Below are positions 1 to 64,000 of a stretch of 64,000 nucleotides of DNA, piece after piece. Source of the DNA: a virus; IMG/VR virus record IMGVR_UViG_3300043446_002337, positions 19,769 through 83,768 of that record; one strand, written 5' to 3'. The stretch's first letter is position 1, and each line of letters opens with the position of its first letter. The position numbers and the translations under genes were made by a program. The notes under the pieces are model-generated. The model searched no databases. It had not been told where the DNA came from and saw only the letters and a list, made by a program, of their open reading frames with translations.

Positions 1-1
1 T

Positions 2-1138
2 GCAGGTCAATTCGCTTACTCAGTAAACGATGCAACCTTAACCGGTTTAACCACCGCTCCAGCATCTGCATCATTCGCAGACGTAAACTTCAACGCAGAT
101 TACGTAGCAACTGGTAGTCTCTCAAAGTACACCGTAGCAACCAGTTCATTCAGTAACTTAGACAAGCTTGCAGTACGTTCATTCATTCCTTCAGGTTCAG
201 GAATTGATTTCGCTGCAACTGTTCTTCCAGAATTCACCAAGATTTCTGGTGCAAACGTAGTCTTCATCGTAAGTGCAAACGTAGCAGCAGGAAACACAAT
301 CAACTCAGTAGCATACAGTAAGCAACCAACCGACAGTACCCGTGGTGACTTCGAAGCAACCAGTGATACCGATATCGGAATCCCACAAATCGACCTTGAA
401 CTCCGTTCAGAAACCATCGTTGCTAAGACCCGTAAGTTGAAGGCAGTATGGTCACCAGAACTTGCTCAAGACTTGAATGCTTATCACAGTGTTGATGCAG
501 AAGCTGAATTAACAGCAATGTTAAGTGATTACATCTCAACCGAAATCGACCTCGAAATCCTTGATATGTTAATCGCAGCTGTACCATCACAAACCACTGA
601 ATACTGGTCAGCACAAATTGGTACCGTATACAACCCAACTTCTGGTGCATTCGCAGCTTCCTCATTCACTGGAACTGCATGGACCAACATGACCTGGTTC
701 CAAACACTCGGTCAAAAGATGCAAAAGGTATCAAACAAGATTCACCAATTAACCATGCGCGGTGGTGCAAACTTCGCAGTATGTTCACCAACCGTAGCAA
801 CCATCCTCGAAACCATCCCAGGCTTCATGGCTAACACCGATGGTGACAAGATGGAATTCGCAGGTGGCGTAACCAAGGTTGGTTCATTCCAAAACCGTTA
901 CACCATCTACAAGAACCCATACATGAAGGAAAATGTATTGTTAATGGGCTTCCGTGGAAGTAACTTCCTCGAAACTGGTGCAGTATATGCTCCATACATC
1001 CCACTCATCATGACCCCATTGGTCTATGATCCAAACAACTTCACACCACGCCGTGGTGTAATGACCCGTTACGCAAAGAAGGTAGTACGTCCGGAATTCT
1101 TCGGAAAGGTATACATCGACGGATTAAACTTAATCTAA
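2..1138 (+). CDS. gp23: Major capsid protein, T4 gp23-like (5'-truncated by window edge)
   Basis: Frame of ORF 437..1138 is open back to position 2; contains KTRKLKAVWSPELAQDLNAYHSVDAEAEL...EIDLEIL, YAPYIPL and PRRGVMTRYA motifs typical of gp23-family capsids; strong codon bias. Confidence 0.93.
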   Translation, partial: AGQFAYSVNDATLTGLTTAPASASFADVNFNADYVATGSLSKYTVATSSFSNLDKLAVRSFIPSGSGIDFAATVLPEFTKISGANVVFIVSANVAAGNTINSVAYSKQPTDSTRGDFEATSDTDIGIPQIDLELRSETIVAKTRKLKAVWSPELAQDLNAYHSVDAEAELTAMLSDYISTEIDLEILDMLIAAVPSQTTEYWSAQIGTVYNPTSGAFAASSFTGTAWTNMTWFQTLGQKMQKVSNKIHQLTMRGGANFAVCSPTVATILETIPGFMANTDGDKMEFAGGVTKVGSFQNRYTIYKNPYMKENVLLMGFRGSNFLETGAVYAPYIPLIMTPLVYDPNNFTPRRGVMTRYAKKVVRPEFFGKVYIDGLNLI

Positions 1139-1165
1139 TCCTCGTCGTAACGGTGGGAATAAATT

Positions 1166-1190
1166 GGGTGGCCGAAAGGTCACCCTTTTT
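1166..1190 (+). terminator. Rho-independent terminator after capsid gene
   Basis: GGGTGGCC-GAAA-GGTCACCC hairpin followed by TTTTT. Confidence 0.9.
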
Positions 1191-1229
1191 ATTTCTATTT
1201 AAAAATACCACTTAATCATTTAATAAAAC

Positions 1230-1236
1230 TATTTAT
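1230..1236 (+). promoter_or_regulatory. Putative late promoter TATTTAT
   Basis: Recurrent intergenic motif, 25 nt upstream of ATG 1262. Confidence 0.6.
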
Positions 1237-1261
1237 TCTAAGTCCCTAATTAGAGAGAATT

Positions 1262-2416
1262 ATGGAAACACAAGAACCAATTTTTTACGATGGTTTTCCT
1301 AAAAATCCGTTTGGTGTAACTCCGTTTGGATTTTTTGATAATGATGAAGATTTCCAATTAGACGCTCCAAGAGCAGCAGAATTCGTTGCAAGAAAACTTG
1401 GGTGGCCTGTTGTAGAAGTCGAATTGATTGATAAACAAATCTATGCATGCTTTGAAGAGGCAATTACCACATATGGTAATCAAGTCAATCAATTCAATGC
1501 GCGTGAACATATGATGACCTTACAGGGGTTACCAACTGCTACGTCCGCAACACAACGTAATATTGTTGGTTCTGCAATTCCACAAGTCGTAAAACTTGCA
1601 ACAGATTACGGTGTAGAAGCACAATCTGGTGGTGATGTAGAAGTTAAACGGGGTTATATCTCCGCGTCAGCTTTTACTCAATCATATGATATTAAGTCAC
1701 TATGGGCAGACGTAAGTGAAAGTGGGAAGAAAATAGAAATTCGTCGTATTTATCACTTTATGCCACCAGCAGTTGCACGTTACTATGACCCATTCGCAAC
1801 CACGGGTCTTGGGTTAACTAACTTGATGGCAGAATTCGGGTTTGATGGATATTCACCACCAGTCACCTTCGTGATGATGCCCGCATACGAAGATTTACTC
1901 CGTATTCAAGCAATTGAAATCAATGATATGATTCGTAAGAGTCAATACGGATTTGAAGTATCTAATAACATCATTAGATTCTCTCCTGTATTTAAAGAAT
2001 CAAAAATGATTTATTTTGATTATATGGTGGTAGACGATAAACAACTTAATACATTTCAATCTGGTTCTGATGTAGGAAGTGATTTATCTAATGTACCATA
2101 CACCCACATATCATATACTAAAACAAATGATATGTCACGTACCTGGATATTCAGATACACCCTTGCCTTAGCAAAAGAATTATTGGGTATCATTCGTTCA
2201 AAGTTTGAAAACATTCCATATCCAGACGGACAAATTCGTTTAGACGGTGAAATTCTTCGTCGAGAAGCCGTAGCTGAAAAGGAAGGATTAATTAAAGAAC
2301 TTCGTGAAACATTAGAAGAAACTGGAATGCAAGCACAAATGAAAAAACAAATGGAAAACTCTAAAAATATGCAAGAGATGTTCCGTAATATTCCTACTCT
2401 CATCTATATAGGTTAA
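1262..2416 (+). CDS. Neck/head-tail adaptor protein (T4 gp13-like)
   Basis: RKLGWPVVEVEL and WIFRYTLALAKELLG...P.DG..L.G motifs; position after capsid gene. Confidence 0.75.
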   Translation: METQEPIFYDGFPKNPFGVTPFGFFDNDEDFQLDAPRAAEFVARKLGWPVVEVELIDKQIYACFEEAITTYGNQVNQFNAREHMMTLQGLPTATSATQRNIVGSAIPQVVKLATDYGVEAQSGGDVEVKRGYISASAFTQSYDIKSLWADVSESGKKIEIRRIYHFMPPAVARYYDPFATTGLGLTNLMAEFGFDGYSPPVTFVMMPAYEDLLRIQAIEINDMIRKSQYGFEVSNNIIRFSPVFKESKMIYFDYMVVDDKQLNTFQSGSDVGSDLSNVPYTHISYTKTNDMSRTWIFRYTLALAKELLGIIRSKFENIPYPDGQIRLDGEILRREAVAEKEGLIKELRETLEETGMQAQMKKQMENSKNMQEMFRNIPTLIYIG

Positions 2417-2419
2417 TAC

Positions 2420-2878
2420 ATGGCACGCTTTGTTACACAACGTGATTTTGAATTCATCCAACACATCACTCGGGAATTGATTGATGAGACGATGGATGTC
2501 ACCGTTATTCTTTATAAGATTATAGTAGAATCCGCTAAAGTAAACATTTATGGGGAAAGTGTAACTAAACCACGATATACCCCTGTAAAAGTAAATGCGA
2601 TTATTAAATACGATAAAAATACTTCAGTACGAGAAGATGGATTTGGTGTAAATCAGGACCAACAAACAGAATTCAGATTTGCGCGTCGCATGCTACAAGA
2701 CGTAAATACGTACCCAGAAATCGGTGATGTGATTGGGTATAACAATCATTTTTACGAAATTCATAATATTACAGAAACACAACTCATCGCAGGTAAGCCA
2801 GGGTTTAATACCGCAATCATTTGTATGGCACACTTAACTCGTCGTACAAGTATTGATATTGAAGAGGTACAAGTATGA
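2420..2878 (+). CDS. Head closure/neck protein (T4 gp14-like)
   Basis: NIYGES and YPEIGDVI...FYEI motifs; synteny. Confidence 0.65.
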   Translation: MARFVTQRDFEFIQHITRELIDETMDVTVILYKIIVESAKVNIYGESVTKPRYTPVKVNAIIKYDKNTSVREDGFGVNQDQQTEFRFARRMLQDVNTYPEIGDVIGYNNHFYEIHNITETQLIAGKPGFNTAIICMAHLTRRTSIDIEEVQV

Positions 2879-3657
2879 CCCACGAACCAGTATTAAAACG
2901 GGTAGATTTACAACAAGAAAAGCAGGTTCAAGACCGTTCCAGTGATATCCCAACCAATGGTACACCTCCTATTGCGGTAACATTATTTACAATTGATAAT
3001 GCAATTCTTAAACATATGAATGAACGTATCAAACCGCTTGTAACACAAAATAATGTAGCGGTTAAAGTACCTGTCATTTACGGTAGTCCTGAACGCTGGA
3101 AGTCTGCACAACGTGATGGTGTCATGCGTGATTCTATTGGTAAGATTCAATTACCGATGATTATGATTCGTCGAACTGGAATGAAGAAGTCCATTATCAA
3201 TTCTCCCGTTAACAAGTATTTAGAACGAACCTTTGAAACGGGGTGGAATAGACGGACTCCATATGACCAATTTGCGGTAAAAAACAACATCACACCAAGT
3301 CGTGAATATTTAGTTACCACACTTCCTGACTATTACGAAATAACCTATCGTTGTATGATTTGGACCGAATATATGGAACAAATGAATAATGTGGTAGAAA
3401 ACGTTTCCTTCGAAACTGACCAATATTGGGGTGACCAAAACAACTATAAATTCCGTACTTCTGTGAAGTCATTTGAACCTATGACAGAGTTACCAATTAC
3501 AGAGGATCGCGTGGTACGCACACAATTTGATATGACCGTATATGCATATCTCTTACCAGAAACTGCTCTAGATAAAAACAATAACAGAAGTCTTACTTCC
3601 AATAAGAGATATTCCATCAAAAAAACGGTTGTTTTTACTGAAATAGAAAGTGAATAA
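2875..3657 (+). CDS. Tail terminator/sheath stabilizer (T4 gp15-like)
   Basis: KVPVIYGSPERW, LPMI, EQMNNVVE motifs; ATGA overlap with upstream gene; synteny. Confidence 0.7.
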   Translation: MTHEPVLKRVDLQQEKQVQDRSSDIPTNGTPPIAVTLFTIDNAILKHMNERIKPLVTQNNVAVKVPVIYGSPERWKSAQRDGVMRDSIGKIQLPMIMIRRTGMKKSIINSPVNKYLERTFETGWNRRTPYDQFAVKNNITPSREYLVTTLPDYYEITYRCMIWTEYMEQMNNVVENVSFETDQYWGDQNNYKFRTSVKSFEPMTELPITEDRVVRTQFDMTVYAYLLPETALDKNNNRSLTSNKRYSIKKTVVFTEIESE

Positions 3658-3681
3658 TTGATGTTTAGGTAAAAAAACAGA

Positions 3682-3688
3682 TATTTAT
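3682..3688 (+). promoter_or_regulatory. Putative late promoter TATTTAT
   Basis: Recurrent motif, 34 nt upstream of ATG 3723. Confidence 0.55.
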
Positions 3689-3722
3689 TATACGAGTTGT
3701 ATTGTATTCAAAAGAGGTTATT

Positions 3723-3989
3723 ATGGTAGAAATTACTAAGGAAGAATTAGAAGAAATTAGTATTTTAAGAAATAAATTAGCAACGGTAGTCTCTGACTCT
3801 GGACAAGTAACGTTACAAATCCAATTACTCCAGGCAGATATCGTAGAACTAAATGAAAAACTTAGTGAACAAACTAAGTTATTCAAGGGGTTACTAGAAG
3901 AAGAACAAGTATTACTTAAACGGTTATCTGAGAAGTATGGCGCTGGACAAATTAACTTTGAAACCGGCGAATTCACACCAGAGAAATAA
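3723..3989 (+). CDS. Small coiled-coil hypothetical protein
   Basis: ATG 3723 preceded by GAGG; heptad-rich, ends EKYGAGQINFETGEF. Confidence 0.7.
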   Translation: MVEITKEELEEISILRNKLATVVSDSGQVTLQIQLLQADIVELNEKLSEQTKLFKGLLEEEQVLLKRLSEKYGAGQINFETGEFTPEK

Positions 3990-4014
3990 CAAAATTTAGT
4001 TTGGAGAATACCGT

Positions 4015-6351
4015 ATGGCAGAAAGAATCGTGTCGCCTGGTGTCTTTACACAAGAACGCGACCAAACATTCCTCGCACAAGGCGTTGCAGAAATAGGTGC
4101 GGCGTTTGTTGGTCCAACTACCAAAGGACCAGCATTCATAGCTACCCAAGTTCAAGGATTAGATGGATTCGTAACAACCTTCGGTGAACCCGATGGTACC
4201 TCGTACATGGGATATACTGTTAAGAACTACCTTCAAGAAGCAGGTAGTGCAACAGTAGTTCGTGTTCTTGGATTAGCAGGATACACAACTAAAGTAGCGA
4301 CCGTGTTTGCATCTGGTTCTACTGGAAACAAGGTATTCGCAATTCTTCATCCAACTGTATCTGGAAGTTCAATTACTAACGTAGCAGTAGGTGGTACTAC
4401 ATCAAGCTTCAGTTTAGTGGTCAGTAGTTCTGCTAACATCCACTATTCGGCAAGTGCTATTAGTCCAAATGAAACCAACGCTTCATTCATCACTCAAGTA
4501 TTTGGAACTGATGCACAAGGTAAGAGTTCAACAATTCCAGCATATGTGTATGCAGTATTCCCAGATGCAATTAACCAAGTTGGTTCATACGCCGGTGAAG
4601 CAATTCACTTTAGTGTAGTTACAAGTAGTCTCAATCTTGCAACACAATATGATAACGCAACCACACCATGGGTTCGTTCACAAACTATTAGTTCTGCTAA
4701 ATACAATTTGTTCAAGGTACACACATTAAGTGATGGTACTAGTGCAAACAAGGAAATCAAGATTTCTATCACAGGTATCTCACCAAGTACCAACCCAGAT
4801 AGTGATTATGGTACATTCTCACTTTTAGTTCGTGACTTCAATGATACTGATAGTTCACCAAACGTACTTGAAAGTTTCAACAACTTAAACTTAGACCCAA
4901 GTAGTCAAAACTATATTGCACGTGTAATTGGAAATGCAGTACCAACATATAATGCATCTACTGGATTAACCAACTACGAAGGTGATTATCCAAACCTTTC
5001 AAAGTATATCCGCGTAGAAATGAGTCAAGATGTAATTCCAGACACAGCAGTACCATACGGATTCGCAGCATTAAATTCAACTGTATCATCAAGTGCAGGT
5101 GAAGTACCACTTACCGCATATGTAAACAGTCGTTGGGTAAGCGCTAGTGTTCCAGGATATAATGCAGATGCAACTGGTCCAAGTACTAGCTACTATGGAT
5201 TTAATTTTGACGGAGTATATTCTTCTGGTAGTTACCTTACCGCAGAATCATACCTTGGACCAATTGTTGGTTCAAATACCGTTGGTGGAGAATTCAATAT
5301 TGAAAACCTTCCAGCAACAGAAGTAAACGGAAGTGCAATTTCTCTTACTAATCGCGACCACACAACGTATCGTCGCTTCTCTGTTCCATTCCAAGGTGGA
5401 TTTGATGGATTTAAACCAAATCGTCAAATTGCATTAGGTGGAGACATCACAGGAGCAAATACTCAAGGATTCAACCTCAGTGGAGCATCATCGTCTGGTT
5501 CAGTTGAATATAAGAGAGCATTAAATCAACTCAGTAATGCAGACAGTGTAGATTTTAACCTCTTAGTTGTACCTGGTGTCATCTACTCACAACACAGTTA
5601 TATTGCACAAACTGCAATCGATATCTGTGAACAACGTGGTGATTGCTTCTACATCGCTGACCTTGATACACTTGACGCAACTATCAGTTCAGTAACTTCA
5701 TATGCACAACTTCTTGATACTAACTACGCAGCTGGTTACTATCCTTGGGTTCGTGTTCTTGACGATATCACTGGTAAGTTCCTCTGGGCACCACCATCAG
5801 TAGTACTTCCAGAAGTCTACGCATATAGTGATAGTGTTGGAGCAGAATGGTTCGCACCAGCAGGGTTGAACCGTGGTGGAATCCCAGGCGCAGTAGGTGT
5901 TAAGACCAGACTCACCCAAGCACAACGTGACGAATTATACGAATCAAAGGTCAATCCAATCGCACAATTCCCAGGTCAAGGTATCTGCGTCTGGGGACAA
6001 AAGACACTTCAACGTCGCGCATCGGCTCTTGACCGTGTAAACGTTCGTCGTCTCCTTATCACTGTAAAGAAGTATATCGCAAGTTCAGCACGTTATCTTG
6101 TATTCGAACAAAATACAGAAGCAACACGTACTCGCTTCTTGAACATTGTCAATCCATACCTCGCAGGTATCCAACAACGTTCTGGTTTGAGTGCATTCCG
6201 TGTGGTAATGGACGAAACCAATAACACACCAGATGTCATTGACCGTAACATCTTGGTTGGTGCAATCTATCTCCAACCAACCCGTACCGCAGAATTCATC
6301 AAGTTGGATTTCAATATTCTCCCAACTGGTGCAACCTTCGATACTATCTAA
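4015..6351 (+). CDS. gp18: Contractile tail sheath protein
   Basis: N-terminal SPGVFTQERD; C-terminal WFAPAGLNRG, WGQKTL, RVNVRRL, PTRTAEFI motifs. Confidence 0.95.
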   Translation: MAERIVSPGVFTQERDQTFLAQGVAEIGAAFVGPTTKGPAFIATQVQGLDGFVTTFGEPDGTSYMGYTVKNYLQEAGSATVVRVLGLAGYTTKVATVFASGSTGNKVFAILHPTVSGSSITNVAVGGTTSSFSLVVSSSANIHYSASAISPNETNASFITQVFGTDAQGKSSTIPAYVYAVFPDAINQVGSYAGEAIHFSVVTSSLNLATQYDNATTPWVRSQTISSAKYNLFKVHTLSDGTSANKEIKISITGISPSTNPDSDYGTFSLLVRDFNDTDSSPNVLESFNNLNLDPSSQNYIARVIGNAVPTYNASTGLTNYEGDYPNLSKYIRVEMSQDVIPDTAVPYGFAALNSTVSSSAGEVPLTAYVNSRWVSASVPGYNADATGPSTSYYGFNFDGVYSSGSYLTAESYLGPIVGSNTVGGEFNIENLPATEVNGSAISLTNRDHTTYRRFSVPFQGGFDGFKPNRQIALGGDITGANTQGFNLSGASSSGSVEYKRALNQLSNADSVDFNLLVVPGVIYSQHSYIAQTAIDICEQRGDCFYIADLDTLDATISSVTSYAQLLDTNYAAGYYPWVRVLDDITGKFLWAPPSVVLPEVYAYSDSVGAEWFAPAGLNRGGIPGAVGVKTRLTQAQRDELYESKVNPIAQFPGQGICVWGQKTLQRRASALDRVNVRRLLITVKKYIASSARYLVFEQNTEATRTRFLNIVNPYLAGIQQRSGLSAFRVVMDETNNTPDVIDRNILVGAIYLQPTRTAEFIKLDFNILPTGATFDTI

Positions 6352-6371
6352 TCAGTTTTTTCAATAACAAC

Positions 6372-6378
6372 TATTTAT
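6372..6378 (+). promoter_or_regulatory. Putative late promoter TATTTAT
   Basis: Recurrent motif, 30 nt upstream of ATG 6409. Confidence 0.6.
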
Positions 6379-6408
6379 TAAAGTACCAATCTATATCTGG
6401 AGAGCCAT

Positions 6409-6897
6409 ATGGCAAATTTGGTCAATGAACAAGAACTCTTTTTCACCGCATTCGAACCAAAGACTGCGAATCGATATATTATGTCTATCGACGGAATTCC
6501 TTCATATCTTATCAAGAAGGCAGACCGTCCAAAGTTAACCCAAGAAAAGAAGAAGCTTGACCACATCAATCTTCAACGCTATATTAAGGGTAAGACTGTA
6601 TGGGACGAAATGACCCTTGACTTGTATGACCCAATTGTTCCTTCTGGTGCACAAGCAGTAATGGAATGGGTTCGTCTTCACCACGAATCAGTCACAGGTC
6701 GTGATGGATACGCAGAATTCTACAAGAAGGACATTATTATCAATGTTCTTGGTCCAGTAGGTGATAAGGTTGAAGAATGGATTTTGAAGGGATGTCAAAT
6801 CACCAAAGTTGAATTCGGTGAAATGAGTTGGGAAAAGGATGACCCAATGTCAATCTCACTTACTATCCAACCTGACTACTGTATCCTCAACTACTAA
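6409..6897 (+). CDS. gp19: Tail tube protein
   Basis: 162 aa directly after sheath; FEPK..NR, YKKD, GPVGD.VEEW.LKG motifs typical of tube proteins. Confidence 0.88.
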   Translation: MANLVNEQELFFTAFEPKTANRYIMSIDGIPSYLIKKADRPKLTQEKKKLDHINLQRYIKGKTVWDEMTLDLYDPIVPSGAQAVMEWVRLHHESVTGRDGYAEFYKKDIIINVLGPVGDKVEEWILKGCQITKVEFGEMSWEKDDPMSISLTIQPDYCILNY

Positions 6898-6912
6898 TAA
6901 CTTAGTAAGTAT

Positions 6913-6942
6913 AAAAACCCCACTCAAAAAGTGGGGTTTTTT
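6913..6942 (+). terminator. Rho-independent (possibly bidirectional) terminator
   Basis: AAAAACCCCACT-CAAAA-AGTGGGGTTTTTT inverted repeat. Confidence 0.9.
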
Positions 6943-6964
6943 GTTATATACCAATACTTTGTGA

Positions 6965-6971
6965 TACTTAT
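6965..6971 (+). promoter_or_regulatory. Putative late promoter variant TACTTAT
   Basis: One mismatch to the recurrent motif, 28 nt upstream of ATG 7000, just after a terminator. Confidence 0.5.
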
Positions 6972-6999
6972 ATAAAGGTGTATTTTTTCGAGGAAAATT

Positions 7000-7338
7000 A
7001 TGGCAGAAATTACTGAATTTAATATTGGTCAAGGAGAAACCTTCAAAATATTGATGACTGTTATTAATGATGAAACTGGTGTGCCGCTAGATATTACCAG
7101 TCAATCATTCTCTGGACAAATTCGAGAAAACTATAGTACTGAAACTTTAGCAGGAACATTTAATTTTCAAAAAGTAGAACCGTACGCTTCTGGCAGTATT
7201 TTCGTATCATTAACCCCCACACAAACGGAAGAACTTAGTCAAAGAAAATATGTCTATGATATTCTTATGACCAGTGGTTCGGTTACAAGAAGAATACTAG
7301 AAGGATATATGGTAATCAGACCTGCTGCTACGAGATAA
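7000..7338 (+). CDS. Small virion beta-sandwich protein, possible fibre attachment/collar protein
   Basis: 112 aa; I.QG.TF...LDIT...GQIR...LT..QT.....YVYD....RILEG pattern common in T4-like virion proteins; precedes fibre genes. Confidence 0.6.
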   Translation: MAEITEFNIGQGETFKILMTVINDETGVPLDITSQSFSGQIRENYSTETLAGTFNFQKVEPYASGSIFVSLTPTQTEELSQRKYVYDILMTSGSVTRRILEGYMVIRPAATR

Positions 7339-7341
7339 TTA

Positions 7342-10300
7342 ATGTCCATAGAATTAGATATTCCCGATATTAAAGTTTTAATACGTACAGATCCAAATTA
7401 CAATGTTGTCATTCAAAACCCACGGTCATCTGTATACCGTTCTGGGTCATATGTATCGTTTGCTGAATTAGCATCATCTGCGGTTTCTGCGTCTTTTGCG
7501 ACAACTGCTTCATATGCGGTATCTTCATCATATGCTTCCGCAAATCTATTAACTGCCTCTGTTGCAGGAAATATACTTACATTTACAAAAGGTGACGGAC
7601 AAAATTTTAGTGTTACCTTAAGTACTGGGTCCGTTGATAGTGCATCGTTCGCAACTACAGCCTCATACGCACAAACTATTAACAGACAAATTAGTGGGTC
7701 AGTAGCTATTACGGGTTCTACCACCATTACAGATGATTTAACAGTTCAAGGTATTCTTAGTGCAGAGAAACTATTAGTATCTTCTTCTATCATTTATGAG
7801 TCTGGGTCAACAAAGTTTGGTGATTCATTAGATGATACACATCAGTTTACAGGGTCGGTATCAATAAAAGGACCACTTTCTGCTTCAAGTGGAATTACAG
7901 GGTCATTTAAGGGTGATGGTTCACAACTTACAGGATTAGTTACAGACCTTAGAATTAGTGGATCTACCGGTAGTGATGTTCTTAACCTACTTACAGATGA
8001 TTTAATTGTTAGTGGTGTAAATGGTATCACCACTGTAGTAAGTAATAATAAGTTAACAATTGATGTACCTGTTGGATTAACTGCGTCATTATATGGCACC
8101 GCAAGTGTTGCAGACGGAATTGATGTAGTTATTGCTGGCATATATGAAACTGGAAGTGAAGGAGTTATCATTCCTACACCTTCTGGCGGACTGACTTATA
8201 TCAATAGCGCAAGTTATGCATTAACTGCAAGTTATCTTAATAATAACGTATGGGAAAATATTTCAAATATACCAGACGGATTACTGTCCAGTTCAGTTCA
8301 AGTATATAATCTTCCTGTAGAAAGTGCATCGTATGCAACTACTGCAAGTTATGCAAATGCAAATACAGTAACTACAAATCAAAATTATCCATTTCAAGTT
8401 TTATTTGTTAGTGAATCTAAATTAGCTGTAGATATTGGACCACATTTAGTATTTAATCCATACTCTCACATATTACAAATTAGTGGTGGAACTGGTGTTT
8501 TCGGTGGAGTGGCACAACTAACTCCAAGAGGGCTATCGCTTACATCCGCATCCGCAGTAGAAGTACTCGCATTAAATCATTACGGAATACATATAAAGCA
8601 CGACGGTAATACGATAGGATTAGCAGCACTACCAGTGTCAAGTAGTCCATATATTGCAAATGGTACTCAACCTGGTATATTCGTTACCAGTGGAAGTGAA
8701 TTTGGAAGTGCATATGTGCCATTAGAATTCCAAGGTTCGGGAAGTTATACTGATGGTCGTGTAACTGCAAATAGAAAATTTGTTGCAAAGGAAGGAATCG
8801 AAGTTACGGGTTCACTTACCATTTCTGGTTCTTCTACATTAACAAATATCGGACCCGCCGTATTCAGTGGGTCATTAGATGTCACGGATGGAATCACAGG
8901 TTCGTTATATGGTACTAGTAGTTGGGCAAATACAGCTGTAACCGCTTCATATGTAGTTACCGCAAGTTATGCAATGAATGGTGGTGGCGGTGGTGGTTCT
9001 GGAACATCGGGCACCAGTGGTACCTCTGGACAAAATGGTACCTCTGGTTCTTCTGGTAGCGCAGGAACATCAGGTTCAAGTGGCACCTCTGGAGCAACAG
9101 GAGCAAGTGGAAGTTCAGGAACCTCTGGTTCTACTGGAAGTTCAGGTACATCTGGACAAAATGGAAGTAGTGGAAGTTCAGGTAGTACAGGAACATCGGG
9201 TTCAAGTGGTACTTCTGGAGCAACGGGCGCCAGCGGAAGTTCAGGAACTTCTGGCAGTAGTGGAACTTCCGGACAAAATGGTACGTCAGGAACAACAGGT
9301 AGTAGTGGCACCAGTGGAGAATCTGGAACCAGTGGTTCATCGGGAACCTCTGGAGAATCTGGTACATCTGGTAGCAGTGGAACTTCAGGTGAATCGGGTT
9401 CGTCTGGTACCTCTGGAGAATCTGGAACTAACGGTTCTTCTGGTACATCGGGGTCATCTGGTACAAGTGGTGTAAATGGTGATATTTATTCCACCACATC
9501 ATCTACATCCAATTCAATTGGAACAGGAAACAAAACGTTTACCGTAAATGACAATGGATTAGCATATACCAACGGACAAACAGTTATTGTTGCAAGAGCA
9601 GCAGATTATGCAACACGAATGGAAGGTACTGTAGTTAGTTATAATGATGGTACCGATACATTAGTCATTAATGTAACATCAACTGTAGGTTCTGGTGGAC
9701 CGTATACGGATTGGCAAGTCAACGTAGGTGGTGTCCCGGGACAATCAGGAACTTCTGGTTCTTCTGGAACTTCGGGTAGTAGTGGCACCTCGGGTGAAAC
9801 TGGACCAGCAGGAACTTCTGGTTCCTCGGGCACTTCTGGACAAAATGGTACCTCCGGTACTTCAGGAAGTACAGGAACTAGTGGGTCGTCTGGTACATCG
9901 GGTACAGGATTTAATACCATATCAAATCCAGCAGATAATAGAATATTGACTTCTGATGGAACAACAAATTCCGCCGTAGCAGAATCTAACTTAACATTTA
10001 ATGGGTCAACCCTTACGGTTACAGGTAATCAAATTGTTTCTGGTGCATTGACTGTTACGGGATTACTTACCGTAGCAACAATGTCCACGCAATATGTAAC
10101 TTCGTCCCAATACAACATTGGGGTAAGTAAAATTACATTAAATGATGATGATAATGTTAGATTTGCGGGTATTTCTGTCTATGATTCAGGGTCAACAAAC
10201 GCATCGGCATCTATTTATTGGGACAGTCAAAACCACCATTTCTTATATGAAAATTTAAGTGGGTCTGCATACAAGAGTGCATTAATTATTGCAGGACCAA

Positions 10301-11037
10301 AGAACACTGGGTCATTAGGACAAGAAGTAGGATTAACTACAGGATATATTCCAGTTGCAACAGGCGATGACCATATCAGTAATTCTATTGTATCACAAAG
10401 TGGAACTCAAGTTAGTATTGCAGGAACAGTTCTCGCAACTAACTTTACAAGTTCTATTGTAAATGGAGTAGGATTCTTTGGTACATCGTCATATGCAGTA
10501 TCATCATCACACGCAACAACAGCAACAACTGCAACATCGGTTCTGTCTACACCAGCAACGGCATCATTTGCACTTACCGCGTCATACGCAGCACCGTTGG
10601 GATTACCACAAGGACTGGTATCTAGTAGTACACAGATTGCAAGTTTTGGTAATATTCGTCTAACGGTGGGTACAAGTAGAGCCAATGCATCGGCGTTCTA
10701 TTTTAATTCAAACGTAAGAACTGCGGGTGATTCGGCATCACCTTCCGCAGATACCGCATTTTTAGTTAACTCAACCGGATTGAGTACAGTTACGGTGTAT
10801 TTACGTCAAGACAATGCAAGTACAAATTCTACATTGGTAGGTATTGCTAAAAATGCAAATGGAGCAGCATTTTCTGGGGCAACATTAATCGCCAGTTCTT
10901 CGTTAAACCTAACACAAGATACAATTCAGACATATACTTTCTCTGGATTAACACTAAGTCAATTTGATGCAATTCACATATATTGTGACCCAACTAATAC
11001 ACCAGGTTCATTGTTCGGAGTGGTTGTCGTATCATAG
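7342..11037 (+). CDS. Fibre protein 1 with two Gly-Ser/Thr repeat tracts
   Basis: 1231 aa; TASYA repeats, [20 protein letters not shown] module, (G-S/T-S/T)n tracts. Confidence 0.8.
9001..9480 (+). repeat. Gly-X-Y (GTS/GSS) coding repeat tract
   Basis: 9-nt periodic degenerate repeat encoding [10 protein letters not shown]...; ends approximate. Confidence 0.9.
9739..9906 (+). repeat. Gly-X-Y (GTS/GSS) coding repeat tract
   Basis: Second tract in fibre 1; ends approximate. Confidence 0.9.
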
Positions 11038-11043
11038 TCACAC

Positions 11044-11050
11044 TATTTAT
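11044..11050 (+). promoter_or_regulatory. Putative late promoter TATTTAT
   Basis: Recurrent motif, 25 nt upstream of ATG 11076. Confidence 0.6.
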
Positions 11051-11075
11051 TAAAGAATTTATTTATTGAGATAAT

Positions 11076-11675
11076 ATGCCAGCAAATCGTTTTATACCTT
11101 TATACAATAGTCAATACGGAGCAGTACCGACCGCAAGTGCCATGTATGATGGTGAACTTGCGGTTAATATTGCCGATGGTAAGCTATATACCAAGAGTGG
11201 GTCTGCGATTGTTGCATTAAATGACACCACCAATTTTGTATCCAGTAGTGCACAAGTAGTCGGACTGTTGGTAGATACCACAATTGAACCCGCAATCGTC
11301 AAATCTAATGAATTTAGATTAGATGCTGGAACGGTTCATATGACCGTTACGGGGTCCACCAATACGGGAATATTTGGGGCAACGGAAGATGTAAAACCCT
11401 ATATTTCTACTACAGATTATTCAGGAACGACAATTGAATATATCGCTCAACGTCCTGGTGCGACCCGTATTGGAATGGTAATGGCAACATGGTCTGGAAG
11501 TAGTGTAGTATTTACGGATGTCTCCACCGCCGATATTGGGGACACAAAAGACATATCTTTCGGGTTTATTCAATCGGGGAGTTATTTCAAGTTACGAGTA
11601 AACAGTAATGGGTCAGGAAGTGGAGCCTGGACTGTACAAAGTCTATTTAAATTGTTTCCGAATTTGAATTCTTGA
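11076..11675 (+). CDS. Fibre adaptor/connector protein
   Basis: N-terminal VPTASAMYDGELAVNIADGKLY motif typical of tail-fibre N-termini; C-terminal domain homologous to the C-terminus of 11726..14167. Confidence 0.7.
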   Translation: MPANRFIPLYNSQYGAVPTASAMYDGELAVNIADGKLYTKSGSAIVALNDTTNFVSSSAQVVGLLVDTTIEPAIVKSNEFRLDAGTVHMTVTGSTNTGIFGATEDVKPYISTTDYSGTTIEYIAQRPGATRIGMVMATWSGSSVVFTDVSTADIGDTKDISFGFIQSGSYFKLRVNSNGSGSGAWTVQSLFKLFPNLNS

Positions 11676-11687
11676 TAAAGTATTTAA

Positions 11688-11694
11688 TATTTAT
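11688..11694 (+). promoter_or_regulatory. Putative late promoter TATTTAT
   Basis: Recurrent motif, 31 nt upstream of ATG 11726. Confidence 0.6.
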
Positions 11695-11725
11695 ATACAC
11701 TTAATAACCCCGTTGGGAGAACCGT

Positions 11726-14167
11726 ATGGCGAATGAATTTATTGCACGTAAGGGGCTGATAGTCCTCAATAACGGTGCAAAAGTCACTGGGTCTTTGTTG
11801 GTCCAAGGTGATGTAGAAGCAGTAGGATATAATGTAACCGCATCAAACCTGCAATTACTTGGTAGTGCAAGTATAGCGGGTGATTTGACATTAGGTGGAA
11901 ACCTAACTGTTGGTAATGCAGACATTGATGTTGTCAAGTTTCTGGCGGAAGTTAGTTCGTCCATTCTTCCTGATGTTAATAACTCGTTTGACCTAGGTTC
12001 TCCTACAAAGAACTGGCGTGATTTACACGTAAGTGGAACTGCACATCTTAACAATATTGAAGCAACAAGCGCAACGGGTTCATTCACTGGTTCATTTACT
12101 GGTAATGTCACCGCTACATCATTCGCATTCGATATTGATACTTTTGGAAGCGACCTAACGGGTATTACTGTATCAGGAACAGATAAGTTACTCTTGTCTG
12201 ATTCCGGTACAGACGGACGTATTAACGTCAGTCAATTATCCACACCACTCGCCGGAACTGGTCTTGAAGCAAATGCTGGTACTATTCGTATCGCAGCAGA
12301 TGCAGCTGGTGCTGGTTTAACCGGTGGTGCTGGTTCCGCTCTCGCAGTAGGAGCAGGAAGTGGTATTACCGTAAACGCTGATGATGTAGCACTTAACACG
12401 GGTTCGGCACACTTTATCAGTGGTTCTAGAAATGTTATAACATTTACTGATACTACTGGTGCTAGTGGTATTGATTTCACATATGTCGCAGGAACAGCTT
12501 CCGCAGTACTACAAAATAGTGCAGTTACCGTTACCGCAGGTAGTGGTTTAAGTGGTGGTGGTTCTGTATCACTCGGTGGCACCACCACAGTTACACTTGA
12601 TACCTCATCAGCACACTTTACTGGTGGTGTTAAGAGTAAGTTAAATACAGATGGTGTGGTCAGTAGTTCTGTACAAATTGACCATAATTCTACAACAAAT
12701 TATGTAGCAAACCAACACATTGACCACAGCACAGTATCAATATCTGCAGGAAGTGGTTTAAGTGGTGGTGGTGATATTACCGCAACCCGTACCTTAACAC
12801 TAGATACATCATCTGCACACTTTACTGGCGGTGTTAAGTCCAAGTTAAACCTAGAAGGTGTGGTCAGTAGTTCATCACAAATTGATGTTCGTAACACCAC
12901 TGGTATCGCAACAATTGCAACCACTGGTTCAAATACCTTTACAGGTATTCAAACTATTAGTAATACCACTAATAGCACTAACTATGCAGATGGTGCATTA
13001 ATTGTACAAGGTGGTGTTGGAATTGCTAAGGATGTAAACATTTCTGGTAGTTTGAATGTTACTGGATTACTCAGTGCAGTCAGTATGTCTACTCAATATG
13101 TTACATCTTCACAATATGTTGTTGGTGTAAGTCGTGTAGTAGTTAATGACGACGATAATGTACGATTTGCGGGACTTTCAGTTATTGACTCGGGTTCTAG
13201 CTATGGAACAGGGTCACTCCTTTGGGACAGTTTCAACAATCGTTGGATATATCAAGCAGATGACCAAGCATACAATTCCGCAGTTATCATTGCTGGTCCA
13301 CAAAACACTGGTTCGCTTGGCGATGAAGTTGGATTAATCACCGGTCGTATTCCTGTAGCAGTTGGTGATGACCATATCGATACACGACCCGCAGTTTCAC
13401 CTCTTCGTGTTGCAGGAACCACTTTACACGCAGAAGGTAATGTATACGTCACAGGTTCAGTAACCGCATCTGCATTCTCTGGTGATGGTAGTAACCTTAC
13501 TGGTATCGTCACCAACCTTAACATCAGTGGTTCAGATGGCGGTACTGGAACAGTTTCACTTAAGACACAAGCATTAACTGTTGATGGTACTAACGGTCTT
13601 ACCGCAACAGTCAGTGGTCAAACTATCACGATTAGTGGTAGTGATGCAACAACTACTACGAAGGGTGTTGCATCATTCACTGGTTCAAACTTCACTGTTA
13701 CTGGTGGTGAAGTAAGTGCGAAGGCAATCACATTCAATAGTGTCCCACTCAATCTTGGTTCTTCATACTCATTCGGTCTTGCTAACATCACTTCACAGGG
13801 TGCAACCACTGCAGACCAACTTGTACTCAATGGTGGAGCAGTTATCCACGGTGTCCTCTACAGTTCAGGTAGTAACACCGATGTAGACACTGGTACTGAA
13901 GTAGTTGCATCGGTATCAACTGGTAGTTATGACGCAGCATTCTTCGATTATGTCGTGAAGAAGGGTTCAAACTATCGTGCAGGTACCGTGATGGCAGTAT
14001 GGGAAGCAGGTACCACCAACGTAGAATACACAGATACATCAACAAACGATTTAGGAAATACCGCAGATATCGTGTTTACTGTTGATATCTTGACCGCAAC
14101 TGCACGACTAAAGGCAATCGCAGCAACCAACGATTGGTACATTAAGACCGCAATTCGCGCATTATAA
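11726..14167 (+). CDS. Fibre protein 2
   Basis: 813 aa Gly/Ser/Thr-rich; AGSGLSGGG repeats, GALIVQGGVGIAKDVNI and DLGSPTKNWRDLHV fibre motifs; MANEFIARKGL N-terminus. Confidence 0.8.
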   Translation: MANEFIARKGLIVLNNGAKVTGSLLVQGDVEAVGYNVTASNLQLLGSASIAGDLTLGGNLTVGNADIDVVKFLAEVSSSILPDVNNSFDLGSPTKNWRDLHVSGTAHLNNIEATSATGSFTGSFTGNVTATSFAFDIDTFGSDLTGITVSGTDKLLLSDSGTDGRINVSQLSTPLAGTGLEANAGTIRIAADAAGAGLTGGAGSALAVGAGSGITVNADDVALNTGSAHFISGSRNVITFTDTTGASGIDFTYVAGTASAVLQNSAVTVTAGSGLSGGGSVSLGGTTTVTLDTSSAHFTGGVKSKLNTDGVVSSSVQIDHNSTTNYVANQHIDHSTVSISAGSGLSGGGDITATRTLTLDTSSAHFTGGVKSKLNLEGVVSSSSQIDVRNTTGIATIATTGSNTFTGIQTISNTTNSTNYADGALIVQGGVGIAKDVNISGSLNVTGLLSAVSMSTQYVTSSQYVVGVSRVVVNDDDNVRFAGLSVIDSGSSYGTGSLLWDSFNNRWIYQADDQAYNSAVIIAGPQNTGSLGDEVGLITGRIPVAVGDDHIDTRPAVSPLRVAGTTLHAEGNVYVTGSVTASAFSGDGSNLTGIVTNLNISGSDGGTGTVSLKTQALTVDGTNGLTATVSGQTITISGSDATTTTKGVASFTGSNFTVTGGEVSAKAITFNSVPLNLGSSYSFGLANITSQGATTADQLVLNGGAVIHGVLYSSGSNTDVDTGTEVVASVSTGSYDAAFFDYVVKKGSNYRAGTVMAVWEAGTTNVEYTDTSTNDLGNTADIVFTVDILTATARLKAIAATNDWYIKTAIRAL
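12536..12885 (+). repeat. Internal duplication of about 48 codons in fibre 2
   Basis: AGSGLSGGG...TLDTSSAHFTGGVKSKLN..GVVSSS.QID at about 12536-12682 and 12746-12885. Confidence 0.85.
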
Positions 14168-14231
14168 GTTTAAATAAAAGGTTATTACACAATAGAAACT
14201 ACTCACCTTTGGATAATGAAGAAGGGGAATT

Positions 14232-17200
14232 ATGGCAAATGAATTTATAGCCAGAAAGGGACTGATAGTCCCTACTGGTAGTATTAATGTTATATCTGGG
14301 GCGGTTACCGCATCTTATTTTAAAGGTGATGGTAGTCAATTAATCAATCTTCCGGCGACTAGTACTTCGTCGGTTACCATTACCTCAAATACATTTACGG
14401 GTAATGGAACACAAACCCAGTTTGACTTAGGTACATCATATTACATAGATTCCCTTTTTATTAGTGTTGATGGTTTATTTTACGCACCATTAACAGACTA
14501 TACGATTTCTGGTTCAATAGTCACCTTTATATCCGCACCACCAACAGAATCAATTATTAATGTACGTTCACTCATCAATACTGTTGATGGTGGTGTTGGT
14601 ACATTTAGTGGTTCATTTATTGGTACAATTTCATCTGCGTCATATTCTGTAACATCCAGTTATGCCGAAATAGCAAACTTTGCATTAACCCCATCTGGTA
14701 CCTCAGGAACATCTGGTACCAGTGGGGTTTCCGGTACATCTGGAAGTTCGGGTACAACAGGTAGTAGTGGTACTACGGGAACTTCAGGTAGTTCTGGTTC
14801 AACCGGTACATCTGGTGAATCTGGTACGAGTGGGTCATCCGGAACATCAGGTTCGAGTGGTACTTCAGGCTCATCAGGTACAAGTGGTTCTTCTGGGACT
14901 GGTGGAAGTTCAGGTACATCAGGAACATCTGGCTCGTCTGGTGAATCGGGAACCTCAGGTAGCTCAGGCACATCAGGCACTTCTGGTTCTTCTGGAACGA
15001 GCGGTAGTTCGGGTACATCAGGTTCATCAGGAACAAGTGGTAGTTCTGGAACCGCGGGGTCAAGTGGTACATCAGGTACATTAGCTCTCACAGGGTCTAC
15101 CGATAATGGATTAATTACATTAAATGGAAGCGCACCCAATGCTACCGTCGAAAGTAACTTAACGTTTGATGGTAGTTCGTTGGTTGTTATTGGCGATGTT
15201 ACAGCAAGTAATATCCGTGTAGATGGTACCGCATCCATCCGAAGACTTGAAACACAATTTGTCACTTCATCAATAATTTATGAAAGTGGTTCCACGAAAT
15301 TTGGTGATAGTCTAGACGACACACATCAATTTACGGGTTCATTAGATATCACAGGGTCACTCATCATAAATGGGACATCATATACTGCCGCAACGTCAGG
15401 AACAGCCGGTACTTCTGGGTCAAGTGGAACTGCTGGTTCATCAGGAACAAGTGGTAGTTCTGGAACCGCGGGAAGTTCTGGCACATCAGGTAGTTCTGGT
15501 ACATCTGGTTCGTCTGGTAGTTCCGGAACAACAGGTACGAGTGGTTCATCTGGTGTAGATGGTACCTCTGGTAGTTCTGGAACTAGTGGCACATCGGGTA
15601 GTTCAGGTTCTACAGGTACGTCCGGTTCGTCTGGTAGTACGGGTTCGTCTGGAACTTCTGGAAGTTCTGGAACATCAGGTTCTTCTGGGTCCACAGGAAC
15701 CTCTGGTTCCTCTGGTTCTACCGGAACTTCAGGTAGTTCTGGAAGTACCGGAACAAGCGGTAGTTCTGGATCTTCGGGAACATCAGGTTCAACAGGAACG
15801 AGTGGTAGTTCTGGAAGTACCGGAACCAGTGGAAGTAGTGGAACTTCAGGTAGTTCTGGAAGTACTGGTACATCGGGTAGTTCTGGTACCAGTGGTTCCT
15901 CAGGAACATCTGGTTCATCTGGTACCGCAGGAAGTTCGGGAACTAGTGGTACAGGATTTACTACTATCTCTGGAGCGGTAAATAATAGAATATTAACCTC
16001 AGACGGTTCAGCTAATGCCGCTGTTGCAGAACCAAATCTAACATTTGATGGAAGTTCACTAGTAGTTGTTGGAGCAGTTACCGCAAGTAGTTTACGAGTT
16101 GACGGTACTGCATCTATCCGAAGACTTGAAACACAGTTTGTCACTTCATCTATTATTTTTGAAAGTGGGTCAACCAAATTTGGTGATAGTTTAGACGACA
16201 CCCATCAGTTCACAGGGTCAGTAGGAATTACAGGCTCAACATTAACGGTAACTGGAGTAATCACCACATCTGGTAATATTACCGCAGGAGGCAACCTTAT
16301 ATCCAATAACTCCGCGGGTGATGAAGGTGGAGAAATTCTATTAGCAAAACCACAAACTAATAATACATTAACTGGTAGTGGCGTAACGATTGACCTTTAT
16401 CAAAACAGAGTAAGAATATTTGAACAAGGCGGGGCTGCCCGTGGTGGATATTGGGATATTAGCACATTGGCTGCCGGTGTTGGAACAAACTTCTTAACTG
16501 CCGGCTCATCGGGTACCTCCGGTTCTTCCGGAACTAGTGGAAGTTCTGGTTCTTCAGGAACCTCTGGCTCCTCTGGTTCAACAGGAACAAGTGGAAGTTC
16601 CGGTTCCACAGGAACATCAGGTTCAGCAGGTACTTCAGGAACATCAGGTTCAAGTGGTACCGCAGGAACCTCTGGTAGTTCTGGTTCAACTGGTACTTCG
16701 GGTTCAAGTGGAACTACGGGAACGTCTGGTTCCTCTGGTTCAACAGGAACCAGTGGAAGTAGTGGAACTTCAGGTAGTTCTGGTACAACTGGAAGCTCGG
16801 GTTCAACAGGAACCAGTGGTAGTTCTGGTACAACTGGAACTTCAGGTTCATCTGGTACAACTGGTAGTAGTGGAACCTCTGGTAGTTCCGGTTCTACAGG
16901 TACGTCAGGTTCCTCTGGAACTTCAGGATCATCAGGTACAACGGGAAGTTCTGGTACAGCTGGTTCGTCGGGAACTTCTGGTACGTTAGCACTCACTGGA
17001 TCAACTGATAACGGTTTAATTACATTAAATGGTACTGCTCCTAGTGCAACAGTAGAAAGTAATCTTACATTCAATGGGTCATTGTTAAATGTTATTGGTT
17101 CAGTATCTGCATCAACAGGATTTACTGGTTCATTGTTTGGAACAAGTAGTTGGGCAACACAAGCGGCAACTGCATCATACATTTCTGGTGGATTATCAAT

Positions 17201-18635
17201 TCCAGAAGGACTTGATGTTACTGGGTCATTAAAAGTAACTGGGTCACAAATTCTTACTGGTTCATTAAGTGTACTAGGTAATGTTACTGCAAGTAATTTA
17301 AGAATTAACGGTACTGCATCTATTCTACGACTTGAAACACAATTCGTCACCTCATCAATTATTTATGAAAGTGGGTCTACGAAATTTGGTGATAGTTTTG
17401 ATGACGTGCATCAACGTACAGGCTCACTTCAAATTACGGGTTCACTAGTAATCAACGGTACTTCATACACTGCCGCAACTTCAGGAACGTCAGGTACATC
17501 TGGTTCGTCGGGTAGTAGTGGAACAAGTGGTAGTTCGGGAACATCTGGTAGTTCTGGCACAGCAGGAAGTAGTGGTTCTACTGGAACATCTGGTTCATCA
17601 GGAACTAGTGGTACGTCAGGAACCTCAGGTAGTTCAGGTTCAACAGGTACGTCAGGTTCATCAGGAACATCTGGTTCAAGCGGAACATCTGGAACTAGTG
17701 GTAGTTCTGGAAGTTCGGGTACAACTGGAAGTTCTGGTACATCTGGTAGTAGTGGAACCAGTGGGTCATCGGGGTCAACTGGTACCTCAGGTAGTTCTGG
17801 TTCAACTGGCACAAGTGGCAGTGCCGGTACAGCAGGTAGTTCAGGTACTTCAGGTACTCTTACACTTACTGGAACAAGAGATAATGGTGTAATTACTTTA
17901 AATGGTAGTGCACCAAACGCGTCTGTTGAAAATAATTTAACATTCGATGGTAGTTCTCTTATTGTAACTGGGTCACTAATTGTATCAAGTAGTGGAATAC
18001 AATTAACTGGTAGTCAACTCTTTGGTACCGCAAGTTGGGCAAATAATTCAATATCATCTTCATATGCGTTGACAGCATCGTATGCAGAAAATGGAGGTGG
18101 GGGTGGTGGTGCAGTAAGTATTGATACATACGAGTTTATTGGAAATGGAAGCACCGCAGCATATGTGGTATCTTCATCATACGCAGCAAATTCGTTGTTC
18201 ATCAGTGTAGACGGATTAGCATATAACACACCAGGTGATTACACAGTATCGGGTGCAACAATAACATTTACCTCAACTCCACCATCCGAATCGGTCATAT
18301 ACATAAAGGCATTATTAAATACATCACAAAATGTCACTGGTTCATTTAGTGGGTCATTCCAAGGTATTATATCATCGGCAAGTTACGCAACTACCGCATC
18401 ATATGTAAACATTAATTTAGTAGCTGATAATCATTTATTTGTCGGTGACGGGTCCACTCTTATCTATACATTATCGCAGTCATACAGTCCATCAATATTA
18501 ACGGTATCGGTTGATGGTATGGTGAATGCACTAACTGAAGATTATACGGTGACTACAAATCAATTAACCTTTATTACTGCTCCACCAACTTCGTCAAATA
18601 TATTGGTGAAGGGTATTAGATTAAGTCTAGGATAA
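14232..18635 (+). CDS. Fibre protein 3 with four Gly-Ser/Thr repeat tracts
   Basis: 1467 aa; MANEFIARKGL N-terminus; three ESGSTKFGD modules; three F.GNG...SVDG...DYT.....TF..APP domains. Confidence 0.8.
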   Translation: MANEFIARKGLIVPTGSINVISGAVTASYFKGDGSQLINLPATSTSSVTITSNTFTGNGTQTQFDLGTSYYIDSLFISVDGLFYAPLTDYTISGSIVTFISAPPTESIINVRSLINTVDGGVGTFSGSFIGTISSASYSVTSSYAEIANFALTPSGTSGTSGTSGVSGTSGSSGTTGSSGTTGTSGSSGSTGTSGESGTSGSSGTSGSSGTSGSSGTSGSSGTGGSSGTSGTSGSSGESGTSGSSGTSGTSGSSGTSGSSGTSGSSGTSGSSGTAGSSGTSGTLALTGSTDNGLITLNGSAPNATVESNLTFDGSSLVVIGDVTASNIRVDGTASIRRLETQFVTSSIIYESGSTKFGDSLDDTHQFTGSLDITGSLIINGTSYTAATSGTAGTSGSSGTAGSSGTSGSSGTAGSSGTSGSSGTSGSSGSSGTTGTSGSSGVDGTSGSSGTSGTSGSSGSTGTSGSSGSTGSSGTSGSSGTSGSSGSTGTSGSSGSTGTSGSSGSTGTSGSSGSSGTSGSTGTSGSSGSTGTSGSSGTSGSSGSTGTSGSSGTSGSSGTSGSSGTAGSSGTSGTGFTTISGAVNNRILTSDGSANAAVAEPNLTFDGSSLVVVGAVTASSLRVDGTASIRRLETQFVTSSIIFESGSTKFGDSLDDTHQFTGSVGITGSTLTVTGVITTSGNITAGGNLISNNSAGDEGGEILLAKPQTNNTLTGSGVTIDLYQNRVRIFEQGGAARGGYWDISTLAAGVGTNFLTAGSSGTSGSSGTSGSSGSSGTSGSSGSTGTSGSSGSTGTSGSAGTSGTSGSSGTAGTSGSSGSTGTSGSSGTTGTSGSSGSTGTSGSSGTSGSSGTTGSSGSTGTSGSSGTTGTSGSSGTTGSSGTSGSSGSTGTSGSSGTSGSSGTTGSSGTAGSSGTSGTLALTGSTDNGLITLNGTAPSATVESNLTFNGSLLNVIGSVSASTGFTGSLFGTSSWATQAATASYISGGLSIPEGLDVTGSLKVTGSQILTGSLSVLGNVTASNLRINGTASILRLETQFVTSSIIYESGSTKFGDSFDDVHQRTGSLQITGSLVINGTSYTAATSGTSGTSGSSGSSGTSGSSGTSGSSGTAGSSGSTGTSGSSGTSGTSGTSGSSGSTGTSGSSGTSGSSGTSGTSGSSGSSGTTGSSGTSGSSGTSGSSGSTGTSGSSGSTGTSGSAGTAGSSGTSGTLTLTGTRDNGVITLNGSAPNASVENNLTFDGSSLIVTGSLIVSSSGIQLTGSQLFGTASWANNSISSSYALTASYAENGGGGGGAVSIDTYEFIGNGSTAAYVVSSSYAANSLFISVDGLAYNTPGDYTVSGATITFTSTPPSESVIYIKALLNTSQNVTGSFSGSFQGIISSASYATTASYVNINLVADNHLFVGDGSTLIYTLSQSYSPSILTVSVDGMVNALTEDYTVTTNQLTFITAPPTSSNILVKGIRLSLG
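14697..15077 (+). repeat. Gly-X-Y (GTS/GSS) coding repeat tract
   Basis: Tract 1 of fibre 3; ends approximate. Confidence 0.9.
15398..15953 (+). repeat. Gly-X-Y (GTS/GSS/GST) coding repeat tract
   Basis: Tract 2 of fibre 3; ends approximate. Confidence 0.9.
16503..16983 (+). repeat. Gly-X-Y (GTS/GSS/GST) coding repeat tract
   Basis: Tract 3 of fibre 3; ends approximate. Confidence 0.9.
17484..17856 (+). repeat. Gly-X-Y (GTS/GSS) coding repeat tract
   Basis: Tract 4 of fibre 3; ends approximate. Confidence 0.9.
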
Positions 18636-18670
18636 TCAGTAAAAAATTGGTTTTATTAGAGGTTTCTTTA

Positions 18671-18677
18671 TATTTAT
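18671..18677 (+). promoter_or_regulatory. Putative late promoter TATTTAT
   Basis: Recurrent motif, 29 nt upstream of ATG 18707. Confidence 0.6.
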
Positions 18678-18706
18678 ATCAGATAACTCATTTTTAGAGA
18701 TTATAC

Positions 18707-20770
18707 ATGGCAACAACACGGCTTACTGGTGTACTAATTAGAAGTGGAAGTATTCCAACTACTGCATTAAGTGGTGGAGTTGTTTCCAGTTCTGCCCAAA
18801 TTACCAACCTCCTACCTACGGGAACGGTTAGTAGTTCAACACAGTTTAAAACTACATCAGACCCATTTACTGGGTCATTCTTTGGTACCGCGAGTTATGC
18901 TACTACTGCAAACTTTGCATTAACTCCAGCAGGTACATCGGGCACGGCGGGGTCATCAGGTACTAGTGGTTCTTCAGGTACAGCAGGAAGTTCTGGTACT
19001 ACAGGAACATCTGGTAGCTCTGGTACCACAGGAACCAGCGGGTCATCAGGAACATCTGGTTCCAGTGGAAGTACAGGAACATCAGGTAGTTCAGGAAGTA
19101 CAGGAACTTCTGGTAGTTCAGGTACCGTTGGTAGTTCTGGTACCAGTGGGTCATCGGGAAGTACCGGAACTTCAGGTAGTTCAGGAAGTACAGGAACTTC
19201 TGGTTCAGCAGGAACTTCTGGTAGTAGTGGTACAGGTGGTTCAGCAGGAACCGCCGGCTCAAGTGGAACGGCTGGTTCTTCTGGAACGTCTGGTACTCTC
19301 ACACTCACGGGTACTACTGATAACGGACTAATCACACTAAACGGAACCGCACCAAACGCTTCTGTTGAAAGTAATTTAACATTTGACGGTTCAACACTAA
19401 CCGTAGTAGGTAGTAGTGTAGTATCTGGGTCACAAACGATTACAGGTAATTTGACAGTATTAGGTTCATCGTCTATCAGTTATGTATCTCAAAGTACACT
19501 GAATGTTGCAAGTAACCTCATTACAGTTAACAATAATACTCCAAGTGTTCGTCTTGGTGGGTTGGCAGTAATTGATTCAGGTTCATCACCATACCGTAGT
19601 GGGTCACTACTCTTTGATTCTACGAACGACCAATGGATATTCGTCCACCAAGATGCAGGAAATGGTATAACCTCTTCTGTATTGGTAATGGGGCCACCAA
19701 CCTTTAATAATGTTGGGAATGAAACACTATTAACACAAAATAAATTAATTAAAGCTAATGGATTTGAACACGTAACCGACTCTATTATTACTGATAATGG
19801 GTCACAGATTCAAGTTCAAGGTACAGTATCCGCATCATCCTTTACTAGTTCAATATCAAATGGAGTTGGATTCTTCGGTACCGCTTCATACGCCTTGACT
19901 CCTGCGGGAACAGCGGGGTCAAGTGGTACTTCGGGTACTACTGGAAGTTCTGGTACCGCTGGGTCAAGTGGGTCAACAGGAACATCGGGTTCCTCTGGTA
20001 GTACAGGAACGTCAGGTTCCTCGGGAACCTCTGGTTCCGCAGGCACCTCAGGTAGTTCTGGCTCTACAGGTACCTCGGGTAGTTCAGGAACTACCGGTAC
20101 ATCGGGTTCGTCGGGTACCACAGGATCATCTGGTAGTACAGGAACTTCTGGTAGTTCAGGTACCACGGGTTCCTCAGGAAGTACAGGTACCTCTGGTTCA
20201 TCTGGTACAACTGGCAGTTCAGGAACCGCAGGTAGTGCAGGTACGTCTGGTGCAGGTACCATTAGTGGTGGTGCAGCGAACAGAGTAGCATACTTCTCTG
20301 GGGCAACAACTCTCACCAGTAATGCAAACTTTACTTATGACGGGACAACACTCCTTGTAACTTCTAGTCTAGGGGTTAGTTCGTCACTTGGGGTAGGTAC
20401 CGCACCATCAGGCGTTGTTGGTGAAATCCGTGCGACAAACGAAATTACAGCATACTACGCATCCGATGCTCGTCTAAAGGAAAATGTAGAAGTTATTAAA
20501 AATTCACTAGATAGAATTTGTCAGCTTCGCGGTGTTGAATTTGACTGGACAGCCGATTATATTAAGTATCGTGGTGGTGAAGATGGTTATTTCGTACGCA
20601 AACATCAATACGGAGTAATTGCGCAAGAAGTTGCAGAAGTGTTCCCAGACTTGGTAAATACAAGACCAAATGGACAACTGGTAGTGGATTATCAACACTT
20701 CAGTGCTGTCTTAATTGAGGCAATTAAGGAACTAAAAGCACAAATTGATGAATTAAAAAATAAAGGTTAG
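18707..20770 (+). CDS. Fibre protein 4 with Gly-Ser/Thr tracts and C-terminal intramolecular chaperone (peptidase S74) domain
   Basis: YYASDARLKENV...LRGVEFDW...GVIAQEV..VFP..V....VDY....LIEAIKEL is the S74 autocleaving chaperone signature. Confidence 0.88.
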   Translation: MATTRLTGVLIRSGSIPTTALSGGVVSSSAQITNLLPTGTVSSSTQFKTTSDPFTGSFFGTASYATTANFALTPAGTSGTAGSSGTSGSSGTAGSSGTTGTSGSSGTTGTSGSSGTSGSSGSTGTSGSSGSTGTSGSSGTVGSSGTSGSSGSTGTSGSSGSTGTSGSAGTSGSSGTGGSAGTAGSSGTAGSSGTSGTLTLTGTTDNGLITLNGTAPNASVESNLTFDGSTLTVVGSSVVSGSQTITGNLTVLGSSSISYVSQSTLNVASNLITVNNNTPSVRLGGLAVIDSGSSPYRSGSLLFDSTNDQWIFVHQDAGNGITSSVLVMGPPTFNNVGNETLLTQNKLIKANGFEHVTDSIITDNGSQIQVQGTVSASSFTSSISNGVGFFGTASYALTPAGTAGSSGTSGTTGSSGTAGSSGSTGTSGSSGSTGTSGSSGTSGSAGTSGSSGSTGTSGSSGTTGTSGSSGTTGSSGSTGTSGSSGTTGSSGSTGTSGSSGTTGSSGTAGSAGTSGAGTISGGAANRVAYFSGATTLTSNANFTYDGTTLLVTSSLGVSSSLGVGTAPSGVVGEIRATNEITAYYASDARLKENVEVIKNSLDRICQLRGVEFDWTADYIKYRGGEDGYFVRKHQYGVIAQEVAEVFPDLVNTRPNGQLVVDYQHFSAVLIEAIKELKAQIDELKNKG
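18932..19294 (+). repeat. Gly-X-Y coding repeat tract
   Basis: Tract 1 of fibre 4; ends approximate. Confidence 0.9.
19907..20252 (+). repeat. Gly-X-Y coding repeat tract
   Basis: Tract 2 of fibre 4; ends approximate. Confidence 0.9.
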
Positions 20771-20782
20771 TAGGTACACGCC

Positions 20783-20959
20783 ATGGGAATAATACCAGCA
20801 ACCGGGTCGGAAATAGCAATGGGACGGGTAAGAAACGCATACGGATTGGTCGGAGCCGCCAGATTACGTGCAGATTTAGGTGCACAAATTGGTAAAACGA
20901 CAGGTGCAGTTCGTTTATCTATCGATTTTGGTGGAAGAACAACACCAAATATATATTAA
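20783..20959 (+). CDS. 58-aa fibre-associated small protein (not in ORF track)
   Basis: Hand translation MGIIPATGSEIAMGRVRNAYG...GAVRLSIDFGGRTTPNIY; resembles the small M.LP.SG.I...IS.SDF.G proteins that follow S74-bearing fibres. Confidence 0.7.
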   Translation: MGIIPATGSEIAMGRVRNAYGLVGAARLRADLGAQIGKTTGAVRLSIDFGGRTTPNIY

Positions 20960-20968
20960 TATAGGGAC

Positions 20969-20997
20969 TTGACAAAAATTATAGTCTAATATATATT
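20969..20997 (+). promoter_or_regulatory. Sigma70-type promoter heading the enzyme cluster
   Basis: TTGACA-17 nt-TATATT, upstream of GAGG SD and ATG 21031. Confidence 0.8.
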
Positions 20998-21030
20998 TAA
21001 AAATGGTTATAAACTAAGAGGTTATATTTT

Positions 21031-21489
21031 ATGAGTGAAATAACATTTGAAACATTATTGGCAGCAGTAAATACTAACCCATCGGACTACGAAGAAAGGT
21101 ATGTCCGATGGGTTTCTATTGGTTATGACAAAAAAGTTCTTTGTGAATTATTGTATGAATTACAATATCTGAAGGAAAAGAATGAATGGCCAGAACGTAT
21201 TACATTTCTAGAAACCGTATTGGCTCAGCACAGTCCACAACATTTATTGAATTTATTAAATAACGAACCACAAACCGCACGATTTGCAATGATTGAAAAA
21301 TGGGCAAGACATGCGGCGATGGAAATACTCATATTTGATAAATACAGTATTGAAACGTTGAATACGGTGACGCAGTTTCCTCTAGCGGATTATCAACTGT
21401 TTGTAAAACGAGTATACGAAATAACAGCTATGATTCGTGATATTACCACACAAGCATCGGCTCTTGCCTCTGGGGTCGCTGGACTATGA
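21031..21489 (+). CDS. Hypothetical helical protein
   Basis: 152-aa ORF with SD, coupled to the next gene. Confidence 0.7.
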   Translation: MSEITFETLLAAVNTNPSDYEERYVRWVSIGYDKKVLCELLYELQYLKEKNEWPERITFLETVLAQHSPQHLLNLLNNEPQTARFAMIEKWARHAAMEILIFDKYSIETLNTVTQFPLADYQLFVKRVYEITAMIRDITTQASALASGVAGL

Positions 21490-22181
21490 AAAATATCTAT
21501 GATTTGAGTATTTGGCAAACTAGACCAACTAAATTAGCAATCCTTATTCCTTGTAGAGAATCAGTATATAGTTTATTTACTGCTTCATTGGTTGAATTGG
21601 TAAAAACTACGACAATGGCAGGAATTGATGTACACGTAGTATATGACCAAAGTACTATATTATTAACTCAACGGGAACGATTGGCACAACAAGCATTAGC
21701 TATGAAAGCCGATTACGCACTATGGCTCGACTCAGATATGATGTTCCCAAGCACTACTGCAATGCGGTTGATGGGACATAATGTAGACATCGTATGTTCC
21801 AATTATATGAAACGGTCAGTTCCACTCCAAACGGTCGCATATCCAGAACGTGGTAATTGGGAAAATTGGTTACCATTGGAAGCAGACCAAGAACTTCAAG
21901 AAGTGGAAGGTGTGGGTATGGGGTGTATGTTGATGAAAACAGAAGTATTAAATAAAATTGTCCCACCGTATTTTGCGTTTGAATATAAAGATAAAGAATG
22001 GCACGGTGAAGATTTCTTCTTCCAAAATAAATTACGAAACGCTGGATATAAAATACTGATTGATATGAATCTTAGTTTCCAAGTTCGTCACGTTGGACAG
22101 TGGGCGTTTGGTCCAAGTATTGGAACAAACGAAGAACAAAGAATTAAGAGACATACAAAAAAGGTAAAGAAAAATGGTTAA
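21486..22181 (+). CDS. GT-A fold (GT2-like) glycosyltransferase
   Basis: ILIP, R..LA..AL, LWLDSDM (DxD), GMGCML, GEDFFF, H motifs. Confidence 0.8.
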   Translation: MKNIYDLSIWQTRPTKLAILIPCRESVYSLFTASLVELVKTTTMAGIDVHVVYDQSTILLTQRERLAQQALAMKADYALWLDSDMMFPSTTAMRLMGHNVDIVCSNYMKRSVPLQTVAYPERGNWENWLPLEADQELQEVEGVGMGCMLMKTEVLNKIVPPYFAFEYKDKEWHGEDFFFQNKLRNAGYKILIDMNLSFQVRHVGQWAFGPSIGTNEEQRIKRHTKKVKKNG

Positions 22182-23295
22182 TAATGAAACGTGGTTGGCA
22201 CATAGTGATTTATTTAAGAAATATTGGGTTGTAGAAACTCGTCCGTGGGTCCGAAGTCTTGGGTGGTTTACCGATTATATGGAAACAGTCAAAGACGCTG
22301 ATGGATGGGCACAGGCAGGTGAAAAAGAACTAAGTGTATTTGATTACGTACAGATTGTTGATACACCGTTAGCAGAAAAGAAACTGTATCGGTGTGTGAA
22401 CGGAGTTACGTGGGAACATATTACCGGACCTGTACTTTTTGTCGTTCGTAAGGATGCAGAGCAAGTATTCATTGCAGGGTGGGCAGGAGAAAGGAAGATA
22501 ATTGAAAAGATGAAGAAGGAAAGTGATGACCCTTGGAAATGGTCAGAAAAGATGATTGTGGAAGTGAATCCAGAATCCGCCGTCAGAACTGTATCTGTTA
22601 TTCGTAAACCAAGAGCAACAGACATTCCTGTATTCTTCATCAGTAATGGTGAGGCAAATGCAGATAAGAATTGGTCACATCTAACAAACCTGTATTCAAA
22701 GGCGATTCGTATCGATGGTATTGATGGACGAAGAAAGGCGTTCCATCGGTGTGTGGACTTAGCCGGAGAAGCTCGCCAATTCTTTGTAATCACAGGAAAA
22801 AACTATCTCACAGATGTGACGGCGTTTAACTATCCTGTACATGCTATTCCTGATGCACACGTAGTGTTTCAAGCAAAAAATATGAGTAACCGATTAGAAT
22901 ACGGTCATATGGGTATCGTATGTTATAATACCAATCTTGTACTGAATACTCCTGCGAACTTCGGATTAGATTTCACACAATATAGTAAAACGGTATCTAT
23001 CCCACTTACAGTAAGTGAAGCACACTTTGCAACTTCACCGTATGAAGCATGGAGAACTGCGTTCCGTGAAACGGTGAAGTTAACATTACAATATTCCACC
23101 GATGCACATCTCTGGTTACAACGATGGTTGGCGTTTGCAGAAGGTGAGAATGCTGAATGGGTACTGAAGGGTGCGAAAGACGGTCACGAATACGCACAAC
23201 AACACGAAAAGAATCCAGAAGCACTTCGTAATACGGTTGATTGGCACTGGTTAGAACAACACTTTGAAGAAATGTACGGTGAGGGTAAACTATGA
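22174..23295 (+). CDS. Hypothetical protein with GT-A-like C-terminal domain
   Basis: VFFISNGE...DGIDG...AFH...FFVI...YGHMG...EAWRTAFRE pattern; DxD position degenerate (ITGKN). Confidence 0.5.
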   Translation: MVNNETWLAHSDLFKKYWVVETRPWVRSLGWFTDYMETVKDADGWAQAGEKELSVFDYVQIVDTPLAEKKLYRCVNGVTWEHITGPVLFVVRKDAEQVFIAGWAGERKIIEKMKKESDDPWKWSEKMIVEVNPESAVRTVSVIRKPRATDIPVFFISNGEANADKNWSHLTNLYSKAIRIDGIDGRRKAFHRCVDLAGEARQFFVITGKNYLTDVTAFNYPVHAIPDAHVVFQAKNMSNRLEYGHMGIVCYNTNLVLNTPANFGLDFTQYSKTVSIPLTVSEAHFATSPYEAWRTAFRETVKLTLQYSTDAHLWLQRWLAFAEGENAEWVLKGAKDGHEYAQQHEKNPEALRNTVDWHWLEQHFEEMYGEGKL

Positions 23296-23402
23296 AATTA
23301 TTAGATAAAATAGTAGATGTACTGTTACTCTACTTGACAAAGTATAAGACAAAAAGAAAGTTACAAGAACTTAAGAAACGTGACCCATTTATTTACCACT
23401 AA
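23292..23402 (+). CDS. 36-aa basic small protein (not in ORF track)
   Basis: ATGA overlap with upstream stop, GAGG SD; MKLLDKIV...KRKLQELKKRDPFIYH fills the gap exactly. Confidence 0.6.
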   Translation: MKLLDKIVDVLLLYLTKYKTKRKLQELKKRDPFIYH

Positions 23403-23408
23403 AATAAT

Positions 23409-24035
23409 ATGACTACCATATCAGATACTATTCAAATAAATTCATCTAGAATAATAGCATGGATGAATGTACTACGTGACGAAAAGCAAGAAACACAACA
23501 TAGACTACTAGAAAATTTTTGGGACAGTCAAATTAGAAGTAAGGCGTGGTTAATAAATGCAGTTCAACATTATTTTCCAAATACACGCGGAAGAATCTAT
23601 ATTTTAGGTGGTTGGTATGGATTGATGGCACAACTAATGGTTGATAATTTTCCAAATATTAATCGTGTATACAGTATTGATAATGACCCAAAATGTATAG
23701 AATATGGAAAATCATTATCAAACGGTGATTCTAAAATAATGTTTTTAGCGAGAGGAATGGAAACATTTGACAGTTATGTAAATCCGCAGTTAATAATAAA
23801 CACAAGTACAGAACATATTACGGAAGAATCATATACGTCATGGTGGTCAGTAATACCAGCAGGTACTCCAATAGTACTACAAGGTAATAATTTGTTTGAC
23901 TGTGCAGAACACATTCGTTGTAACAAAAGTTTGGATGAGTTTAATAAAAATAATCCGATAGATGATATCATATTTACCGGCCAATTAAGTTGCGGACACT
24001 TTGACAGATATATGACACTAGGATACAAGCGATGA
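23409..24035 (+). CDS. Class I SAM-dependent methyltransferase
   Basis: ILGGWYG glycine motif, SIDND acidic motif, INTSTEH. Confidence 0.7.
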   Translation: MTTISDTIQINSSRIIAWMNVLRDEKQETQHRLLENFWDSQIRSKAWLINAVQHYFPNTRGRIYILGGWYGLMAQLMVDNFPNINRVYSIDNDPKCIEYGKSLSNGDSKIMFLARGMETFDSYVNPQLIINTSTEHITEESYTSWWSVIPAGTPIVLQGNNLFDCAEHIRCNKSLDEFNKNNPIDDIIFTGQLSCGHFDRYMTLGYKR

Positions 24036-25480
24036 TTAAAGACCATTATATAAATGCTAAAAGAAAATTGGATGTCATAAGTCCTACATTGTGTATGGCT
24101 AAATGGCACCAAGTAACACTACATTTAGGAACTGGAACGAATCACAGTTGTCACCATCCTATGCCACATCATATTCCAGTAGAAGAACTGAAAAATAATC
24201 CATCGGCTATTCATAATACACAATTTAAGAAAGAACAACGAAAATTAATGTTGGACGGTAAACGTCCGTCTGAATGTGATTATTGTTGGAGAGTTGAAGA
24301 TGCACAGAACGAAAAAATAAGAGAAGGTCAGTCGGATATATTCAGTGATAGAATAACAAAAAGTAGTGAACCATGGGCAATGGATAAGATTAGCACCATA
24401 GCAAAAATGCCATGGGATTCTAATATAAATCCATCCTATATAGAAGTAGACTTTGATACTACATGCAATTTTAAATGTATGTACTGTTCACCGTCATATT
24501 CTACCACATGGATGCAGGAAATTAAACAACATGGTCCGTATAATCTGCCTGGTTTCTCATTTAATAGTGTTGACCACTTAAAGACGGGCACAGGATTACC
24601 AATTCTTCAAAACGAAGAAAACCCATATATTGATGCATTCTGGAAATGGTGGCCCGATGCAGTACATGATTTACATACATTTAGAATTACTGGTGGGGAG
24701 CCTCTCTTAAGTAAACATACTTTTAAGATGTTAGATTATTTGATTGATAATCCGCAACCACAATTAGAATTTAGTGTTAATTCTAACTTGGGAGCACCAA
24801 AAGAAATTATTGATAAATTTATTGAAAAGATGTGTATTATCGCAGATAATAAAAGTGTTAAGAATTTTAAGTTGTTTACCAGTAATGAGGCACATGGTAA
24901 AAAAGCAGAGTATATCCGATTCGGATTAAATTATAATGAATGGTTTAATAACGTGGACAGAGTACTTGCAGAAATACCAGACAGTCGTGTAACAATTATG
25001 AGTACGTACAACATCCTTTCAGTAACATCATATACAGACTTCTTAAAGGATATGTTAGCACTTAAGTTAGAGTACAGTCACCCAGACCATAGACAATTAC
25101 CATTATCGGTAGATATTCCCTATTTACGTCACCCACAATTTTTAGCGGCATGGGTGTTAACAGAAAACTTCCTACATGAATATGTACGAGATACAGTTAC
25201 TTTCATGTATAAAAACCAAGAATATTCTGGTTGGTATCCACTAGCAACAAAGGGGTTCTATGATTACGAAATTCATCGTATGGAACGTTTATACTATACG
25301 TTGTTACACTCACTAGGAGTGAACAAACCAGAAAATATTCAGGGACGAATTAATTTTTACAATTATATTATGGAATATGACCGTAGAAGAGGAACAGATT
25401 TTAAGAGTACATTCCCAGAATTAGAAGGATTCTTTATGTTCTGTAGAGACACGGCAGAAAAAACAAAACTTAATGTTTAA
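24032..25480 (+). CDS. Radical SAM protein with N-terminal Cys-rich (twitch-like) domain
   Basis: CNFKCMYC (CX3CX2C), TGGEPLL; N-terminal C.AKW, SCHH, CDYCW. Confidence 0.9.
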   Translation: MIKDHYINAKRKLDVISPTLCMAKWHQVTLHLGTGTNHSCHHPMPHHIPVEELKNNPSAIHNTQFKKEQRKLMLDGKRPSECDYCWRVEDAQNEKIREGQSDIFSDRITKSSEPWAMDKISTIAKMPWDSNINPSYIEVDFDTTCNFKCMYCSPSYSTTWMQEIKQHGPYNLPGFSFNSVDHLKTGTGLPILQNEENPYIDAFWKWWPDAVHDLHTFRITGGEPLLSKHTFKMLDYLIDNPQPQLEFSVNSNLGAPKEIIDKFIEKMCIIADNKSVKNFKLFTSNEAHGKKAEYIRFGLNYNEWFNNVDRVLAEIPDSRVTIMSTYNILSVTSYTDFLKDMLALKLEYSHPDHRQLPLSVDIPYLRHPQFLAAWVLTENFLHEYVRDTVTFMYKNQEYSGWYPLATKGFYDYEIHRMERLYYTLLHSLGVNKPENIQGRINFYNYIMEYDRRRGTDFKSTFPELEGFFMFCRDTAEKTKLNV

Positions 25481-25482
25481 TT

Positions 25483-26931
25483 ATGGACCACCCACACTTA
25501 ATAGATTGGCGAGAAAAACATTTAAATAGTATTGGTCGTGGATTTTGTGCTGCGAAGTGGTTTAACGCCAGTATTTACTTGGGGCATGGATTTAACGGTT
25601 CATGTCACCTTCCGCTACCACATCCTATTGACGTAGAGGAAATAAAAACAAATCCATCCGCGATACATAACACTGCCCATAAAAAAGAAGTTAGAAAAAT
25701 GATGTTAAGTGGGACTAGACCAGCAGAGTGTTCCTACTGTTGGAAGATAGAAGATATTGGTAGAAACAATATTTCTGACCGTGTATTTAAAAGTATGATT
25801 TATGACGGTGGTGAGATTGCCTCGTTGAAAAACCTATCGGGTGATGAAGATGTACTGTTAAAAACAGTAGAAATTAGTTTTGACAGAACTTGTAATTTTG
25901 CTTGTAGTTATTGTAATGCCGGATATAGTACAACTTGGGCAAAAGAAATTAATACATTTGGTCCATACCAGCGTTTAATATCAGATAGTAAAGGAGCCTA
26001 TCAATCCGATGGCTCTTGGGCAGAACCTTACGGCAAACACTCAGAGGACAATCCGTATGTCAAAGCGTTCCTAGAGTGGTGGCCTGAATTGTCTAAGAGT
26101 CTAATAGAAGTTAGAGTTACGGGGGGAGAACCGTTACTTAGCCATAACTTTTGGAAGTTTGTAGAAACCGTAAAGCAATATGATTCTACTAATATGCGGT
26201 TTGCGATTAATTCAAACATGGGAATGGAACGCGACGTATTAGATAAATTGGTAAGACTAACACACGAACTTCCTGTCAAAGAATTTTTTCTTTTTACTAG
26301 TAACGAAGCATATGGAAATCAAGCAGAATATATTCGTGACGGACTAGACTATCAAAAGTGGAAAAATAATTTAATCTATTTTATAGAAAATGCTAGTAGT
26401 AAGGCAAGTGTAGTAACAATAATGATGACAATTAATAGTTTGTGTCTGTTCAGTATTACAGATTTTCTTCAAGATATGATGGAACTAAAGAAAAAATATG
26501 GACACGTAAAACCTCATCTTGACTTTAATATTTTACGTTGGCCTGGATTTATGAGTCCGTTGGCGCTACCAGACCATCTAAAAAAGACAGTAAGAGATAA
26601 TTTAGTGTCGTGGTATAGTAACTATAGATACACCAGTGATTTGTTGGACAGTGGGGAGAAAAGTCAAATAGATAGATTAATTGATTACATTGAAGTTGTA
26701 GAAAAAGGACATAATTTCGTATCAGATGATAAACAATATTTACATCACGATTTTAAAAGTTTTTATACACAATATGATTTTAGAAGAAGAAAAGATTTTA
26801 AAACCACATTTCCGCAATCTCTTGTTGATTGGTATAATACAATAGAAGTTCGTCGTGATTTGCCAATCGTGGATACTTTATGGGATGGTGCCATAACTCA
26901 TTATGAAAGAGGGGAATATGACGCAAAATAA
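25483..26931 (+). CDS. Radical SAM protein, paralog of upstream gene
   Basis: CNFACSYC, TGGEPLL; same N-terminal Cys pattern. Confidence 0.9.
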   Translation: MDHPHLIDWREKHLNSIGRGFCAAKWFNASIYLGHGFNGSCHLPLPHPIDVEEIKTNPSAIHNTAHKKEVRKMMLSGTRPAECSYCWKIEDIGRNNISDRVFKSMIYDGGEIASLKNLSGDEDVLLKTVEISFDRTCNFACSYCNAGYSTTWAKEINTFGPYQRLISDSKGAYQSDGSWAEPYGKHSEDNPYVKAFLEWWPELSKSLIEVRVTGGEPLLSHNFWKFVETVKQYDSTNMRFAINSNMGMERDVLDKLVRLTHELPVKEFFLFTSNEAYGNQAEYIRDGLDYQKWKNNLIYFIENASSKASVVTIMMTINSLCLFSITDFLQDMMELKKKYGHVKPHLDFNILRWPGFMSPLALPDHLKKTVRDNLVSWYSNYRYTSDLLDSGEKSQIDRLIDYIEVVEKGHNFVSDDKQYLHHDFKSFYTQYDFRRRKDFKTTFPQSLVDWYNTIEVRRDLPIVDTLWDGAITHYERGEYDAK

Positions 26932-27709
26932 AAGATGTTTTGCATTTGGTTGTAGTTACACTAAATATAGATGGCCTACCTGGGCAGATGTTATAGGCGA
27001 AAATTTTCATTTTTATAAAAACTATGGTCGTGGTGGGGCATCTAACCTTTACATACTACAAAAATTTATTCAAGCTAACGACTTGTATAAATTTACGAAA
27101 GATGATGTTATACTTGTAATGTTAACTGGGTTTGGACGTTTTACTTATTATGAAAATAACGCCTTACATACTCATGGAGAAATTAGAAGTTGGTACCACA
27201 GTACACAAAATCCGTCGATGGGTAAGTTTTTAGATAGTGGAATATGGACAGAAGATTTAGGTGCAACAAACTCATATATAGCCGCTAAGACTATAAAAGA
27301 ATTATTAACTCATATAGGATGTGAGTATAAAATTCATTTAGCGATAGATAACTCACATTTCATAAAACACCCATCCAGATTTTTACAAACAGAAATAGCT
27401 TTACATTTTGCTGAGAAGTTTTATAGTGTCTTAGACATTACTTGGTCAATGGATGAGTGGATGAAACAACGATATAATGATGATGATTATTATAAATTTG
27501 ATGATGAACCACACGACCATCATCCAACAATTGATATGGCAGAAAATTATGTTATGGAGTATTTTCCAAAATATTATACGGAAACGTCCAAACAGTTTAT
27601 AAACACAGAGAAAAATCAAATTATATGGGCAAGTCATTCAAAGCAAGGACACGTATACTCTGAAAGACAGTTGGAGCGATGGGGTAAAGATGAGGTACAG
27701 GTATGGTAA
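26918..27709 (+). CDS. SGNH/GDSL-like protein
   Basis: FGCSYT block I, G.GGASN block II, DHHP near C-terminus; ATG 26918 has GAGGGG SD. Confidence 0.6.
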   Translation: MTQNKRCFAFGCSYTKYRWPTWADVIGENFHFYKNYGRGGASNLYILQKFIQANDLYKFTKDDVILVMLTGFGRFTYYENNALHTHGEIRSWYHSTQNPSMGKFLDSGIWTEDLGATNSYIAAKTIKELLTHIGCEYKIHLAIDNSHFIKHPSRFLQTEIALHFAEKFYSVLDITWSMDEWMKQRYNDDDYYKFDDEPHDHHPTIDMAENYVMEYFPKYYTETSKQFINTEKNQIIWASHSKQGHVYSERQLERWGKDEVQVW

Positions 27710-29160
27710 CAAAACTTTCTATTCCATTTTTATATGACTACGTTTTCCCGAATTTTATATTACCAAATGCTCTAATGCTGGAATATGGAATCGTAAATTA
27801 TTTACATACTATGTACGATAACAGACTTAGTATGAACAGTTTTTTTGAAGAAAAGTTAGTAAAAAATGATAAATATGAAACCGCGGTACCTCATGTGTAT
27901 GGAAATGCGTTAGGATTATGGCCAAATAGTCTTAGACATAATGGTTCTCATATGAAAGCAGCAATGTATGAAACAAAGGTTAATATTATTGAAGAATCAT
28001 TATATTTAGGGAAAACAAAATACCAACGATATATTTATCCCATAAAAGTTCCGCCACATTTTGATAAATTTACTGGATACAATATATCCGATTGTCCTAG
28101 ATTAAACGGAGAATATTTTTGGAAGCATATGTCCGCAGAGGCATTGGCTGACGCTCGGAGTGGAAAAGCTATAATCTTTTTAGATTACGCTCAAGAAAAC
28201 TCTATTGAAAAAATGGATTATGACCGTTTACATGCTGCCCTAGAGTTTTCATACATACCTGCAAAAAACATCATATTAGCATTCAACAGCTTTAATGCTA
28301 AGGAAGTTTATGAATCGTGGTATAAACCAGAATACAGACGATTGGAAGTCTGGAACTGGCCATTTATGACCACAAACTCATCTTATCATTATAAACATCA
28401 TATTCAATCAAATGGACAAGCAGTAGTAAGCACGCATGAATTTAAACAATCCGCTTTAAAGTTACGAAAAAACCACTTGTTATTCAAAATTCGTAGACGG
28501 CGTGACCATCGTATGGCATTATTGTATAAGTTTGTATCCGATGGTTTACTAGATAAAATAGATTGGTCATGTCTAGAAGAACATCAATTTGAAGAAAACA
28601 CGGTTCGTAGGGTAGCAGAACGATACGGACTTGAAAATAATATAGACGCCGTTCGTACTCTGTATGAAACTGTAGGTATTCCACATTTTCTTCAAAGTGA
28701 GCAAGAAGAAGATAAGAATTATCATAGTATACATGGTTGGACCCCGTGGGATGGTCAAGCGCACAAAGAATCGTATGTATACCTATGTACGGAAACAGTA
28801 ACAGACACACCGTATAAAGCAATAACAGAAAAGGTATTCAAACCTCTTGCCAATTTCATGCCACTTATATTCTTTGGTCCTCCGAATACACTAACACTTT
28901 TACGAGAACTAGGATTTAAAACATTTTTTCCGTGGATTGATGAAAGTTATGATGTGGAATTAGACGATAGAAAAAGAGCACAAATGATATACACAGAAAT
29001 AAAACGTTTGTGTTCTATGAATTTAGAAGATTTACATAAGTGGTATTGGGAGATGGAAGATATTTTACTTCACAACAGAGAAGTGATACAAGTATTATAT
29101 GAGCAAGAAAAAGAAAGTATAAAATTAATAGAATATCTATACAGTAGAGTTACACAATGA
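27703..29160 (+). CDS. Putative GT-B glycosyltransferase (GT10-like), paralog 1
   Basis: HR..L, TET.....ITEKVFKP, GFKTF..IDESYD motifs shared with 32970, 34354 and 37448. Confidence 0.55.
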   Translation: MVTKLSIPFLYDYVFPNFILPNALMLEYGIVNYLHTMYDNRLSMNSFFEEKLVKNDKYETAVPHVYGNALGLWPNSLRHNGSHMKAAMYETKVNIIEESLYLGKTKYQRYIYPIKVPPHFDKFTGYNISDCPRLNGEYFWKHMSAEALADARSGKAIIFLDYAQENSIEKMDYDRLHAALEFSYIPAKNIILAFNSFNAKEVYESWYKPEYRRLEVWNWPFMTTNSSYHYKHHIQSNGQAVVSTHEFKQSALKLRKNHLLFKIRRRRDHRMALLYKFVSDGLLDKIDWSCLEEHQFEENTVRRVAERYGLENNIDAVRTLYETVGIPHFLQSEQEEDKNYHSIHGWTPWDGQAHKESYVYLCTETVTDTPYKAITEKVFKPLANFMPLIFFGPPNTLTLLRELGFKTFFPWIDESYDVELDDRKRAQMIYTEIKRLCSMNLEDLHKWYWEMEDILLHNREVIQVLYEQEKESIKLIEYLYSRVTQ

Positions 29161-29714
29161 ACTATAAACATACCCGATGGAATGAGTTTGATGTAAAACC
29201 ATCAATAGTGTTCGGTGACCAAGTTCCAATGTTTTCTCCAACATCTTATCAGGAATTTCGTGGGGAAATATGGACAAGTTATCATACAAAGTATCATCCC
29301 GTTAATCAATATATCAATTATATGAAAGATGTAACCGTACACAATAGACATTCACGGTCATATAAAGGTGTACTACGTGGATTACATTATGATAACAAAA
29401 CATGGAAACTGGTTCAAGCTATTGTTGGTCATATATACTTGGTTGTTTTGGATGTTAGAGAAGATTCATTAACTTATGGAAAGTGGGAGTCCTATATAAT
29501 ATCTGAAGCAAATAAGATGCAAGTATTAATTCCACCTGGGTTTGCGAATGGGCATTTTGCATTAACGGATTGCATATTTAGTTATAATTTATTTTATGAA
29601 GGTGACTTTGTGGACGTAGACAGACAATCTGTAATTAAGTGGAATGATTCAAGATTTAATATGGACTGGCCTACATCGTCGCCCGTACTACAAAAGAGAG
29701 ATGCAGATGGTTAA
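29157..29714 (+). CDS. rmlC: dTDP-4-dehydrorhamnose 3,5-epimerase family (cupin)
   Basis: RG, SRSYKGVLRGLH, VLDVR..S.TYGKW, IPPGFANG, WND motifs. Confidence 0.85.
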   Translation: MNYKHTRWNEFDVKPSIVFGDQVPMFSPTSYQEFRGEIWTSYHTKYHPVNQYINYMKDVTVHNRHSRSYKGVLRGLHYDNKTWKLVQAIVGHIYLVVLDVREDSLTYGKWESYIISEANKMQVLIPPGFANGHFALTDCIFSYNLFYEGDFVDVDRQSVIKWNDSRFNMDWPTSSPVLQKRDADG

Positions 29715-30336
29715 AAACTTAGAGAGATATCCAATAATACGAAGTATATCTTATACCGCCGAAGATTTAAAAACATTTGAATCTTTAATTGTATCACATT
29801 GGGAAAATGCTAAAATTAGAGGTCCAATCCATTTATCAGATGGGAATGAACAGCAGTTGATTGAGATTTTCAGTCGTATATCCCCCAACGACTGGGTATT
29901 TTCTACGTGGCGGTCACATTATCACGCACTACTGAAAGGAATAACGCCAACGTGGTTAGAAAATGAAATTTTAGCTGGAAAATCTATAACAATTTGTGAT
30001 ATAGACAATCAATTTTATTCCTCTGCAATAGTTGGTGGTACGTTGTCTATAGCGTTAGGTGTTGCAATGGGACTAAAAGAAAACAATAGCACACAAAAAG
30101 TTTGGTGTTTTATTGGTGATATGAGTTTTGAGAGTGGTATATTTTATGAGGTTCATAAATATGCAAGAAACTTTGAGTTACCATTATACTTTGTTGTGGA
30201 AGATAATGCAGTATCTACGTATACACCTACGGAAGCTACATGGAATAAAAAAAGAACTATTCCTGATGATGTAATACATTACACGTACAAATCAAAGTAT
30301 CCACATTATGGTACCGGTAAATGGATAGCGTTTTAG
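29707..30336 (+). CDS. ThDP-dependent enzyme, E1-alpha-like (PP domain) subunit
   Basis: HLS.G.E, STWRSH.HAL.KG, AIVGG, GD...(24 aa)..EDN ThDP motif. Confidence 0.85.
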   Translation: MVKNLERYPIIRSISYTAEDLKTFESLIVSHWENAKIRGPIHLSDGNEQQLIEIFSRISPNDWVFSTWRSHYHALLKGITPTWLENEILAGKSITICDIDNQFYSSAIVGGTLSIALGVAMGLKENNSTQKVWCFIGDMSFESGIFYEVHKYARNFELPLYFVVEDNAVSTYTPTEATWNKKRTIPDDVIHYTYKSKYPHYGTGKWIAF

Positions 30337-30340
30337 ATAT

Positions 30341-31540
30341 ATGAAGTATAATGACCAAGAACATAATTTTAAAAAGTTTATATCTGAATGGGATATAAAC
30401 TCGGAATATGTTTTGTTTGGAGCAAGTAAAGAATGTGTTCAGTTTATACGAAGTTTGGATATTTTATTGGGTGAGGGATGCTTAAAAATAAAATATATCG
30501 TTGACCATGACATAAAAGATACAACTACTGTAAGTAATATTAATCAAATAAGTTCGTTTTATAGGCAGTCAAAGCAAGTAGATAACAATAGAAAAAATTT
30601 AAAATTAGTACACATAGACAACTTTGATGAGGTTGATACGAAAGTCATAATCACATCAGATGAATTTAGGAACCAATATAAGCAATACCTACAATCAAAA
30701 AACATAAAATATACTTGGTATAAAAATATAGCTTCCATTTGGCCATTTGAGTACGAGAAAAAAACACATATATTCCAAACAGATATACTGGTCACAGAAA
30801 AATGTAATTTAAACTGTTCGCATTGTAATATGTTTATTCCACACTATGAAGCACCTAGTCACCGAAGTGTTAATACTATAATAAACGATGTAGATTTATT
30901 CTTTCAGAAAGTTGATTATGTTAGTATACTTCATTTAGTTGGTGGAGAACCATTTTTATATCCTAATATAGATGATATAATTACGCATATCACACGTAAT
31001 TATGTAGAGAGAATAGATAAATTTATAATCACAACTAATGGTACTGCAACTCCAAAAGATACAACAATACAATTACTACAAAATAGTAATATTATCTTAA
31101 GTGTAAGTAACTACTCGGATAAGTTACCCAAGTTACGCGCTAAGATAACTAAAACAATAGAATACTACGAACTCAATAATATACGACATTATGTTAGAAG
31201 TAATATTGAATGGTATGATTTTGGTGATTTACGGATAAAAAAACATTTAGAAGAAAACGAACTGATACAACATTTTGATAGTTGTACTGCTCCATTTAGA
31301 GGATTAAATAATGGTAAGTTTTATTATTGTCATCTTAATACTAGTGCGGTATTAACAAAGTTATTCCCATTAAGTTCAAATGATTACATAGATTTAGAGT
31401 CTACAACGAGCGAGGCTCTTATAAAATTTGATTTAGGATACACAGGGTTAGGATACATAACATTTTGTGACAATTGTAACGGATGTAACACTGGAATAAA
31501 GATACCGGTAAGTTATGAAAAGCAAGGTGTTAGAATATGA
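30341..31540 (+). CDS. Radical SAM protein
   Basis: CNLNCSHC, GGEPFL, TTNGT; C-terminal Cys (C...C...CDNC). Confidence 0.88.
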   Translation: MKYNDQEHNFKKFISEWDINSEYVLFGASKECVQFIRSLDILLGEGCLKIKYIVDHDIKDTTTVSNINQISSFYRQSKQVDNNRKNLKLVHIDNFDEVDTKVIITSDEFRNQYKQYLQSKNIKYTWYKNIASIWPFEYEKKTHIFQTDILVTEKCNLNCSHCNMFIPHYEAPSHRSVNTIINDVDLFFQKVDYVSILHLVGGEPFLYPNIDDIITHITRNYVERIDKFIITTNGTATPKDTTIQLLQNSNIILSVSNYSDKLPKLRAKITKTIEYYELNNIRHYVRSNIEWYDFGDLRIKKHLEENELIQHFDSCTAPFRGLNNGKFYYCHLNTSAVLTKLFPLSSNDYIDLESTTSEALIKFDLGYTGLGYITFCDNCNGCNTGIKIPVSYEKQGVRI

Positions 31541-32010
31541 TTATCATAGTTGATATTGATAGTACTCTTTGTATTCATGAAAAGAGACAACACATTGCCA
31601 CGGATATTAATGGTAAATTGGATTGGGATATTTTTTATGCGTATGAAAATATTATTACTGACGAACCTATTTGGGAAACGATAAATAATGTACGCCGATA
31701 TAAAGATAAAAACTTTAGAATAGTAATCTTTACTTCTAGACCAGAAATAACGCGAAATGCTACAGAAACTTGGTTACGTAAGTATGAAATACCGTATGAT
31801 TCGTTACACATGCGAAGTGTTGAAGAACACAAAATACCTGCTGTAGAATTAAAAAAGAAAATGTATGACACGATTATTGACGATAAAGTTTTTTGCGCAT
31901 TTGAAGACAAGGAAGAAATAGTTGATTTGTGGTTATCGTTGGGGATACCAACATTTAAGGTAGAATATGAACACCATAGAACGTCAGATAAAATTATTAT
32001 TAAAAAATAA
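31537..32010 (+). CDS. HAD-family phosphatase (PNKP/PseT phosphatase-like)
   Basis: DIDST motif I, FTSRPE motif II, K, FED motif IV. Confidence 0.8.
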   Translation: MIIIVDIDSTLCIHEKRQHIATDINGKLDWDIFYAYENIITDEPIWETINNVRRYKDKNFRIVIFTSRPEITRNATETWLRKYEIPYDSLHMRSVEEHKIPAVELKKKMYDTIIDDKVFCAFEDKEEIVDLWLSLGIPTFKVEYEHHRTSDKIIIKK

Positions 32011-32965
32011 AAGTTGGCAGTATCCTAATTCTTTTGAGGAATTAGGGTACATTTATTTTGGACCATTGTTATTTAATTTTTTTGTATGGTTGATGAACGA
32101 AGTAAAATATTCAGATAAGGTGTTGTTTAATTCCAGAGAAGGATTTTTCTTAGAAAAAATATATAAGATTTTTCAAGAGAAATATACGTTACCTCAATCA
32201 GTTTATTTCAAAACATCAAGAAAAATTTCATCGTTGGCGTCATTTAAAACAGAACGTGATATCTACGATACATTTAAATTACATAGATATCACGGAACTC
32301 TATCTAGTTTATTGCGTGATAGATTTGGTATATGCCCACGTATTGAGCAGGATTATTTAATAGACACGGTGAACCAGATTCCAAATATAGATTACTATTT
32401 GGAAGAGATTTTAATAAAATCAAATCGTATTAGGAATGAGTATGGTGAGTATGTTAACGATATAGTCGGTGCTTCCAATAATATCTCAATGGTGGACAGT
32501 GGGTATCAAGGTACAACACAATATTATCTAGAAAAAACCTACCAACTAAGATTCAAAGGTAGGTATATCACATTTAAGGGTAATAAAAGTTTGCATGACG
32601 TAGTAGGATTTTATAATTTTACAACCACGAACTTTCAAAAAAATATAATATTTTTTGAATCTGTGTTTACCGATAGTGTAGGAACATATGTTGATATTAA
32701 GGCGGACTCATTTATAAATGAAGAAATTGATACGTCCACACATTTCTTCAACAAAAAACAGAAGATAGTTCTCGGTATAGAAACATTTATACGTGAAATG
32801 TTAAGTCATGACTTAGACATAGAAAGTACGTGTCCAGAGTACTCTGATTATATTTTTAATCTTATGTGTACAAAAGATTTTGTAAAGAACTATGAATTAC
32901 TTGATATTTTTTATCATGACAATTACTACACCCGAAACATAACTAAAAAAATAGTAGGAAATTAA
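31967..32965 (+). CDS. Putative glycan phosphoribosyltransferase-like protein
   Basis: FGP, FNSREG, TSR and VDSGYQGTTQ (PRPP-loop-like) motifs seen in polysaccharide-locus HAD-associated proteins. Confidence 0.55.
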   Translation: MNTIERQIKLLLKNKSWQYPNSFEELGYIYFGPLLFNFFVWLMNEVKYSDKVLFNSREGFFLEKIYKIFQEKYTLPQSVYFKTSRKISSLASFKTERDIYDTFKLHRYHGTLSSLLRDRFGICPRIEQDYLIDTVNQIPNIDYYLEEILIKSNRIRNEYGEYVNDIVGASNNISMVDSGYQGTTQYYLEKTYQLRFKGRYITFKGNKSLHDVVGFYNFTTTNFQKNIIFFESVFTDSVGTYVDIKADSFINEEIDTSTHFFNKKQKIVLGIETFIREMLSHDLDIESTCPEYSDYIFNLMCTKDFVKNYELLDIFYHDNYYTRNITKKIVGN

Positions 32966-32969
32966 ATAT

Positions 32970-34370
32970 ATGAAAACTACACACGGTTCAAAATTTAAAT
33001 TAGTATACTCTGATTGGCACTTTGTTGGTGATACACTACGACCAATTGGTAACGGGATACACCCCGCAGCAAAACAGGTTATAGAACATATTCGTAAAAA
33101 TAATTTAAATATTGACTATACCGAATTTTTACAACATAGAAACGAACGTAAAGTTATAAAATTTGACCACTCAGAACTTATAAATTATTTTACTAGAAAT
33201 TATCCTCAAAATATAGTACCGATTAACGAAATATATGATGATGGTTTTATTTATATCTACCCATTAGAAATAAAGGATACATTGGAAGCGTTGGTACATA
33301 CAAATACATTCATACTAGACAGTGAAACATATAGTTGGTGTTTAACAGACATACTACCAGTAGAATTACTTCCACATTTTAAAACTGGTAAGGTAAAAAT
33401 TTTAATAAATATGGTTCATGACCCAAATTACGATGATGTAAATATACGAGCGTTTGAACTTAAAATGAACGAGTTAGGGATTGATGGGGAAAACATAATC
33501 ATTCTGTCCGGATGTAAGTTTGATAAGTATTATGAAATTCACCCAGACAGTAAAATAAAAATGTACACGGGTCATCTTTTTCTTCAACAAAGCTCTATTA
33601 CAATGAAACAATTTCCAGCTATCGGTCAGTTGGGATATATGTCGGAGTTTGTGGAAGAAACTGACTTGTCATCAGATATTATTAGACCGCATAAGTTTTT
33701 ATGCTGTAATAGAACGATGCACAAACCACACCGTTCTGGGTTGGCATACTTGACTGTAAAGTATAACTTATTGACAGATGGATTGTTTTCATTTATTCAA
33801 AAACTACCAATAAATTCATTGAGAACGATTATACGCGAAGTAATAGAAGAACCCAACGAGGATTATATAACGAAAATAGTATCTATAGTACCATACGAAT
33901 TGGATACACAACACTTACCAGAATCAAAAAAATCTGGATTTGGGGTGTCAAACAATAAAAAGGAATGGTATATAAATACGTACATTAACATTGTTACGGA
34001 AACCTTTTTTGGTACCGATGTATTTTTATCTGAGAAAGTTTTTAGACCTATATCCAACTATCAACCATTTATACTTCTAGGCGATTATGGGTCGTTGAAA
34101 GAATTAAAACGACTTGGATTTAAAACATTTGAACCATTTATAGATGAAAGTTATGATATGGAACAAAATCCGAAAAAAAGATTTAAAAAAATTGAAATAG
34201 AACTAGCAAAGTTAAAAAATAAATCTATACAAGAAATACATGATTGGTACTACTCAATAAAGGATATATTGGTGTACAATAGAAATCATCTATATTACTA
34301 TTATGACGGGTACGAATGTTTTGAACCAATATTTGAACAACTAAAGATAGATTATGAACTATCAAAGTAA
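32970..34370 (+). CDS. Putative GT10-like glycosyltransferase, paralog 2
   Basis: KFLCCNR..K.HR, IVTET....FLSEKVFRPI..QPFI, GFKTFEPFIDESYD. Confidence 0.55.
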   Translation: MKTTHGSKFKLVYSDWHFVGDTLRPIGNGIHPAAKQVIEHIRKNNLNIDYTEFLQHRNERKVIKFDHSELINYFTRNYPQNIVPINEIYDDGFIYIYPLEIKDTLEALVHTNTFILDSETYSWCLTDILPVELLPHFKTGKVKILINMVHDPNYDDVNIRAFELKMNELGIDGENIIILSGCKFDKYYEIHPDSKIKMYTGHLFLQQSSITMKQFPAIGQLGYMSEFVEETDLSSDIIRPHKFLCCNRTMHKPHRSGLAYLTVKYNLLTDGLFSFIQKLPINSLRTIIREVIEEPNEDYITKIVSIVPYELDTQHLPESKKSGFGVSNNKKEWYINTYINIVTETFFGTDVFLSEKVFRPISNYQPFILLGDYGSLKELKRLGFKTFEPFIDESYDMEQNPKKRFKKIEIELAKLKNKSIQEIHDWYYSIKDILVYNRNHLYYYYDGYECFEPIFEQLKIDYELSK

Positions 34371-35685
34371 GTTACCATTTAAAAGTATCTACACACATTT
34401 CTATAAACGGTCTGGTATTAAGTACCCATTACCTAATGGATTACACCCAAATTTACTAAGCTTTTTAAAGGACAATTTAGAACTAAATACTGACGCATCG
34501 ATAGAAGATTATGAGACAGGTAGATTCCCATTTAACCATGGTGATTTTTATCATTATTTTCAAAAACTATGCGGAGAAGAGAGTAACATTTTTCTAGATG
34601 AGATAGAAACAAGTTTAGACGAAAATTTTATATACATTTTTCCTTTAGAAGTAAGAACTACCTTAGAAAGTGTACGGTCTGACATTATATGTGAATTTAA
34701 CAACAAGACTCATGTTTACAATGTAATTGCGTCACTACCAGATAAAATTATTGACTTACTACAAAAGAAAAAAATATACCTATTACTTACACTTATACAT
34801 GACCCTGTATATGAAGAAGATGTTCTAAACACCGCATACAGTTTACAACAACATGGTATAGAATCCGACAGGGTGCATATAATATCCGCTCGTAGTGGTA
34901 AAATAGATACGTGTGATGCAAAGATGTACCGTGGAATCATACCATTAACAAAAGTAGCTAACGAAATAGGGTATCCACCAAAAATAGGTGGGTTGGGATA
35001 CCTGTCAGAATATATGGATGTCAGTGATTTAGATAGTTCTATTTTACGAAGTAAAAAGTTTATATCATTTAATAGAAGTGCAAGAAATCATAGAATTTGG
35101 TTATTGAATATGTTGGCAAAATACAACTTGTTGGATGAGGGATATTTTAGTTTCATTTTCCCACACGTACCCTCGGGTATGATTGCACCAGAGTTACTAC
35201 AAGTATTACCCTATGAATTAGACACACATCACTTATCCATAAAAGAAAAAGGTGAATTTGCGACAAATAACAATAATAAGAAACTCTATAAAGATAGTTA
35301 TATTCATATAGTAACAGAAACTTCGTTTCAAGAACCTAACGTATGTTTTACAGAGAAAATATTCCGACCGATTGCTAACTTACAACCATTTATTGTGATA
35401 GGCAATTCATTTTCTTTAAAGGAACTACGAGAACTAGGATTCAAGACATTTCACCCGTTCATTAATGAAGAATATGATACTGTCATTGACTCGTCGAGAA
35501 GATTAACTCTTATTGAAGAAGAATTACTACGTTTAAGTAAAATGAACCTAAGAGAAGTACACACATTATATTATTCATTGAGAAATATACTGATACACAA
35601 TAAAAATCATTTAGTAACATATAAAGATGATAACCCATTTCATATTCCACTACAAAATATGAAAACTACTATATTACGAGGATAA
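34354..35685 (+). CDS. Putative GT10-like glycosyltransferase, paralog 3
   Basis: KFISFNR..R.HR, IVTET....FTEKIFRPI..QPFI, GFKTFHPFINEEYD; closely similar to paralog 2. Confidence 0.55.
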   Translation: MNYQSKLPFKSIYTHFYKRSGIKYPLPNGLHPNLLSFLKDNLELNTDASIEDYETGRFPFNHGDFYHYFQKLCGEESNIFLDEIETSLDENFIYIFPLEVRTTLESVRSDIICEFNNKTHVYNVIASLPDKIIDLLQKKKIYLLLTLIHDPVYEEDVLNTAYSLQQHGIESDRVHIISARSGKIDTCDAKMYRGIIPLTKVANEIGYPPKIGGLGYLSEYMDVSDLDSSILRSKKFISFNRSARNHRIWLLNMLAKYNLLDEGYFSFIFPHVPSGMIAPELLQVLPYELDTHHLSIKEKGEFATNNNNKKLYKDSYIHIVTETSFQEPNVCFTEKIFRPIANLQPFIVIGNSFSLKELRELGFKTFHPFINEEYDTVIDSSRRLTLIEEELLRLSKMNLREVHTLYYSLRNILIHNKNHLVTYKDDNPFHIPLQNMKTTILRG

Positions 35686-35686
35686 C

Positions 35687-36691
35687 ATGGAATTCAGAGG
35701 AAAAACGGTTTTAGTAACTGGAGCAAACGGTCTTGTGGGGCACCCAACTGTAAAAAAGTGTTTAGAGGAAGGTGTAAGCACTATATACGCGGTAGACCTA
35801 AAATTTTCAGAAGAATTAACCAAACTTGCGGAAACCGACGATAGATTAAAACTTATACAAACAGACTTAACGTACCTTCATAACTGTGAAAATCTGTTTA
35901 AGGGAAGTGTTATAGACATAGTTTTACATATTGCAGGTGTGAAGGGTTCACCATTACGTTCTTCTACGATGCCTGCGGATTATTTGTTTCCTATGTTGAT
36001 GTTTAACACAAATATGATTAAGGCTGCGTTTGATGCGAAGGTCGGTTGGTTTGTGTATCTTTCATCTGTTGGTGTGTACAAACCCGCAGATATTATGAAT
36101 GAAGAGGATACGTGGAATAGAGAAGAAACATGGGCATCGACACCATCAAAAAATGATTGGCATCCTGGGTGGTCAAAACGTATGGGTGAATTAACATTAG
36201 ATTCTCTTAAAGTGCAATATGGATGGGATAATTGGACCGTGCTTCGCCCATCCAACATTTATGGAACGCATGATAATTTCGCACCAGACGCAACCGTTAT
36301 CAGTACCAACATTTGGAAATTATTCAATGTTGAGGGTGATGAGATGGTATGTTGGGGTGACGGTTCTCCCCGTAGAGATTTCGTGTTTGGTGATGATGTC
36401 GCGCAGGCAACAATTGATGTAGTTAAAAAGGAAGTACGAGATGTTATTAATTTTGGATGTGGTGACGCAGTAACTATTAAAGAAACTATAGAAACTATAG
36501 TAGAACAATATAAGAATATTACTGGAAAAACCAAACGGATTGTATGGGATACAACAAAAATGAACGGGGATGCAATCAGGTGTTTAGGTTCGCATAAACA
36601 AAAAAAATACGATATTTTACCACGTACAAATCTTGCTGATGGAATTAAGGAAACAATTAAAGTTTACATGCATAACAACAATATTTTATAA
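35687..36691 (+). CDS. NAD-dependent epimerase/reductase (GDP-L-fucose synthase-like extended SDR)
   Basis: TGANGLVG, SSVGVY, GWSK, RPSNIYG.HDNF, WGDGSPRRDF. Confidence 0.85.
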   Translation: MEFRGKTVLVTGANGLVGHPTVKKCLEEGVSTIYAVDLKFSEELTKLAETDDRLKLIQTDLTYLHNCENLFKGSVIDIVLHIAGVKGSPLRSSTMPADYLFPMLMFNTNMIKAAFDAKVGWFVYLSSVGVYKPADIMNEEDTWNREETWASTPSKNDWHPGWSKRMGELTLDSLKVQYGWDNWTVLRPSNIYGTHDNFAPDATVISTNIWKLFNVEGDEMVCWGDGSPRRDFVFGDDVAQATIDVVKKEVRDVINFGCGDAVTIKETIETIVEQYKNITGKTKRIVWDTTKMNGDAIRCLGSHKQKKYDILPRTNLADGIKETIKVYMHNNNIL

Positions 36692-36706
36692 CGGGGAGAA
36701 AGTAAC

Positions 36707-37435
36707 ATGGAAACTATTCTAGGTAATCTACCAGACTCAGAACGGTCTGTTTTATTTAATGAAGGAGTATATGTAGGTAATATATTCAACTTTATAAAAC
36801 AAGATGAAGTAGAAATATTTGAGAGACTTACAAAAGATTTACAAAACTATATCGTACATAATCGCGATAGCTTAGTGTGTAGATATGACTATGAACGTAC
36901 TACGGAAGAAATAAACTCTGATATACCGTGGAAACATGCGATACCTTTAGCAGAAGTTCCGGAAAGAGATAAATTTGTAAAAGAAAACAATAGATTTGTT
37001 CAACAAATATTTCTTGAATTTGGTCATGATACAGTACCACCACAACACGAAGATGTTAAGTTTGTTATGGAAGTATATAAGAGAATAGTAGAATTTTTCT
37101 ACCCACATATGGAAATACACTATCCAGAAAAACCTATGTTCATGTTATACGAAGATGGGCACTTTATAAGTGAACACAGAGATGGTAAAAATCCAGGTAG
37201 AGTTTGTGTTTTGATATTCTATTTATCTGACGAAAAAGATTATAACAACGGTGGTGGAGAATTGATTTCTATAACAAACTCGGGAAAACGTATAGAAACC
37301 AAACCAGTATTTAGTACATTTAGTATGATGGACTTTACTGCAAATGACCCAATGCATTCGGTCAATATGGTAAAAAATGGTTTTAAACGATTATCATCTA
37401 TATTCTTCCTTTACGAAAAGGATAAACAACAATAA
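36707..37435 (+). CDS. 2OG-Fe(II) oxygenase
   Basis: Y..GHFISEHRD (HxD), YL, GGEL, HSV..V, R motifs. Confidence 0.8.
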   Translation: METILGNLPDSERSVLFNEGVYVGNIFNFIKQDEVEIFERLTKDLQNYIVHNRDSLVCRYDYERTTEEINSDIPWKHAIPLAEVPERDKFVKENNRFVQQIFLEFGHDTVPPQHEDVKFVMEVYKRIVEFFYPHMEIHYPEKPMFMLYEDGHFISEHRDGKNPGRVCVLIFYLSDEKDYNNGGGELISITNSGKRIETKPVFSTFSMMDFTANDPMHSVNMVKNGFKRLSSIFFLYEKDKQQ

Positions 37436-37447
37436 TACACAACATAT

Positions 37448-38608
37448 ATGAAAATAGGTATACGATTTAGTGGTAAAGGTCCATCTGGATATAATGATAT
37501 TTTTTATTTTCTACATACTTTACAAGCAGGAAAAGTAAAAGAAATATCTACAGAATATTTAGGGTGTGAAATACAGTACAGAGACAATACGTATTTATTT
37601 TCGGCAAAGGAACTTGAAGATGATTGTGATATCAAGGTGTTTGCCGCCCACGACACACAGTATATTCACTCATGCATAGAGTCAGATACCGAGTATCAAC
37701 GTATAAGAAATACATATGATACTATAGTACTGTTTAGTCCGGGTGAAGCGTTGGTCACACGTATTTCTGATGAAATGTTACAAAAATTTTTAGATGAAGG
37801 TAATTTTTATGTAACAGGAACTACCAACATATCATTTGAACACAAAAACCTATTCATAGATAAATTTATGGGGCCAAAGTTTTTGTACTATCAGTTAGGA
37901 TTTAATTACATTAACTTTTATCAGAATACAAAAACAAAACGTAGTCTAGTGGGTGTGTACCACCGGACACAATACATTAATGATGTTGTACGTTCCTTAC
38001 CATGTAAAAAGTCAACAATACGTAATGAGGTAGTAAACAAATTAAAAGAATTATTAGATACGGACTTGACAATCTATGAAAATAACCATATATTACACCC
38101 AGAGATTTTAGAGCCTTATAATTTTTTAGGACTATGGGTTACAAATCATATATCTGGATATTCTGACTATGCCACAAGTGTATGTAATTTGATTTTTGAA
38201 AGTTTTGCTCCACATGAAGATTCACCAAGAGCTAGTCTTAGTGAAAAAACTATAAAAGCAATTATCTTTGGTAAAGAAAACATATTCTTCATGTGGCACG
38301 GACCAGATGATTTATTCATATATCTAAAAAATTTGGGATTTTGGTTTTTAAATATGGAGTTCTATGATTTCAAAACTCCCAACAGAGATGAAATGACGGT
38401 ATCGGTTATACGAACTATTGAATACTTAAAACATCTACAGACACAATTTAAAACGAATGACGAATTGTTTCAATATTTATATGATAGACACGGTGAAAAA
38501 TTACTTACAAATTATTATAAATTCAAAGAACAACTAATAGATACGTCTATTGGAAATAATATACTTACTTCTTTACATAATTTCAGCAGGGGGAACAATG
38601 AGGTTTGA
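37448..38608 (+). CDS. Divergent GT10-like paralog 4
   Basis: LIFES......LSEKTIK and LKNLGFW echo the TEK/GFKT motifs of the other paralogs. Confidence 0.45.
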   Translation: MKIGIRFSGKGPSGYNDIFYFLHTLQAGKVKEISTEYLGCEIQYRDNTYLFSAKELEDDCDIKVFAAHDTQYIHSCIESDTEYQRIRNTYDTIVLFSPGEALVTRISDEMLQKFLDEGNFYVTGTTNISFEHKNLFIDKFMGPKFLYYQLGFNYINFYQNTKTKRSLVGVYHRTQYINDVVRSLPCKKSTIRNEVVNKLKELLDTDLTIYENNHILHPEILEPYNFLGLWVTNHISGYSDYATSVCNLIFESFAPHEDSPRASLSEKTIKAIIFGKENIFFMWHGPDDLFIYLKNLGFWFLNMEFYDFKTPNRDEMTVSVIRTIEYLKHLQTQFKTNDELFQYLYDRHGEKLLTNYYKFKEQLIDTSIGNNILTSLHNFSRGNNEV

Positions 38609-39590
38609 TGATAAAATTTTAGTTACTGGTGCTAGTGGTTTTATAGGTTCTCATGTTTTACGGTTACTTTTTAAAAAAGGATACATGAATCTTAGAGCAG
38701 CGGTACATAGTAGAGATTTACGAGGAGACTTCAAAGGTTCTCAAAACATTGAAACGTTTAAAGGTGACCTTCGTGACGCAGAGTTTTGTTCAAAAGTAAC
38801 CGAAGGTGTTGACATAGTAATACACTGTGCAGCTAATACTTCTAACGCATTAGATACTAAGTTTAATCCACTTCTTCATGTTACCCCTAACATTGAGATG
38901 ACAGTAAACTTATTAGAACAGAGTTGGAAAAATAAGGTCAAAAAAGTTTTATACGTGTCGTCCAACACAGTATATCCTGATATGCAAGAAGATGACTGCG
39001 CAGAATGGATGGATGTGCATTCCACACCATTAATTCCAGTATACAAGGGTGTAGGTGGAATGAAACGGTACTGTGAACTATTATGTGATTTCTTCTCAAA
39101 TCAAATACACAACCCCATGCAGTGTATTATAGTTCGGCCATCAAATGCATTCGGACCAAACGACAAGTTTGATTACGAAAAATGTCACGTAACCCCCGCA
39201 AATATTAGAAAGGTAGCGGATGAACTCAATCCGATTCCCGTATGGGGAGATGGAACCGAGGTTCGGGACTTATTACACGTAGAAGATATGGCAGAGGGAT
39301 TCATCTATATCATGGAGAAGTGTGATAAGTACGACATTTATAACGTTGCTTATGGTCAAGCTTATTCGGTAAATGAAGTACTACAATGGTTGAAGGAACT
39401 TGAAAATAATGAAAATCCAATTTCTTACGTGAATAATAAAGCTCCGATGATTCCGATACGAAAATTATCAAGTAAAAAGGTAAATGCGTTAGGGTGGGTA
39501 CCTAAACGTGAGTTAAAGGAAGCATTGAAAGAGACTATAGACTGGTATAAATCCAACAAACATTTATACAACCCAGATTCAACACCATAA
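38598..39590 (+). CDS. NAD-dependent epimerase/reductase (GDP-L-fucose synthase-like)
   Basis: TGASGFIG, HCAA, SSNTVYP, RPSNAFGPNDKF, WGDGTEVRD; ATG 38598 with GGGGG SD. Confidence 0.85.
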   Translation: MRFDDKILVTGASGFIGSHVLRLLFKKGYMNLRAAVHSRDLRGDFKGSQNIETFKGDLRDAEFCSKVTEGVDIVIHCAANTSNALDTKFNPLLHVTPNIEMTVNLLEQSWKNKVKKVLYVSSNTVYPDMQEDDCAEWMDVHSTPLIPVYKGVGGMKRYCELLCDFFSNQIHNPMQCIIVRPSNAFGPNDKFDYEKCHVTPANIRKVADELNPIPVWGDGTEVRDLLHVEDMAEGFIYIMEKCDKYDIYNVAYGQAYSVNEVLQWLKELENNENPISYVNNKAPMIPIRKLSSKKVNALGWVPKRELKEALKETIDWYKSNKHLYNPDSTP

Positions 39591-39597
39591 TACTTCC

Positions 39598-40536
39598 ATG
39601 AAAAAAGTATTGATTACAGGTGGCGCAGGATATTTAGGGTCAACAATAACCGAACATTTGTTAACACAAGGATACTCAGTAACAGTTCTAGATAACTTAA
39701 TGTATAAACAATTATCACTGTTACATTTATTTAAACACACATCCTTTAATTTTGTGTTAGGAGATGTTCGAGATGTAACCTTATTACAAAACCTGGTACA
39801 AGCTCACGATATTATAATACCACTTGCAGCTATAGTAGGAATGCCTGCTTGTAAAAATAATCCGCAATTAACAATAGACACGAATTATCGTCAAATACAA
39901 AATATTTTATCGGTGATAACTGATAAACAAAAATTAATATTACCCAATACGAATAGTCAGTATGGGTCATCGGAAACGATTATTACTGAGGATAGTCCGT
40001 TTAAACCACTATCTTTATACGCAGAAACAAAATGCGATGCGGAAAACGCCATGTTAGCTCATGGTAACGGAGTATCATTACGTCTCGCCACAGTTTTCGG
40101 TGTATCACCACGGATGCGACAAGATTTATTGGTGAATGACTTTGTATATAAAAGTGTAGTAGATGGATATCTGGTTCTGTTTGAAGGACACTTTAAACGA
40201 AATTATATTCATGTACAAGACATAGCACGTACCTTTCAATTTGTTATTGAAAACTATGAAAAATGTAAAGGACACGCGTTCAACGTCGGATTGTCTACAG
40301 CAAATTTAAGTAAGTTAGAGTTGGCAGAACGGATTAAAACCTATATACCTTCGTTAGTTATAAAGCAGGATGAATTTAAAGAAGATTTTGATAAACGAAA
40401 TTATATAGTATCTAATGAGAAACTGGAGAGATTAGGTTGGTATCCGATATATGATTTAGATTATGGGATACAACAGTTGATAAATGCATACAAATTTGTT
40501 ATTATTCATAATAATAGAAATTTTACAAATCTATAA
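39598..40536 (+). CDS. NAD-dependent epimerase/dehydratase
   Basis: TGGAGYLG, LAAIVG, YAETK (YxxxK), RLATVFGVSPRMR. Confidence 0.88.
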   Translation: MKKVLITGGAGYLGSTITEHLLTQGYSVTVLDNLMYKQLSLLHLFKHTSFNFVLGDVRDVTLLQNLVQAHDIIIPLAAIVGMPACKNNPQLTIDTNYRQIQNILSVITDKQKLILPNTNSQYGSSETIITEDSPFKPLSLYAETKCDAENAMLAHGNGVSLRLATVFGVSPRMRQDLLVNDFVYKSVVDGYLVLFEGHFKRNYIHVQDIARTFQFVIENYEKCKGHAFNVGLSTANLSKLELAERIKTYIPSLVIKQDEFKEDFDKRNYIVSNEKLERLGWYPIYDLDYGIQQLINAYKFVIIHNNRNFTNL

Positions 40537-40539
40537 TCC

Positions 40540-40773
40540 ATGACACAGGATATTAGGGAAGATAAAAAAAGAACAATGTTAAAAACAGTTACGTGGCGTA
40601 TCGTAGCAGTATTTAATTCGTGGATAATATTATCAATTGGTATTGGTAACACAAATTTACAAAAAGCATTGTTGATGAATAGTACTGGATTTTTTGTATT
40701 TTATTTTTTTGAAAGAGTGTGGAGTAAAATAAATTATGGTAGATATGTTATGGGGGATACTGTAAATGAGTAA
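40540..40773 (+). CDS. DUF2061-like small membrane protein
   Basis: KT.TWR...YFFERVW.KI.YG pattern. Confidence 0.7.
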   Translation: MTQDIREDKKRTMLKTVTWRIVAVFNSWIILSIGIGNTNLQKALLMNSTGFFVFYFFERVWSKINYGRYVMGDTVNE

Positions 40774-41770
40774 TTGGAAAGATAAAGTGGAATCCGAAAA
40801 AATTAATTTGAACATAGACAAGTCTAATTTCATAAAACAATCTTATAATGTCCATGTTACTAAAGACCACCCACACTATCCATGGCTTTTAGAAAAAAGA
40901 AATTGGAGAGTAGCGAATGATTATCCATGGAAAAAATCTCCATTAGAAAAACGCAAAGTTCAAGGTATTGCATTTTTAGGATGTTCTTTCACGTGGGGAC
41001 AAGGATTATATTTCTATAGTAACTTAGATTCGTTACGAGAACCAGAATATTGTCGTTATGATTCATTATTAGTTAAACCAAGTCATGTAAAATACGCAGA
41101 GTCAGTAAGGTTTAGTAGAACGGTAGCCAATCATTTTAACACATTTGATATGGCAGTACCGAGTAATGGAGGAACTAATCAAACAATAATTAGATGGTTT
41201 ATTGATGATGTACTGAACATACCAAACAGTTCAAACTTTGGTGGTACATACGCTCCGTGCGAATTCAGCGACTTTTCACACATAGTTTTTCAAATGACCG
41301 AATGGTCGCGCAAAAGATTTTATATAACTGTAGATGGTACACGATATGAGTTATTGAACAATAACCATAAACATGACACTAAAATCTCTTCTATATTTGA
41401 CAAGTTTTTATTAGAAAATGGTATTACTATTGATGAGTTTGAACAATTTATGGTTGAATCAAATTTTCAAGATGTAAAAGATTTTCTACAATTTGTTGAA
41501 CAAAATGGAGTAAAAACATATGTTATGACTTGGCCTGACGCATATGTATCATTAATAAAAAATGATGAATTTATGAATGAAAGGTTTATACAATTTTCTT
41601 ATAAAGATACACACTTTGATTCAATAACTGAGCTAATGAATCAACACAAGGAAATGGTCATCATGTATGATTATGAAGAATTTGTTGATACACCGAAAGA
41701 TATGCATCCGTCACTAAAATGTCATCAAGTCATAGCGAATTCAATTATCAAAAAAATGGAAAAGGTGTAA
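40766..41770 (+). CDS. SGNH/GDSL-like protein
   Basis: LGCSFTWGQG, NGGTN, DMHPS (DxH). Confidence 0.6.
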   Translation: MSNWKDKVESEKINLNIDKSNFIKQSYNVHVTKDHPHYPWLLEKRNWRVANDYPWKKSPLEKRKVQGIAFLGCSFTWGQGLYFYSNLDSLREPEYCRYDSLLVKPSHVKYAESVRFSRTVANHFNTFDMAVPSNGGTNQTIIRWFIDDVLNIPNSSNFGGTYAPCEFSDFSHIVFQMTEWSRKRFYITVDGTRYELLNNNHKHDTKISSIFDKFLLENGITIDEFEQFMVESNFQDVKDFLQFVEQNGVKTYVMTWPDAYVSLIKNDEFMNERFIQFSYKDTHFDSITELMNQHKEMVIMYDYEEFVDTPKDMHPSLKCHQVIANSIIKKMEKV

Positions 41771-41771
41771 T

Positions 41772-42311
41772 ATGAGTAAACCGAGCATGAGTCCTTATAA
41801 AGATTCTTTAACGGACATAATGACAACGTTAGCACAAGACGAAAATACTATATTTATCGGACAACAGATAGTATATGCCGGTAATCCTATGAGTACTACA
41901 CTAGGTAATGTACCCAAAGAAAAAATGATAGAAGTTCCCGTTATGGAAGAAACACAAATGGGAATGACGTTGGGGTTAGCTATAACTGGAAAAACTGTAG
42001 TTTCTTTTTACCCACGTTGGGATTTTATAGTTTCCGCAACAAATCAATTGGTAAATCATGTTGATAAGTATGAGTTAATGACCGGTAAAAAAGTTAATAT
42101 ATTAATTCGTTTAGGAAAGGGTAGTGATGTACCACTTGACCCAGGACACCAACACAAAAACGACTACCTCACAGAATTTTCTTCTATGTGTAAAAACATA
42201 ACGTTCCACAATTTATCAGATGTAACAAAAATAAAACCTGCATACCAATCTGCTATAGAAAACGGTGGCATACATATACTCGTAGAATATCCACAATTAT
42301 ATTTTGTATGA
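41772..42311 (+). CDS. ThDP-dependent enzyme, E1-beta/transketolase pyrimidine-binding subunit
   Basis: IFIGQ, EVPVMEE..MG..LGLA..G, DF....NQLVN, G.QH motifs; lacks C-terminal domain. Confidence 0.82.
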   Translation: MSKPSMSPYKDSLTDIMTTLAQDENTIFIGQQIVYAGNPMSTTLGNVPKEKMIEVPVMEETQMGMTLGLAITGKTVVSFYPRWDFIVSATNQLVNHVDKYELMTGKKVNILIRLGKGSDVPLDPGHQHKNDYLTEFSSMCKNITFHNLSDVTKIKPAYQSAIENGGIHILVEYPQLYFV

Positions 42312-43111
42312 AAAAGAAACTTCTAATAACACTAGGATGTTCGTTTACTGAGGGAGTGGGTTGTTATGACCCACTGTTATTAGATACAAATGGTAAACCT
42401 ATATACGACGAGGGGTTGGTTTACAATTCAAGTGTAGACAGATTTCATACATTAGGTTGGCCAGCTAAACTACAAAAAAAATTACAATATGATTGTTTGT
42501 GGAACCTAGGGCATGGGGCAGCTTCTAATTCTGAAAATGTTAAACGATGGACAGAGATATTCTCAACAAAAAAGATTTCAGACGAGTACGATGTATTAGT
42601 AATATGGATGCTTACATTTTCTGGTAGGATAAGTTTTTATAAAGATGGTAAAATTCGCAGTGTACTACCAGGAAGTAAAAATCCGACAGATGTAAATCAT
42701 ATCTTCTATAACAGTTATCTAAATTTTCTTGGAGATAACTTTAATAAAGATATGATACTAGAGATGTATTTTTATGTTAATATAATAAAAACAATATGTG
42801 AACTATCAAATTACAAGTTTTTATATATTAATACGAGTAATAGTGAAGGAAGAGATTTAGATTTACTAACAAAGAGCACCAACAGCTTAAACTTTGCATA
42901 CAAAACACTATATCCAGAATATAATAGTGTGTTAGATAGAAATGATTACGCAAAGTATTCTGCGTTTTGTGGTCACCCAAACGAAAATGGTTACGAACTT
43001 ATTGCAGAACGGTTATTCCAGATGATATTACACGAACACAAATATTTAGTAAACAATAATACACCAGAAACATACGACATGCTATATTTGGGAGAACCCA
43101 GACAGTGGTAA
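42308..43111 (+). CDS. SGNH/GDSL-like protein
   Basis: LGCSFTEGVG, NLG.GAASN, GHPNENGY..IA. Confidence 0.65.
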   Translation: MKKKLLITLGCSFTEGVGCYDPLLLDTNGKPIYDEGLVYNSSVDRFHTLGWPAKLQKKLQYDCLWNLGHGAASNSENVKRWTEIFSTKKISDEYDVLVIWMLTFSGRISFYKDGKIRSVLPGSKNPTDVNHIFYNSYLNFLGDNFNKDMILEMYFYVNIIKTICELSNYKFLYINTSNSEGRDLDLLTKSTNSLNFAYKTLYPEYNSVLDRNDYAKYSAFCGHPNENGYELIAERLFQMILHEHKYLVNNNTPETYDMLYLGEPRQW

Positions 43112-44556
43112 TTTGGGGAATTTCAGCAAATAGTCATGATGCTGCCATCACGGTGATTGAAGATAAAGAAATCTTGTTTGCATCACAATCCGAAAGATAC
43201 TCAGGTGTGAAGAATGATGCTCATTTAAATTCTGGTATTGTTATTGATGCAAAAAGATATGGAGAGCCAGATTTAGTTGTATGGTATGAAACACCATGGT
43301 TAAAATCATTACGACAACTACGGTCTGGTCAGGGGTGGATATCCAATAATGTTAGAAAATATCTAAATCAATATAACATCTCCGCACCATTTACTACTGT
43401 AGGTCATCATCACAGTCATGCAGCAGGAGGATACTACACCTCTAACTTTGATGAAGCCGCCATCTTGGTGATTGATGCCATTGGTGAGTTTGATACCACA
43501 ACCATTTGGTATGGAAAGGGAACCAAGTTGGAAAAGAAGTTTTCCATTAAATATCCTCATAGTTTGGGATTATGGTATTCTGCCATGACGCAACGTGTAG
43601 GATTGAAACCAAACGAAGAAGAATACATTCTCATGGGTATGGCGGCATATGGCGACCCATTTAAATATGCACCTACGATGTTAGAGGATTTCTTTGACAG
43701 TAAACATATGTTGAAGTTGAATCATAATCTTCATCGGGGATGTATGTGGTGGCGTCCTGAATTAAACACGGAACAGGACAAATATGATATTGCTGCCGCC
43801 ACACAATTCATCTATGAAATGATGTTCCATGATTTACTGGATGAAGCCAAGAAACTCACAGGAAGTAAAAACTTAGTGCTAGGCGGTGGGTGTGCCTTGA
43901 ATTGTGTCGCTAACAGCATCGCCTTTCAGTATTTTGAACGTGTCTGGATTATGCCAAACCCAGGTGATGCCGGAAATAGTTTAGGTGCTGTGTTGGGATA
44001 TACAAACGAACATATATCATTTATATCACCGTTTTTAGGATATGATATAAAAGGAGAATATCCAATAGAGGGATTGACTTCTGAGTTAAAAAATGTTAAA
44101 ATAGTAGGTGTAGCGAACGGGAAAGCGGAATTCGGTCCTAGAGCGTTGGGTAATCGTAGTTTATTAGCAGACCCACGTGGTACTGGAGTCAAGGATAAAG
44201 TAAATGAAATTAAACGTAGACAAAAATTCCGTCCGTTCGCCCCGTCTATCTTACAAGAACACGTACATGATTATTTCCATATCGTAACACCATATAGTCC
44301 ATACATGCAATTTGTTGCAACGTGTAAACGACCAGACGAATTTCCTGCAATTATTCATATAGATGGAACCTCGCGAGTACAGACGGTAACAGAGCAAGAT
44401 AATCCAGGATACTATCAATTACTGAAAGTTTGGTATGAAGAGACTGGATGTCCTATGTTACTAAACACTAGTTTGAATATTAAAGGTAAGCCAATTGTGA
44501 ATACGATAGATGATGCAAAAATGTTCCAGAACAAATATAATATAAAGGTATTATAA
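43105..44556 (+). CDS. Carbamoyltransferase (NodU/CmcH/TobZ family)
   Basis: HDAA, HHHSHAA, IDAIGE, MGMAAYG, GGCALNCVAN, EFGPRALGNRS, RPFAP, NTSLN. Confidence 0.93.
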   Translation: MVIWGISANSHDAAITVIEDKEILFASQSERYSGVKNDAHLNSGIVIDAKRYGEPDLVVWYETPWLKSLRQLRSGQGWISNNVRKYLNQYNISAPFTTVGHHHSHAAGGYYTSNFDEAAILVIDAIGEFDTTTIWYGKGTKLEKKFSIKYPHSLGLWYSAMTQRVGLKPNEEEYILMGMAAYGDPFKYAPTMLEDFFDSKHMLKLNHNLHRGCMWWRPELNTEQDKYDIAAATQFIYEMMFHDLLDEAKKLTGSKNLVLGGGCALNCVANSIAFQYFERVWIMPNPGDAGNSLGAVLGYTNEHISFISPFLGYDIKGEYPIEGLTSELKNVKIVGVANGKAEFGPRALGNRSLLADPRGTGVKDKVNEIKRRQKFRPFAPSILQEHVHDYFHIVTPYSPYMQFVATCKRPDEFPAIIHIDGTSRVQTVTEQDNPGYYQLLKVWYEETGCPMLLNTSLNIKGKPIVNTIDDAKMFQNKYNIKVL

Positions 44557-44792
44557 TGACGGTTCATATAAAGCGACACATAGCAAAAGCAATGTCCTAT
44601 CGGTTATTAGGAAGTTTACAAACTATAATAATAGGATACATATTAACTGGTAATGTGTATATATCATCTGCGGTAGGGCTCATAGAGTTAATAATTAAAC
44701 CAGTTATATACTTTATACATGAACGAGTGTGGTACAAGTATATACCATACGGAATTGAACATAACAACAAACAAAGAGGTTTACCATCATGA
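44556..44792 (+). CDS. DUF2061-like small membrane protein
   Basis: RHIAKA.SYR...K..IYFIHERVW. Confidence 0.75.
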   Translation: MTVHIKRHIAKAMSYRLLGSLQTIIIGYILTGNVYISSAVGLIELIIKPVIYFIHERVWYKYIPYGIEHNNKQRGLPS

Positions 44793-45205
44793 CACAAAGA
44801 AAATATTTACATACACTAGGCGACCTAGTGGACAGATTAAGTATCGTCCAACTTAAAGAAGTATTCATCCCAGAATATAAAAATGAGTATTCGCAAGAAA
44901 TTCAAGATATTGTACATGATATACAATTAATTTTAGACGAAACCTCAGGACAAATAACAGCAGAAACAATTCGTGCTATAGTAGTAGTATCTCAGATGAA
45001 TCTTCATATTTGGCATAATGAATCAAATTATCGTAGAGGTATAAAAGATGGTAATAACCTAGAACTTACCCACGGACTCAACGGTATCCGTAATACAGCA
45101 AAGAATGTCATTCAAGAAGTTGTTGGGGGAAGAAAAGATTATAAAGTTGATTGTTTAGCGGCAGACTTTAAAGATTGGGAAATAAGTTGGAATAAAAAAA
45201 ATTAG
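44789..45205 (+). CDS. Hypothetical helical protein
   Basis: GDLVDRLSI..LK and N..IW..E...R motifs; coupled to neighbours. Confidence 0.65.
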   Translation: MTQRKYLHTLGDLVDRLSIVQLKEVFIPEYKNEYSQEIQDIVHDIQLILDETSGQITAETIRAIVVVSQMNLHIWHNESNYRRGIKDGNNLELTHGLNGIRNTAKNVIQEVVGGRKDYKVDCLAADFKDWEISWNKKN

Positions 45206-45206
45206 T

Positions 45207-45644
45207 ATGAGAATTTTACTATTTGGATTGCCTGGTTCTGGAAAGACTACGTTAGCACAAGAACTAGTTAAGTTATTACCTAATACGGGACACTTAAACG
45301 CGGATACTATTCGTAAGACGTTTGACGATTGGGATTTTAGTCCAACTGGTAGAGAACGACAAGCAACACGTATGAGAACGATGGCGGATGACTTATTGGT
45401 AAATAACCATACTCAGTATGTGGTTGCAGATTTTGTTGCCCCAACCTCCGAATTGAGAGCTATTTACGAACCACATTTTGCTGTATGGATGGATACTATT
45501 ATGGTTGGTCGTTACGAAGATACTAACAAGGCGTGGAAAATACCGACCGAACAAGAATATCACTATAGAATTACCCAATTTAATCCCGTGCAAGAGGAGG
45601 CACAACGAGTATGCAATTTAATTCTAAATCACCCACGGGGTTGA
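45207..45644 (+). CDS. cysC: Adenylyl-sulfate kinase-like P-loop kinase
   Basis: GLPGSGKTTLA, LNAD.IR, DFS..GR.RQ, FVAPT. Confidence 0.72.
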   Translation: MRILLFGLPGSGKTTLAQELVKLLPNTGHLNADTIRKTFDDWDFSPTGRERQATRMRTMADDLLVNNHTQYVVADFVAPTSELRAIYEPHFAVWMDTIMVGRYEDTNKAWKIPTEQEYHYRITQFNPVQEEAQRVCNLILNHPRG

Positions 45645-45967
45645 TGATTGGACGGTTTCAACCGTGGCACAAGGGGCATCGTACTCTTTTTGAGAGGATT
45701 TTAGAGAAAGAGGGTCAAGTCTGTATAGTAATCCGTGACACACAAGGAACCAGCGATAAAGACCCTCTTGATGCCGAAACTGTGGTCACTAACATCCATC
45801 ACGACTTGGAAGCAGATTATTACGGAAAGTACACGATTCACGTACTACCAAATATTACGGGTGTATATTATGGTCGGGATGTGGGGTATAAGGTAGAAAA
45901 AATTGACTTAGACCCTCAAATTGAGTCCATTAGCGCAACCCAAATTCGGAAGGAAATGGGGTTATAA
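45611..45967 (+). CDS. HIGH-motif nucleotidyltransferase (cytidylyltransferase/NMNAT-like)
   Basis: GRFQPWHKGH and ISATQIR motifs. Confidence 0.82.
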   Translation: MQFNSKSPTGLMIGRFQPWHKGHRTLFERILEKEGQVCIVIRDTQGTSDKDPLDAETVVTNIHHDLEADYYGKYTIHVLPNITGVYYGRDVGYKVEKIDLDPQIESISATQIRKEMGL

Positions 45968-45981
45968 ATACTATTTATAAT

Positions 45982-46563
45982 ATGAGAGTAACTATACCTG
46001 AAGATTGTAAAAATATTAATGTATTGTTTTCTGGTGGGGTAGATAGTAGTTTACTGTTGTTTCTTTTGATGCAAGAACGGTTGGAAACAAAAAACCCAGT
46101 CCCAATTATGTGTTACAATATGTGGGTAGGGTACCAAGGAAATGTATCATTCGGAAAGGCGTACATTAAAGTATCAGAATGGATTTCTAATTATTTCAAT
46201 GAAAATATACCAGTACAGGTAATATCAAAGGTATATATTAGAGACGCGGTTTCTAACATTCTTTTAATCAACCCAGGATATGTATATACTGGATGTAACT
46301 TGGTGTTAGATAATAAGTTTACACCATCGGTATATCTGAGTGGTGATACACCACCAGTAAGGGGTCCCGCTCTAAATGAATTTCATTTACGACCATTTAT
46401 TGATATACCAAAAGATGTTATTATACAAGAATACAAAAGATTGAATATTTTGGAGTTATTAAAAATAACTGTTTCGTGTGGAGTTTCTGATACACCTTGC
46501 GGTGGATGTTATTTTTGTATGGAACGGCAGTGGGGTATTAAAGAGGCAGGAATCGTCATATAA
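45982..46563 (+). CDS. QueC-like PP-loop ATPase
   Basis: FSGGVDS, RPF...K, SC.....CGGCYFC.ER Zn motif. Confidence 0.75.
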   Translation: MRVTIPEDCKNINVLFSGGVDSSLLLFLLMQERLETKNPVPIMCYNMWVGYQGNVSFGKAYIKVSEWISNYFNENIPVQVISKVYIRDAVSNILLINPGYVYTGCNLVLDNKFTPSVYLSGDTPPVRGPALNEFHLRPFIDIPKDVIIQEYKRLNILELLKITVSCGVSDTPCGGCYFCMERQWGIKEAGIVI

Positions 46564-46574
46564 CAGAGTATAAT

Positions 46575-48119
46575 ATGAAATATAATGTAATTTACAACAA
46601 AAGTATAGATTTAAATACACTACGTTCTACACTAGAAGGAACAGGGGTCGTAGTGAATGATATATTTGAATCTATCGGAGTGATTAATCTTACCGCATCG
46701 GATACATCATTTTCTTCTATAGACGGTGTATTATCGTTTGAACTAGAACAAGAAATGACGATGGAACCGTGTGACGATTGGCATCTTCGTAGAATAAACA
46801 CTGCAGCATTACCCATCAGACCTATGTACTTACCTAAAAATACGGGAAACGGGTCCGTAGTATATCTTGTTGATACAGGAGTTGATACCACACACCCGGA
46901 GTTATCTGGTGCGAATGTGGTGAATCTTTGGAGTTATGATGGAACGTTTACCGATTCACTGGGGCATGGTACCGCGATGGCTAGTGTTATTGTTGGAAAC
47001 ACACTAGGTGTTGTTAAAGATTCCACAATAAAAGTAGTGAAAATACCATACGGTGCGGGAGTTACTAACACTACATTATTACAAGCATTTGATACTATAC
47101 TTACTGACCACTTATCAACACCATCAACGGTGAAGGTTGTTAACTGTTCTTGGGTAATTGCTAAGAGTCAAGTACTTGATACGAAAATCGCAGAACTACA
47201 AAGTAATGGGTTAGTGGTTGTGGCAGCAGCAGGTAATCAAGTACAAGCGGCAGATAACTATTCACCAGTTGGTCTTGATACAGTTATTGGTGTAGCTGCA
47301 GCAGACGCGTATGACAGAGTAATTAATTGGTCTACTGGTGTTGGAAGTAACTGGGGGCCTGAAGTAGATATCACTGCGCCTGGTATTGACATATCTTGTG
47401 CACAAAGTGATGGTACTATTGGTACATCCTCTGGTACTTCTTTAGCAGCGGCAATAGTATCTGGTGTTGTTGCGCAATTTGTAACACAAAATACAACAAT
47501 GACAGCAGCACAAATTCAAACCGCTGTTATTGACCATAGTAAAGAAGATTTATTGTTTAGAAACGAAGCAATATATGGAACAACTCCAAACCGTTTACTA
47601 CAATGTCTTTTCTTTGGTGGTATATTTACACAACCAAATATACTAAATGAAACAGATAAAATTTTTGTACAAAAAGGAACTACACAAACTTTTGCCATAG
47701 AAGTAGCAGGAAGTGCACCTGTCGCTAGATTAAGTATAGCGGAATTTCAAACAGGAAGAATTACTAGAATTCCTCCTAGTTGGGTAAGTTTAGATACTAC
47801 TACTAATATAATAACATTCTCGCCACCAGTAGAATTAGATACTAAAAAGTACATGGTATTTGTGGAGGCATTAAGTGCAGACGATATCCAAGTTGGATAT
47901 GTCAGATTTATTGTTCATGTATACACCGACTCACCCTCAGAATTGTCAACAGAAAACAAGCCTGAATATTATACAGCAAACCCAACAACTAATACAATTA
48001 TCCTTGCATTAGCATACTGTTATACAGGGTCTTGTCCATCCAATTGTTCTGGATTTGCTACTAAGGGTGGTGGTTTTTGCGCTTGTTCGTGGACATACGG
48101 AGCTTGTAATAGTTCATGA
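46575..48119 (+). CDS. S8 (subtilisin-like) serine protease with prodomain, Ig-like domain and Cys-rich tail
   Basis: VDTG (Asp), GHGT (His), AAGN (oxyanion Asn), SGTS (Ser). Confidence 0.9.
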   Translation: MKYNVIYNKSIDLNTLRSTLEGTGVVVNDIFESIGVINLTASDTSFSSIDGVLSFELEQEMTMEPCDDWHLRRINTAALPIRPMYLPKNTGNGSVVYLVDTGVDTTHPELSGANVVNLWSYDGTFTDSLGHGTAMASVIVGNTLGVVKDSTIKVVKIPYGAGVTNTTLLQAFDTILTDHLSTPSTVKVVNCSWVIAKSQVLDTKIAELQSNGLVVVAAAGNQVQAADNYSPVGLDTVIGVAAADAYDRVINWSTGVGSNWGPEVDITAPGIDISCAQSDGTIGTSSGTSLAAAIVSGVVAQFVTQNTTMTAAQIQTAVIDHSKEDLLFRNEAIYGTTPNRLLQCLFFGGIFTQPNILNETDKIFVQKGTTQTFAIEVAGSAPVARLSIAEFQTGRITRIPPSWVSLDTTTNIITFSPPVELDTKKYMVFVEALSADDIQVGYVRFIVHVYTDSPSELSTENKPEYYTANPTTNTIILALAYCYTGSCPSNCSGFATKGGGFCACSWTYGACNSS

Positions 48120-48787
48120 TTCTAACATCATTGGTTTCTGGTGAAAAATATTTTTGGATAAAAGTTCCGAGAACGGCGACTATCGCTTATAATGAATTGT
48201 TTTTGAGATACTACAAAGATGATGTTCTACGTTGTCAAACACATGACCCAGCTAAAGGAACATTACATATGCATTATTCATATGTAAGTTTATGTGAATT
48301 ATATAACCAAAAACTTTCTGGTGTTACTGTAGTACGTCATCCGTTCACTAGATTTGTATCGGGTTTACATCAATTAAAATTGTTATCATTGGAACACAAT
48401 TTTAAAGTTCCTTTCTTAGAATCTACGTCATCGTGTATAGAGTTTTTACAGAAACATTTTGGTAAAAATTGTAACACGTCTGCCGATATTCGTGATTTGA
48501 TTTTGGAAGCGGACCCAACAATGAGTATAGCGTTTTTTCATCTACAAATTTATTTCATGTATAATCCAAAAGTAACTTGGTTTAAATATGAATCCATACA
48601 TGATTTTAATGATTGGATTACTGAAAAGTTAGGGTACGATGTGAATTTATTGACCAGAACAAATGAGTCTAATAAAGAACTGTTATCCCATCTGGAGTTC
48701 ACCAATAGAGAATTTGTTGAAGTAGTAGAAAATATGTTTTATGATGATTACAAGTTTTTGAATTATCCATTTGAGTATACAAAGTAG
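48116..48787 (+). CDS. Sulfotransferase (Sulfotransfer_2-like)
   Basis: IKVPRTAT 5'-PSB motif, VRHPFTRFVSG 3'-PB motif, terminal Y.DD...LNY. Confidence 0.75.
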   Translation: MILTSLVSGEKYFWIKVPRTATIAYNELFLRYYKDDVLRCQTHDPAKGTLHMHYSYVSLCELYNQKLSGVTVVRHPFTRFVSGLHQLKLLSLEHNFKVPFLESTSSCIEFLQKHFGKNCNTSADIRDLILEADPTMSIAFFHLQIYFMYNPKVTWFKYESIHDFNDWITEKLGYDVNLLTRTNESNKELLSHLEFTNREFVEVVENMFYDDYKFLNYPFEYTK

Positions 48788-48799
48788 ATAGAGGGTTAT

Positions 48800-49039
48800 G
48801 TGAAAATACCTAACATATCGGAAATTATAATTGCGTGGCACAGGGCAGCGAACCCCACCCCAGAACAACAAGAAATTGCAGAACACCGTGCCCAAATATG
48901 CGATACCTGTGAACATAGAGAATTTAAAACTTTAGTTAGGACTTACGCGTGTGGAGCATGTGGATGCCCCATCCTGAAAAAAATATATAGTCCACTCCCA
49001 GGCCAAGAAGCTTGCCCCAAAGCTAAGTGGGATAAATAA
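48800..49039 (+). CDS. Small Cys-rich (Zn-binding-like) protein
   Basis: R..ICDTC...CGACGC..K......CP..KW; GTG start with GAGG SD. Confidence 0.7.
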   Translation: MKIPNISEIIIAWHRAANPTPEQQEIAEHRAQICDTCEHREFKTLVRTYACGACGCPILKKIYSPLPGQEACPKAKWDK

Positions 49040-49060
49040 CGTAATTTATTGTTATCTAGA

Positions 49061-49067
49061 TATTTAT
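49061..49067 (+). promoter_or_regulatory. Putative late promoter TATTTAT
   Basis: Recurrent motif, 29 nt upstream of ATG 49097. Confidence 0.6.
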
Positions 49068-49096
49068 AGTAGTACATTTTGGGGGTAAATTACGGT

Positions 49097-50506
49097 ATGG
49101 GATTTATTAATCAATTTTCTCGAAATTTAAATCAACGAGTACAAACTACCATCACCAAAGGTAGTGGTACTCCAATTGCAAGTTCCTCCATCCAGAATAT
49201 GGGTGGAGCGTTTGTGTTATTAGACGCAAAATTACTTCAAAATCCACCAGTACGGATTCGATTATATACCGACGAAACTAGTATGATTATTGACGCTAAT
49301 CGTGCGCCTGGAAATTTCAACCTTTCTCAATCGGTTGGATTGATTGCGGATATTAATTTGACCACCACGGACACCCTTACCTTTACTCCTCCTGTGATTG
49401 GTCACGCAGTAAGTGGGGGTTTAGTATGGTATAACATGAGTGGGTCGGGATTTGAACAAAGTATTACATTGACCTCATTTACACTAAGTGATATCGGTGA
49501 TAGTGAAGCAAACAAAGAAGTGATTATTTTTAGTGGGTCACAAGTTCCTCTTACCTCGGGGTCGTTCTACGGAGTAAGTGGAAGTTTCCACACTCCAAAG
49601 AGTTTTGCAATTCTTAATGCAAAGAGTACCTATAATTTCAACCCAGACCAACAATGGGTTCTGGGTAGTAGTAATGATGGAAATGGGTGGGAATTTTATT
49701 ACGGTAGAGAATTAACAGGCGAACTACATACAATTGATGCGAATGTCACGCAACAGTTTCCAGAAATTCCTGTGGATTCCACACTCTATGCGGCAAAGAT
49801 AGCAACACGCACAGGAACATTATGGAAAAATAGTAGTTTCTATCTTCTACCGGTAGATGCGGGTGAAACCTATAGAGCATCTGGATGGCATTGGTGTACT
49901 AACACTACACAAAATCCTGTTGCGGGATGTGGATATATTATGTTACCTACGGATTCAGGCGGTAATCCTATATACCCATATTTGTATGCAACAAGTAGTG
50001 GAACATCAGGTAAATGGGAATACGCCTCCGCAGAATTCCCTATTGGTACGGGAACTTCATCTATAATGATTGCACCATTTATAGATGCATCATATCCAAA
50101 TGGATACGGATTCTCTCCAGAATGCGCTGGGGCGTACTATCAAGATCCACTAACATGCCCAGGATACGGATGGTTTACTGGGTTCACGGTAGAAAATATA
50201 ACTGACTTTGCAAGTAGATTACGATTATACTCTACCGATATATCTGATGTACCATTAGCAGAACAAACCCGTTTATTTGGAACGGCACCGAATTCTGGGT
50301 CAAAGTTAATTGCAGACATGATGTTCGATTCAGCAAGTTTTAATTATCCATTGGTACCTGTATTAGAAGCATACACATGGGAAGACCCTAACTATATTCC
50401 TGGTGTTAATCGAACAAGTTATATTCTAGAAAATTTATCTGATGTGACAACTGTATATTCTGGTTCATTAAATTCTTCACTTACCATTTACACATTAGAA
50501 GATTAA
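49097..50506 (+). CDS. Putative virion structural protein with duplicated domain and carbohydrate-binding-like insert
   Basis: Two R(I/L)RLY...R..G....LIAD repeats; follows a late-promoter motif. Confidence 0.6.
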   Translation: MGFINQFSRNLNQRVQTTITKGSGTPIASSSIQNMGGAFVLLDAKLLQNPPVRIRLYTDETSMIIDANRAPGNFNLSQSVGLIADINLTTTDTLTFTPPVIGHAVSGGLVWYNMSGSGFEQSITLTSFTLSDIGDSEANKEVIIFSGSQVPLTSGSFYGVSGSFHTPKSFAILNAKSTYNFNPDQQWVLGSSNDGNGWEFYYGRELTGELHTIDANVTQQFPEIPVDSTLYAAKIATRTGTLWKNSSFYLLPVDAGETYRASGWHWCTNTTQNPVAGCGYIMLPTDSGGNPIYPYLYATSSGTSGKWEYASAEFPIGTGTSSIMIAPFIDASYPNGYGFSPECAGAYYQDPLTCPGYGWFTGFTVENITDFASRLRLYSTDISDVPLAEQTRLFGTAPNSGSKLIADMMFDSASFNYPLVPVLEAYTWEDPNYIPGVNRTSYILENLSDVTTVYSGSLNSSLTIYTLED

Positions 50507-50507
50507 T

Positions 50508-50771
50508 ATGCGTTTTTATCCATTTGGGTCCAGTTCACTAAATCAAATATATAACCCCTCCGCTGCAACTACTGCTTCTATATCAAATTATGCCGCATCC
50601 GCAAGTTATGGCGTAAGAGTTTTAAGTGCGTCTGTGGCGGTAAATGGAGTACGTGGTGTAAATGGAGTAAACGGTACGTGTAGTTTTACTCCTGGGTTGA
50701 CTGGTGATATTGGACTGCAAGGGATTGGTGGTTCTGCTGGTGGTGTCTCTTCCGTAGTTGGTAAACCATAA
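50508..50771 (+). CDS. Short collagen-like virion protein A
   Basis: MRFYPFG N-terminus, ASY repeats, G-X-Y stretch. Confidence 0.65.
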   Translation: MRFYPFGSSSLNQIYNPSAATTASISNYAASASYGVRVLSASVAVNGVRGVNGVNGTCSFTPGLTGDIGLQGIGGSAGGVSSVVGKP

Positions 50772-50783
50772 TTTATATAACAT

Positions 50784-51416
50784 ATGCAATTCTATCCTAA
50801 TAATATTTCAGCAAACGAACTTGGATTTGCAGTAAGTTCTAGTATAGCAAAAACTGGTTCATTTATTGCTAATTTTGCTGCAATATCTGTAACCACAGTG
50901 AACACCGCGAGTCTGGCACTTAACATAACAGGCTCAGCGGGAGCGGCAGGAACCAATGCATCGTTAACCGGACCAAAGGGACCACAAGGCGCACGTGGGG
51001 TCACTGGTCCTCGGGGTGACAGTGTATATCTTATATCCAGTTCATGGCATGATGCAACTAGAATGGGAGCATCATGTAGTACACCTGCACCAACTAATTG
51101 TTGGACGGTTAACCTATATGCAGCATATGAAGTATTTGGTAACTACTCTTGTGACTTTAGTACTAACGCATTTAATCCAACCACATACTATACGACAACT
51201 GGTGCGTCACAAGCATATGTTGATGCAAACTTTGGTGCAAACTTCCCACTATATGTAAATAATACGTGTACTGATACACTCGCATCGGCATTATCTGGAT
51301 TGGTAACCTTCCCTGCTATCGTGGGAACACACGTAGAAAATGGACAAAACTCTGTATATTCCGTGACATCTCTATCAAGTTCTTCACTCGCAGGTATATG
51401 CGGAGGTGGCGTATAA
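50784..51416 (+). CDS. Short collagen-like virion protein B
   Basis: MQFYP N-terminus, GPKGPQGARGVTGPRG, Cys-containing C-terminal domain. Confidence 0.65.
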   Translation: MQFYPNNISANELGFAVSSSIAKTGSFIANFAAISVTTVNTASLALNITGSAGAAGTNASLTGPKGPQGARGVTGPRGDSVYLISSSWHDATRMGASCSTPAPTNCWTVNLYAAYEVFGNYSCDFSTNAFNPTTYYTTTGASQAYVDANFGANFPLYVNNTCTDTLASALSGLVTFPAIVGTHVENGQNSVYSVTSLSSSSLAGICGGGV

Positions 51417-51910
51417 TGTCATACTATTTTCCATTCGGTGGTAGTGAAGCAACGACAACACAAAATATTAATTATTCATTATCTGCTACTACTGCAAGTG
51501 TACCAACGGTTAATACTATAACTGCATTAACGGCTTCATTTGCATCAGCAGTAGTGAATTCTCCTGCGGCAGGAACGGCGGGTATTAATATAACCATATC
51601 AGACTGTCAGACCTCTGCTAGTGCAAACCCTTCTTTATTAGTATCTGGTGCAGCGGGTTCACAAGGCCCAACCGGTTCAAAGGGAACCGATGTGTTAACT
51701 TGTCCGCCGGGAACAGTTCGTTGTATGGATTTGGAAGTATCGTTATCTGCACAATATAATGATGGGGTCACCCGTGGTGTAAATTACTATCAACCATCTG
51801 GTTCACAATTTAGTATCGTATGTATGCAAGTCCCAACAACTTGCAGTTCCGCTCAAGCACAAGCAGGTTGTCCAAAGTATCTTCGAATTACTTCTCCATC
51901 CATCCCTTGA
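51416..51910 (+). CDS. Short collagen-like virion protein C
   Basis: TAATG overlap start; MSYYFPFG, GAAGSQGPTGSKG, Cys-rich C-terminus. Confidence 0.65.
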   Translation: MSYYFPFGGSEATTTQNINYSLSATTASVPTVNTITALTASFASAVVNSPAAGTAGINITISDCQTSASANPSLLVSGAAGSQGPTGSKGTDVLTCPPGTVRCMDLEVSLSAQYNDGVTRGVNYYQPSGSQFSIVCMQVPTTCSSAQAQAGCPKYLRITSPSIP

Positions 51911-51934
51911 CAAATTTAAAAAATTAGTTATTTT
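51907..51934 (+). promoter_or_regulatory. Possible sigma70-type promoter
   Basis: TTGACA-16 nt-TATTTT upstream of GGAGG SD and ATG 51954. Confidence 0.5.
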
Positions 51935-51953
51935 TAATTAAACGGAGGTTACT

Positions 51954-52175
51954 ATGACAACAATGGTTCCAGTACCCATAGCATTACGTCAATTAATAGA
52001 AAGTAATAATCAACTACTACGACAATATCAGAATGACTTGACTACAAAGGTAATGACGGCAAACGAAGAAATGATGCGATTGTTAGGGTTAGACCCCACT
52101 GAAGGATGGAGGTTAGACCTTGAAACATTTACCTATGTCAAGGTCGAACAAACAAATGATACATCAGTCAGCTGA
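51954..52175 (+). CDS. Hypothetical protein
   Basis: 73 aa with strong GGAGG SD. Confidence 0.7.
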   Translation: MTTMVPVPIALRQLIESNNQLLRQYQNDLTTKVMTANEEMMRLLGLDPTEGWRLDLETFTYVKVEQTNDTSVS

Positions 52176-54045
52176 ACACGCAATTCTCACGTTCGGAAAG
52201 TTTAAGGGTTATTCACTCGCTCACGTATACTACAACAATCAGTCATACCTCCAATGGATGACACAAACCGTTGGTATACCTGAAGTCTGGAAAGAAGCGG
52301 CGCAAATGACGCTCCGTGGAGAAGATATCTCCCACCTAAAGATAGCTAGAACGAATAACCCGACTTCTACAAATACACAGCAAGTTTCTACCGACACCAC
52401 AGTTTCTATTCATTTGAAGGATAGTAAAACTGCGGTGGTTGTCATGCCGTATAATCCCAACTTGATGGCAAAGTTCAAGTATGAAGTGGACGGACGGAAA
52501 TGGAACGGGGATGAGAAGTGGTGGGAGTTTCCTGCGGTTCACCTCCAGAAAGCATTTAATGTCTTTGGTCAAAACAATATCAAGTGTGATGAGAAGGTAT
52601 TAAATCTACTGGAAAAGTTGAAGGACCGCCGTGAAGATTTGGATGAGATTCGGGTCAAAGAAGATGTGGACTTTAATATCAATGGAATGCAACTTCAATT
52701 ATATCCGTATCAGAAAGTAGGAGTCAAATTCGTAGAACGGGCAGATGGTCGGTGTTTGATTGCAGATGCACCGGGATTGGGTAAAACCGCACAAGCTATC
52801 GGATTTGCACAACATAAGAAGTTAAAAACCATCATTGTCTGTCCGCTCTCCGTTGTGGTGAACTGGCAACGTGAAATTAAAAAGTTCACGGGAAAGGATT
52901 CTACCATCTGGGATAGTAAACATTACGATGGTAAATTGAGTAACCAGTTTCACATTGTTCATTATGATGCCGTTGGTAAAGTGGTTGGTGACTTACGTAA
53001 GCAGGAGTTTGATCTCTTGGTCTGTGACGAAGCCACTTACCTCAAAAACCGACAAACCATCCGAGCAAAGAGTATTCTGGGGTCATATAAAGAGCGGAGG
53101 AAATATCCTGGTATTAAGACAAAATACTGTCTATTCCTAACAGGTACTCCCGTTATGTCCCGTCCTATTGAAGCGTTCGCATTGTTGAATTTCCTCGACA
53201 AAGAACGATTCAATAACTTCTTCCACTTTACCCAACGGTACGGGGGATGGAAGGGAGAGGCTCCAAGGAATCTCCAAGACCTCCACGACCGTACAAAAGA
53301 TTTAGTCATCCGTCGTAAAAAAGAACAAATCTTGACTGAACTTCCTGCCAAACAACGGAATGACCTGTATGTGGAATTGACGAAAGACGAACAGAAACAA
53401 TATAAGGAAATGTTACGAGAAGTCTTTGGTCGATGGAAGGTGGAGAAACCCACCATCGGTCACATGCCGAAAATCCAAGAGTTCTTGATTGAAAAGAAGA
53501 TGCCACGGTTAGTGGAAATGGTGGATGAATTTTTGGACAACGATAAACCGATTCTTATCTTCAGTAACTATCTCGCTCCATTGAAGTTCCTCCAAGAACA
53601 CTATGGAGAGAAGTCGGCTATTCTGACGGGTGAAATGAATAGCAAAGAACGTCAGAAGTCTATTGACCGATTGACCAACGGGGAAGCTAAAGTTGGACTA
53701 TTCAGTTTGATGGCGGCAGGTATGGGTATTGACGGATTACAGAAACAGATAGATACTGTGGTGTTCCTGAATTGCGATTGGGTTCCAGCGAACCACGAAC
53801 AAGCAGAAGACCGTACTCACAGAATTGGTCAAAAGAGTCAAGTCCAAGTCTATTATATGTTATGTGCCGATACGATTGACGAATATATGAGAGATATCCT
53901 TAAAGAGAAACAAAAGGTCGCAGATTTGGTCGTTGATGGGGCATTGGTCACCCCTGAACGCTCAAAGTCCTATTTTAAGGAATTCGTATCCAAAATTAAT
54001 CAGGTTTATAAGGAAGATATTTCCACGAAAAACATAGACGATTGA
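52156..54045 (+). CDS. SNF2-family helicase/translocase (SMARCAL1/HARP-like)
   Basis: LYPYQ, DAPGLGKT, DEAT, LTGTP, RRKK, QAEDRTHRIGQ; N-terminal FGKFKG...YLQW domain and HARP-like PYN...GRKW....WEF. Confidence 0.9.
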   Translation: MIHQSAEHAILTFGKFKGYSLAHVYYNNQSYLQWMTQTVGIPEVWKEAAQMTLRGEDISHLKIARTNNPTSTNTQQVSTDTTVSIHLKDSKTAVVVMPYNPNLMAKFKYEVDGRKWNGDEKWWEFPAVHLQKAFNVFGQNNIKCDEKVLNLLEKLKDRREDLDEIRVKEDVDFNINGMQLQLYPYQKVGVKFVERADGRCLIADAPGLGKTAQAIGFAQHKKLKTIIVCPLSVVVNWQREIKKFTGKDSTIWDSKHYDGKLSNQFHIVHYDAVGKVVGDLRKQEFDLLVCDEATYLKNRQTIRAKSILGSYKERRKYPGIKTKYCLFLTGTPVMSRPIEAFALLNFLDKERFNNFFHFTQRYGGWKGEAPRNLQDLHDRTKDLVIRRKKEQILTELPAKQRNDLYVELTKDEQKQYKEMLREVFGRWKVEKPTIGHMPKIQEFLIEKKMPRLVEMVDEFLDNDKPILIFSNYLAPLKFLQEHYGEKSAILTGEMNSKERQKSIDRLTNGEAKVGLFSLMAAGMGIDGLQKQIDTVVFLNCDWVPANHEQAEDRTHRIGQKSQVQVYYMLCADTIDEYMRDILKEKQKVADLVVDGALVTPERSKSYFKEFVSKINQVYKEDISTKNIDD

Positions 54046-54052
54046 TATTTAT
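54046..54052 (+). promoter_or_regulatory. Putative late promoter TATTTAT
   Basis: Recurrent motif, 35 nt upstream of ATG 54088, where structural genes resume. Confidence 0.6.
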
Positions 54053-54087
54053 AGAAGTGTAAAATTAACCAGTTTAAGGAGTTATTT

Positions 54088-54840
54088 ATGGCAGAGTACA
54101 ATTTCCCGACAGAAACTATAGACTTACCCAGTGGTGGGAAGTTCTATCCAGAGGGAAGTCCGTTACGGAGTGGGAAGATTGATGTCAAGTATATGACCGC
54201 AAAGGAAGAAGATATCTTGACCTCGACCAACCTTATCCAAAAAGGGACGGTTATTGACAAGTTGATGGAAAGTTTGATTGTCACACCTGGCGTGAAACCC
54301 GATGATTTATTGATTGGGGATTTGAACGCAGTAATGATTGCGGCTCGTATTTTGGCATATGGTAAGGATTATCCAATCGAATTGGGGTGTGGAACGTGTG
54401 GAACGAAGTTCCCACACAACATAGACTTGTCTGGATTGGATACTATTGAACCATCTGAATTACCAAAAAACAATGAATATGAATTAGTACTTCCAACGGG
54501 AACGACTGTAACATTTAAATTACTAACTCGTGCGGATGAGAAAGAAATCATGAATGAAGTTACCGCAACCAAGAAGATTGGGACTGGTGTAGATACTGAA
54601 GCAACCACACGATTGAAGTATATCTTAACATCATTCGGTGGAAATCGCGACCGTAAGACTGTACGGGAGTTTGCAGAAGCAATGATTATCCGTGACGTTC
54701 GTGCGTTACGAGAAGCATACAAAAAGGTTTCTCCAGATGTGAATTTTGATTTTACTGTAGTCTGCCCAAGTTGTGATACCACAATGAAAGCGAGGATGCC
54801 CTTTGGGGCAAACTTTTTTTGGCCTGACTTCGGAGCATAA
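54088..54840 (+). CDS. T4 gp26/gp51-like baseplate hub assembly / tail assembly chaperone
   Basis: LPS.G..Y, MTAKEEDIL, GD.......R...YG..Y, two CxxC motifs, FFWP end. Confidence 0.8.
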   Translation: MAEYNFPTETIDLPSGGKFYPEGSPLRSGKIDVKYMTAKEEDILTSTNLIQKGTVIDKLMESLIVTPGVKPDDLLIGDLNAVMIAARILAYGKDYPIELGCGTCGTKFPHNIDLSGLDTIEPSELPKNNEYELVLPTGTTVTFKLLTRADEKEIMNEVTATKKIGTGVDTEATTRLKYILTSFGGNRDRKTVREFAEAMIIRDVRALREAYKKVSPDVNFDFTVVCPSCDTTMKARMPFGANFFWPDFGA

Positions 54841-55027
54841 GGTCGATATTCACAAAACATTGTTTACGATGGCATATCATAGTAACGGAGCGTTTGATTT
54901 TGACCAACTATATAATATGCCTGTATATCTCCGTAATTTTCATTTGAAACAATTAGAGGAAGTAAAAAAGAAAGAGGTGGAGGCGTACAAGTCAGCAGAA
55001 AAGAGTAGTAAACCTTCAAAGAGATAG
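54812..55027 (+). CDS. Overlapping +1-frame ORF, probable frameshift extension of the upstream chaperone (or independent start at ATG 54869)
   Basis: Overlaps upstream gene at a T7 run; YNMPVYLR motif; immediately before tape measure. Confidence 0.6.
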   Translation, partial: TFFGLTSEHKVDIHKTLFTMAYHSNGAFDFDQLYNMPVYLRNFHLKQLEEVKKKEVEAYKSAEKSSKPSKR

Positions 55028-55030
55028 TGT

Positions 55031-56770
55031 ATGGCAACTTTTGCAGAGCAACTAAAAGATCTTAAAGATAATGATATGTTTGAGTTCGCCTCGGCGGTCA
55101 GGTTGGTTGCTGCGGCTTTAAAAGACGCGGCGGAAGGTACAACAAAGAATACACAAGAAATTGAAGAGGATATTAAAAAGAAAAGAGAACATAGAGAGGC
55201 GTTACAAAGAGGTACTAAAGCACAAAACGAAAATACAGAATCTCTTAAGAAAGCAAAGGAAGCAGCGAAAAACCTTGGTGGAGAATTATTAAAAATCAGT
55301 GATGCAGGTATTAAGTTTGCTTCTGCGATTGGAACAAGTGCTACCCGTGGGGTAGAACTTGAACTAAGAAATCGTACTACATTAATTGGTCAATTAGGTC
55401 AACTATTTAAAAGTGAACAAGACAGAATAGTATCTATTGCTCAACAACAGGCAGCACAACAAGCTCTAACGGACACATTTATTAGTACCCGTGAAGGAAT
55501 GGAATTAAGTGCAAAAGGAACTCAAGCCTTTGCAGCAAACCTCAAAGGTGGGTTTAAATCAGAATTCCAACTCACAAATGAATCATTGAGAGCATTGGTT
55601 ACTACGGGAATGGCAACGGAAGCACAGTTTGAAAACTTCCGTAAAGCGAGTGGTCGAGCAAGTCTGTCATCTGGTCAGTTCGCAAGTGTCGTAAATAAGA
55701 ATACTCTGTCCTTCTTATTATATGGACCAAAGTTCGCAAAGGCCGCAGTTGATGCAGAACGATTAGGAATCAGTCTATCATCACTTCAAGCAGCACAAGA
55801 AGGGTTGGTCACCAACCTTGACGGAACCATTGATACAGTTGCTCAACTTAACCAACTTGGTGCACAACTGGATTTTGGTACATTAGTACGAGTTGCCGAA
55901 CAAGAAGGTCCAGATGCGTTGATGGCGTATGCACGGGCCACCATCCCAGCAAATCTACTGCAAAGTACTAGTACTCGTGCTCTATTCAAACAATTAGGTA
56001 TTTCCGCAGAAGATTTCTTAAAAGCAGGTGGTCAACAAAAGAGTGCCGCGGAAAGTATCGAAGAACAAATGACCCAAGCAGCAACTAAAACAAATAGTTT
56101 TGGAGCAACACTACTAACAATCGGTAGTAGGGCAAAAGAATTATTGATTGGGTCGTTTGGTGCAGTTGCTGTCGCGGGATATTTCGCCGCCGCATCATTA
56201 ACTAAAGTAGGATTTAGTGGATTAATTAAATCTATAGCCGGCGCGGCCGGCGGTTTATCTAGTTTATCCTTATTACTACTTCCTCTTGCTGCAATTATAG
56301 GTGGAATAATAGGAATATTTTCTGGTCGTTCATTAGTTGAGCAAGGACAGGTAGGTAGAGGATTATTTCGTGGGGCATTAGGTGGTGCTGCACTTGGAGC
56401 AGGTATAGGAGCATTCATACCAGGTGGTGCAGTAATTGGGGCATTGATTGGTGCGGGAGTTGGACTAGTTGGTGCAGGTACCGCTACACCAGCAAACGAT
56501 ATGTATTCCGCTGGATATGGTAGTCGAGTATTGGTTACACCTAAGGGTGCATTCGCATTAAATAATGCAGATGATATTATCGCCGGTACCAAACTGTTCG
56601 CAAAGGGTTCACTTACTGCTGGTAGTGATAATTCTGATTTAGCTCGTAAGGTAGATAAGTTGATTGATGCTCTTTCTAATGCAAGTACCACTATCAATGT
56701 TGGTGGTATGAGTCAAACGGTTCCACGATTACAATTGGTTGGTGTGTATTCCCGTAACGAAGTGAGATAA
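55031..56770 (+). CDS. Tape measure protein
   Basis: Ala/Gln-rich helical body, Gly-rich hydrophobic C-terminal part; position after chaperone. Confidence 0.7.
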   Translation: MATFAEQLKDLKDNDMFEFASAVRLVAAALKDAAEGTTKNTQEIEEDIKKKREHREALQRGTKAQNENTESLKKAKEAAKNLGGELLKISDAGIKFASAIGTSATRGVELELRNRTTLIGQLGQLFKSEQDRIVSIAQQQAAQQALTDTFISTREGMELSAKGTQAFAANLKGGFKSEFQLTNESLRALVTTGMATEAQFENFRKASGRASLSSGQFASVVNKNTLSFLLYGPKFAKAAVDAERLGISLSSLQAAQEGLVTNLDGTIDTVAQLNQLGAQLDFGTLVRVAEQEGPDALMAYARATIPANLLQSTSTRALFKQLGISAEDFLKAGGQQKSAAESIEEQMTQAATKTNSFGATLLTIGSRAKELLIGSFGAVAVAGYFAAASLTKVGFSGLIKSIAGAAGGLSSLSLLLLPLAAIIGGIIGIFSGRSLVEQGQVGRGLFRGALGGAALGAGIGAFIPGGAVIGALIGAGVGLVGAGTATPANDMYSAGYGSRVLVTPKGAFALNNADDIIAGTKLFAKGSLTAGSDNSDLARKVDKLIDALSNASTTINVGGMSQTVPRLQLVGVYSRNEVR

Positions 56771-56773
56771 TCT

Positions 56774-58501
56774 ATGCCAACGTTAGCAGACCTATTCAAC
56801 GAAAAATCACAAGATATCTATAAAAAATTCTCTGCACGCGAAGAACCATCTAGTCAACCATATATCAGTATCCTTCCCGATAGTAATGATTCTCGTAGTA
56901 GAATTAAAAATGATAATCGTGCATTACCTGTTATCTCTACCCTACGAGATACGCAACGGGTTAGTAAGTTCTTACGATCATCTGATGGTTTACTATTCCT
57001 TGCAAAACAAACATTACTCCAAACGGGAAATACATTTGTTAATACTAAACTGTATAATCCACTCTCCCCATTATTAAATACCGTTCCATTTGTACACGCT
57101 CGCCGACACATATCTACACAGGTGGTGGTACCAAACGCGTTTGGATTATTACAAAATAATACGGTTGAGGACATTACAAGTAAATTTAAGATTACTGGTC
57201 AACTTCAAGCTTTATCCACAAATAAGCGGGGATTACTTCCAACACTTGGAAGTATAGCAAAAACTTATGTAGCAACTCAATTAAAGAAAGCAGCAAATAC
57301 TATAGTTCCATTACCACAAAATTATTCAGAATCCAGACCAGAGTATAAAATATTTTCTGATGTTACTGGGCCTGTGGTATTTTCTCCACAACCACTTGAC
57401 CAACGTGGGTTACCAAGAATAAGTCTAGAAGCAAATATAAAGAATACATTATTGACAAAAACTCGTTCAACGTTAATAAAAGCGGGAGTCGCAGCTCTTA
57501 ATAGAACTTTACCCAAATCATTAAGAAACAAGGTACCAGTACCAACACCAATTCTAGAAGAAACAAATAAAATTCCTACATTTGTTCAAGCAGCAACACA
57601 GTTCAGACAAAATTTCACAGATAAATTACCAAAAAAATTTACTAATGACTTAAACAATAGTAGAGTTAGAAGTAAGTATTTATCAGAAAGTGATACAGGA
57701 TTTGCTGATATAGGCACCAATCCAAGTAGTACATCGTTCGGCATTGCCACATCTGGTCTTACTAAACTCCAAGACCCATATAATAAAAGAAAATTAGTCA
57801 GTAGTACAGATGCGAATAAAATTAATTATAACAACATAATCAAGGAACAAGATAGAAACTCTGACATAATTAAATTTATTTTTAGAGATGTCGAAGGTAA
57901 TAATCCCGTACATTTCAGAGCATTATTGTCAACTATCAAAGAATCTATCAAAACTGAATTTAACGAACAAAGATACGTTGGTCGAACCGAACGATTTGTT
58001 ACTTATGGTGGTGCTAAACGTGGTTTAAGTTTATCATTTAATATTGTTGCATTTTCACAAAATGAAGCAGATGGTATGTGGAGTAGAGTAAATTATCTTT
58101 CTGGTCTAGCATTTCCAAAAGACGTAGTAAACGGATTTATGGTACCTCCATTATTTAAATTAACGATTGGTGCATTATATGAAAACCAACCGTGTTATAT
58201 TGAATCATTGGATTATGATTTCTTGGATGAAAGTATAACCTTTGATGTAACCAAAGAAGTACCGTTCGCAATTAACGTCAATATGCAACTTAGTATCCTT
58301 GAAAAGCGTAGTAAGTTCTACGATAGTCCGTTCTACAAGATTACAGAGGATATTGTTGACTTACAATATGCTACTCCAAGTGACGAACAAGCAAGAGTTT
58401 TGGATAACACATTGTTAGATGTTTCTGCACAAATTGATGCAAATATAGCCGTTGATAGATTAGTAAGAACTAATCCGAATTTATTTCAACAATCTCAATA
58501 A
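56774..58501 (+). CDS. Baseplate/tail tube initiator-like protein
   Basis: C-terminal FRA....E....YVGR.E....YGG.KR..S..F and PP...LTIG..Y tube-fold motifs. Confidence 0.6.
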   Translation: MPTLADLFNEKSQDIYKKFSAREEPSSQPYISILPDSNDSRSRIKNDNRALPVISTLRDTQRVSKFLRSSDGLLFLAKQTLLQTGNTFVNTKLYNPLSPLLNTVPFVHARRHISTQVVVPNAFGLLQNNTVEDITSKFKITGQLQALSTNKRGLLPTLGSIAKTYVATQLKKAANTIVPLPQNYSESRPEYKIFSDVTGPVVFSPQPLDQRGLPRISLEANIKNTLLTKTRSTLIKAGVAALNRTLPKSLRNKVPVPTPILEETNKIPTFVQAATQFRQNFTDKLPKKFTNDLNNSRVRSKYLSESDTGFADIGTNPSSTSFGIATSGLTKLQDPYNKRKLVSSTDANKINYNNIIKEQDRNSDIIKFIFRDVEGNNPVHFRALLSTIKESIKTEFNEQRYVGRTERFVTYGGAKRGLSLSFNIVAFSQNEADGMWSRVNYLSGLAFPKDVVNGFMVPPLFKLTIGALYENQPCYIESLDYDFLDESITFDVTKEVPFAINVNMQLSILEKRSKFYDSPFYKITEDIVDLQYATPSDEQARVLDNTLLDVSAQIDANIAVDRLVRTNPNLFQQSQ

Positions 58502-58507
58502 CGATAT

Positions 58508-58765
58508 ATGGAACGATATACTACGACATTGAATATAGATACTACAAAGAAAATTCCGTACTATACCACCGTAATACCAACCAAGATTCCTTCCGAGGAT
58601 ATTCCATTCTATTACGTGGTACAAGACGGCGACAGATTAGATACTCTGTCATATAAATTTTATAAGACAACTACCAATTGGTGGGTACTTGCTAAAGCAA
58701 ATAATTTAGCAAACGGTAGTATGGCAGTACCTATTGGTACTCGTTTATTCATCCCAAATATTTAA
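58508..58765 (+). CDS. LysM-domain baseplate protein (gp53/gpX-like)
   Basis: VQDGDRLDTLSYKFY....WWVLAKAN......GTRL.IP. Confidence 0.85.
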   Translation: MERYTTTLNIDTTKKIPYYTTVIPTKIPSEDIPFYYVVQDGDRLDTLSYKFYKTTTNWWVLAKANNLANGSMAVPIGTRLFIPNI

Positions 58766-58772
58766 ATAAATT

Positions 58773-61700
58773 ATGGCTACAGCAAAACCAGCAGATTTTG
58801 AACGTATTGGATATAAAAACGGACGTATTCCTGAGTGTGCACTATCGCCAGTTAAAGGGACTGACGGTGCAAAACTACATCCGCAAGCTGCTGAGCAGAT
58901 GGGTGAATTGTTACTTGCTGCAAAACGAGCAGGTGTAACGTTTACTATTAGTAGTTCATATCGACCACTTGCTGACCAATTTAAAGTTAAAACCGTACAA
59001 GGTCGTGGTGCGGCAACGCCAGGCACATCAATGCATGGATGGGGAACTACGATAGATATTGCAGAGTTATATAATGCAGCGGTAAATACGGCAATACAAA
59101 TGAACCGTACACTACCAGCCAATCAGAAAGTTGATAGATTCAGTGCAGCTGTTCATGCAAAAATTAGAAACGAAAATGCATTATATCGGTGGTTAGATGC
59201 TAATGCTTCAAAGTATGGGTGGGTTAATCCAGAATGGGCACGTAATGGTGGGTCAGTCGATGAGTGTTGGCATTGGGAATATCAAGCATGGCCAACGTTA
59301 CCAACTGGAGCACGACGGTCAACCGTTTCGTCAGTAACCGCACGTTGTGGTCAAGATACTCCACTTCCTACACCACCTACTAGAACCCCAAGAGGATCTA
59401 AACCAAAAGACACAGGTAATATTACTCCATTTATTGGGTCTTTGGAATCATTCCATCCTCGTATCCAATACGAATTAACCAGAAGAAGAATTGCAAGTGA
59501 AACAGCAAACACTTACATGCCGTTTTTCAAACTTACTTCATTGGTTAATATATTACGTGATAATCTCCAAGGCGCAACTCAAGAACAAGCAGAAGTAATG
59601 TTTGGAGACAATCTTGATAAAGATAAGTTTTATGCATGGTGCCCGTCATTAGGTGTACATGGAGAAAATACGGTATCTTTTGACGATATCTATATCCCAC
59701 AAGATAATAGAAGTGTTGTAGCATATGCTACGGCCAATATTAATACATCATCCGAAGAAATTAAATACGGACGTATTCCAATTGTAGTACAAGATTCTAA
59801 TTCAGACCAACGTAACATTCCTATTCCTGGAATTCTAGAAGTTAATTTAGATAAGGGAACTGCTGGTCCTATGGGAGTACGGGGTGGGTTGTTAAAAGCA
59901 GACATTAAAATTGTTGCATATTCAGTCGGTCAAGTTGACACACTATTGAGATATTTCCTCAGACCCGCAACAAGAGTTGTAATGGAATTCGGTAGAAAAT
60001 CTTCTAATCCAAAAGAATCTCCAATTGTAACGTATGATTGGGGTAAACCAGCGGATACTATCTCGCAAGAGTTTACCGATTTAATTTTAGATCCAGAGAA
60101 ACAACAAAAATTTATAAAGGACTACATTTATGCCAGTAACGGAAATTATGAAGTATATCTTGGTTATGTAGTCAAGTTTGACTTAAAATACAACAAAAAT
60201 AATGTGTATGAAATTGGATTGACAATACACTCTGTTCAACAATTCGAATTACCCACAAGACACACTGGGGTTAAGTCTCTATGCGCAGATTCTGTTAGTA
60301 AATGTAGTGCAATGGATGTTCAAGAATATTTTGCAGAAGAATATGCATGGAAACAAAAAACATTCAGTAAATTAATGGCAGATGTTTCTAGAAAGTCTAT
60401 TGATGACCCAACATACGAATGGCATGATGACTTTATCGAAATAAGAAATTCTCAATCTAATTCACAAGGAGCAGGGTCACAAGAGGCAGGACTAAGTGAA
60501 AACGAATACTTTGTATCTTGGAAGTTTTTTGTACAAAAAATACTAGGTGATACACAACTTGGTATTTTGAGTATTATGCCTGATGAGGCTACGAAAAATA
60601 TTGCAAAATTAGGATTACTACGCCCTACTAGAGAAATTACACAAGAAGATATTAACATGGGAAAGGTAGATAATGAACTGATAGCTAATCAGGTCGGATA
60701 TCATCCCGACTTACGGTCTATCGATCCAAATGTTATGGTGATTTATAATCCGACGGCACAAAGTAGAAGATCGTCTAGTGAACAAAATAATTATCAAAAC
60801 TTAATTGACGCCGCAATCACAGACGAATCTCAACGAAATGTATTTAGAAATAATAACGTAATTGAAGGATTCATAACAGGAGAAAATGGTCCTAATGGGG
60901 TTGGAGAATTCAAAAATATAACAGAACCAGGTCGACCAGGTGCATCATATTTAACTAATGGGGTATGGTTAAATACGAAAGCAATCAAACAAGCATTCAC
61001 AACAACAGACACAATAAGTTCAGCGATTAATTCTTTATTAATGATGATGAACGCAGCAACAGAAGGTTATTGGAATCTTCAACTATATTCCTCCGAACGT
61101 CCTGTAGCCGGGTTATACGTAGTTGATATGGGATTATCAAAAAAGTTGACAGCTCTGCGTAAGCCAGTTATTAACAACCAATTACCTTGGATTGACAACG
61201 AAGAAAATGAATCAACAAATGTATTATCAAGTGTAACGGGAGTAAACATCACCCGATACCAATCTTCAACAGAAAAACCCGATAAACCAGCATATATTTA
61301 TATGTTTAATCGGGGTACTAAACGATTCAATGACGGGGAACTTGGTAGTGATTTGATTGATTTAAACGTTGAATTTAATTTACCACAAGTTATTGCCGTA
61401 CAAGCTATAGCAGGAGTGGGTGGTCCTGCACAAAAGAGTACATTACAATCTATTGATATTCCTCAACTAAATAAGATAACACTTATTAAGAATTTGTTTG
61501 CCACGTGCTCACCGCAGAATATTTGTGCACAAGAAGAATGTAATGATCAAGATTTAATAAATTTAAAAAATGAGTGGGACGCAATCCGTATAAATAATAT
61601 AAATAATCAAAGTCCTCTGGTCGTAGGTAGTACAGAATATGACTTTGGTACGGCCGAGGCAACAGGTGGTTCTGTCCTAGTTCCCCTCCGTCGTGATCGT

Positions 61701-62237
61701 AGTGAAGAAGACAAAGCTAAACAAAAATACAATGCCGCACAAATACAACGAACATATGGTAATTCACTGGTAATCAATACTGTACAAGAACTTTCTAGTT
61801 TGGGTACGACACTTAATCTTATTGAATTTAATCCTGGTTCGATGATGAAAAAATTAAATATTGACTCAACTACGGCGGATGCATTAGGTAGTTCTTATGC
61901 TACTCCAAATGCACACGCGTTTAACAGTTCTAATTTAACTAAAACAGTGGTAAACATTACTCTTCCTGGTATTGGTGGAATTAATTTATTCCAATCATTT
62001 TTGGTTGACCGTGTACCTTCCATTTTACAACGTGGATTTTATGTCGTGACCAAACTTACTCACAAGTTCTCGTCGTCTAATGGATGGACAACTTCTATTG
62101 AAGGAAGATTTAGATTCCGACCAGATAGAGAAAATAGTGGAACGGGACAACCATGTGGAGGATTAGACTCCCCTAATGTTCAAGCATCTGGTGGTGGTAC
62201 CCGAGGATTTGCACAAGGATTATACGGAGCTAGATAA
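58773..62237 (+). CDS. Baseplate hub-like protein with N-terminal M15B (VanY-like) peptidase domain
   Basis: SSYR...Q, SMHGWG..ID, E.WHWEY; C-terminal LPGIGG...F.V......H.....W.T hub-like ending. Confidence 0.75.
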   Translation: MATAKPADFERIGYKNGRIPECALSPVKGTDGAKLHPQAAEQMGELLLAAKRAGVTFTISSSYRPLADQFKVKTVQGRGAATPGTSMHGWGTTIDIAELYNAAVNTAIQMNRTLPANQKVDRFSAAVHAKIRNENALYRWLDANASKYGWVNPEWARNGGSVDECWHWEYQAWPTLPTGARRSTVSSVTARCGQDTPLPTPPTRTPRGSKPKDTGNITPFIGSLESFHPRIQYELTRRRIASETANTYMPFFKLTSLVNILRDNLQGATQEQAEVMFGDNLDKDKFYAWCPSLGVHGENTVSFDDIYIPQDNRSVVAYATANINTSSEEIKYGRIPIVVQDSNSDQRNIPIPGILEVNLDKGTAGPMGVRGGLLKADIKIVAYSVGQVDTLLRYFLRPATRVVMEFGRKSSNPKESPIVTYDWGKPADTISQEFTDLILDPEKQQKFIKDYIYASNGNYEVYLGYVVKFDLKYNKNNVYEIGLTIHSVQQFELPTRHTGVKSLCADSVSKCSAMDVQEYFAEEYAWKQKTFSKLMADVSRKSIDDPTYEWHDDFIEIRNSQSNSQGAGSQEAGLSENEYFVSWKFFVQKILGDTQLGILSIMPDEATKNIAKLGLLRPTREITQEDINMGKVDNELIANQVGYHPDLRSIDPNVMVIYNPTAQSRRSSSEQNNYQNLIDAAITDESQRNVFRNNNVIEGFITGENGPNGVGEFKNITEPGRPGASYLTNGVWLNTKAIKQAFTTTDTISSAINSLLMMMNAATEGYWNLQLYSSERPVAGLYVVDMGLSKKLTALRKPVINNQLPWIDNEENESTNVLSSVTGVNITRYQSSTEKPDKPAYIYMFNRGTKRFNDGELGSDLIDLNVEFNLPQVIAVQAIAGVGGPAQKSTLQSIDIPQLNKITLIKNLFATCSPQNICAQEECNDQDLINLKNEWDAIRINNINNQSPLVVGSTEYDFGTAEATGGSVLVPLRRDRSEEDKAKQKYNAAQIQRTYGNSLVINTVQELSSLGTTLNLIEFNPGSMMKKLNIDSTTADALGSSYATPNAHAFNSSNLTKTVVNITLPGIGGINLFQSFLVDRVPSILQRGFYVVTKLTHKFSSSNGWTTSIEGRFRFRPDRENSGTGQPCGGLDSPNVQASGGGTRGFAQGLYGAR

Positions 62238-62242
62238 ATATT

Positions 62243-63781
62243 ATGATAACCCCGCTCAGCAATCGTCCAAAGATAACACCGAATGATATCCTCCAAGGAT
62301 ACGTTATAAGATATTTTGTACAAAATATTTCTATCCCAACAGTTGTTGAAATAGATAAAAATCAATATGATGTAATTAAAAAAGACCCACATTATAATGG
62401 TATAGAAATTAAATGGATTATTGATGGATTTGCAAATGATATCTTAGCATCAGATGGGAAAATCATCTATGGAACAAAACATAAGAACACGGTCACCACA
62501 CAATTCTATGATAAGAAATTACCAGGATTAGCTAGATTATTATCCAATTCATTAGAGTATTTCCAAGGAACTAGAAATCCAGAATTGGTTGTTCCAACAA
62601 CTCAACCAATGTATAATTCCGATGTTGCGGGTACGGGCACTGGTAGAACATTTACTAACTGGACATTTATACCACCAGTAGTCACACCCCCAACATCATC
62701 GTCTTATACCGTACTAAATTTAGCACAAGGCGAAAGTAGTACATTCGTATTAAGAAGTGACAATACGTTATGGTCGTGGGGATGGAATGGTGAAGGTGAA
62801 TTAGGATTAGGTTTAGATACAGTATCCTATGAAAACGTATTTACACCAACACAAGTTACTGGTGCGTGGAATGATGTACAGGCAGGTCCATATACTATGT
62901 TTGCTATAAAATCAGATAATACCTTGTGGGCGGCCGGGTCTAACACAAACGGTCAGTTGGGTGTTGGCGATACGGTAAATAAAAATAATATGACACAAGT
63001 ATCTGGTACTAACTGGTCTAAGGTTGCACCATCTATAAATTATGGTACCCATACATTAGGATTGAAAACGACCGGAACATTGTGGGCATGGGGTGATAAC
63101 GCAAATGGTGAATTAGGTAATGGAACAACGGGTGGAAATGAAACATCACCTATACAAATTGGGTCTGATACTAACTGGTCGTATATTCACGCCGCGTATC
63201 TACGTTCATTCGCTATTAAAACTACTGGAACCTTGTGGGGTTGGGGTAAGAATACTAGTGGAGAATTAGGTGATGGGACTTCTACTTCGCACAATACTCC
63301 TACTCAAGTTGGGGCATATTCGGATTGGACAAAAATTGCAAGTACGTGGCATACATCATTTGGTATCCGTAGTAACGGAACACTATGGGGTACAGGTAAC
63401 CTTTCCGCTATATTAAATGTAGCGGATACGGATACATTTACACAAATAGGGTCGGATACAAACTGGTCTGATATTGTTTGTGGATATGAACAATGTTATG
63501 CTACAAAAACTACTGGTCAAGTGTATGTGTGGGGATATAATGGTAGTGAATACTGTCTGGGATTGGGAGATACCAGTAATAGAGATACTCCTACAATTAT
63601 CAATGCCGATACTGATTGGTCATTGGTTCGTGCAGGAACTTATAGTGGACTCGCAACTAATGGTGGTAATATAACAGTTTGGGGTGATATGTTTGGTGAT
63701 TATCACGGTGTGTCAGACCAAGGTACTGCGGTATCTGTACCAACTACATCCGACTTTTCAAATACATTATTGACTCCTTGA
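62243..63781 (+). CDS. RCC1/BLIP-II repeat beta-propeller protein
   Basis: About seven LW.WG.N..GELG.G.......PTQ repeats after an N-terminal ~115-aa domain and Pro/Thr linker. Confidence 0.88.
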   Translation: MITPLSNRPKITPNDILQGYVIRYFVQNISIPTVVEIDKNQYDVIKKDPHYNGIEIKWIIDGFANDILASDGKIIYGTKHKNTVTTQFYDKKLPGLARLLSNSLEYFQGTRNPELVVPTTQPMYNSDVAGTGTGRTFTNWTFIPPVVTPPTSSSYTVLNLAQGESSTFVLRSDNTLWSWGWNGEGELGLGLDTVSYENVFTPTQVTGAWNDVQAGPYTMFAIKSDNTLWAAGSNTNGQLGVGDTVNKNNMTQVSGTNWSKVAPSINYGTHTLGLKTTGTLWAWGDNANGELGNGTTGGNETSPIQIGSDTNWSYIHAAYLRSFAIKTTGTLWGWGKNTSGELGDGTSTSHNTPTQVGAYSDWTKIASTWHTSFGIRSNGTLWGTGNLSAILNVADTDTFTQIGSDTNWSDIVCGYEQCYATKTTGQVYVWGYNGSEYCLGLGDTSNRDTPTIINADTDWSLVRAGTYSGLATNGGNITVWGDMFGDYHGVSDQGTAVSVPTTSDFSNTLLTP

Positions 63782-63806
63782 CAAACATATACTACTATAC
63801 TATATT
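63778..63806 (+). promoter_or_regulatory. Sigma70-type promoter
   Basis: TTGACA-17 nt-TATATT upstream of GAGG SD and ATG 63835. Confidence 0.8.
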
Positions 63807-63834
63807 TCAATTATAATATATTATTGAGGAACCA

Positions 63835-64000
63835 ATGGTTATTACGACACAAGCAGATTTGACACAACTACATAACCGCCTTCGGGAAGAGACTGCGTAT
63901 GTCTATCCCGTGGCGGTTGACGCATTTCTGCACTCTTCGCAGAATCGTGTAGCGTCACTCCATTTCCTTTTCGATGATGGAACCTCGTATACCGTATCGG
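63835..64000 (+). CDS. 5' part of a gene running off the window (MVITTQADL...)
   Basis: ATG with GAGGA SD, open to window end; function not assignable. Confidence 0.6.
   Translation, partial: MVITTQADLTQLHNRLREETAYVYPVAVDAFLHSSQNRVASLHFLFDDGTSYTVS

Follow-up and report, generated by a model that had tools for sequence, protein, structure and literature searches.

The 64,000-nucleotide window analyzed here represents the structural region of a T4-like myovirus, aquatic and uncultured (source contig 83.8 kb; completeness 42%). In it, fibre genes that carry long collagen-like tracts are followed directly by 30 genes, all on the same strand, that span 28 kb and form the immediate downstream cluster that a first-pass annotation had reported. 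We tentatively propose that the enzymes of this cluster O-glycosylate the virion fibres, a reading that we hold to be a real possibility though somewhat short of an even prospect. It draws on sequences, folds, gene neighbourhoods and missing membrane or export parts, and from these we infer which acceptor is modified, with which sugars and in what order. Two gene sets, which lie directly after the last fibre gene, would take part, one a fibre-linked glycosyltransferase group and the other a phage-specific cytoplasmic sugar cassette. All genes described below lie on the plus strand.

Collagen-like tracts in the fibre genes

The first-pass annotation had counted eight (G-S/T-S/T)n tracts of roughly 1000 residues in three fibre genes, and this estimate was accurate. 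A regex scan for at least 8 uninterrupted Gly-X-Y triplets returned nine segments, two of them just 3 residues apart and so counted as one, giving eight tracts with 343 triplets, or 1029 residues. Two tracts (9001-9486, 9730-9900) are in F1 (1231 aa, 7342..11037), which matches PHROG tail fibre families; four (14697-15083, 15399-15947, 16503-16988, 17484-17861) make up 41% of F3 (1467 aa, 14232..18635); and two (18932-19228, 19907-20248) are in F4 (687 aa, 18707..20770), whose C-terminus is an S74 intramolecular chaperone domain (Pfam Peptidase_S74 3.5e-16). What had gone unnamed is that these are collagen-like repeats, as follows from Pfam Collagen (PF01391) scores of 96, 260 and 108 bits for F1, F3 and F4 (8e-28, 9e-79 and 2e-31), far over the cut-off of 27.2. 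A fourth fibre gene, F2 (813 aa, 11726..14167), has non-repeat modules in common with F1 and F4, and no Gly-X-Y tract was found when it was scanned. The small protein ahead of it (199 aa, 11076..11675) resembles its C-terminal part and gives weak PHROG tail-fibre N-terminal matches.

Ser and Thr occupy 630 of the 686 X and Y positions in the tracts (92%), with Thr at 163 and Ser at 158 X positions, and Ser at 258, Thr at 51 and Ala at 21 Y positions; Pro occurs twice, Asp or Glu nine times, and Lys and Arg not at all. Both AGT and TCN codons are used for Ser, so the repeat is maintained at the protein level. Pro/Hyp and Lys-Asp/Glu pairs, which stabilise triple helices, are both missing. KGD/KGE charge pairs are described as the usual support of viral collagen-like proteins, and Thr glycosylation as a documented alternative stabiliser, (Gly-Pro-Thr)10 leaving the random-coil state only upon galactosylation of its Thr (PMC11923368). 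By analogy, tracts that lack Pro/Hyp and charge pairs speak for fibre glycosylation with this alternative stabiliser, while the preponderance of Ser at Y, unlike the Thr-in-Y precedents, speaks against it. The fibre genes have acquired these proline-free, charge-free Gly-Ser/Thr-Ser/Thr tracts, and a dense O-glycan would stabilise or stiffen an otherwise unstable triple helix and could coat the fibres with a layer that is hydrated, resists proteases or serves adhesion.

Similar arrangements have been described for BclA of the Bacillus exosporium and for BclA3-SgtA of Clostridioides difficile, where a Thr-rich Gly-X-Y surface filament is O-glycosylated by a cytoplasmic glycosyltransferase. BclA glycosylation is cited in PMC11923368, and in vitro SgtA modifies Thr in BclA3 collagen-repeat peptides with beta-O-GlcNAc (PMC7157674). 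The likeness is one of description: these spore proteins have Pro in their repeats (Gly-Pro-Thr type), whereas the window has essentially no Pro, more Ser than Thr at Y, a phage fibre as carrier and a far larger enzyme set.

A glycosyltransferase pair that accompanies fibre genes

Behind F4 lies a small conserved protein (152 aa, 21031..21489), without a family match in Pfam, PHROGs or NCBIfam, that overlaps the start of a 231-aa GT-A fold glycosyltransferase of the DxD type (21486..22181). The first-pass annotation had called the latter a GT2 enzyme; it is indeed a glycosyltransferase with a GT-A fold and an invariant DxD, but Pfam GT2 is reached only at E 0.12, and no Pfam family clears its threshold (Anp1 27.3 bits, cut-off 28.8). 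The motifs WLDSDM (DxD) and GEDF, together with H202, are invariant across 22 GT-A sequences down to 45% identity. The structures nearest to the predicted model (pLDDT 88.3) are STIV A197 (Z 18.8), LH3/ColGalT1 (16.9), Mimivirus R699 (16.6) and Mnn9 (16.0), which exceed generic GT2s (SpsA, Z 13.6), and Foldseek concurs (E 5e-11 to 1e-8). A197, the LH3 glycosyltransferase domain, COLGALT1, R699 and the GT62 enzyme Mnn9 are likewise DxD GT-A enzymes, but their identity to the window's protein is merely 11-24%, and collagen glycosyltransferases act on hydroxylysine whereas the tracts contain no Lys. A conserved DxD enzyme behind a fibre gene, with a model structurally near A197 and the collagen glycosyltransferases, argues for fibre glycosylation; late in infection it would prime Ser/Thr hydroxyls on new fibres in the cytoplasm. 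The next gene encodes a 373-aa protein (22174..23295) that accompanies GT-A in lineages at or above 60% identity, has no family match in Pfam, PHROGs or NCBIfam, and gives weak language-model leads to GT2 and GT92 (0.86 and 0.85).

Among 38 dereplicated GT-A lineages, the small partner is upstream of GT-A in all 38 and an F4-like fibre gene precedes the pair in 37. Homologues in the four GenBank phages inspected all sit in structural modules, by the capsid gene or by tail-collar fibre genes. S/T-rich tracts lie within 4 kb upstream in 17/19 lineages at 46-56% identity, but a tract of any kind in 0/17 at 60-89%, where the fibres beside GT-A are tract-less. In mycobacteriophages, phage glycosyltransferases encoded beside structural genes are reported to glycosylate virion proteins of siphoviruses, the capsid and tail-tube subunits being modified at their C-termini (Freeman et al. 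2023, via PMC12619734). The window, likened to these by description, differs in its candidate acceptors, which are collagen-like fibre tracts, in being from a myovirus, and in its 28 kb sugar-tailoring cassette.

The sugar cassette and its GT-B family

Many of the enzyme families named at first pass were recovered by profile searches. NDP-deoxyhexose tailoring would involve an RmlC-like NDP-4-keto-6-deoxyhexose 3,5-epimerase (29157..29714; Pfam 3.4e-33; TIGR01221 115.8 bits, under the equivalog cut-off of 155.75) and three SDRs of reductase, epimerase or dehydratase type, all with NCBIfam matches: one GDP-fucose-synthase-like (35687..36691; Pfam Epimerase 5e-34), one 4,6-dehydratase-like (38550-39590; 4e-45) and a third (39598-40536; 2e-34). 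Radical SAM chemistry would come from two twitch-domain paralogues with 39% mutual identity (24032-25480 and 25483-26931; NCBIfam NF033640 309 and 278 bits, cut-off 170) and a third, 399-aa protein (30341..31540; Pfam Radical_SAM 1.6e-12). A split ThDP enzyme, with an E1 alpha-like half (29644..30336; Pfam E1_dh 1.7e-13) and an E1 beta-like, pyrimidine-binding half (41772..42311; Pfam Transket_pyr 1.8e-6, 28.2 bits, cut-off 27), may add a two-carbon branch to the sugar. The fused alpha and beta form is PHROG 34187, whose second half the 41772 protein matches, and fused homologues occur in cyanophages S-SM2 and P-TIM68. The sugar would then be decorated through a NodU/NolO-type carbamoyltransferase (43105..44556; Pfam Carbam_trans_C 3e-56; PHROG 1601 7e-110) and possibly by a sulfotransferase-like protein (48116..48787; Pfam Sulfotransfer_2 1.6e-5, 25.6 bits, cut-off 22). 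An APS-kinase-like P-loop kinase (45207-45644; Pfam APS_kinase 31.7 bits, cut-off 21.1), a HIGH-type nucleotidyltransferase (45611-45967; CTP_transf_like 28 bits, cut-off 21) and a PP-loop ATPase (45982-46563; QueC 29 bits, cut-off 22), with weak NCBIfam matches to CysD and sulfurylase, form a possible sulfate-activation trio.

The cassette further holds a HAD-type phosphatase (31537..32010; Pfam HAD_PNKP 8e-18); a 332-aa protein (31967..32965) without a family match in PHROGs, Pfam or NCBIfam that is conserved alongside this phosphatase and the third radical SAM protein in 15/74 cassette loci; a 2OG-Fe(II) oxygenase with a P4H-type domain (36707..37435; Pfam 2OG-FeII_Oxy_3 1e-7); a small protein (44789..45205) conserved at up to 88% identity across cassette loci and without a PDB match; and a 514-aa subtilase of family S8 whose role is unexplained (46575..48119; Pfam Peptidase_S8 1.4e-29). 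Two first-pass labels found no significant match in Pfam, PHROGs, NCBIfam or PDB sequences: methyltransferase for a 208-aa protein (23409..24035; a putative methyltransferase in the PDB at E 0.94), and SGNH-like for proteins of 268 aa (26903..27709), 334 aa (40766..41770; in 38/74 loci) and 267 aa (42308..43111).

The four proteins first described as GT10-like fared unevenly. Three are paralogues of a GT-B-fold family, the first of 485 aa (27703..29160) matching the other two (32970-34370 and 34354-35685; mutual identity 35%) by BLASTP at 1e-23 and 8e-27, but none of them reaches Pfam GT10 even at E<=5. The fourth (386 aa, 37448..38608) is a possible distant member, its hhalign match to the family profile (E 0.018) covering 69 columns that span the conserved C-terminal motif. 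In the proposed scheme, these three or four enzymes would transfer the tailored sugar, lengthening the glycan after GT-A priming.

The predicted model of the 32970 protein (pLDDT 84.7) matches GT-B folds, with DNA glucosyltransferases, fucosyltransferases and protein O-glycosyltransferases tied, and this tie between acceptor classes counts against fibre glycosylation as far as the model goes. Among its VIA rows, two T4 enzymes come first, beta-glucosyltransferase (Z 10.6) and alpha-glucosyltransferase (Z 10.1). These rows, together with a PP-loop/QueC-like gene inside the cluster and the diverse glycans with which virus glycosyltransferases hypermodify DNA (work cited in PMC12619734), could suggest that the GT-B enzymes place tailored sugars on modified phage bases to evade host nucleases. 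We consider this very unlikely, as FUT9, Gtf3 and POGLUT fall within 1-2 Z of the T4 rows, and no thymidylate-synthase-family hydroxymethylase was found in the 83.8 kb contig or in two complete genomes with a cassette, G001 and G002; two others, G021 and G023, have one ThyA-like gene each, and a base-modifying gene could lie elsewhere given the contig's completeness. We know of no carbamoylation, sulfation or branched-sugar chemistry in DNA glycans.

Gtf3 (Z 9.2), SdgB and GtfA, also among the matches at the level of fold and tied with many GT-B enzymes, belong to the serine-rich-repeat adhesin systems, in which a sugar pathway and glycosyltransferases from one operon act in the cytoplasm to decorate a surface fibre rich in Ser and Thr. 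Mimivirus likewise decorates its Ser/Thr-rich surface fibrils in the cytoplasm with a virus-encoded sugar pathway and glycosyltransferases.

The enzyme families of the cassette are also those of O-antigen and capsule pathways, and a rather unlikely, though substantial, alternative is that they remodel the host envelope. Cassette sugars would be placed on lipid-linked precursors of the host's O-chain, capsule or S-layer glycan, using the host's carrier, flippase and polymerase, and the altered surface might, for example, exclude competing phages, with the tracts as unmodified spacers. The window has the same hypervariable mix as islands of T4-like aquatic myophages (the pelagimyophage host recognition cluster, P-SSM2, S-SM2), in which tail-fibre genes, some with Gly-X-Y repeats, lie among sugar epimerases, glycosyltransferases and radical SAM cassettes. 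The ‘host recognition cluster’ mixes tail fibres, glycosyltransferases, LPS-type genes and radical SAM cassettes, and is read in pelagimyophages and cyanomyophages as modifying the O-chain (PMC7029224); P-SSM2 carries 24 ‘LPS’ genes plus Gly-X-Y ORFs (PMC1079782), and the published readings in these sources favour host LPS or O-chain change. The fused ThDP homologue of S-SM2, too, sits in a sugar island amid non-structural genes.

Several features fit such remodelling poorly. The first-pass observation that Wzx, Wzy, ABC export and lipid-carrier genes are absent stands as far as tested: none has a Pfam match in the cluster, no initiating phosphoglycosyl transferase, ligase or membrane protein is seen among the 30 genes, and all 30 proteins are predicted soluble, with no convincing TM segment. 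The GT-B family has at least 524 viral-contig loci and 557 metagenome proteins, but only 8 loci in cellular genomes (one genome per species, 185,579 species), mostly on short MAG contigs; such near-absence would be odd for genes borrowed for a host pathway. A T4-like phage, being lytic, would probably be short of time to re-surface a cell, and the GT-A pair is linked to structural genes. Unlike the islands of GenBank phages, the window has a GT-B family without a match among 50,697 GenBank phage records; from its distribution the family appears almost confined to phages, which, with a cluster predicted to be all soluble, argues for fibre glycosylation. Against this, O-antigen glycosyltransferases are likewise soluble, and flippase and polymerase could come from the host.

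Distribution of cassette, GT-A and tracts among relatives

Gene order and content are mosaic among 74 cassette loci, and comparison with relatives indicates that the sugar module is a separable, mobile cassette. A distribution independent of Gly-Ser/Thr fibres, which the first-pass annotation had named as evidence against its proposal, is found in part. In G001, a complete relative with a 61% identical capsid protein, the cassette (169-182 kb) is at least 25 kb from the fibres (207-215 kb), no Gly-X-Y tract of at least 6 triplets occurs in the whole genome, and GT-A has no BLASTP match and a partial, weak profile match (E 1.9e-4). Collagen matches over the cut-off are missing from G002, G021 and G023 (95-100% complete); the GT-A profile has no match in the first two and a partial, weak one in G023 (E 3.2e-4). 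In G024/G035, a fairly close lineage, both cassette and GT-A are present, ~36 kb apart, with no collagen match within 69-101 kb (G024: 101 kb). A tract of at least 8 triplets was found within 10 kb of none of the 74 cassette loci, and the cassette further occurs in company with tracts that are Gln-rich (G020, S/T 0-0.37), middling in S/T (G026, 0.39-0.46) or Pro-rich (G018). Conversely, the GT-A locus includes GT-B in 4/38 lineages and radical SAM in 12/38, the cassette being absent from it in 34/38.

This variable position, and the cassettes without tracts or a full GT-A homologue, favour envelope remodelling, and the separability of cassette from tracts and the tract-less fibres that carry GT-A weigh against fibre glycosylation. 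They are also what would be expected of two unrelated systems, adjacent by chance, in which the GT-A pair, perhaps with the 22174 protein, glycosylates the fibre or aids its assembly, and an independent mobile island that landed in a hypervariable fibre region has a different target, for example a glycan of the host, a further protein of the virion or some soluble compound. The 34 GT-A loci without a cassette, the complete genomes with a cassette and no full GT-A homologue, the ~36 kb separation and the mosaic loci all point this way. We nonetheless judge chance adjacency improbable: a lone GT-A without its own sugar supply would still need donor sugars, the shared co-directional block may point to co-expression, and the cassette comes straight after the GT-A set both in the lineage of the window and in G033/G034.

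Two further comparisons favour fibre glycosylation. In whole-contig searches, GT-B was present in 3/4 S/T-rich contigs (G006, G015 and G016, not G013) and either glycosyltransferase family in 0/5 low-S/T tract contigs (G007-G010, G014), small numbers in which two of the three positives are close kin of the window. The order of S/T-tract fibres followed by homologues of the 21031 and 21486 proteins recurs in the divergent contigs L126 and G033/G034, and in L131 S/T-tract fibres are followed by a homologue of the 24032 radical SAM protein.

Collagen-like fibers and the gene pair beside them

The Ser/Thr tracts that the first-pass annotation saw in three fiber genes, and put at about 1000 residues, amount to eight tracts of 343 Gly-X-Y triplets, or 1029 residues. 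The genes that carry them (7342-11037, 14232-18635 and 18707-20770) score 96, 260 and 108 bits with the Pfam Collagen model PF01391, against a cut-off of 27.2, and thus encode collagen-like repeats. The tracts are bordered by fiber modules, and the product of 18707-20770 ends in an S74 intramolecular trimer-chaperone domain. Position X is Thr in 163 triplets and Ser in 158, position Y is Ser in 258, Thr in 51 and Ala in 21, and the 686 X and Y positions together hold two Pro, nine Asp/Glu and no Lys or Arg. The tracts do not offer the usual stabilizers of a triple helix, which are Pro or hydroxyproline at X or Y, or pairs of Lys with Asp/Glu (PMC11923368). Their serines are encoded by a mixture of AGT and TCN codons, so conservation of the repeat acts on the protein. 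Downstream of the sugar genes, a 210-residue ORF (50784-51416) with weak PHROG tail-fiber matches also includes a brief run of Gly-X-Y, for which Pfam Collagen gives E 0.013.

Next to the fibers is a gene pair composed of 21031, encoding 152 residues, and 21486-22181, which encodes a 231-residue glycosyltransferase that we call GT-A. The latter had been annotated as GT2; its GT-A fold, conserved DxD motif and downstream His stand, but membership of Pfam Glycos_transf_2 does not (E 0.12; 12.7 bits vs 23.3). WLDSDM, which holds the DxD, GEDF and a single His are invariant in 22 sequences with identities down to 45%. The model of GT-A (pLDDT 88.3) is closest to STIV A197 (Z 18.8, rmsd 2.1, 24% identity), followed by the LH3/ColGalT1 collagen glycosylation complex (16.9), Mimivirus R699 (16.6) and Mnn9 (16.0), after which comes a drop to 13.6 for generic GT2 enzymes; Foldseek concurs. 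Complex prediction for GT-A with the 21031 product gave a score of 0.00, which counts neither for nor against binding. For the 373-residue product of the neighboring gene 22174, a language-model atlas returned unnamed viral clusters and leads below 0.9 to GT2 and GT92.

Among 119 relatives found on viral contigs, 80 loci were kept and dereplicated at 95% to 38 lineages; the 21031 partner lies directly upstream of GT-A in all 38, and an S74-bearing fiber homolog lies upstream in 37. GT-A homologs also occur in 55 GenBank phage records, and the four contexts inspected are all structural, between the capsid gene and tail genes in MW202711, MW202496 and Mel-JY34, and among tail-collar fiber genes in ACG-2014f. 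None of these four loci has an S/T tract. A glycosyltransferase embedded among virion structural genes is the arrangement expected of a phage that glycosylates its own particle. Among the readings of the locus we tentatively favor virion glycosylation, the likeliest of them though less probable than not.

A tailoring cassette and its GT-B family

The cluster downstream of the fibers (21031-48787, 30 ORFs) brings nucleotide-sugar tailoring enzymes together with several glycosyltransferases, as O-antigen and capsule clusters do. The RmlC-like epimerase (29157; 115 bits against a Pfam cut-off of 27) is a member of its family, with a score below equivalog level (TIGR01221, 115.8 against 155.75). 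Three extended SDRs have sub-equivalog best NCBIfam matches to dTDP-glucose 4,6-dehydratase, GDP-fucose synthase and GalE, and a ThDP enzyme is split between an E1 alpha-like gene (29644) and a pyrimidine-binding one (41772), with 11 kb between them. Of the radical SAM proteins, two are twitch-domain paralogs that score 308.9 and 277.7 bits with NCBIfam NF033640, against a curated cut-off of 170. Curated models also match a third radical SAM protein, a HAD phosphatase, a P4H-type 2OG-Fe(II) oxygenase (36707-37435), a NodU/NolO-type carbamoyltransferase, a set composed of an APS-kinase-like kinase, a small HIGH-type nucleotidyltransferase and a PP-loop ATPase (45207-46563), an S8 subtilase (46575-48119) and a sulfotransferase-like protein (48116-48787). 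The 45207-46563 enzymes may form, with the sulfotransferase, a small set for sulfate activation and transfer; PHROG 10255 is a fusion of the kinase and nucleotidyltransferase types found there. The oxygenase and the subtilase lie among the glycan genes despite a near absence of Pro and a complete absence of Lys in the tracts. An NCBIfam scan of 31 proteins at E≤0.01 gave no match to protein glycosyltransferases of the TibC/BAHT type.

Other parts of the cluster are less readily named. Twelve ORFs have no Pfam match at E≤0.01 and only insignificant ones at E≤5; among them are the methyltransferase and the three SGNH-like proteins proposed in the first-pass annotation, which found no backing in PHROGs or NCBIfam either. 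Single-sequence PDB searches gave nothing significant for 23409, 40766, 44789 or 31967. A T4-type late-promoter motif has 12 matches where 9.7 are expected, which is no enrichment and gives no evidence on timing, and sigma70 and terminator counts are at or below those of shuffled sequence. Between 6.3 and 26 kb, the sigma70-like site with the best score (20969-20997, 11 of 12 matches) falls in the 260-base gap between the last fiber gene and 21031; given the sub-shuffle counts, we place no weight on it.

The lack of Wzx/Wzy/ABC export genes noted in the first pass was borne out by Pfam and NCBIfam, which reveal no flippase, polymerase, ABC exporter or initiating phosphoglycosyl transferase within 21031-48787. 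A hydropathy scan found no convincing membrane segment in any of the 30 cluster proteins, and the sole multi-segment membrane candidate in the window, 55031-56770, lies outside the cluster. A protein acceptor in the cytoplasm would suit the solubility of the enzymes, the tie of GT-A to the fiber and the restriction of the GT-B family to phages. O-antigen glycosyltransferases are likewise soluble, and comparable islands have been read in print as modifying the host O-chain (PMC7029224, PMC1079782 and PMC12801897). That the cassette modifies the host envelope is therefore an alternative to be taken seriously, and one that we hold to be unlikely.

The GT-B family is represented in the cluster by the paralogs 27703, 32970 and 34354, for which the first-pass description as GT10-like, extended to a fourth protein, holds only in part. 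Paralogy and a GT-B fold are supported for these three, the latter by modeling, but none of them, nor 37448, matches the GT10 model PF00852 in Pfam even at E≤5, and 37448 joins the family profile only at an hhalign E of 0.018, over the conserved C-terminal motif. The product of 22174 was also considered as a member and rejected (hhalign E 0.41 to the GT-B profile). An alignment-based model of 32970 (pLDDT 84.7) matches OtsA, SdgB and GtfA with a Foldseek probability of 1.0, and the GT-B fold is established, while GT10 membership is no more than a possibility. In an all-against-all structural search the top matches were T4 beta-glucosyltransferase (Z 10.6), an Actinobacillus glucosyltransferase (10.4) and T4 alpha-glucosyltransferase (10.1), followed by FUT9 (9.7, with the lowest rmsd, 4.2), Gtf3 (9.2), POGLUT2 and POGLUT1 (9.0 and 8.9), H. 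pylori FucT (8.9) and FUT13 (8.8). These matches are tied, and the solved GT10 enzymes do not stand apart from the T4 BGT and AGT, Gtf3 or POGLUT. The family profile met PDB sequences only in a chance match at E 0.15, and the language-model atlas placed 32970 among unnamed viral clusters with a GT10 lead at 0.79. In GT10 enzymes the C-terminal nucleotide-binding motif has an acidic-Lys pair after a short conserved stretch. Eighteen GT-B-family sequences share an invariant T343-E344-T345 ... E355-K356-x-F-x-P, which may resemble that motif.

This family is almost wholly viral. It numbers 557 metagenome proteins and at least 524 viral-contig loci, whereas one genome from each of 185,579 prokaryote species yielded eight loci, mostly on short MAG contigs. 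Just one locus, from Saprospiraceae, is on a bacterial contig of any length; there the gene is an orphan, without sugar context, and so gives no hint of function. A tblastn search with the GT-B protein against 50,697 GenBank phage records found no match, nor did a megablast search of the same records with 24 kb of cluster DNA. Two close relatives of the window's contig (G015:C1:20295-21329 and G016:C1:43057-44058) have a best GT-B match with one in-frame TAA, which may mean that the copy is split or broken, or that two genes adjoin there.

DNA is a further conceivable acceptor. T4-type DNA glucosylation goes with hydroxymethyl-pyrimidine synthesis by a thymidylate-synthase-family hydroxymethylase, for which we found no sign in the cassette-bearing genomes G001 and G002, both complete and both lacking a PF00303 gene. 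The window's own contig, 42% complete, lacks one as well; G021 and G023 each have one. The absence from G001 and G002 weakens DNA glycosylation as a reading, and we consider it very improbable.

Separable modules among related phages

Our searches for co-occurrence were anchored on GT-B, fiber or GT-A genes, each biased by its own anchor, and the counts are not phylogenetically corrected. From the GT-B side, the core of the cassette is syntenic across 74 loci (±10 kb), with E1 beta in 65, SDRs in 62-69, E1 alpha in 59, RmlC in 57 and the twitch radical SAM protein in 44. No Gly-X-Y tract of at least eight triplets occurs within ±10 kb at any of the 74, a range that is short because the window's own GT-B anchor lies 12 kb from the last fiber. 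G001, a complete relative of 238 kb (capsid 61%, tube 59% and sheath 44% identical to the window's), has its cassette at 169-182 kb and its fibers at 207-215 kb; nowhere does it carry a tract of at least six triplets, BLASTP finds no 21486 homolog in it, and the GT-A profile makes only a partial match (E 1.9e-4). Among 20 cassette-bearing contigs searched, the Collagen model rose above its cut-off in three, whose tracts are Gln-rich (G020, S/T 0-0.37), middling (G026, 0.39-0.46) and Pro-rich (G018). The four contigs of 95-100% completeness all lack a Collagen match above the cut-off.

From the fiber side (73 loci), close relatives with sheaths 88-91% identical show the gene order of the window. 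The divergent contig L126 has 550 triplets of S/T tract and then directly the 21031 and 21486 homologs, L131 has 683 tract triplets and then a 24032 homolog, and G033 and G034 run from tracts through 21031/21486 to the cassette as the window does. Eleven of 15 fiber-anchored contigs, all but L102, L125, L126 and L131, were searched whole. The five with low-S/T tracts (G007-G010 and G014) have neither GT-B (0/5) nor GT-A (0/5); of the S/T-rich contigs, G006, G015 and G016 have GT-B and G013, which is 44% complete, has none. From the GT-A side, both lineages at ≥92% identity have S/T tracts no more than 4 kb upstream, as do 17 of 19 at 46-56%, one of the two exceptions there having only 1.1 kb of upstream sequence. 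None of the 17 lineages at 60-89% does; in L185 a single tract of 29 triplets lies 5.4 kb upstream.

In this sample the co-occurrence that the first-pass annotation had offered as a check is found mostly in one direction: S/T-rich tracts were mostly in genomes bearing phage glycosyltransferases, but the glycosyltransferase elements often lack tracts. Our reading is that the tracts, the GT-A pair and the cassette are three separable modules. It is conceivable that the GT-A set serves the fiber and the cassette serves something else, an arrangement that G001, with a cassette but no full GT-A homolog, would allow; G033 and G034 join all three. We judge this division of labor improbable.

A proposed glycan for the tracts, and the phage itself

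The virion reading can be made more specific. The cassette would plausibly make a 6-deoxyhexose-type sugar with a two-carbon branch added by the ThDP enzyme; radical-SAM-dependent steps would alter it further, and O-carbamoyl and perhaps sulfate groups would be added. We saw no RmlA-type sugar-1-phosphate nucleotidyltransferase in the cluster, so the starting NDP-sugar would come from the host. PMC11923368 states that KGD/KGE charge pairs are exceptionally abundant in collagen-like proteins of viruses, that (Gly-Pro-Thr)10 stays a random coil without galactosylation of its Thr residues, and that the Thr richness of bacterial collagens has been tied to Thr glycosylation (BclA; Riftia cuticle collagen). 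A glycosyltransferase acting on Thr of a collagen-repeat region is shown in PMC7157674. For tracts without Pro and without charge pairs, a dense O-glycan would then be a reasonable route to folding or stiffening. In its fullest form the proposal is a phage-only pathway: a branched, carbamoylated, perhaps sulfated deoxy-sugar glycan, O-linked to nearly every tract Ser/Thr, would make the triple helix fold in place of hydroxyproline or salt bridges, with GT-A and 21031 as a fiber-specific initiator and the virus-restricted GT-B proteins as a new class of protein-glycan extenders. We think it unlikely that this scheme holds as a whole.

Elements of the proposal have precedents in the literature. 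Virion glycosylation is known in mycobacteriophages (cited in PMC12619734), fibers, glycosyltransferases and radical SAM genes are mixed in hypervariable regions of aquatic myophages (PMC7029224), and P-SSM2 has Gly-X-Y ORFs (PMC1079782). Our literature searches found no paper showing or proposing glycosylated collagen-like phage fibers. If fiber glycosylation is real, hundreds of uncultured phages that abound in water would bear, on the organs with which they recognize hosts, a glycan coat of their own making. This would matter for how particles adsorb, stay stable, are grazed and decay in water, and the default interpretation of sugar islands in T4-like marine and freshwater phages as host LPS modification would be overturned. 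If the glycan also folds the helix, this would be a glycosylation-dependent collagen in a bacterial virus and would bear on how collagen helices are stabilized without proline. Whatever the acceptor, the cassette has a nearly phage-exclusive GT-B family and an unusual set of a split ThDP enzyme, a twitch radical SAM pair, and carbamoyl- and sulfotransferases.

The phage itself is T4-like in its structural genes. Its source record in IMG/VR spans 83,768 bases, of which the window is 19769-83768, at an estimated completeness of 42%; all 51 long ORFs of the window are on the + strand, and matches in Pfam and PHROGs reveal a T4-type major capsid protein, adaptor, tail sheath and tube there, the terminase, portal and prohead protease lying in the 19.8 kb upstream. 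By the same databases, four fiber genes are followed by the cluster and then by an SNF2 helicase, a T4 baseplate protein, a giant VanY-domain protein and an RCC1-repeat protein. Among named phages, the sheath is most similar to those of Microcystis phage Mel-JY01, an uncultured 484 kb phage and Flavobacterium phage immuto, at 46.9%, 41.8% and 40.5% identity. In the 42 kb examined of Mel-JY01, the closest relative in culture, there is no tract; this phage has no GT-B match, as for all phage records, and is not among the 30 listed of the 55 GT-A records. Our literature search on it found nothing.

Several neighboring genes deserve mention. The SNF2-family helicase (52120-54045) stands among structural genes directly 5' of the baseplate gene, and the 1154-residue product of 58773-62237, with an N-terminal VanY D-Ala-D-Ala carboxypeptidase domain, is probably a tail-associated cell-wall hydrolase. 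The tail and baseplate region ends with a 512-residue RCC1-repeat beta-propeller protein (62243-63781; Pfam WD40_RLD, 5e-66), unusual for a phage structural module. The sole strong terminator-like hairpin (6913-6941) follows the tube gene. Upstream of the window, at 3647-6529 of the source contig (L262, G000:C1) and just ahead of the terminase region, is a gene for a 960-residue protein with a cytidylyltransferase-like domain; Mel-JY01 has a "cytidylyltransferase like protein" in a similar position. Lastly, three phages of 39-44 kb (MW202711, Mel-JY34 and MW202496; loci L260, L261 and L272) have a GT-A homolog right after the major capsid gene with no sugar cassette nearby, and are candidates for capsid or tail glycosylation, Mel-JY34 being in culture.
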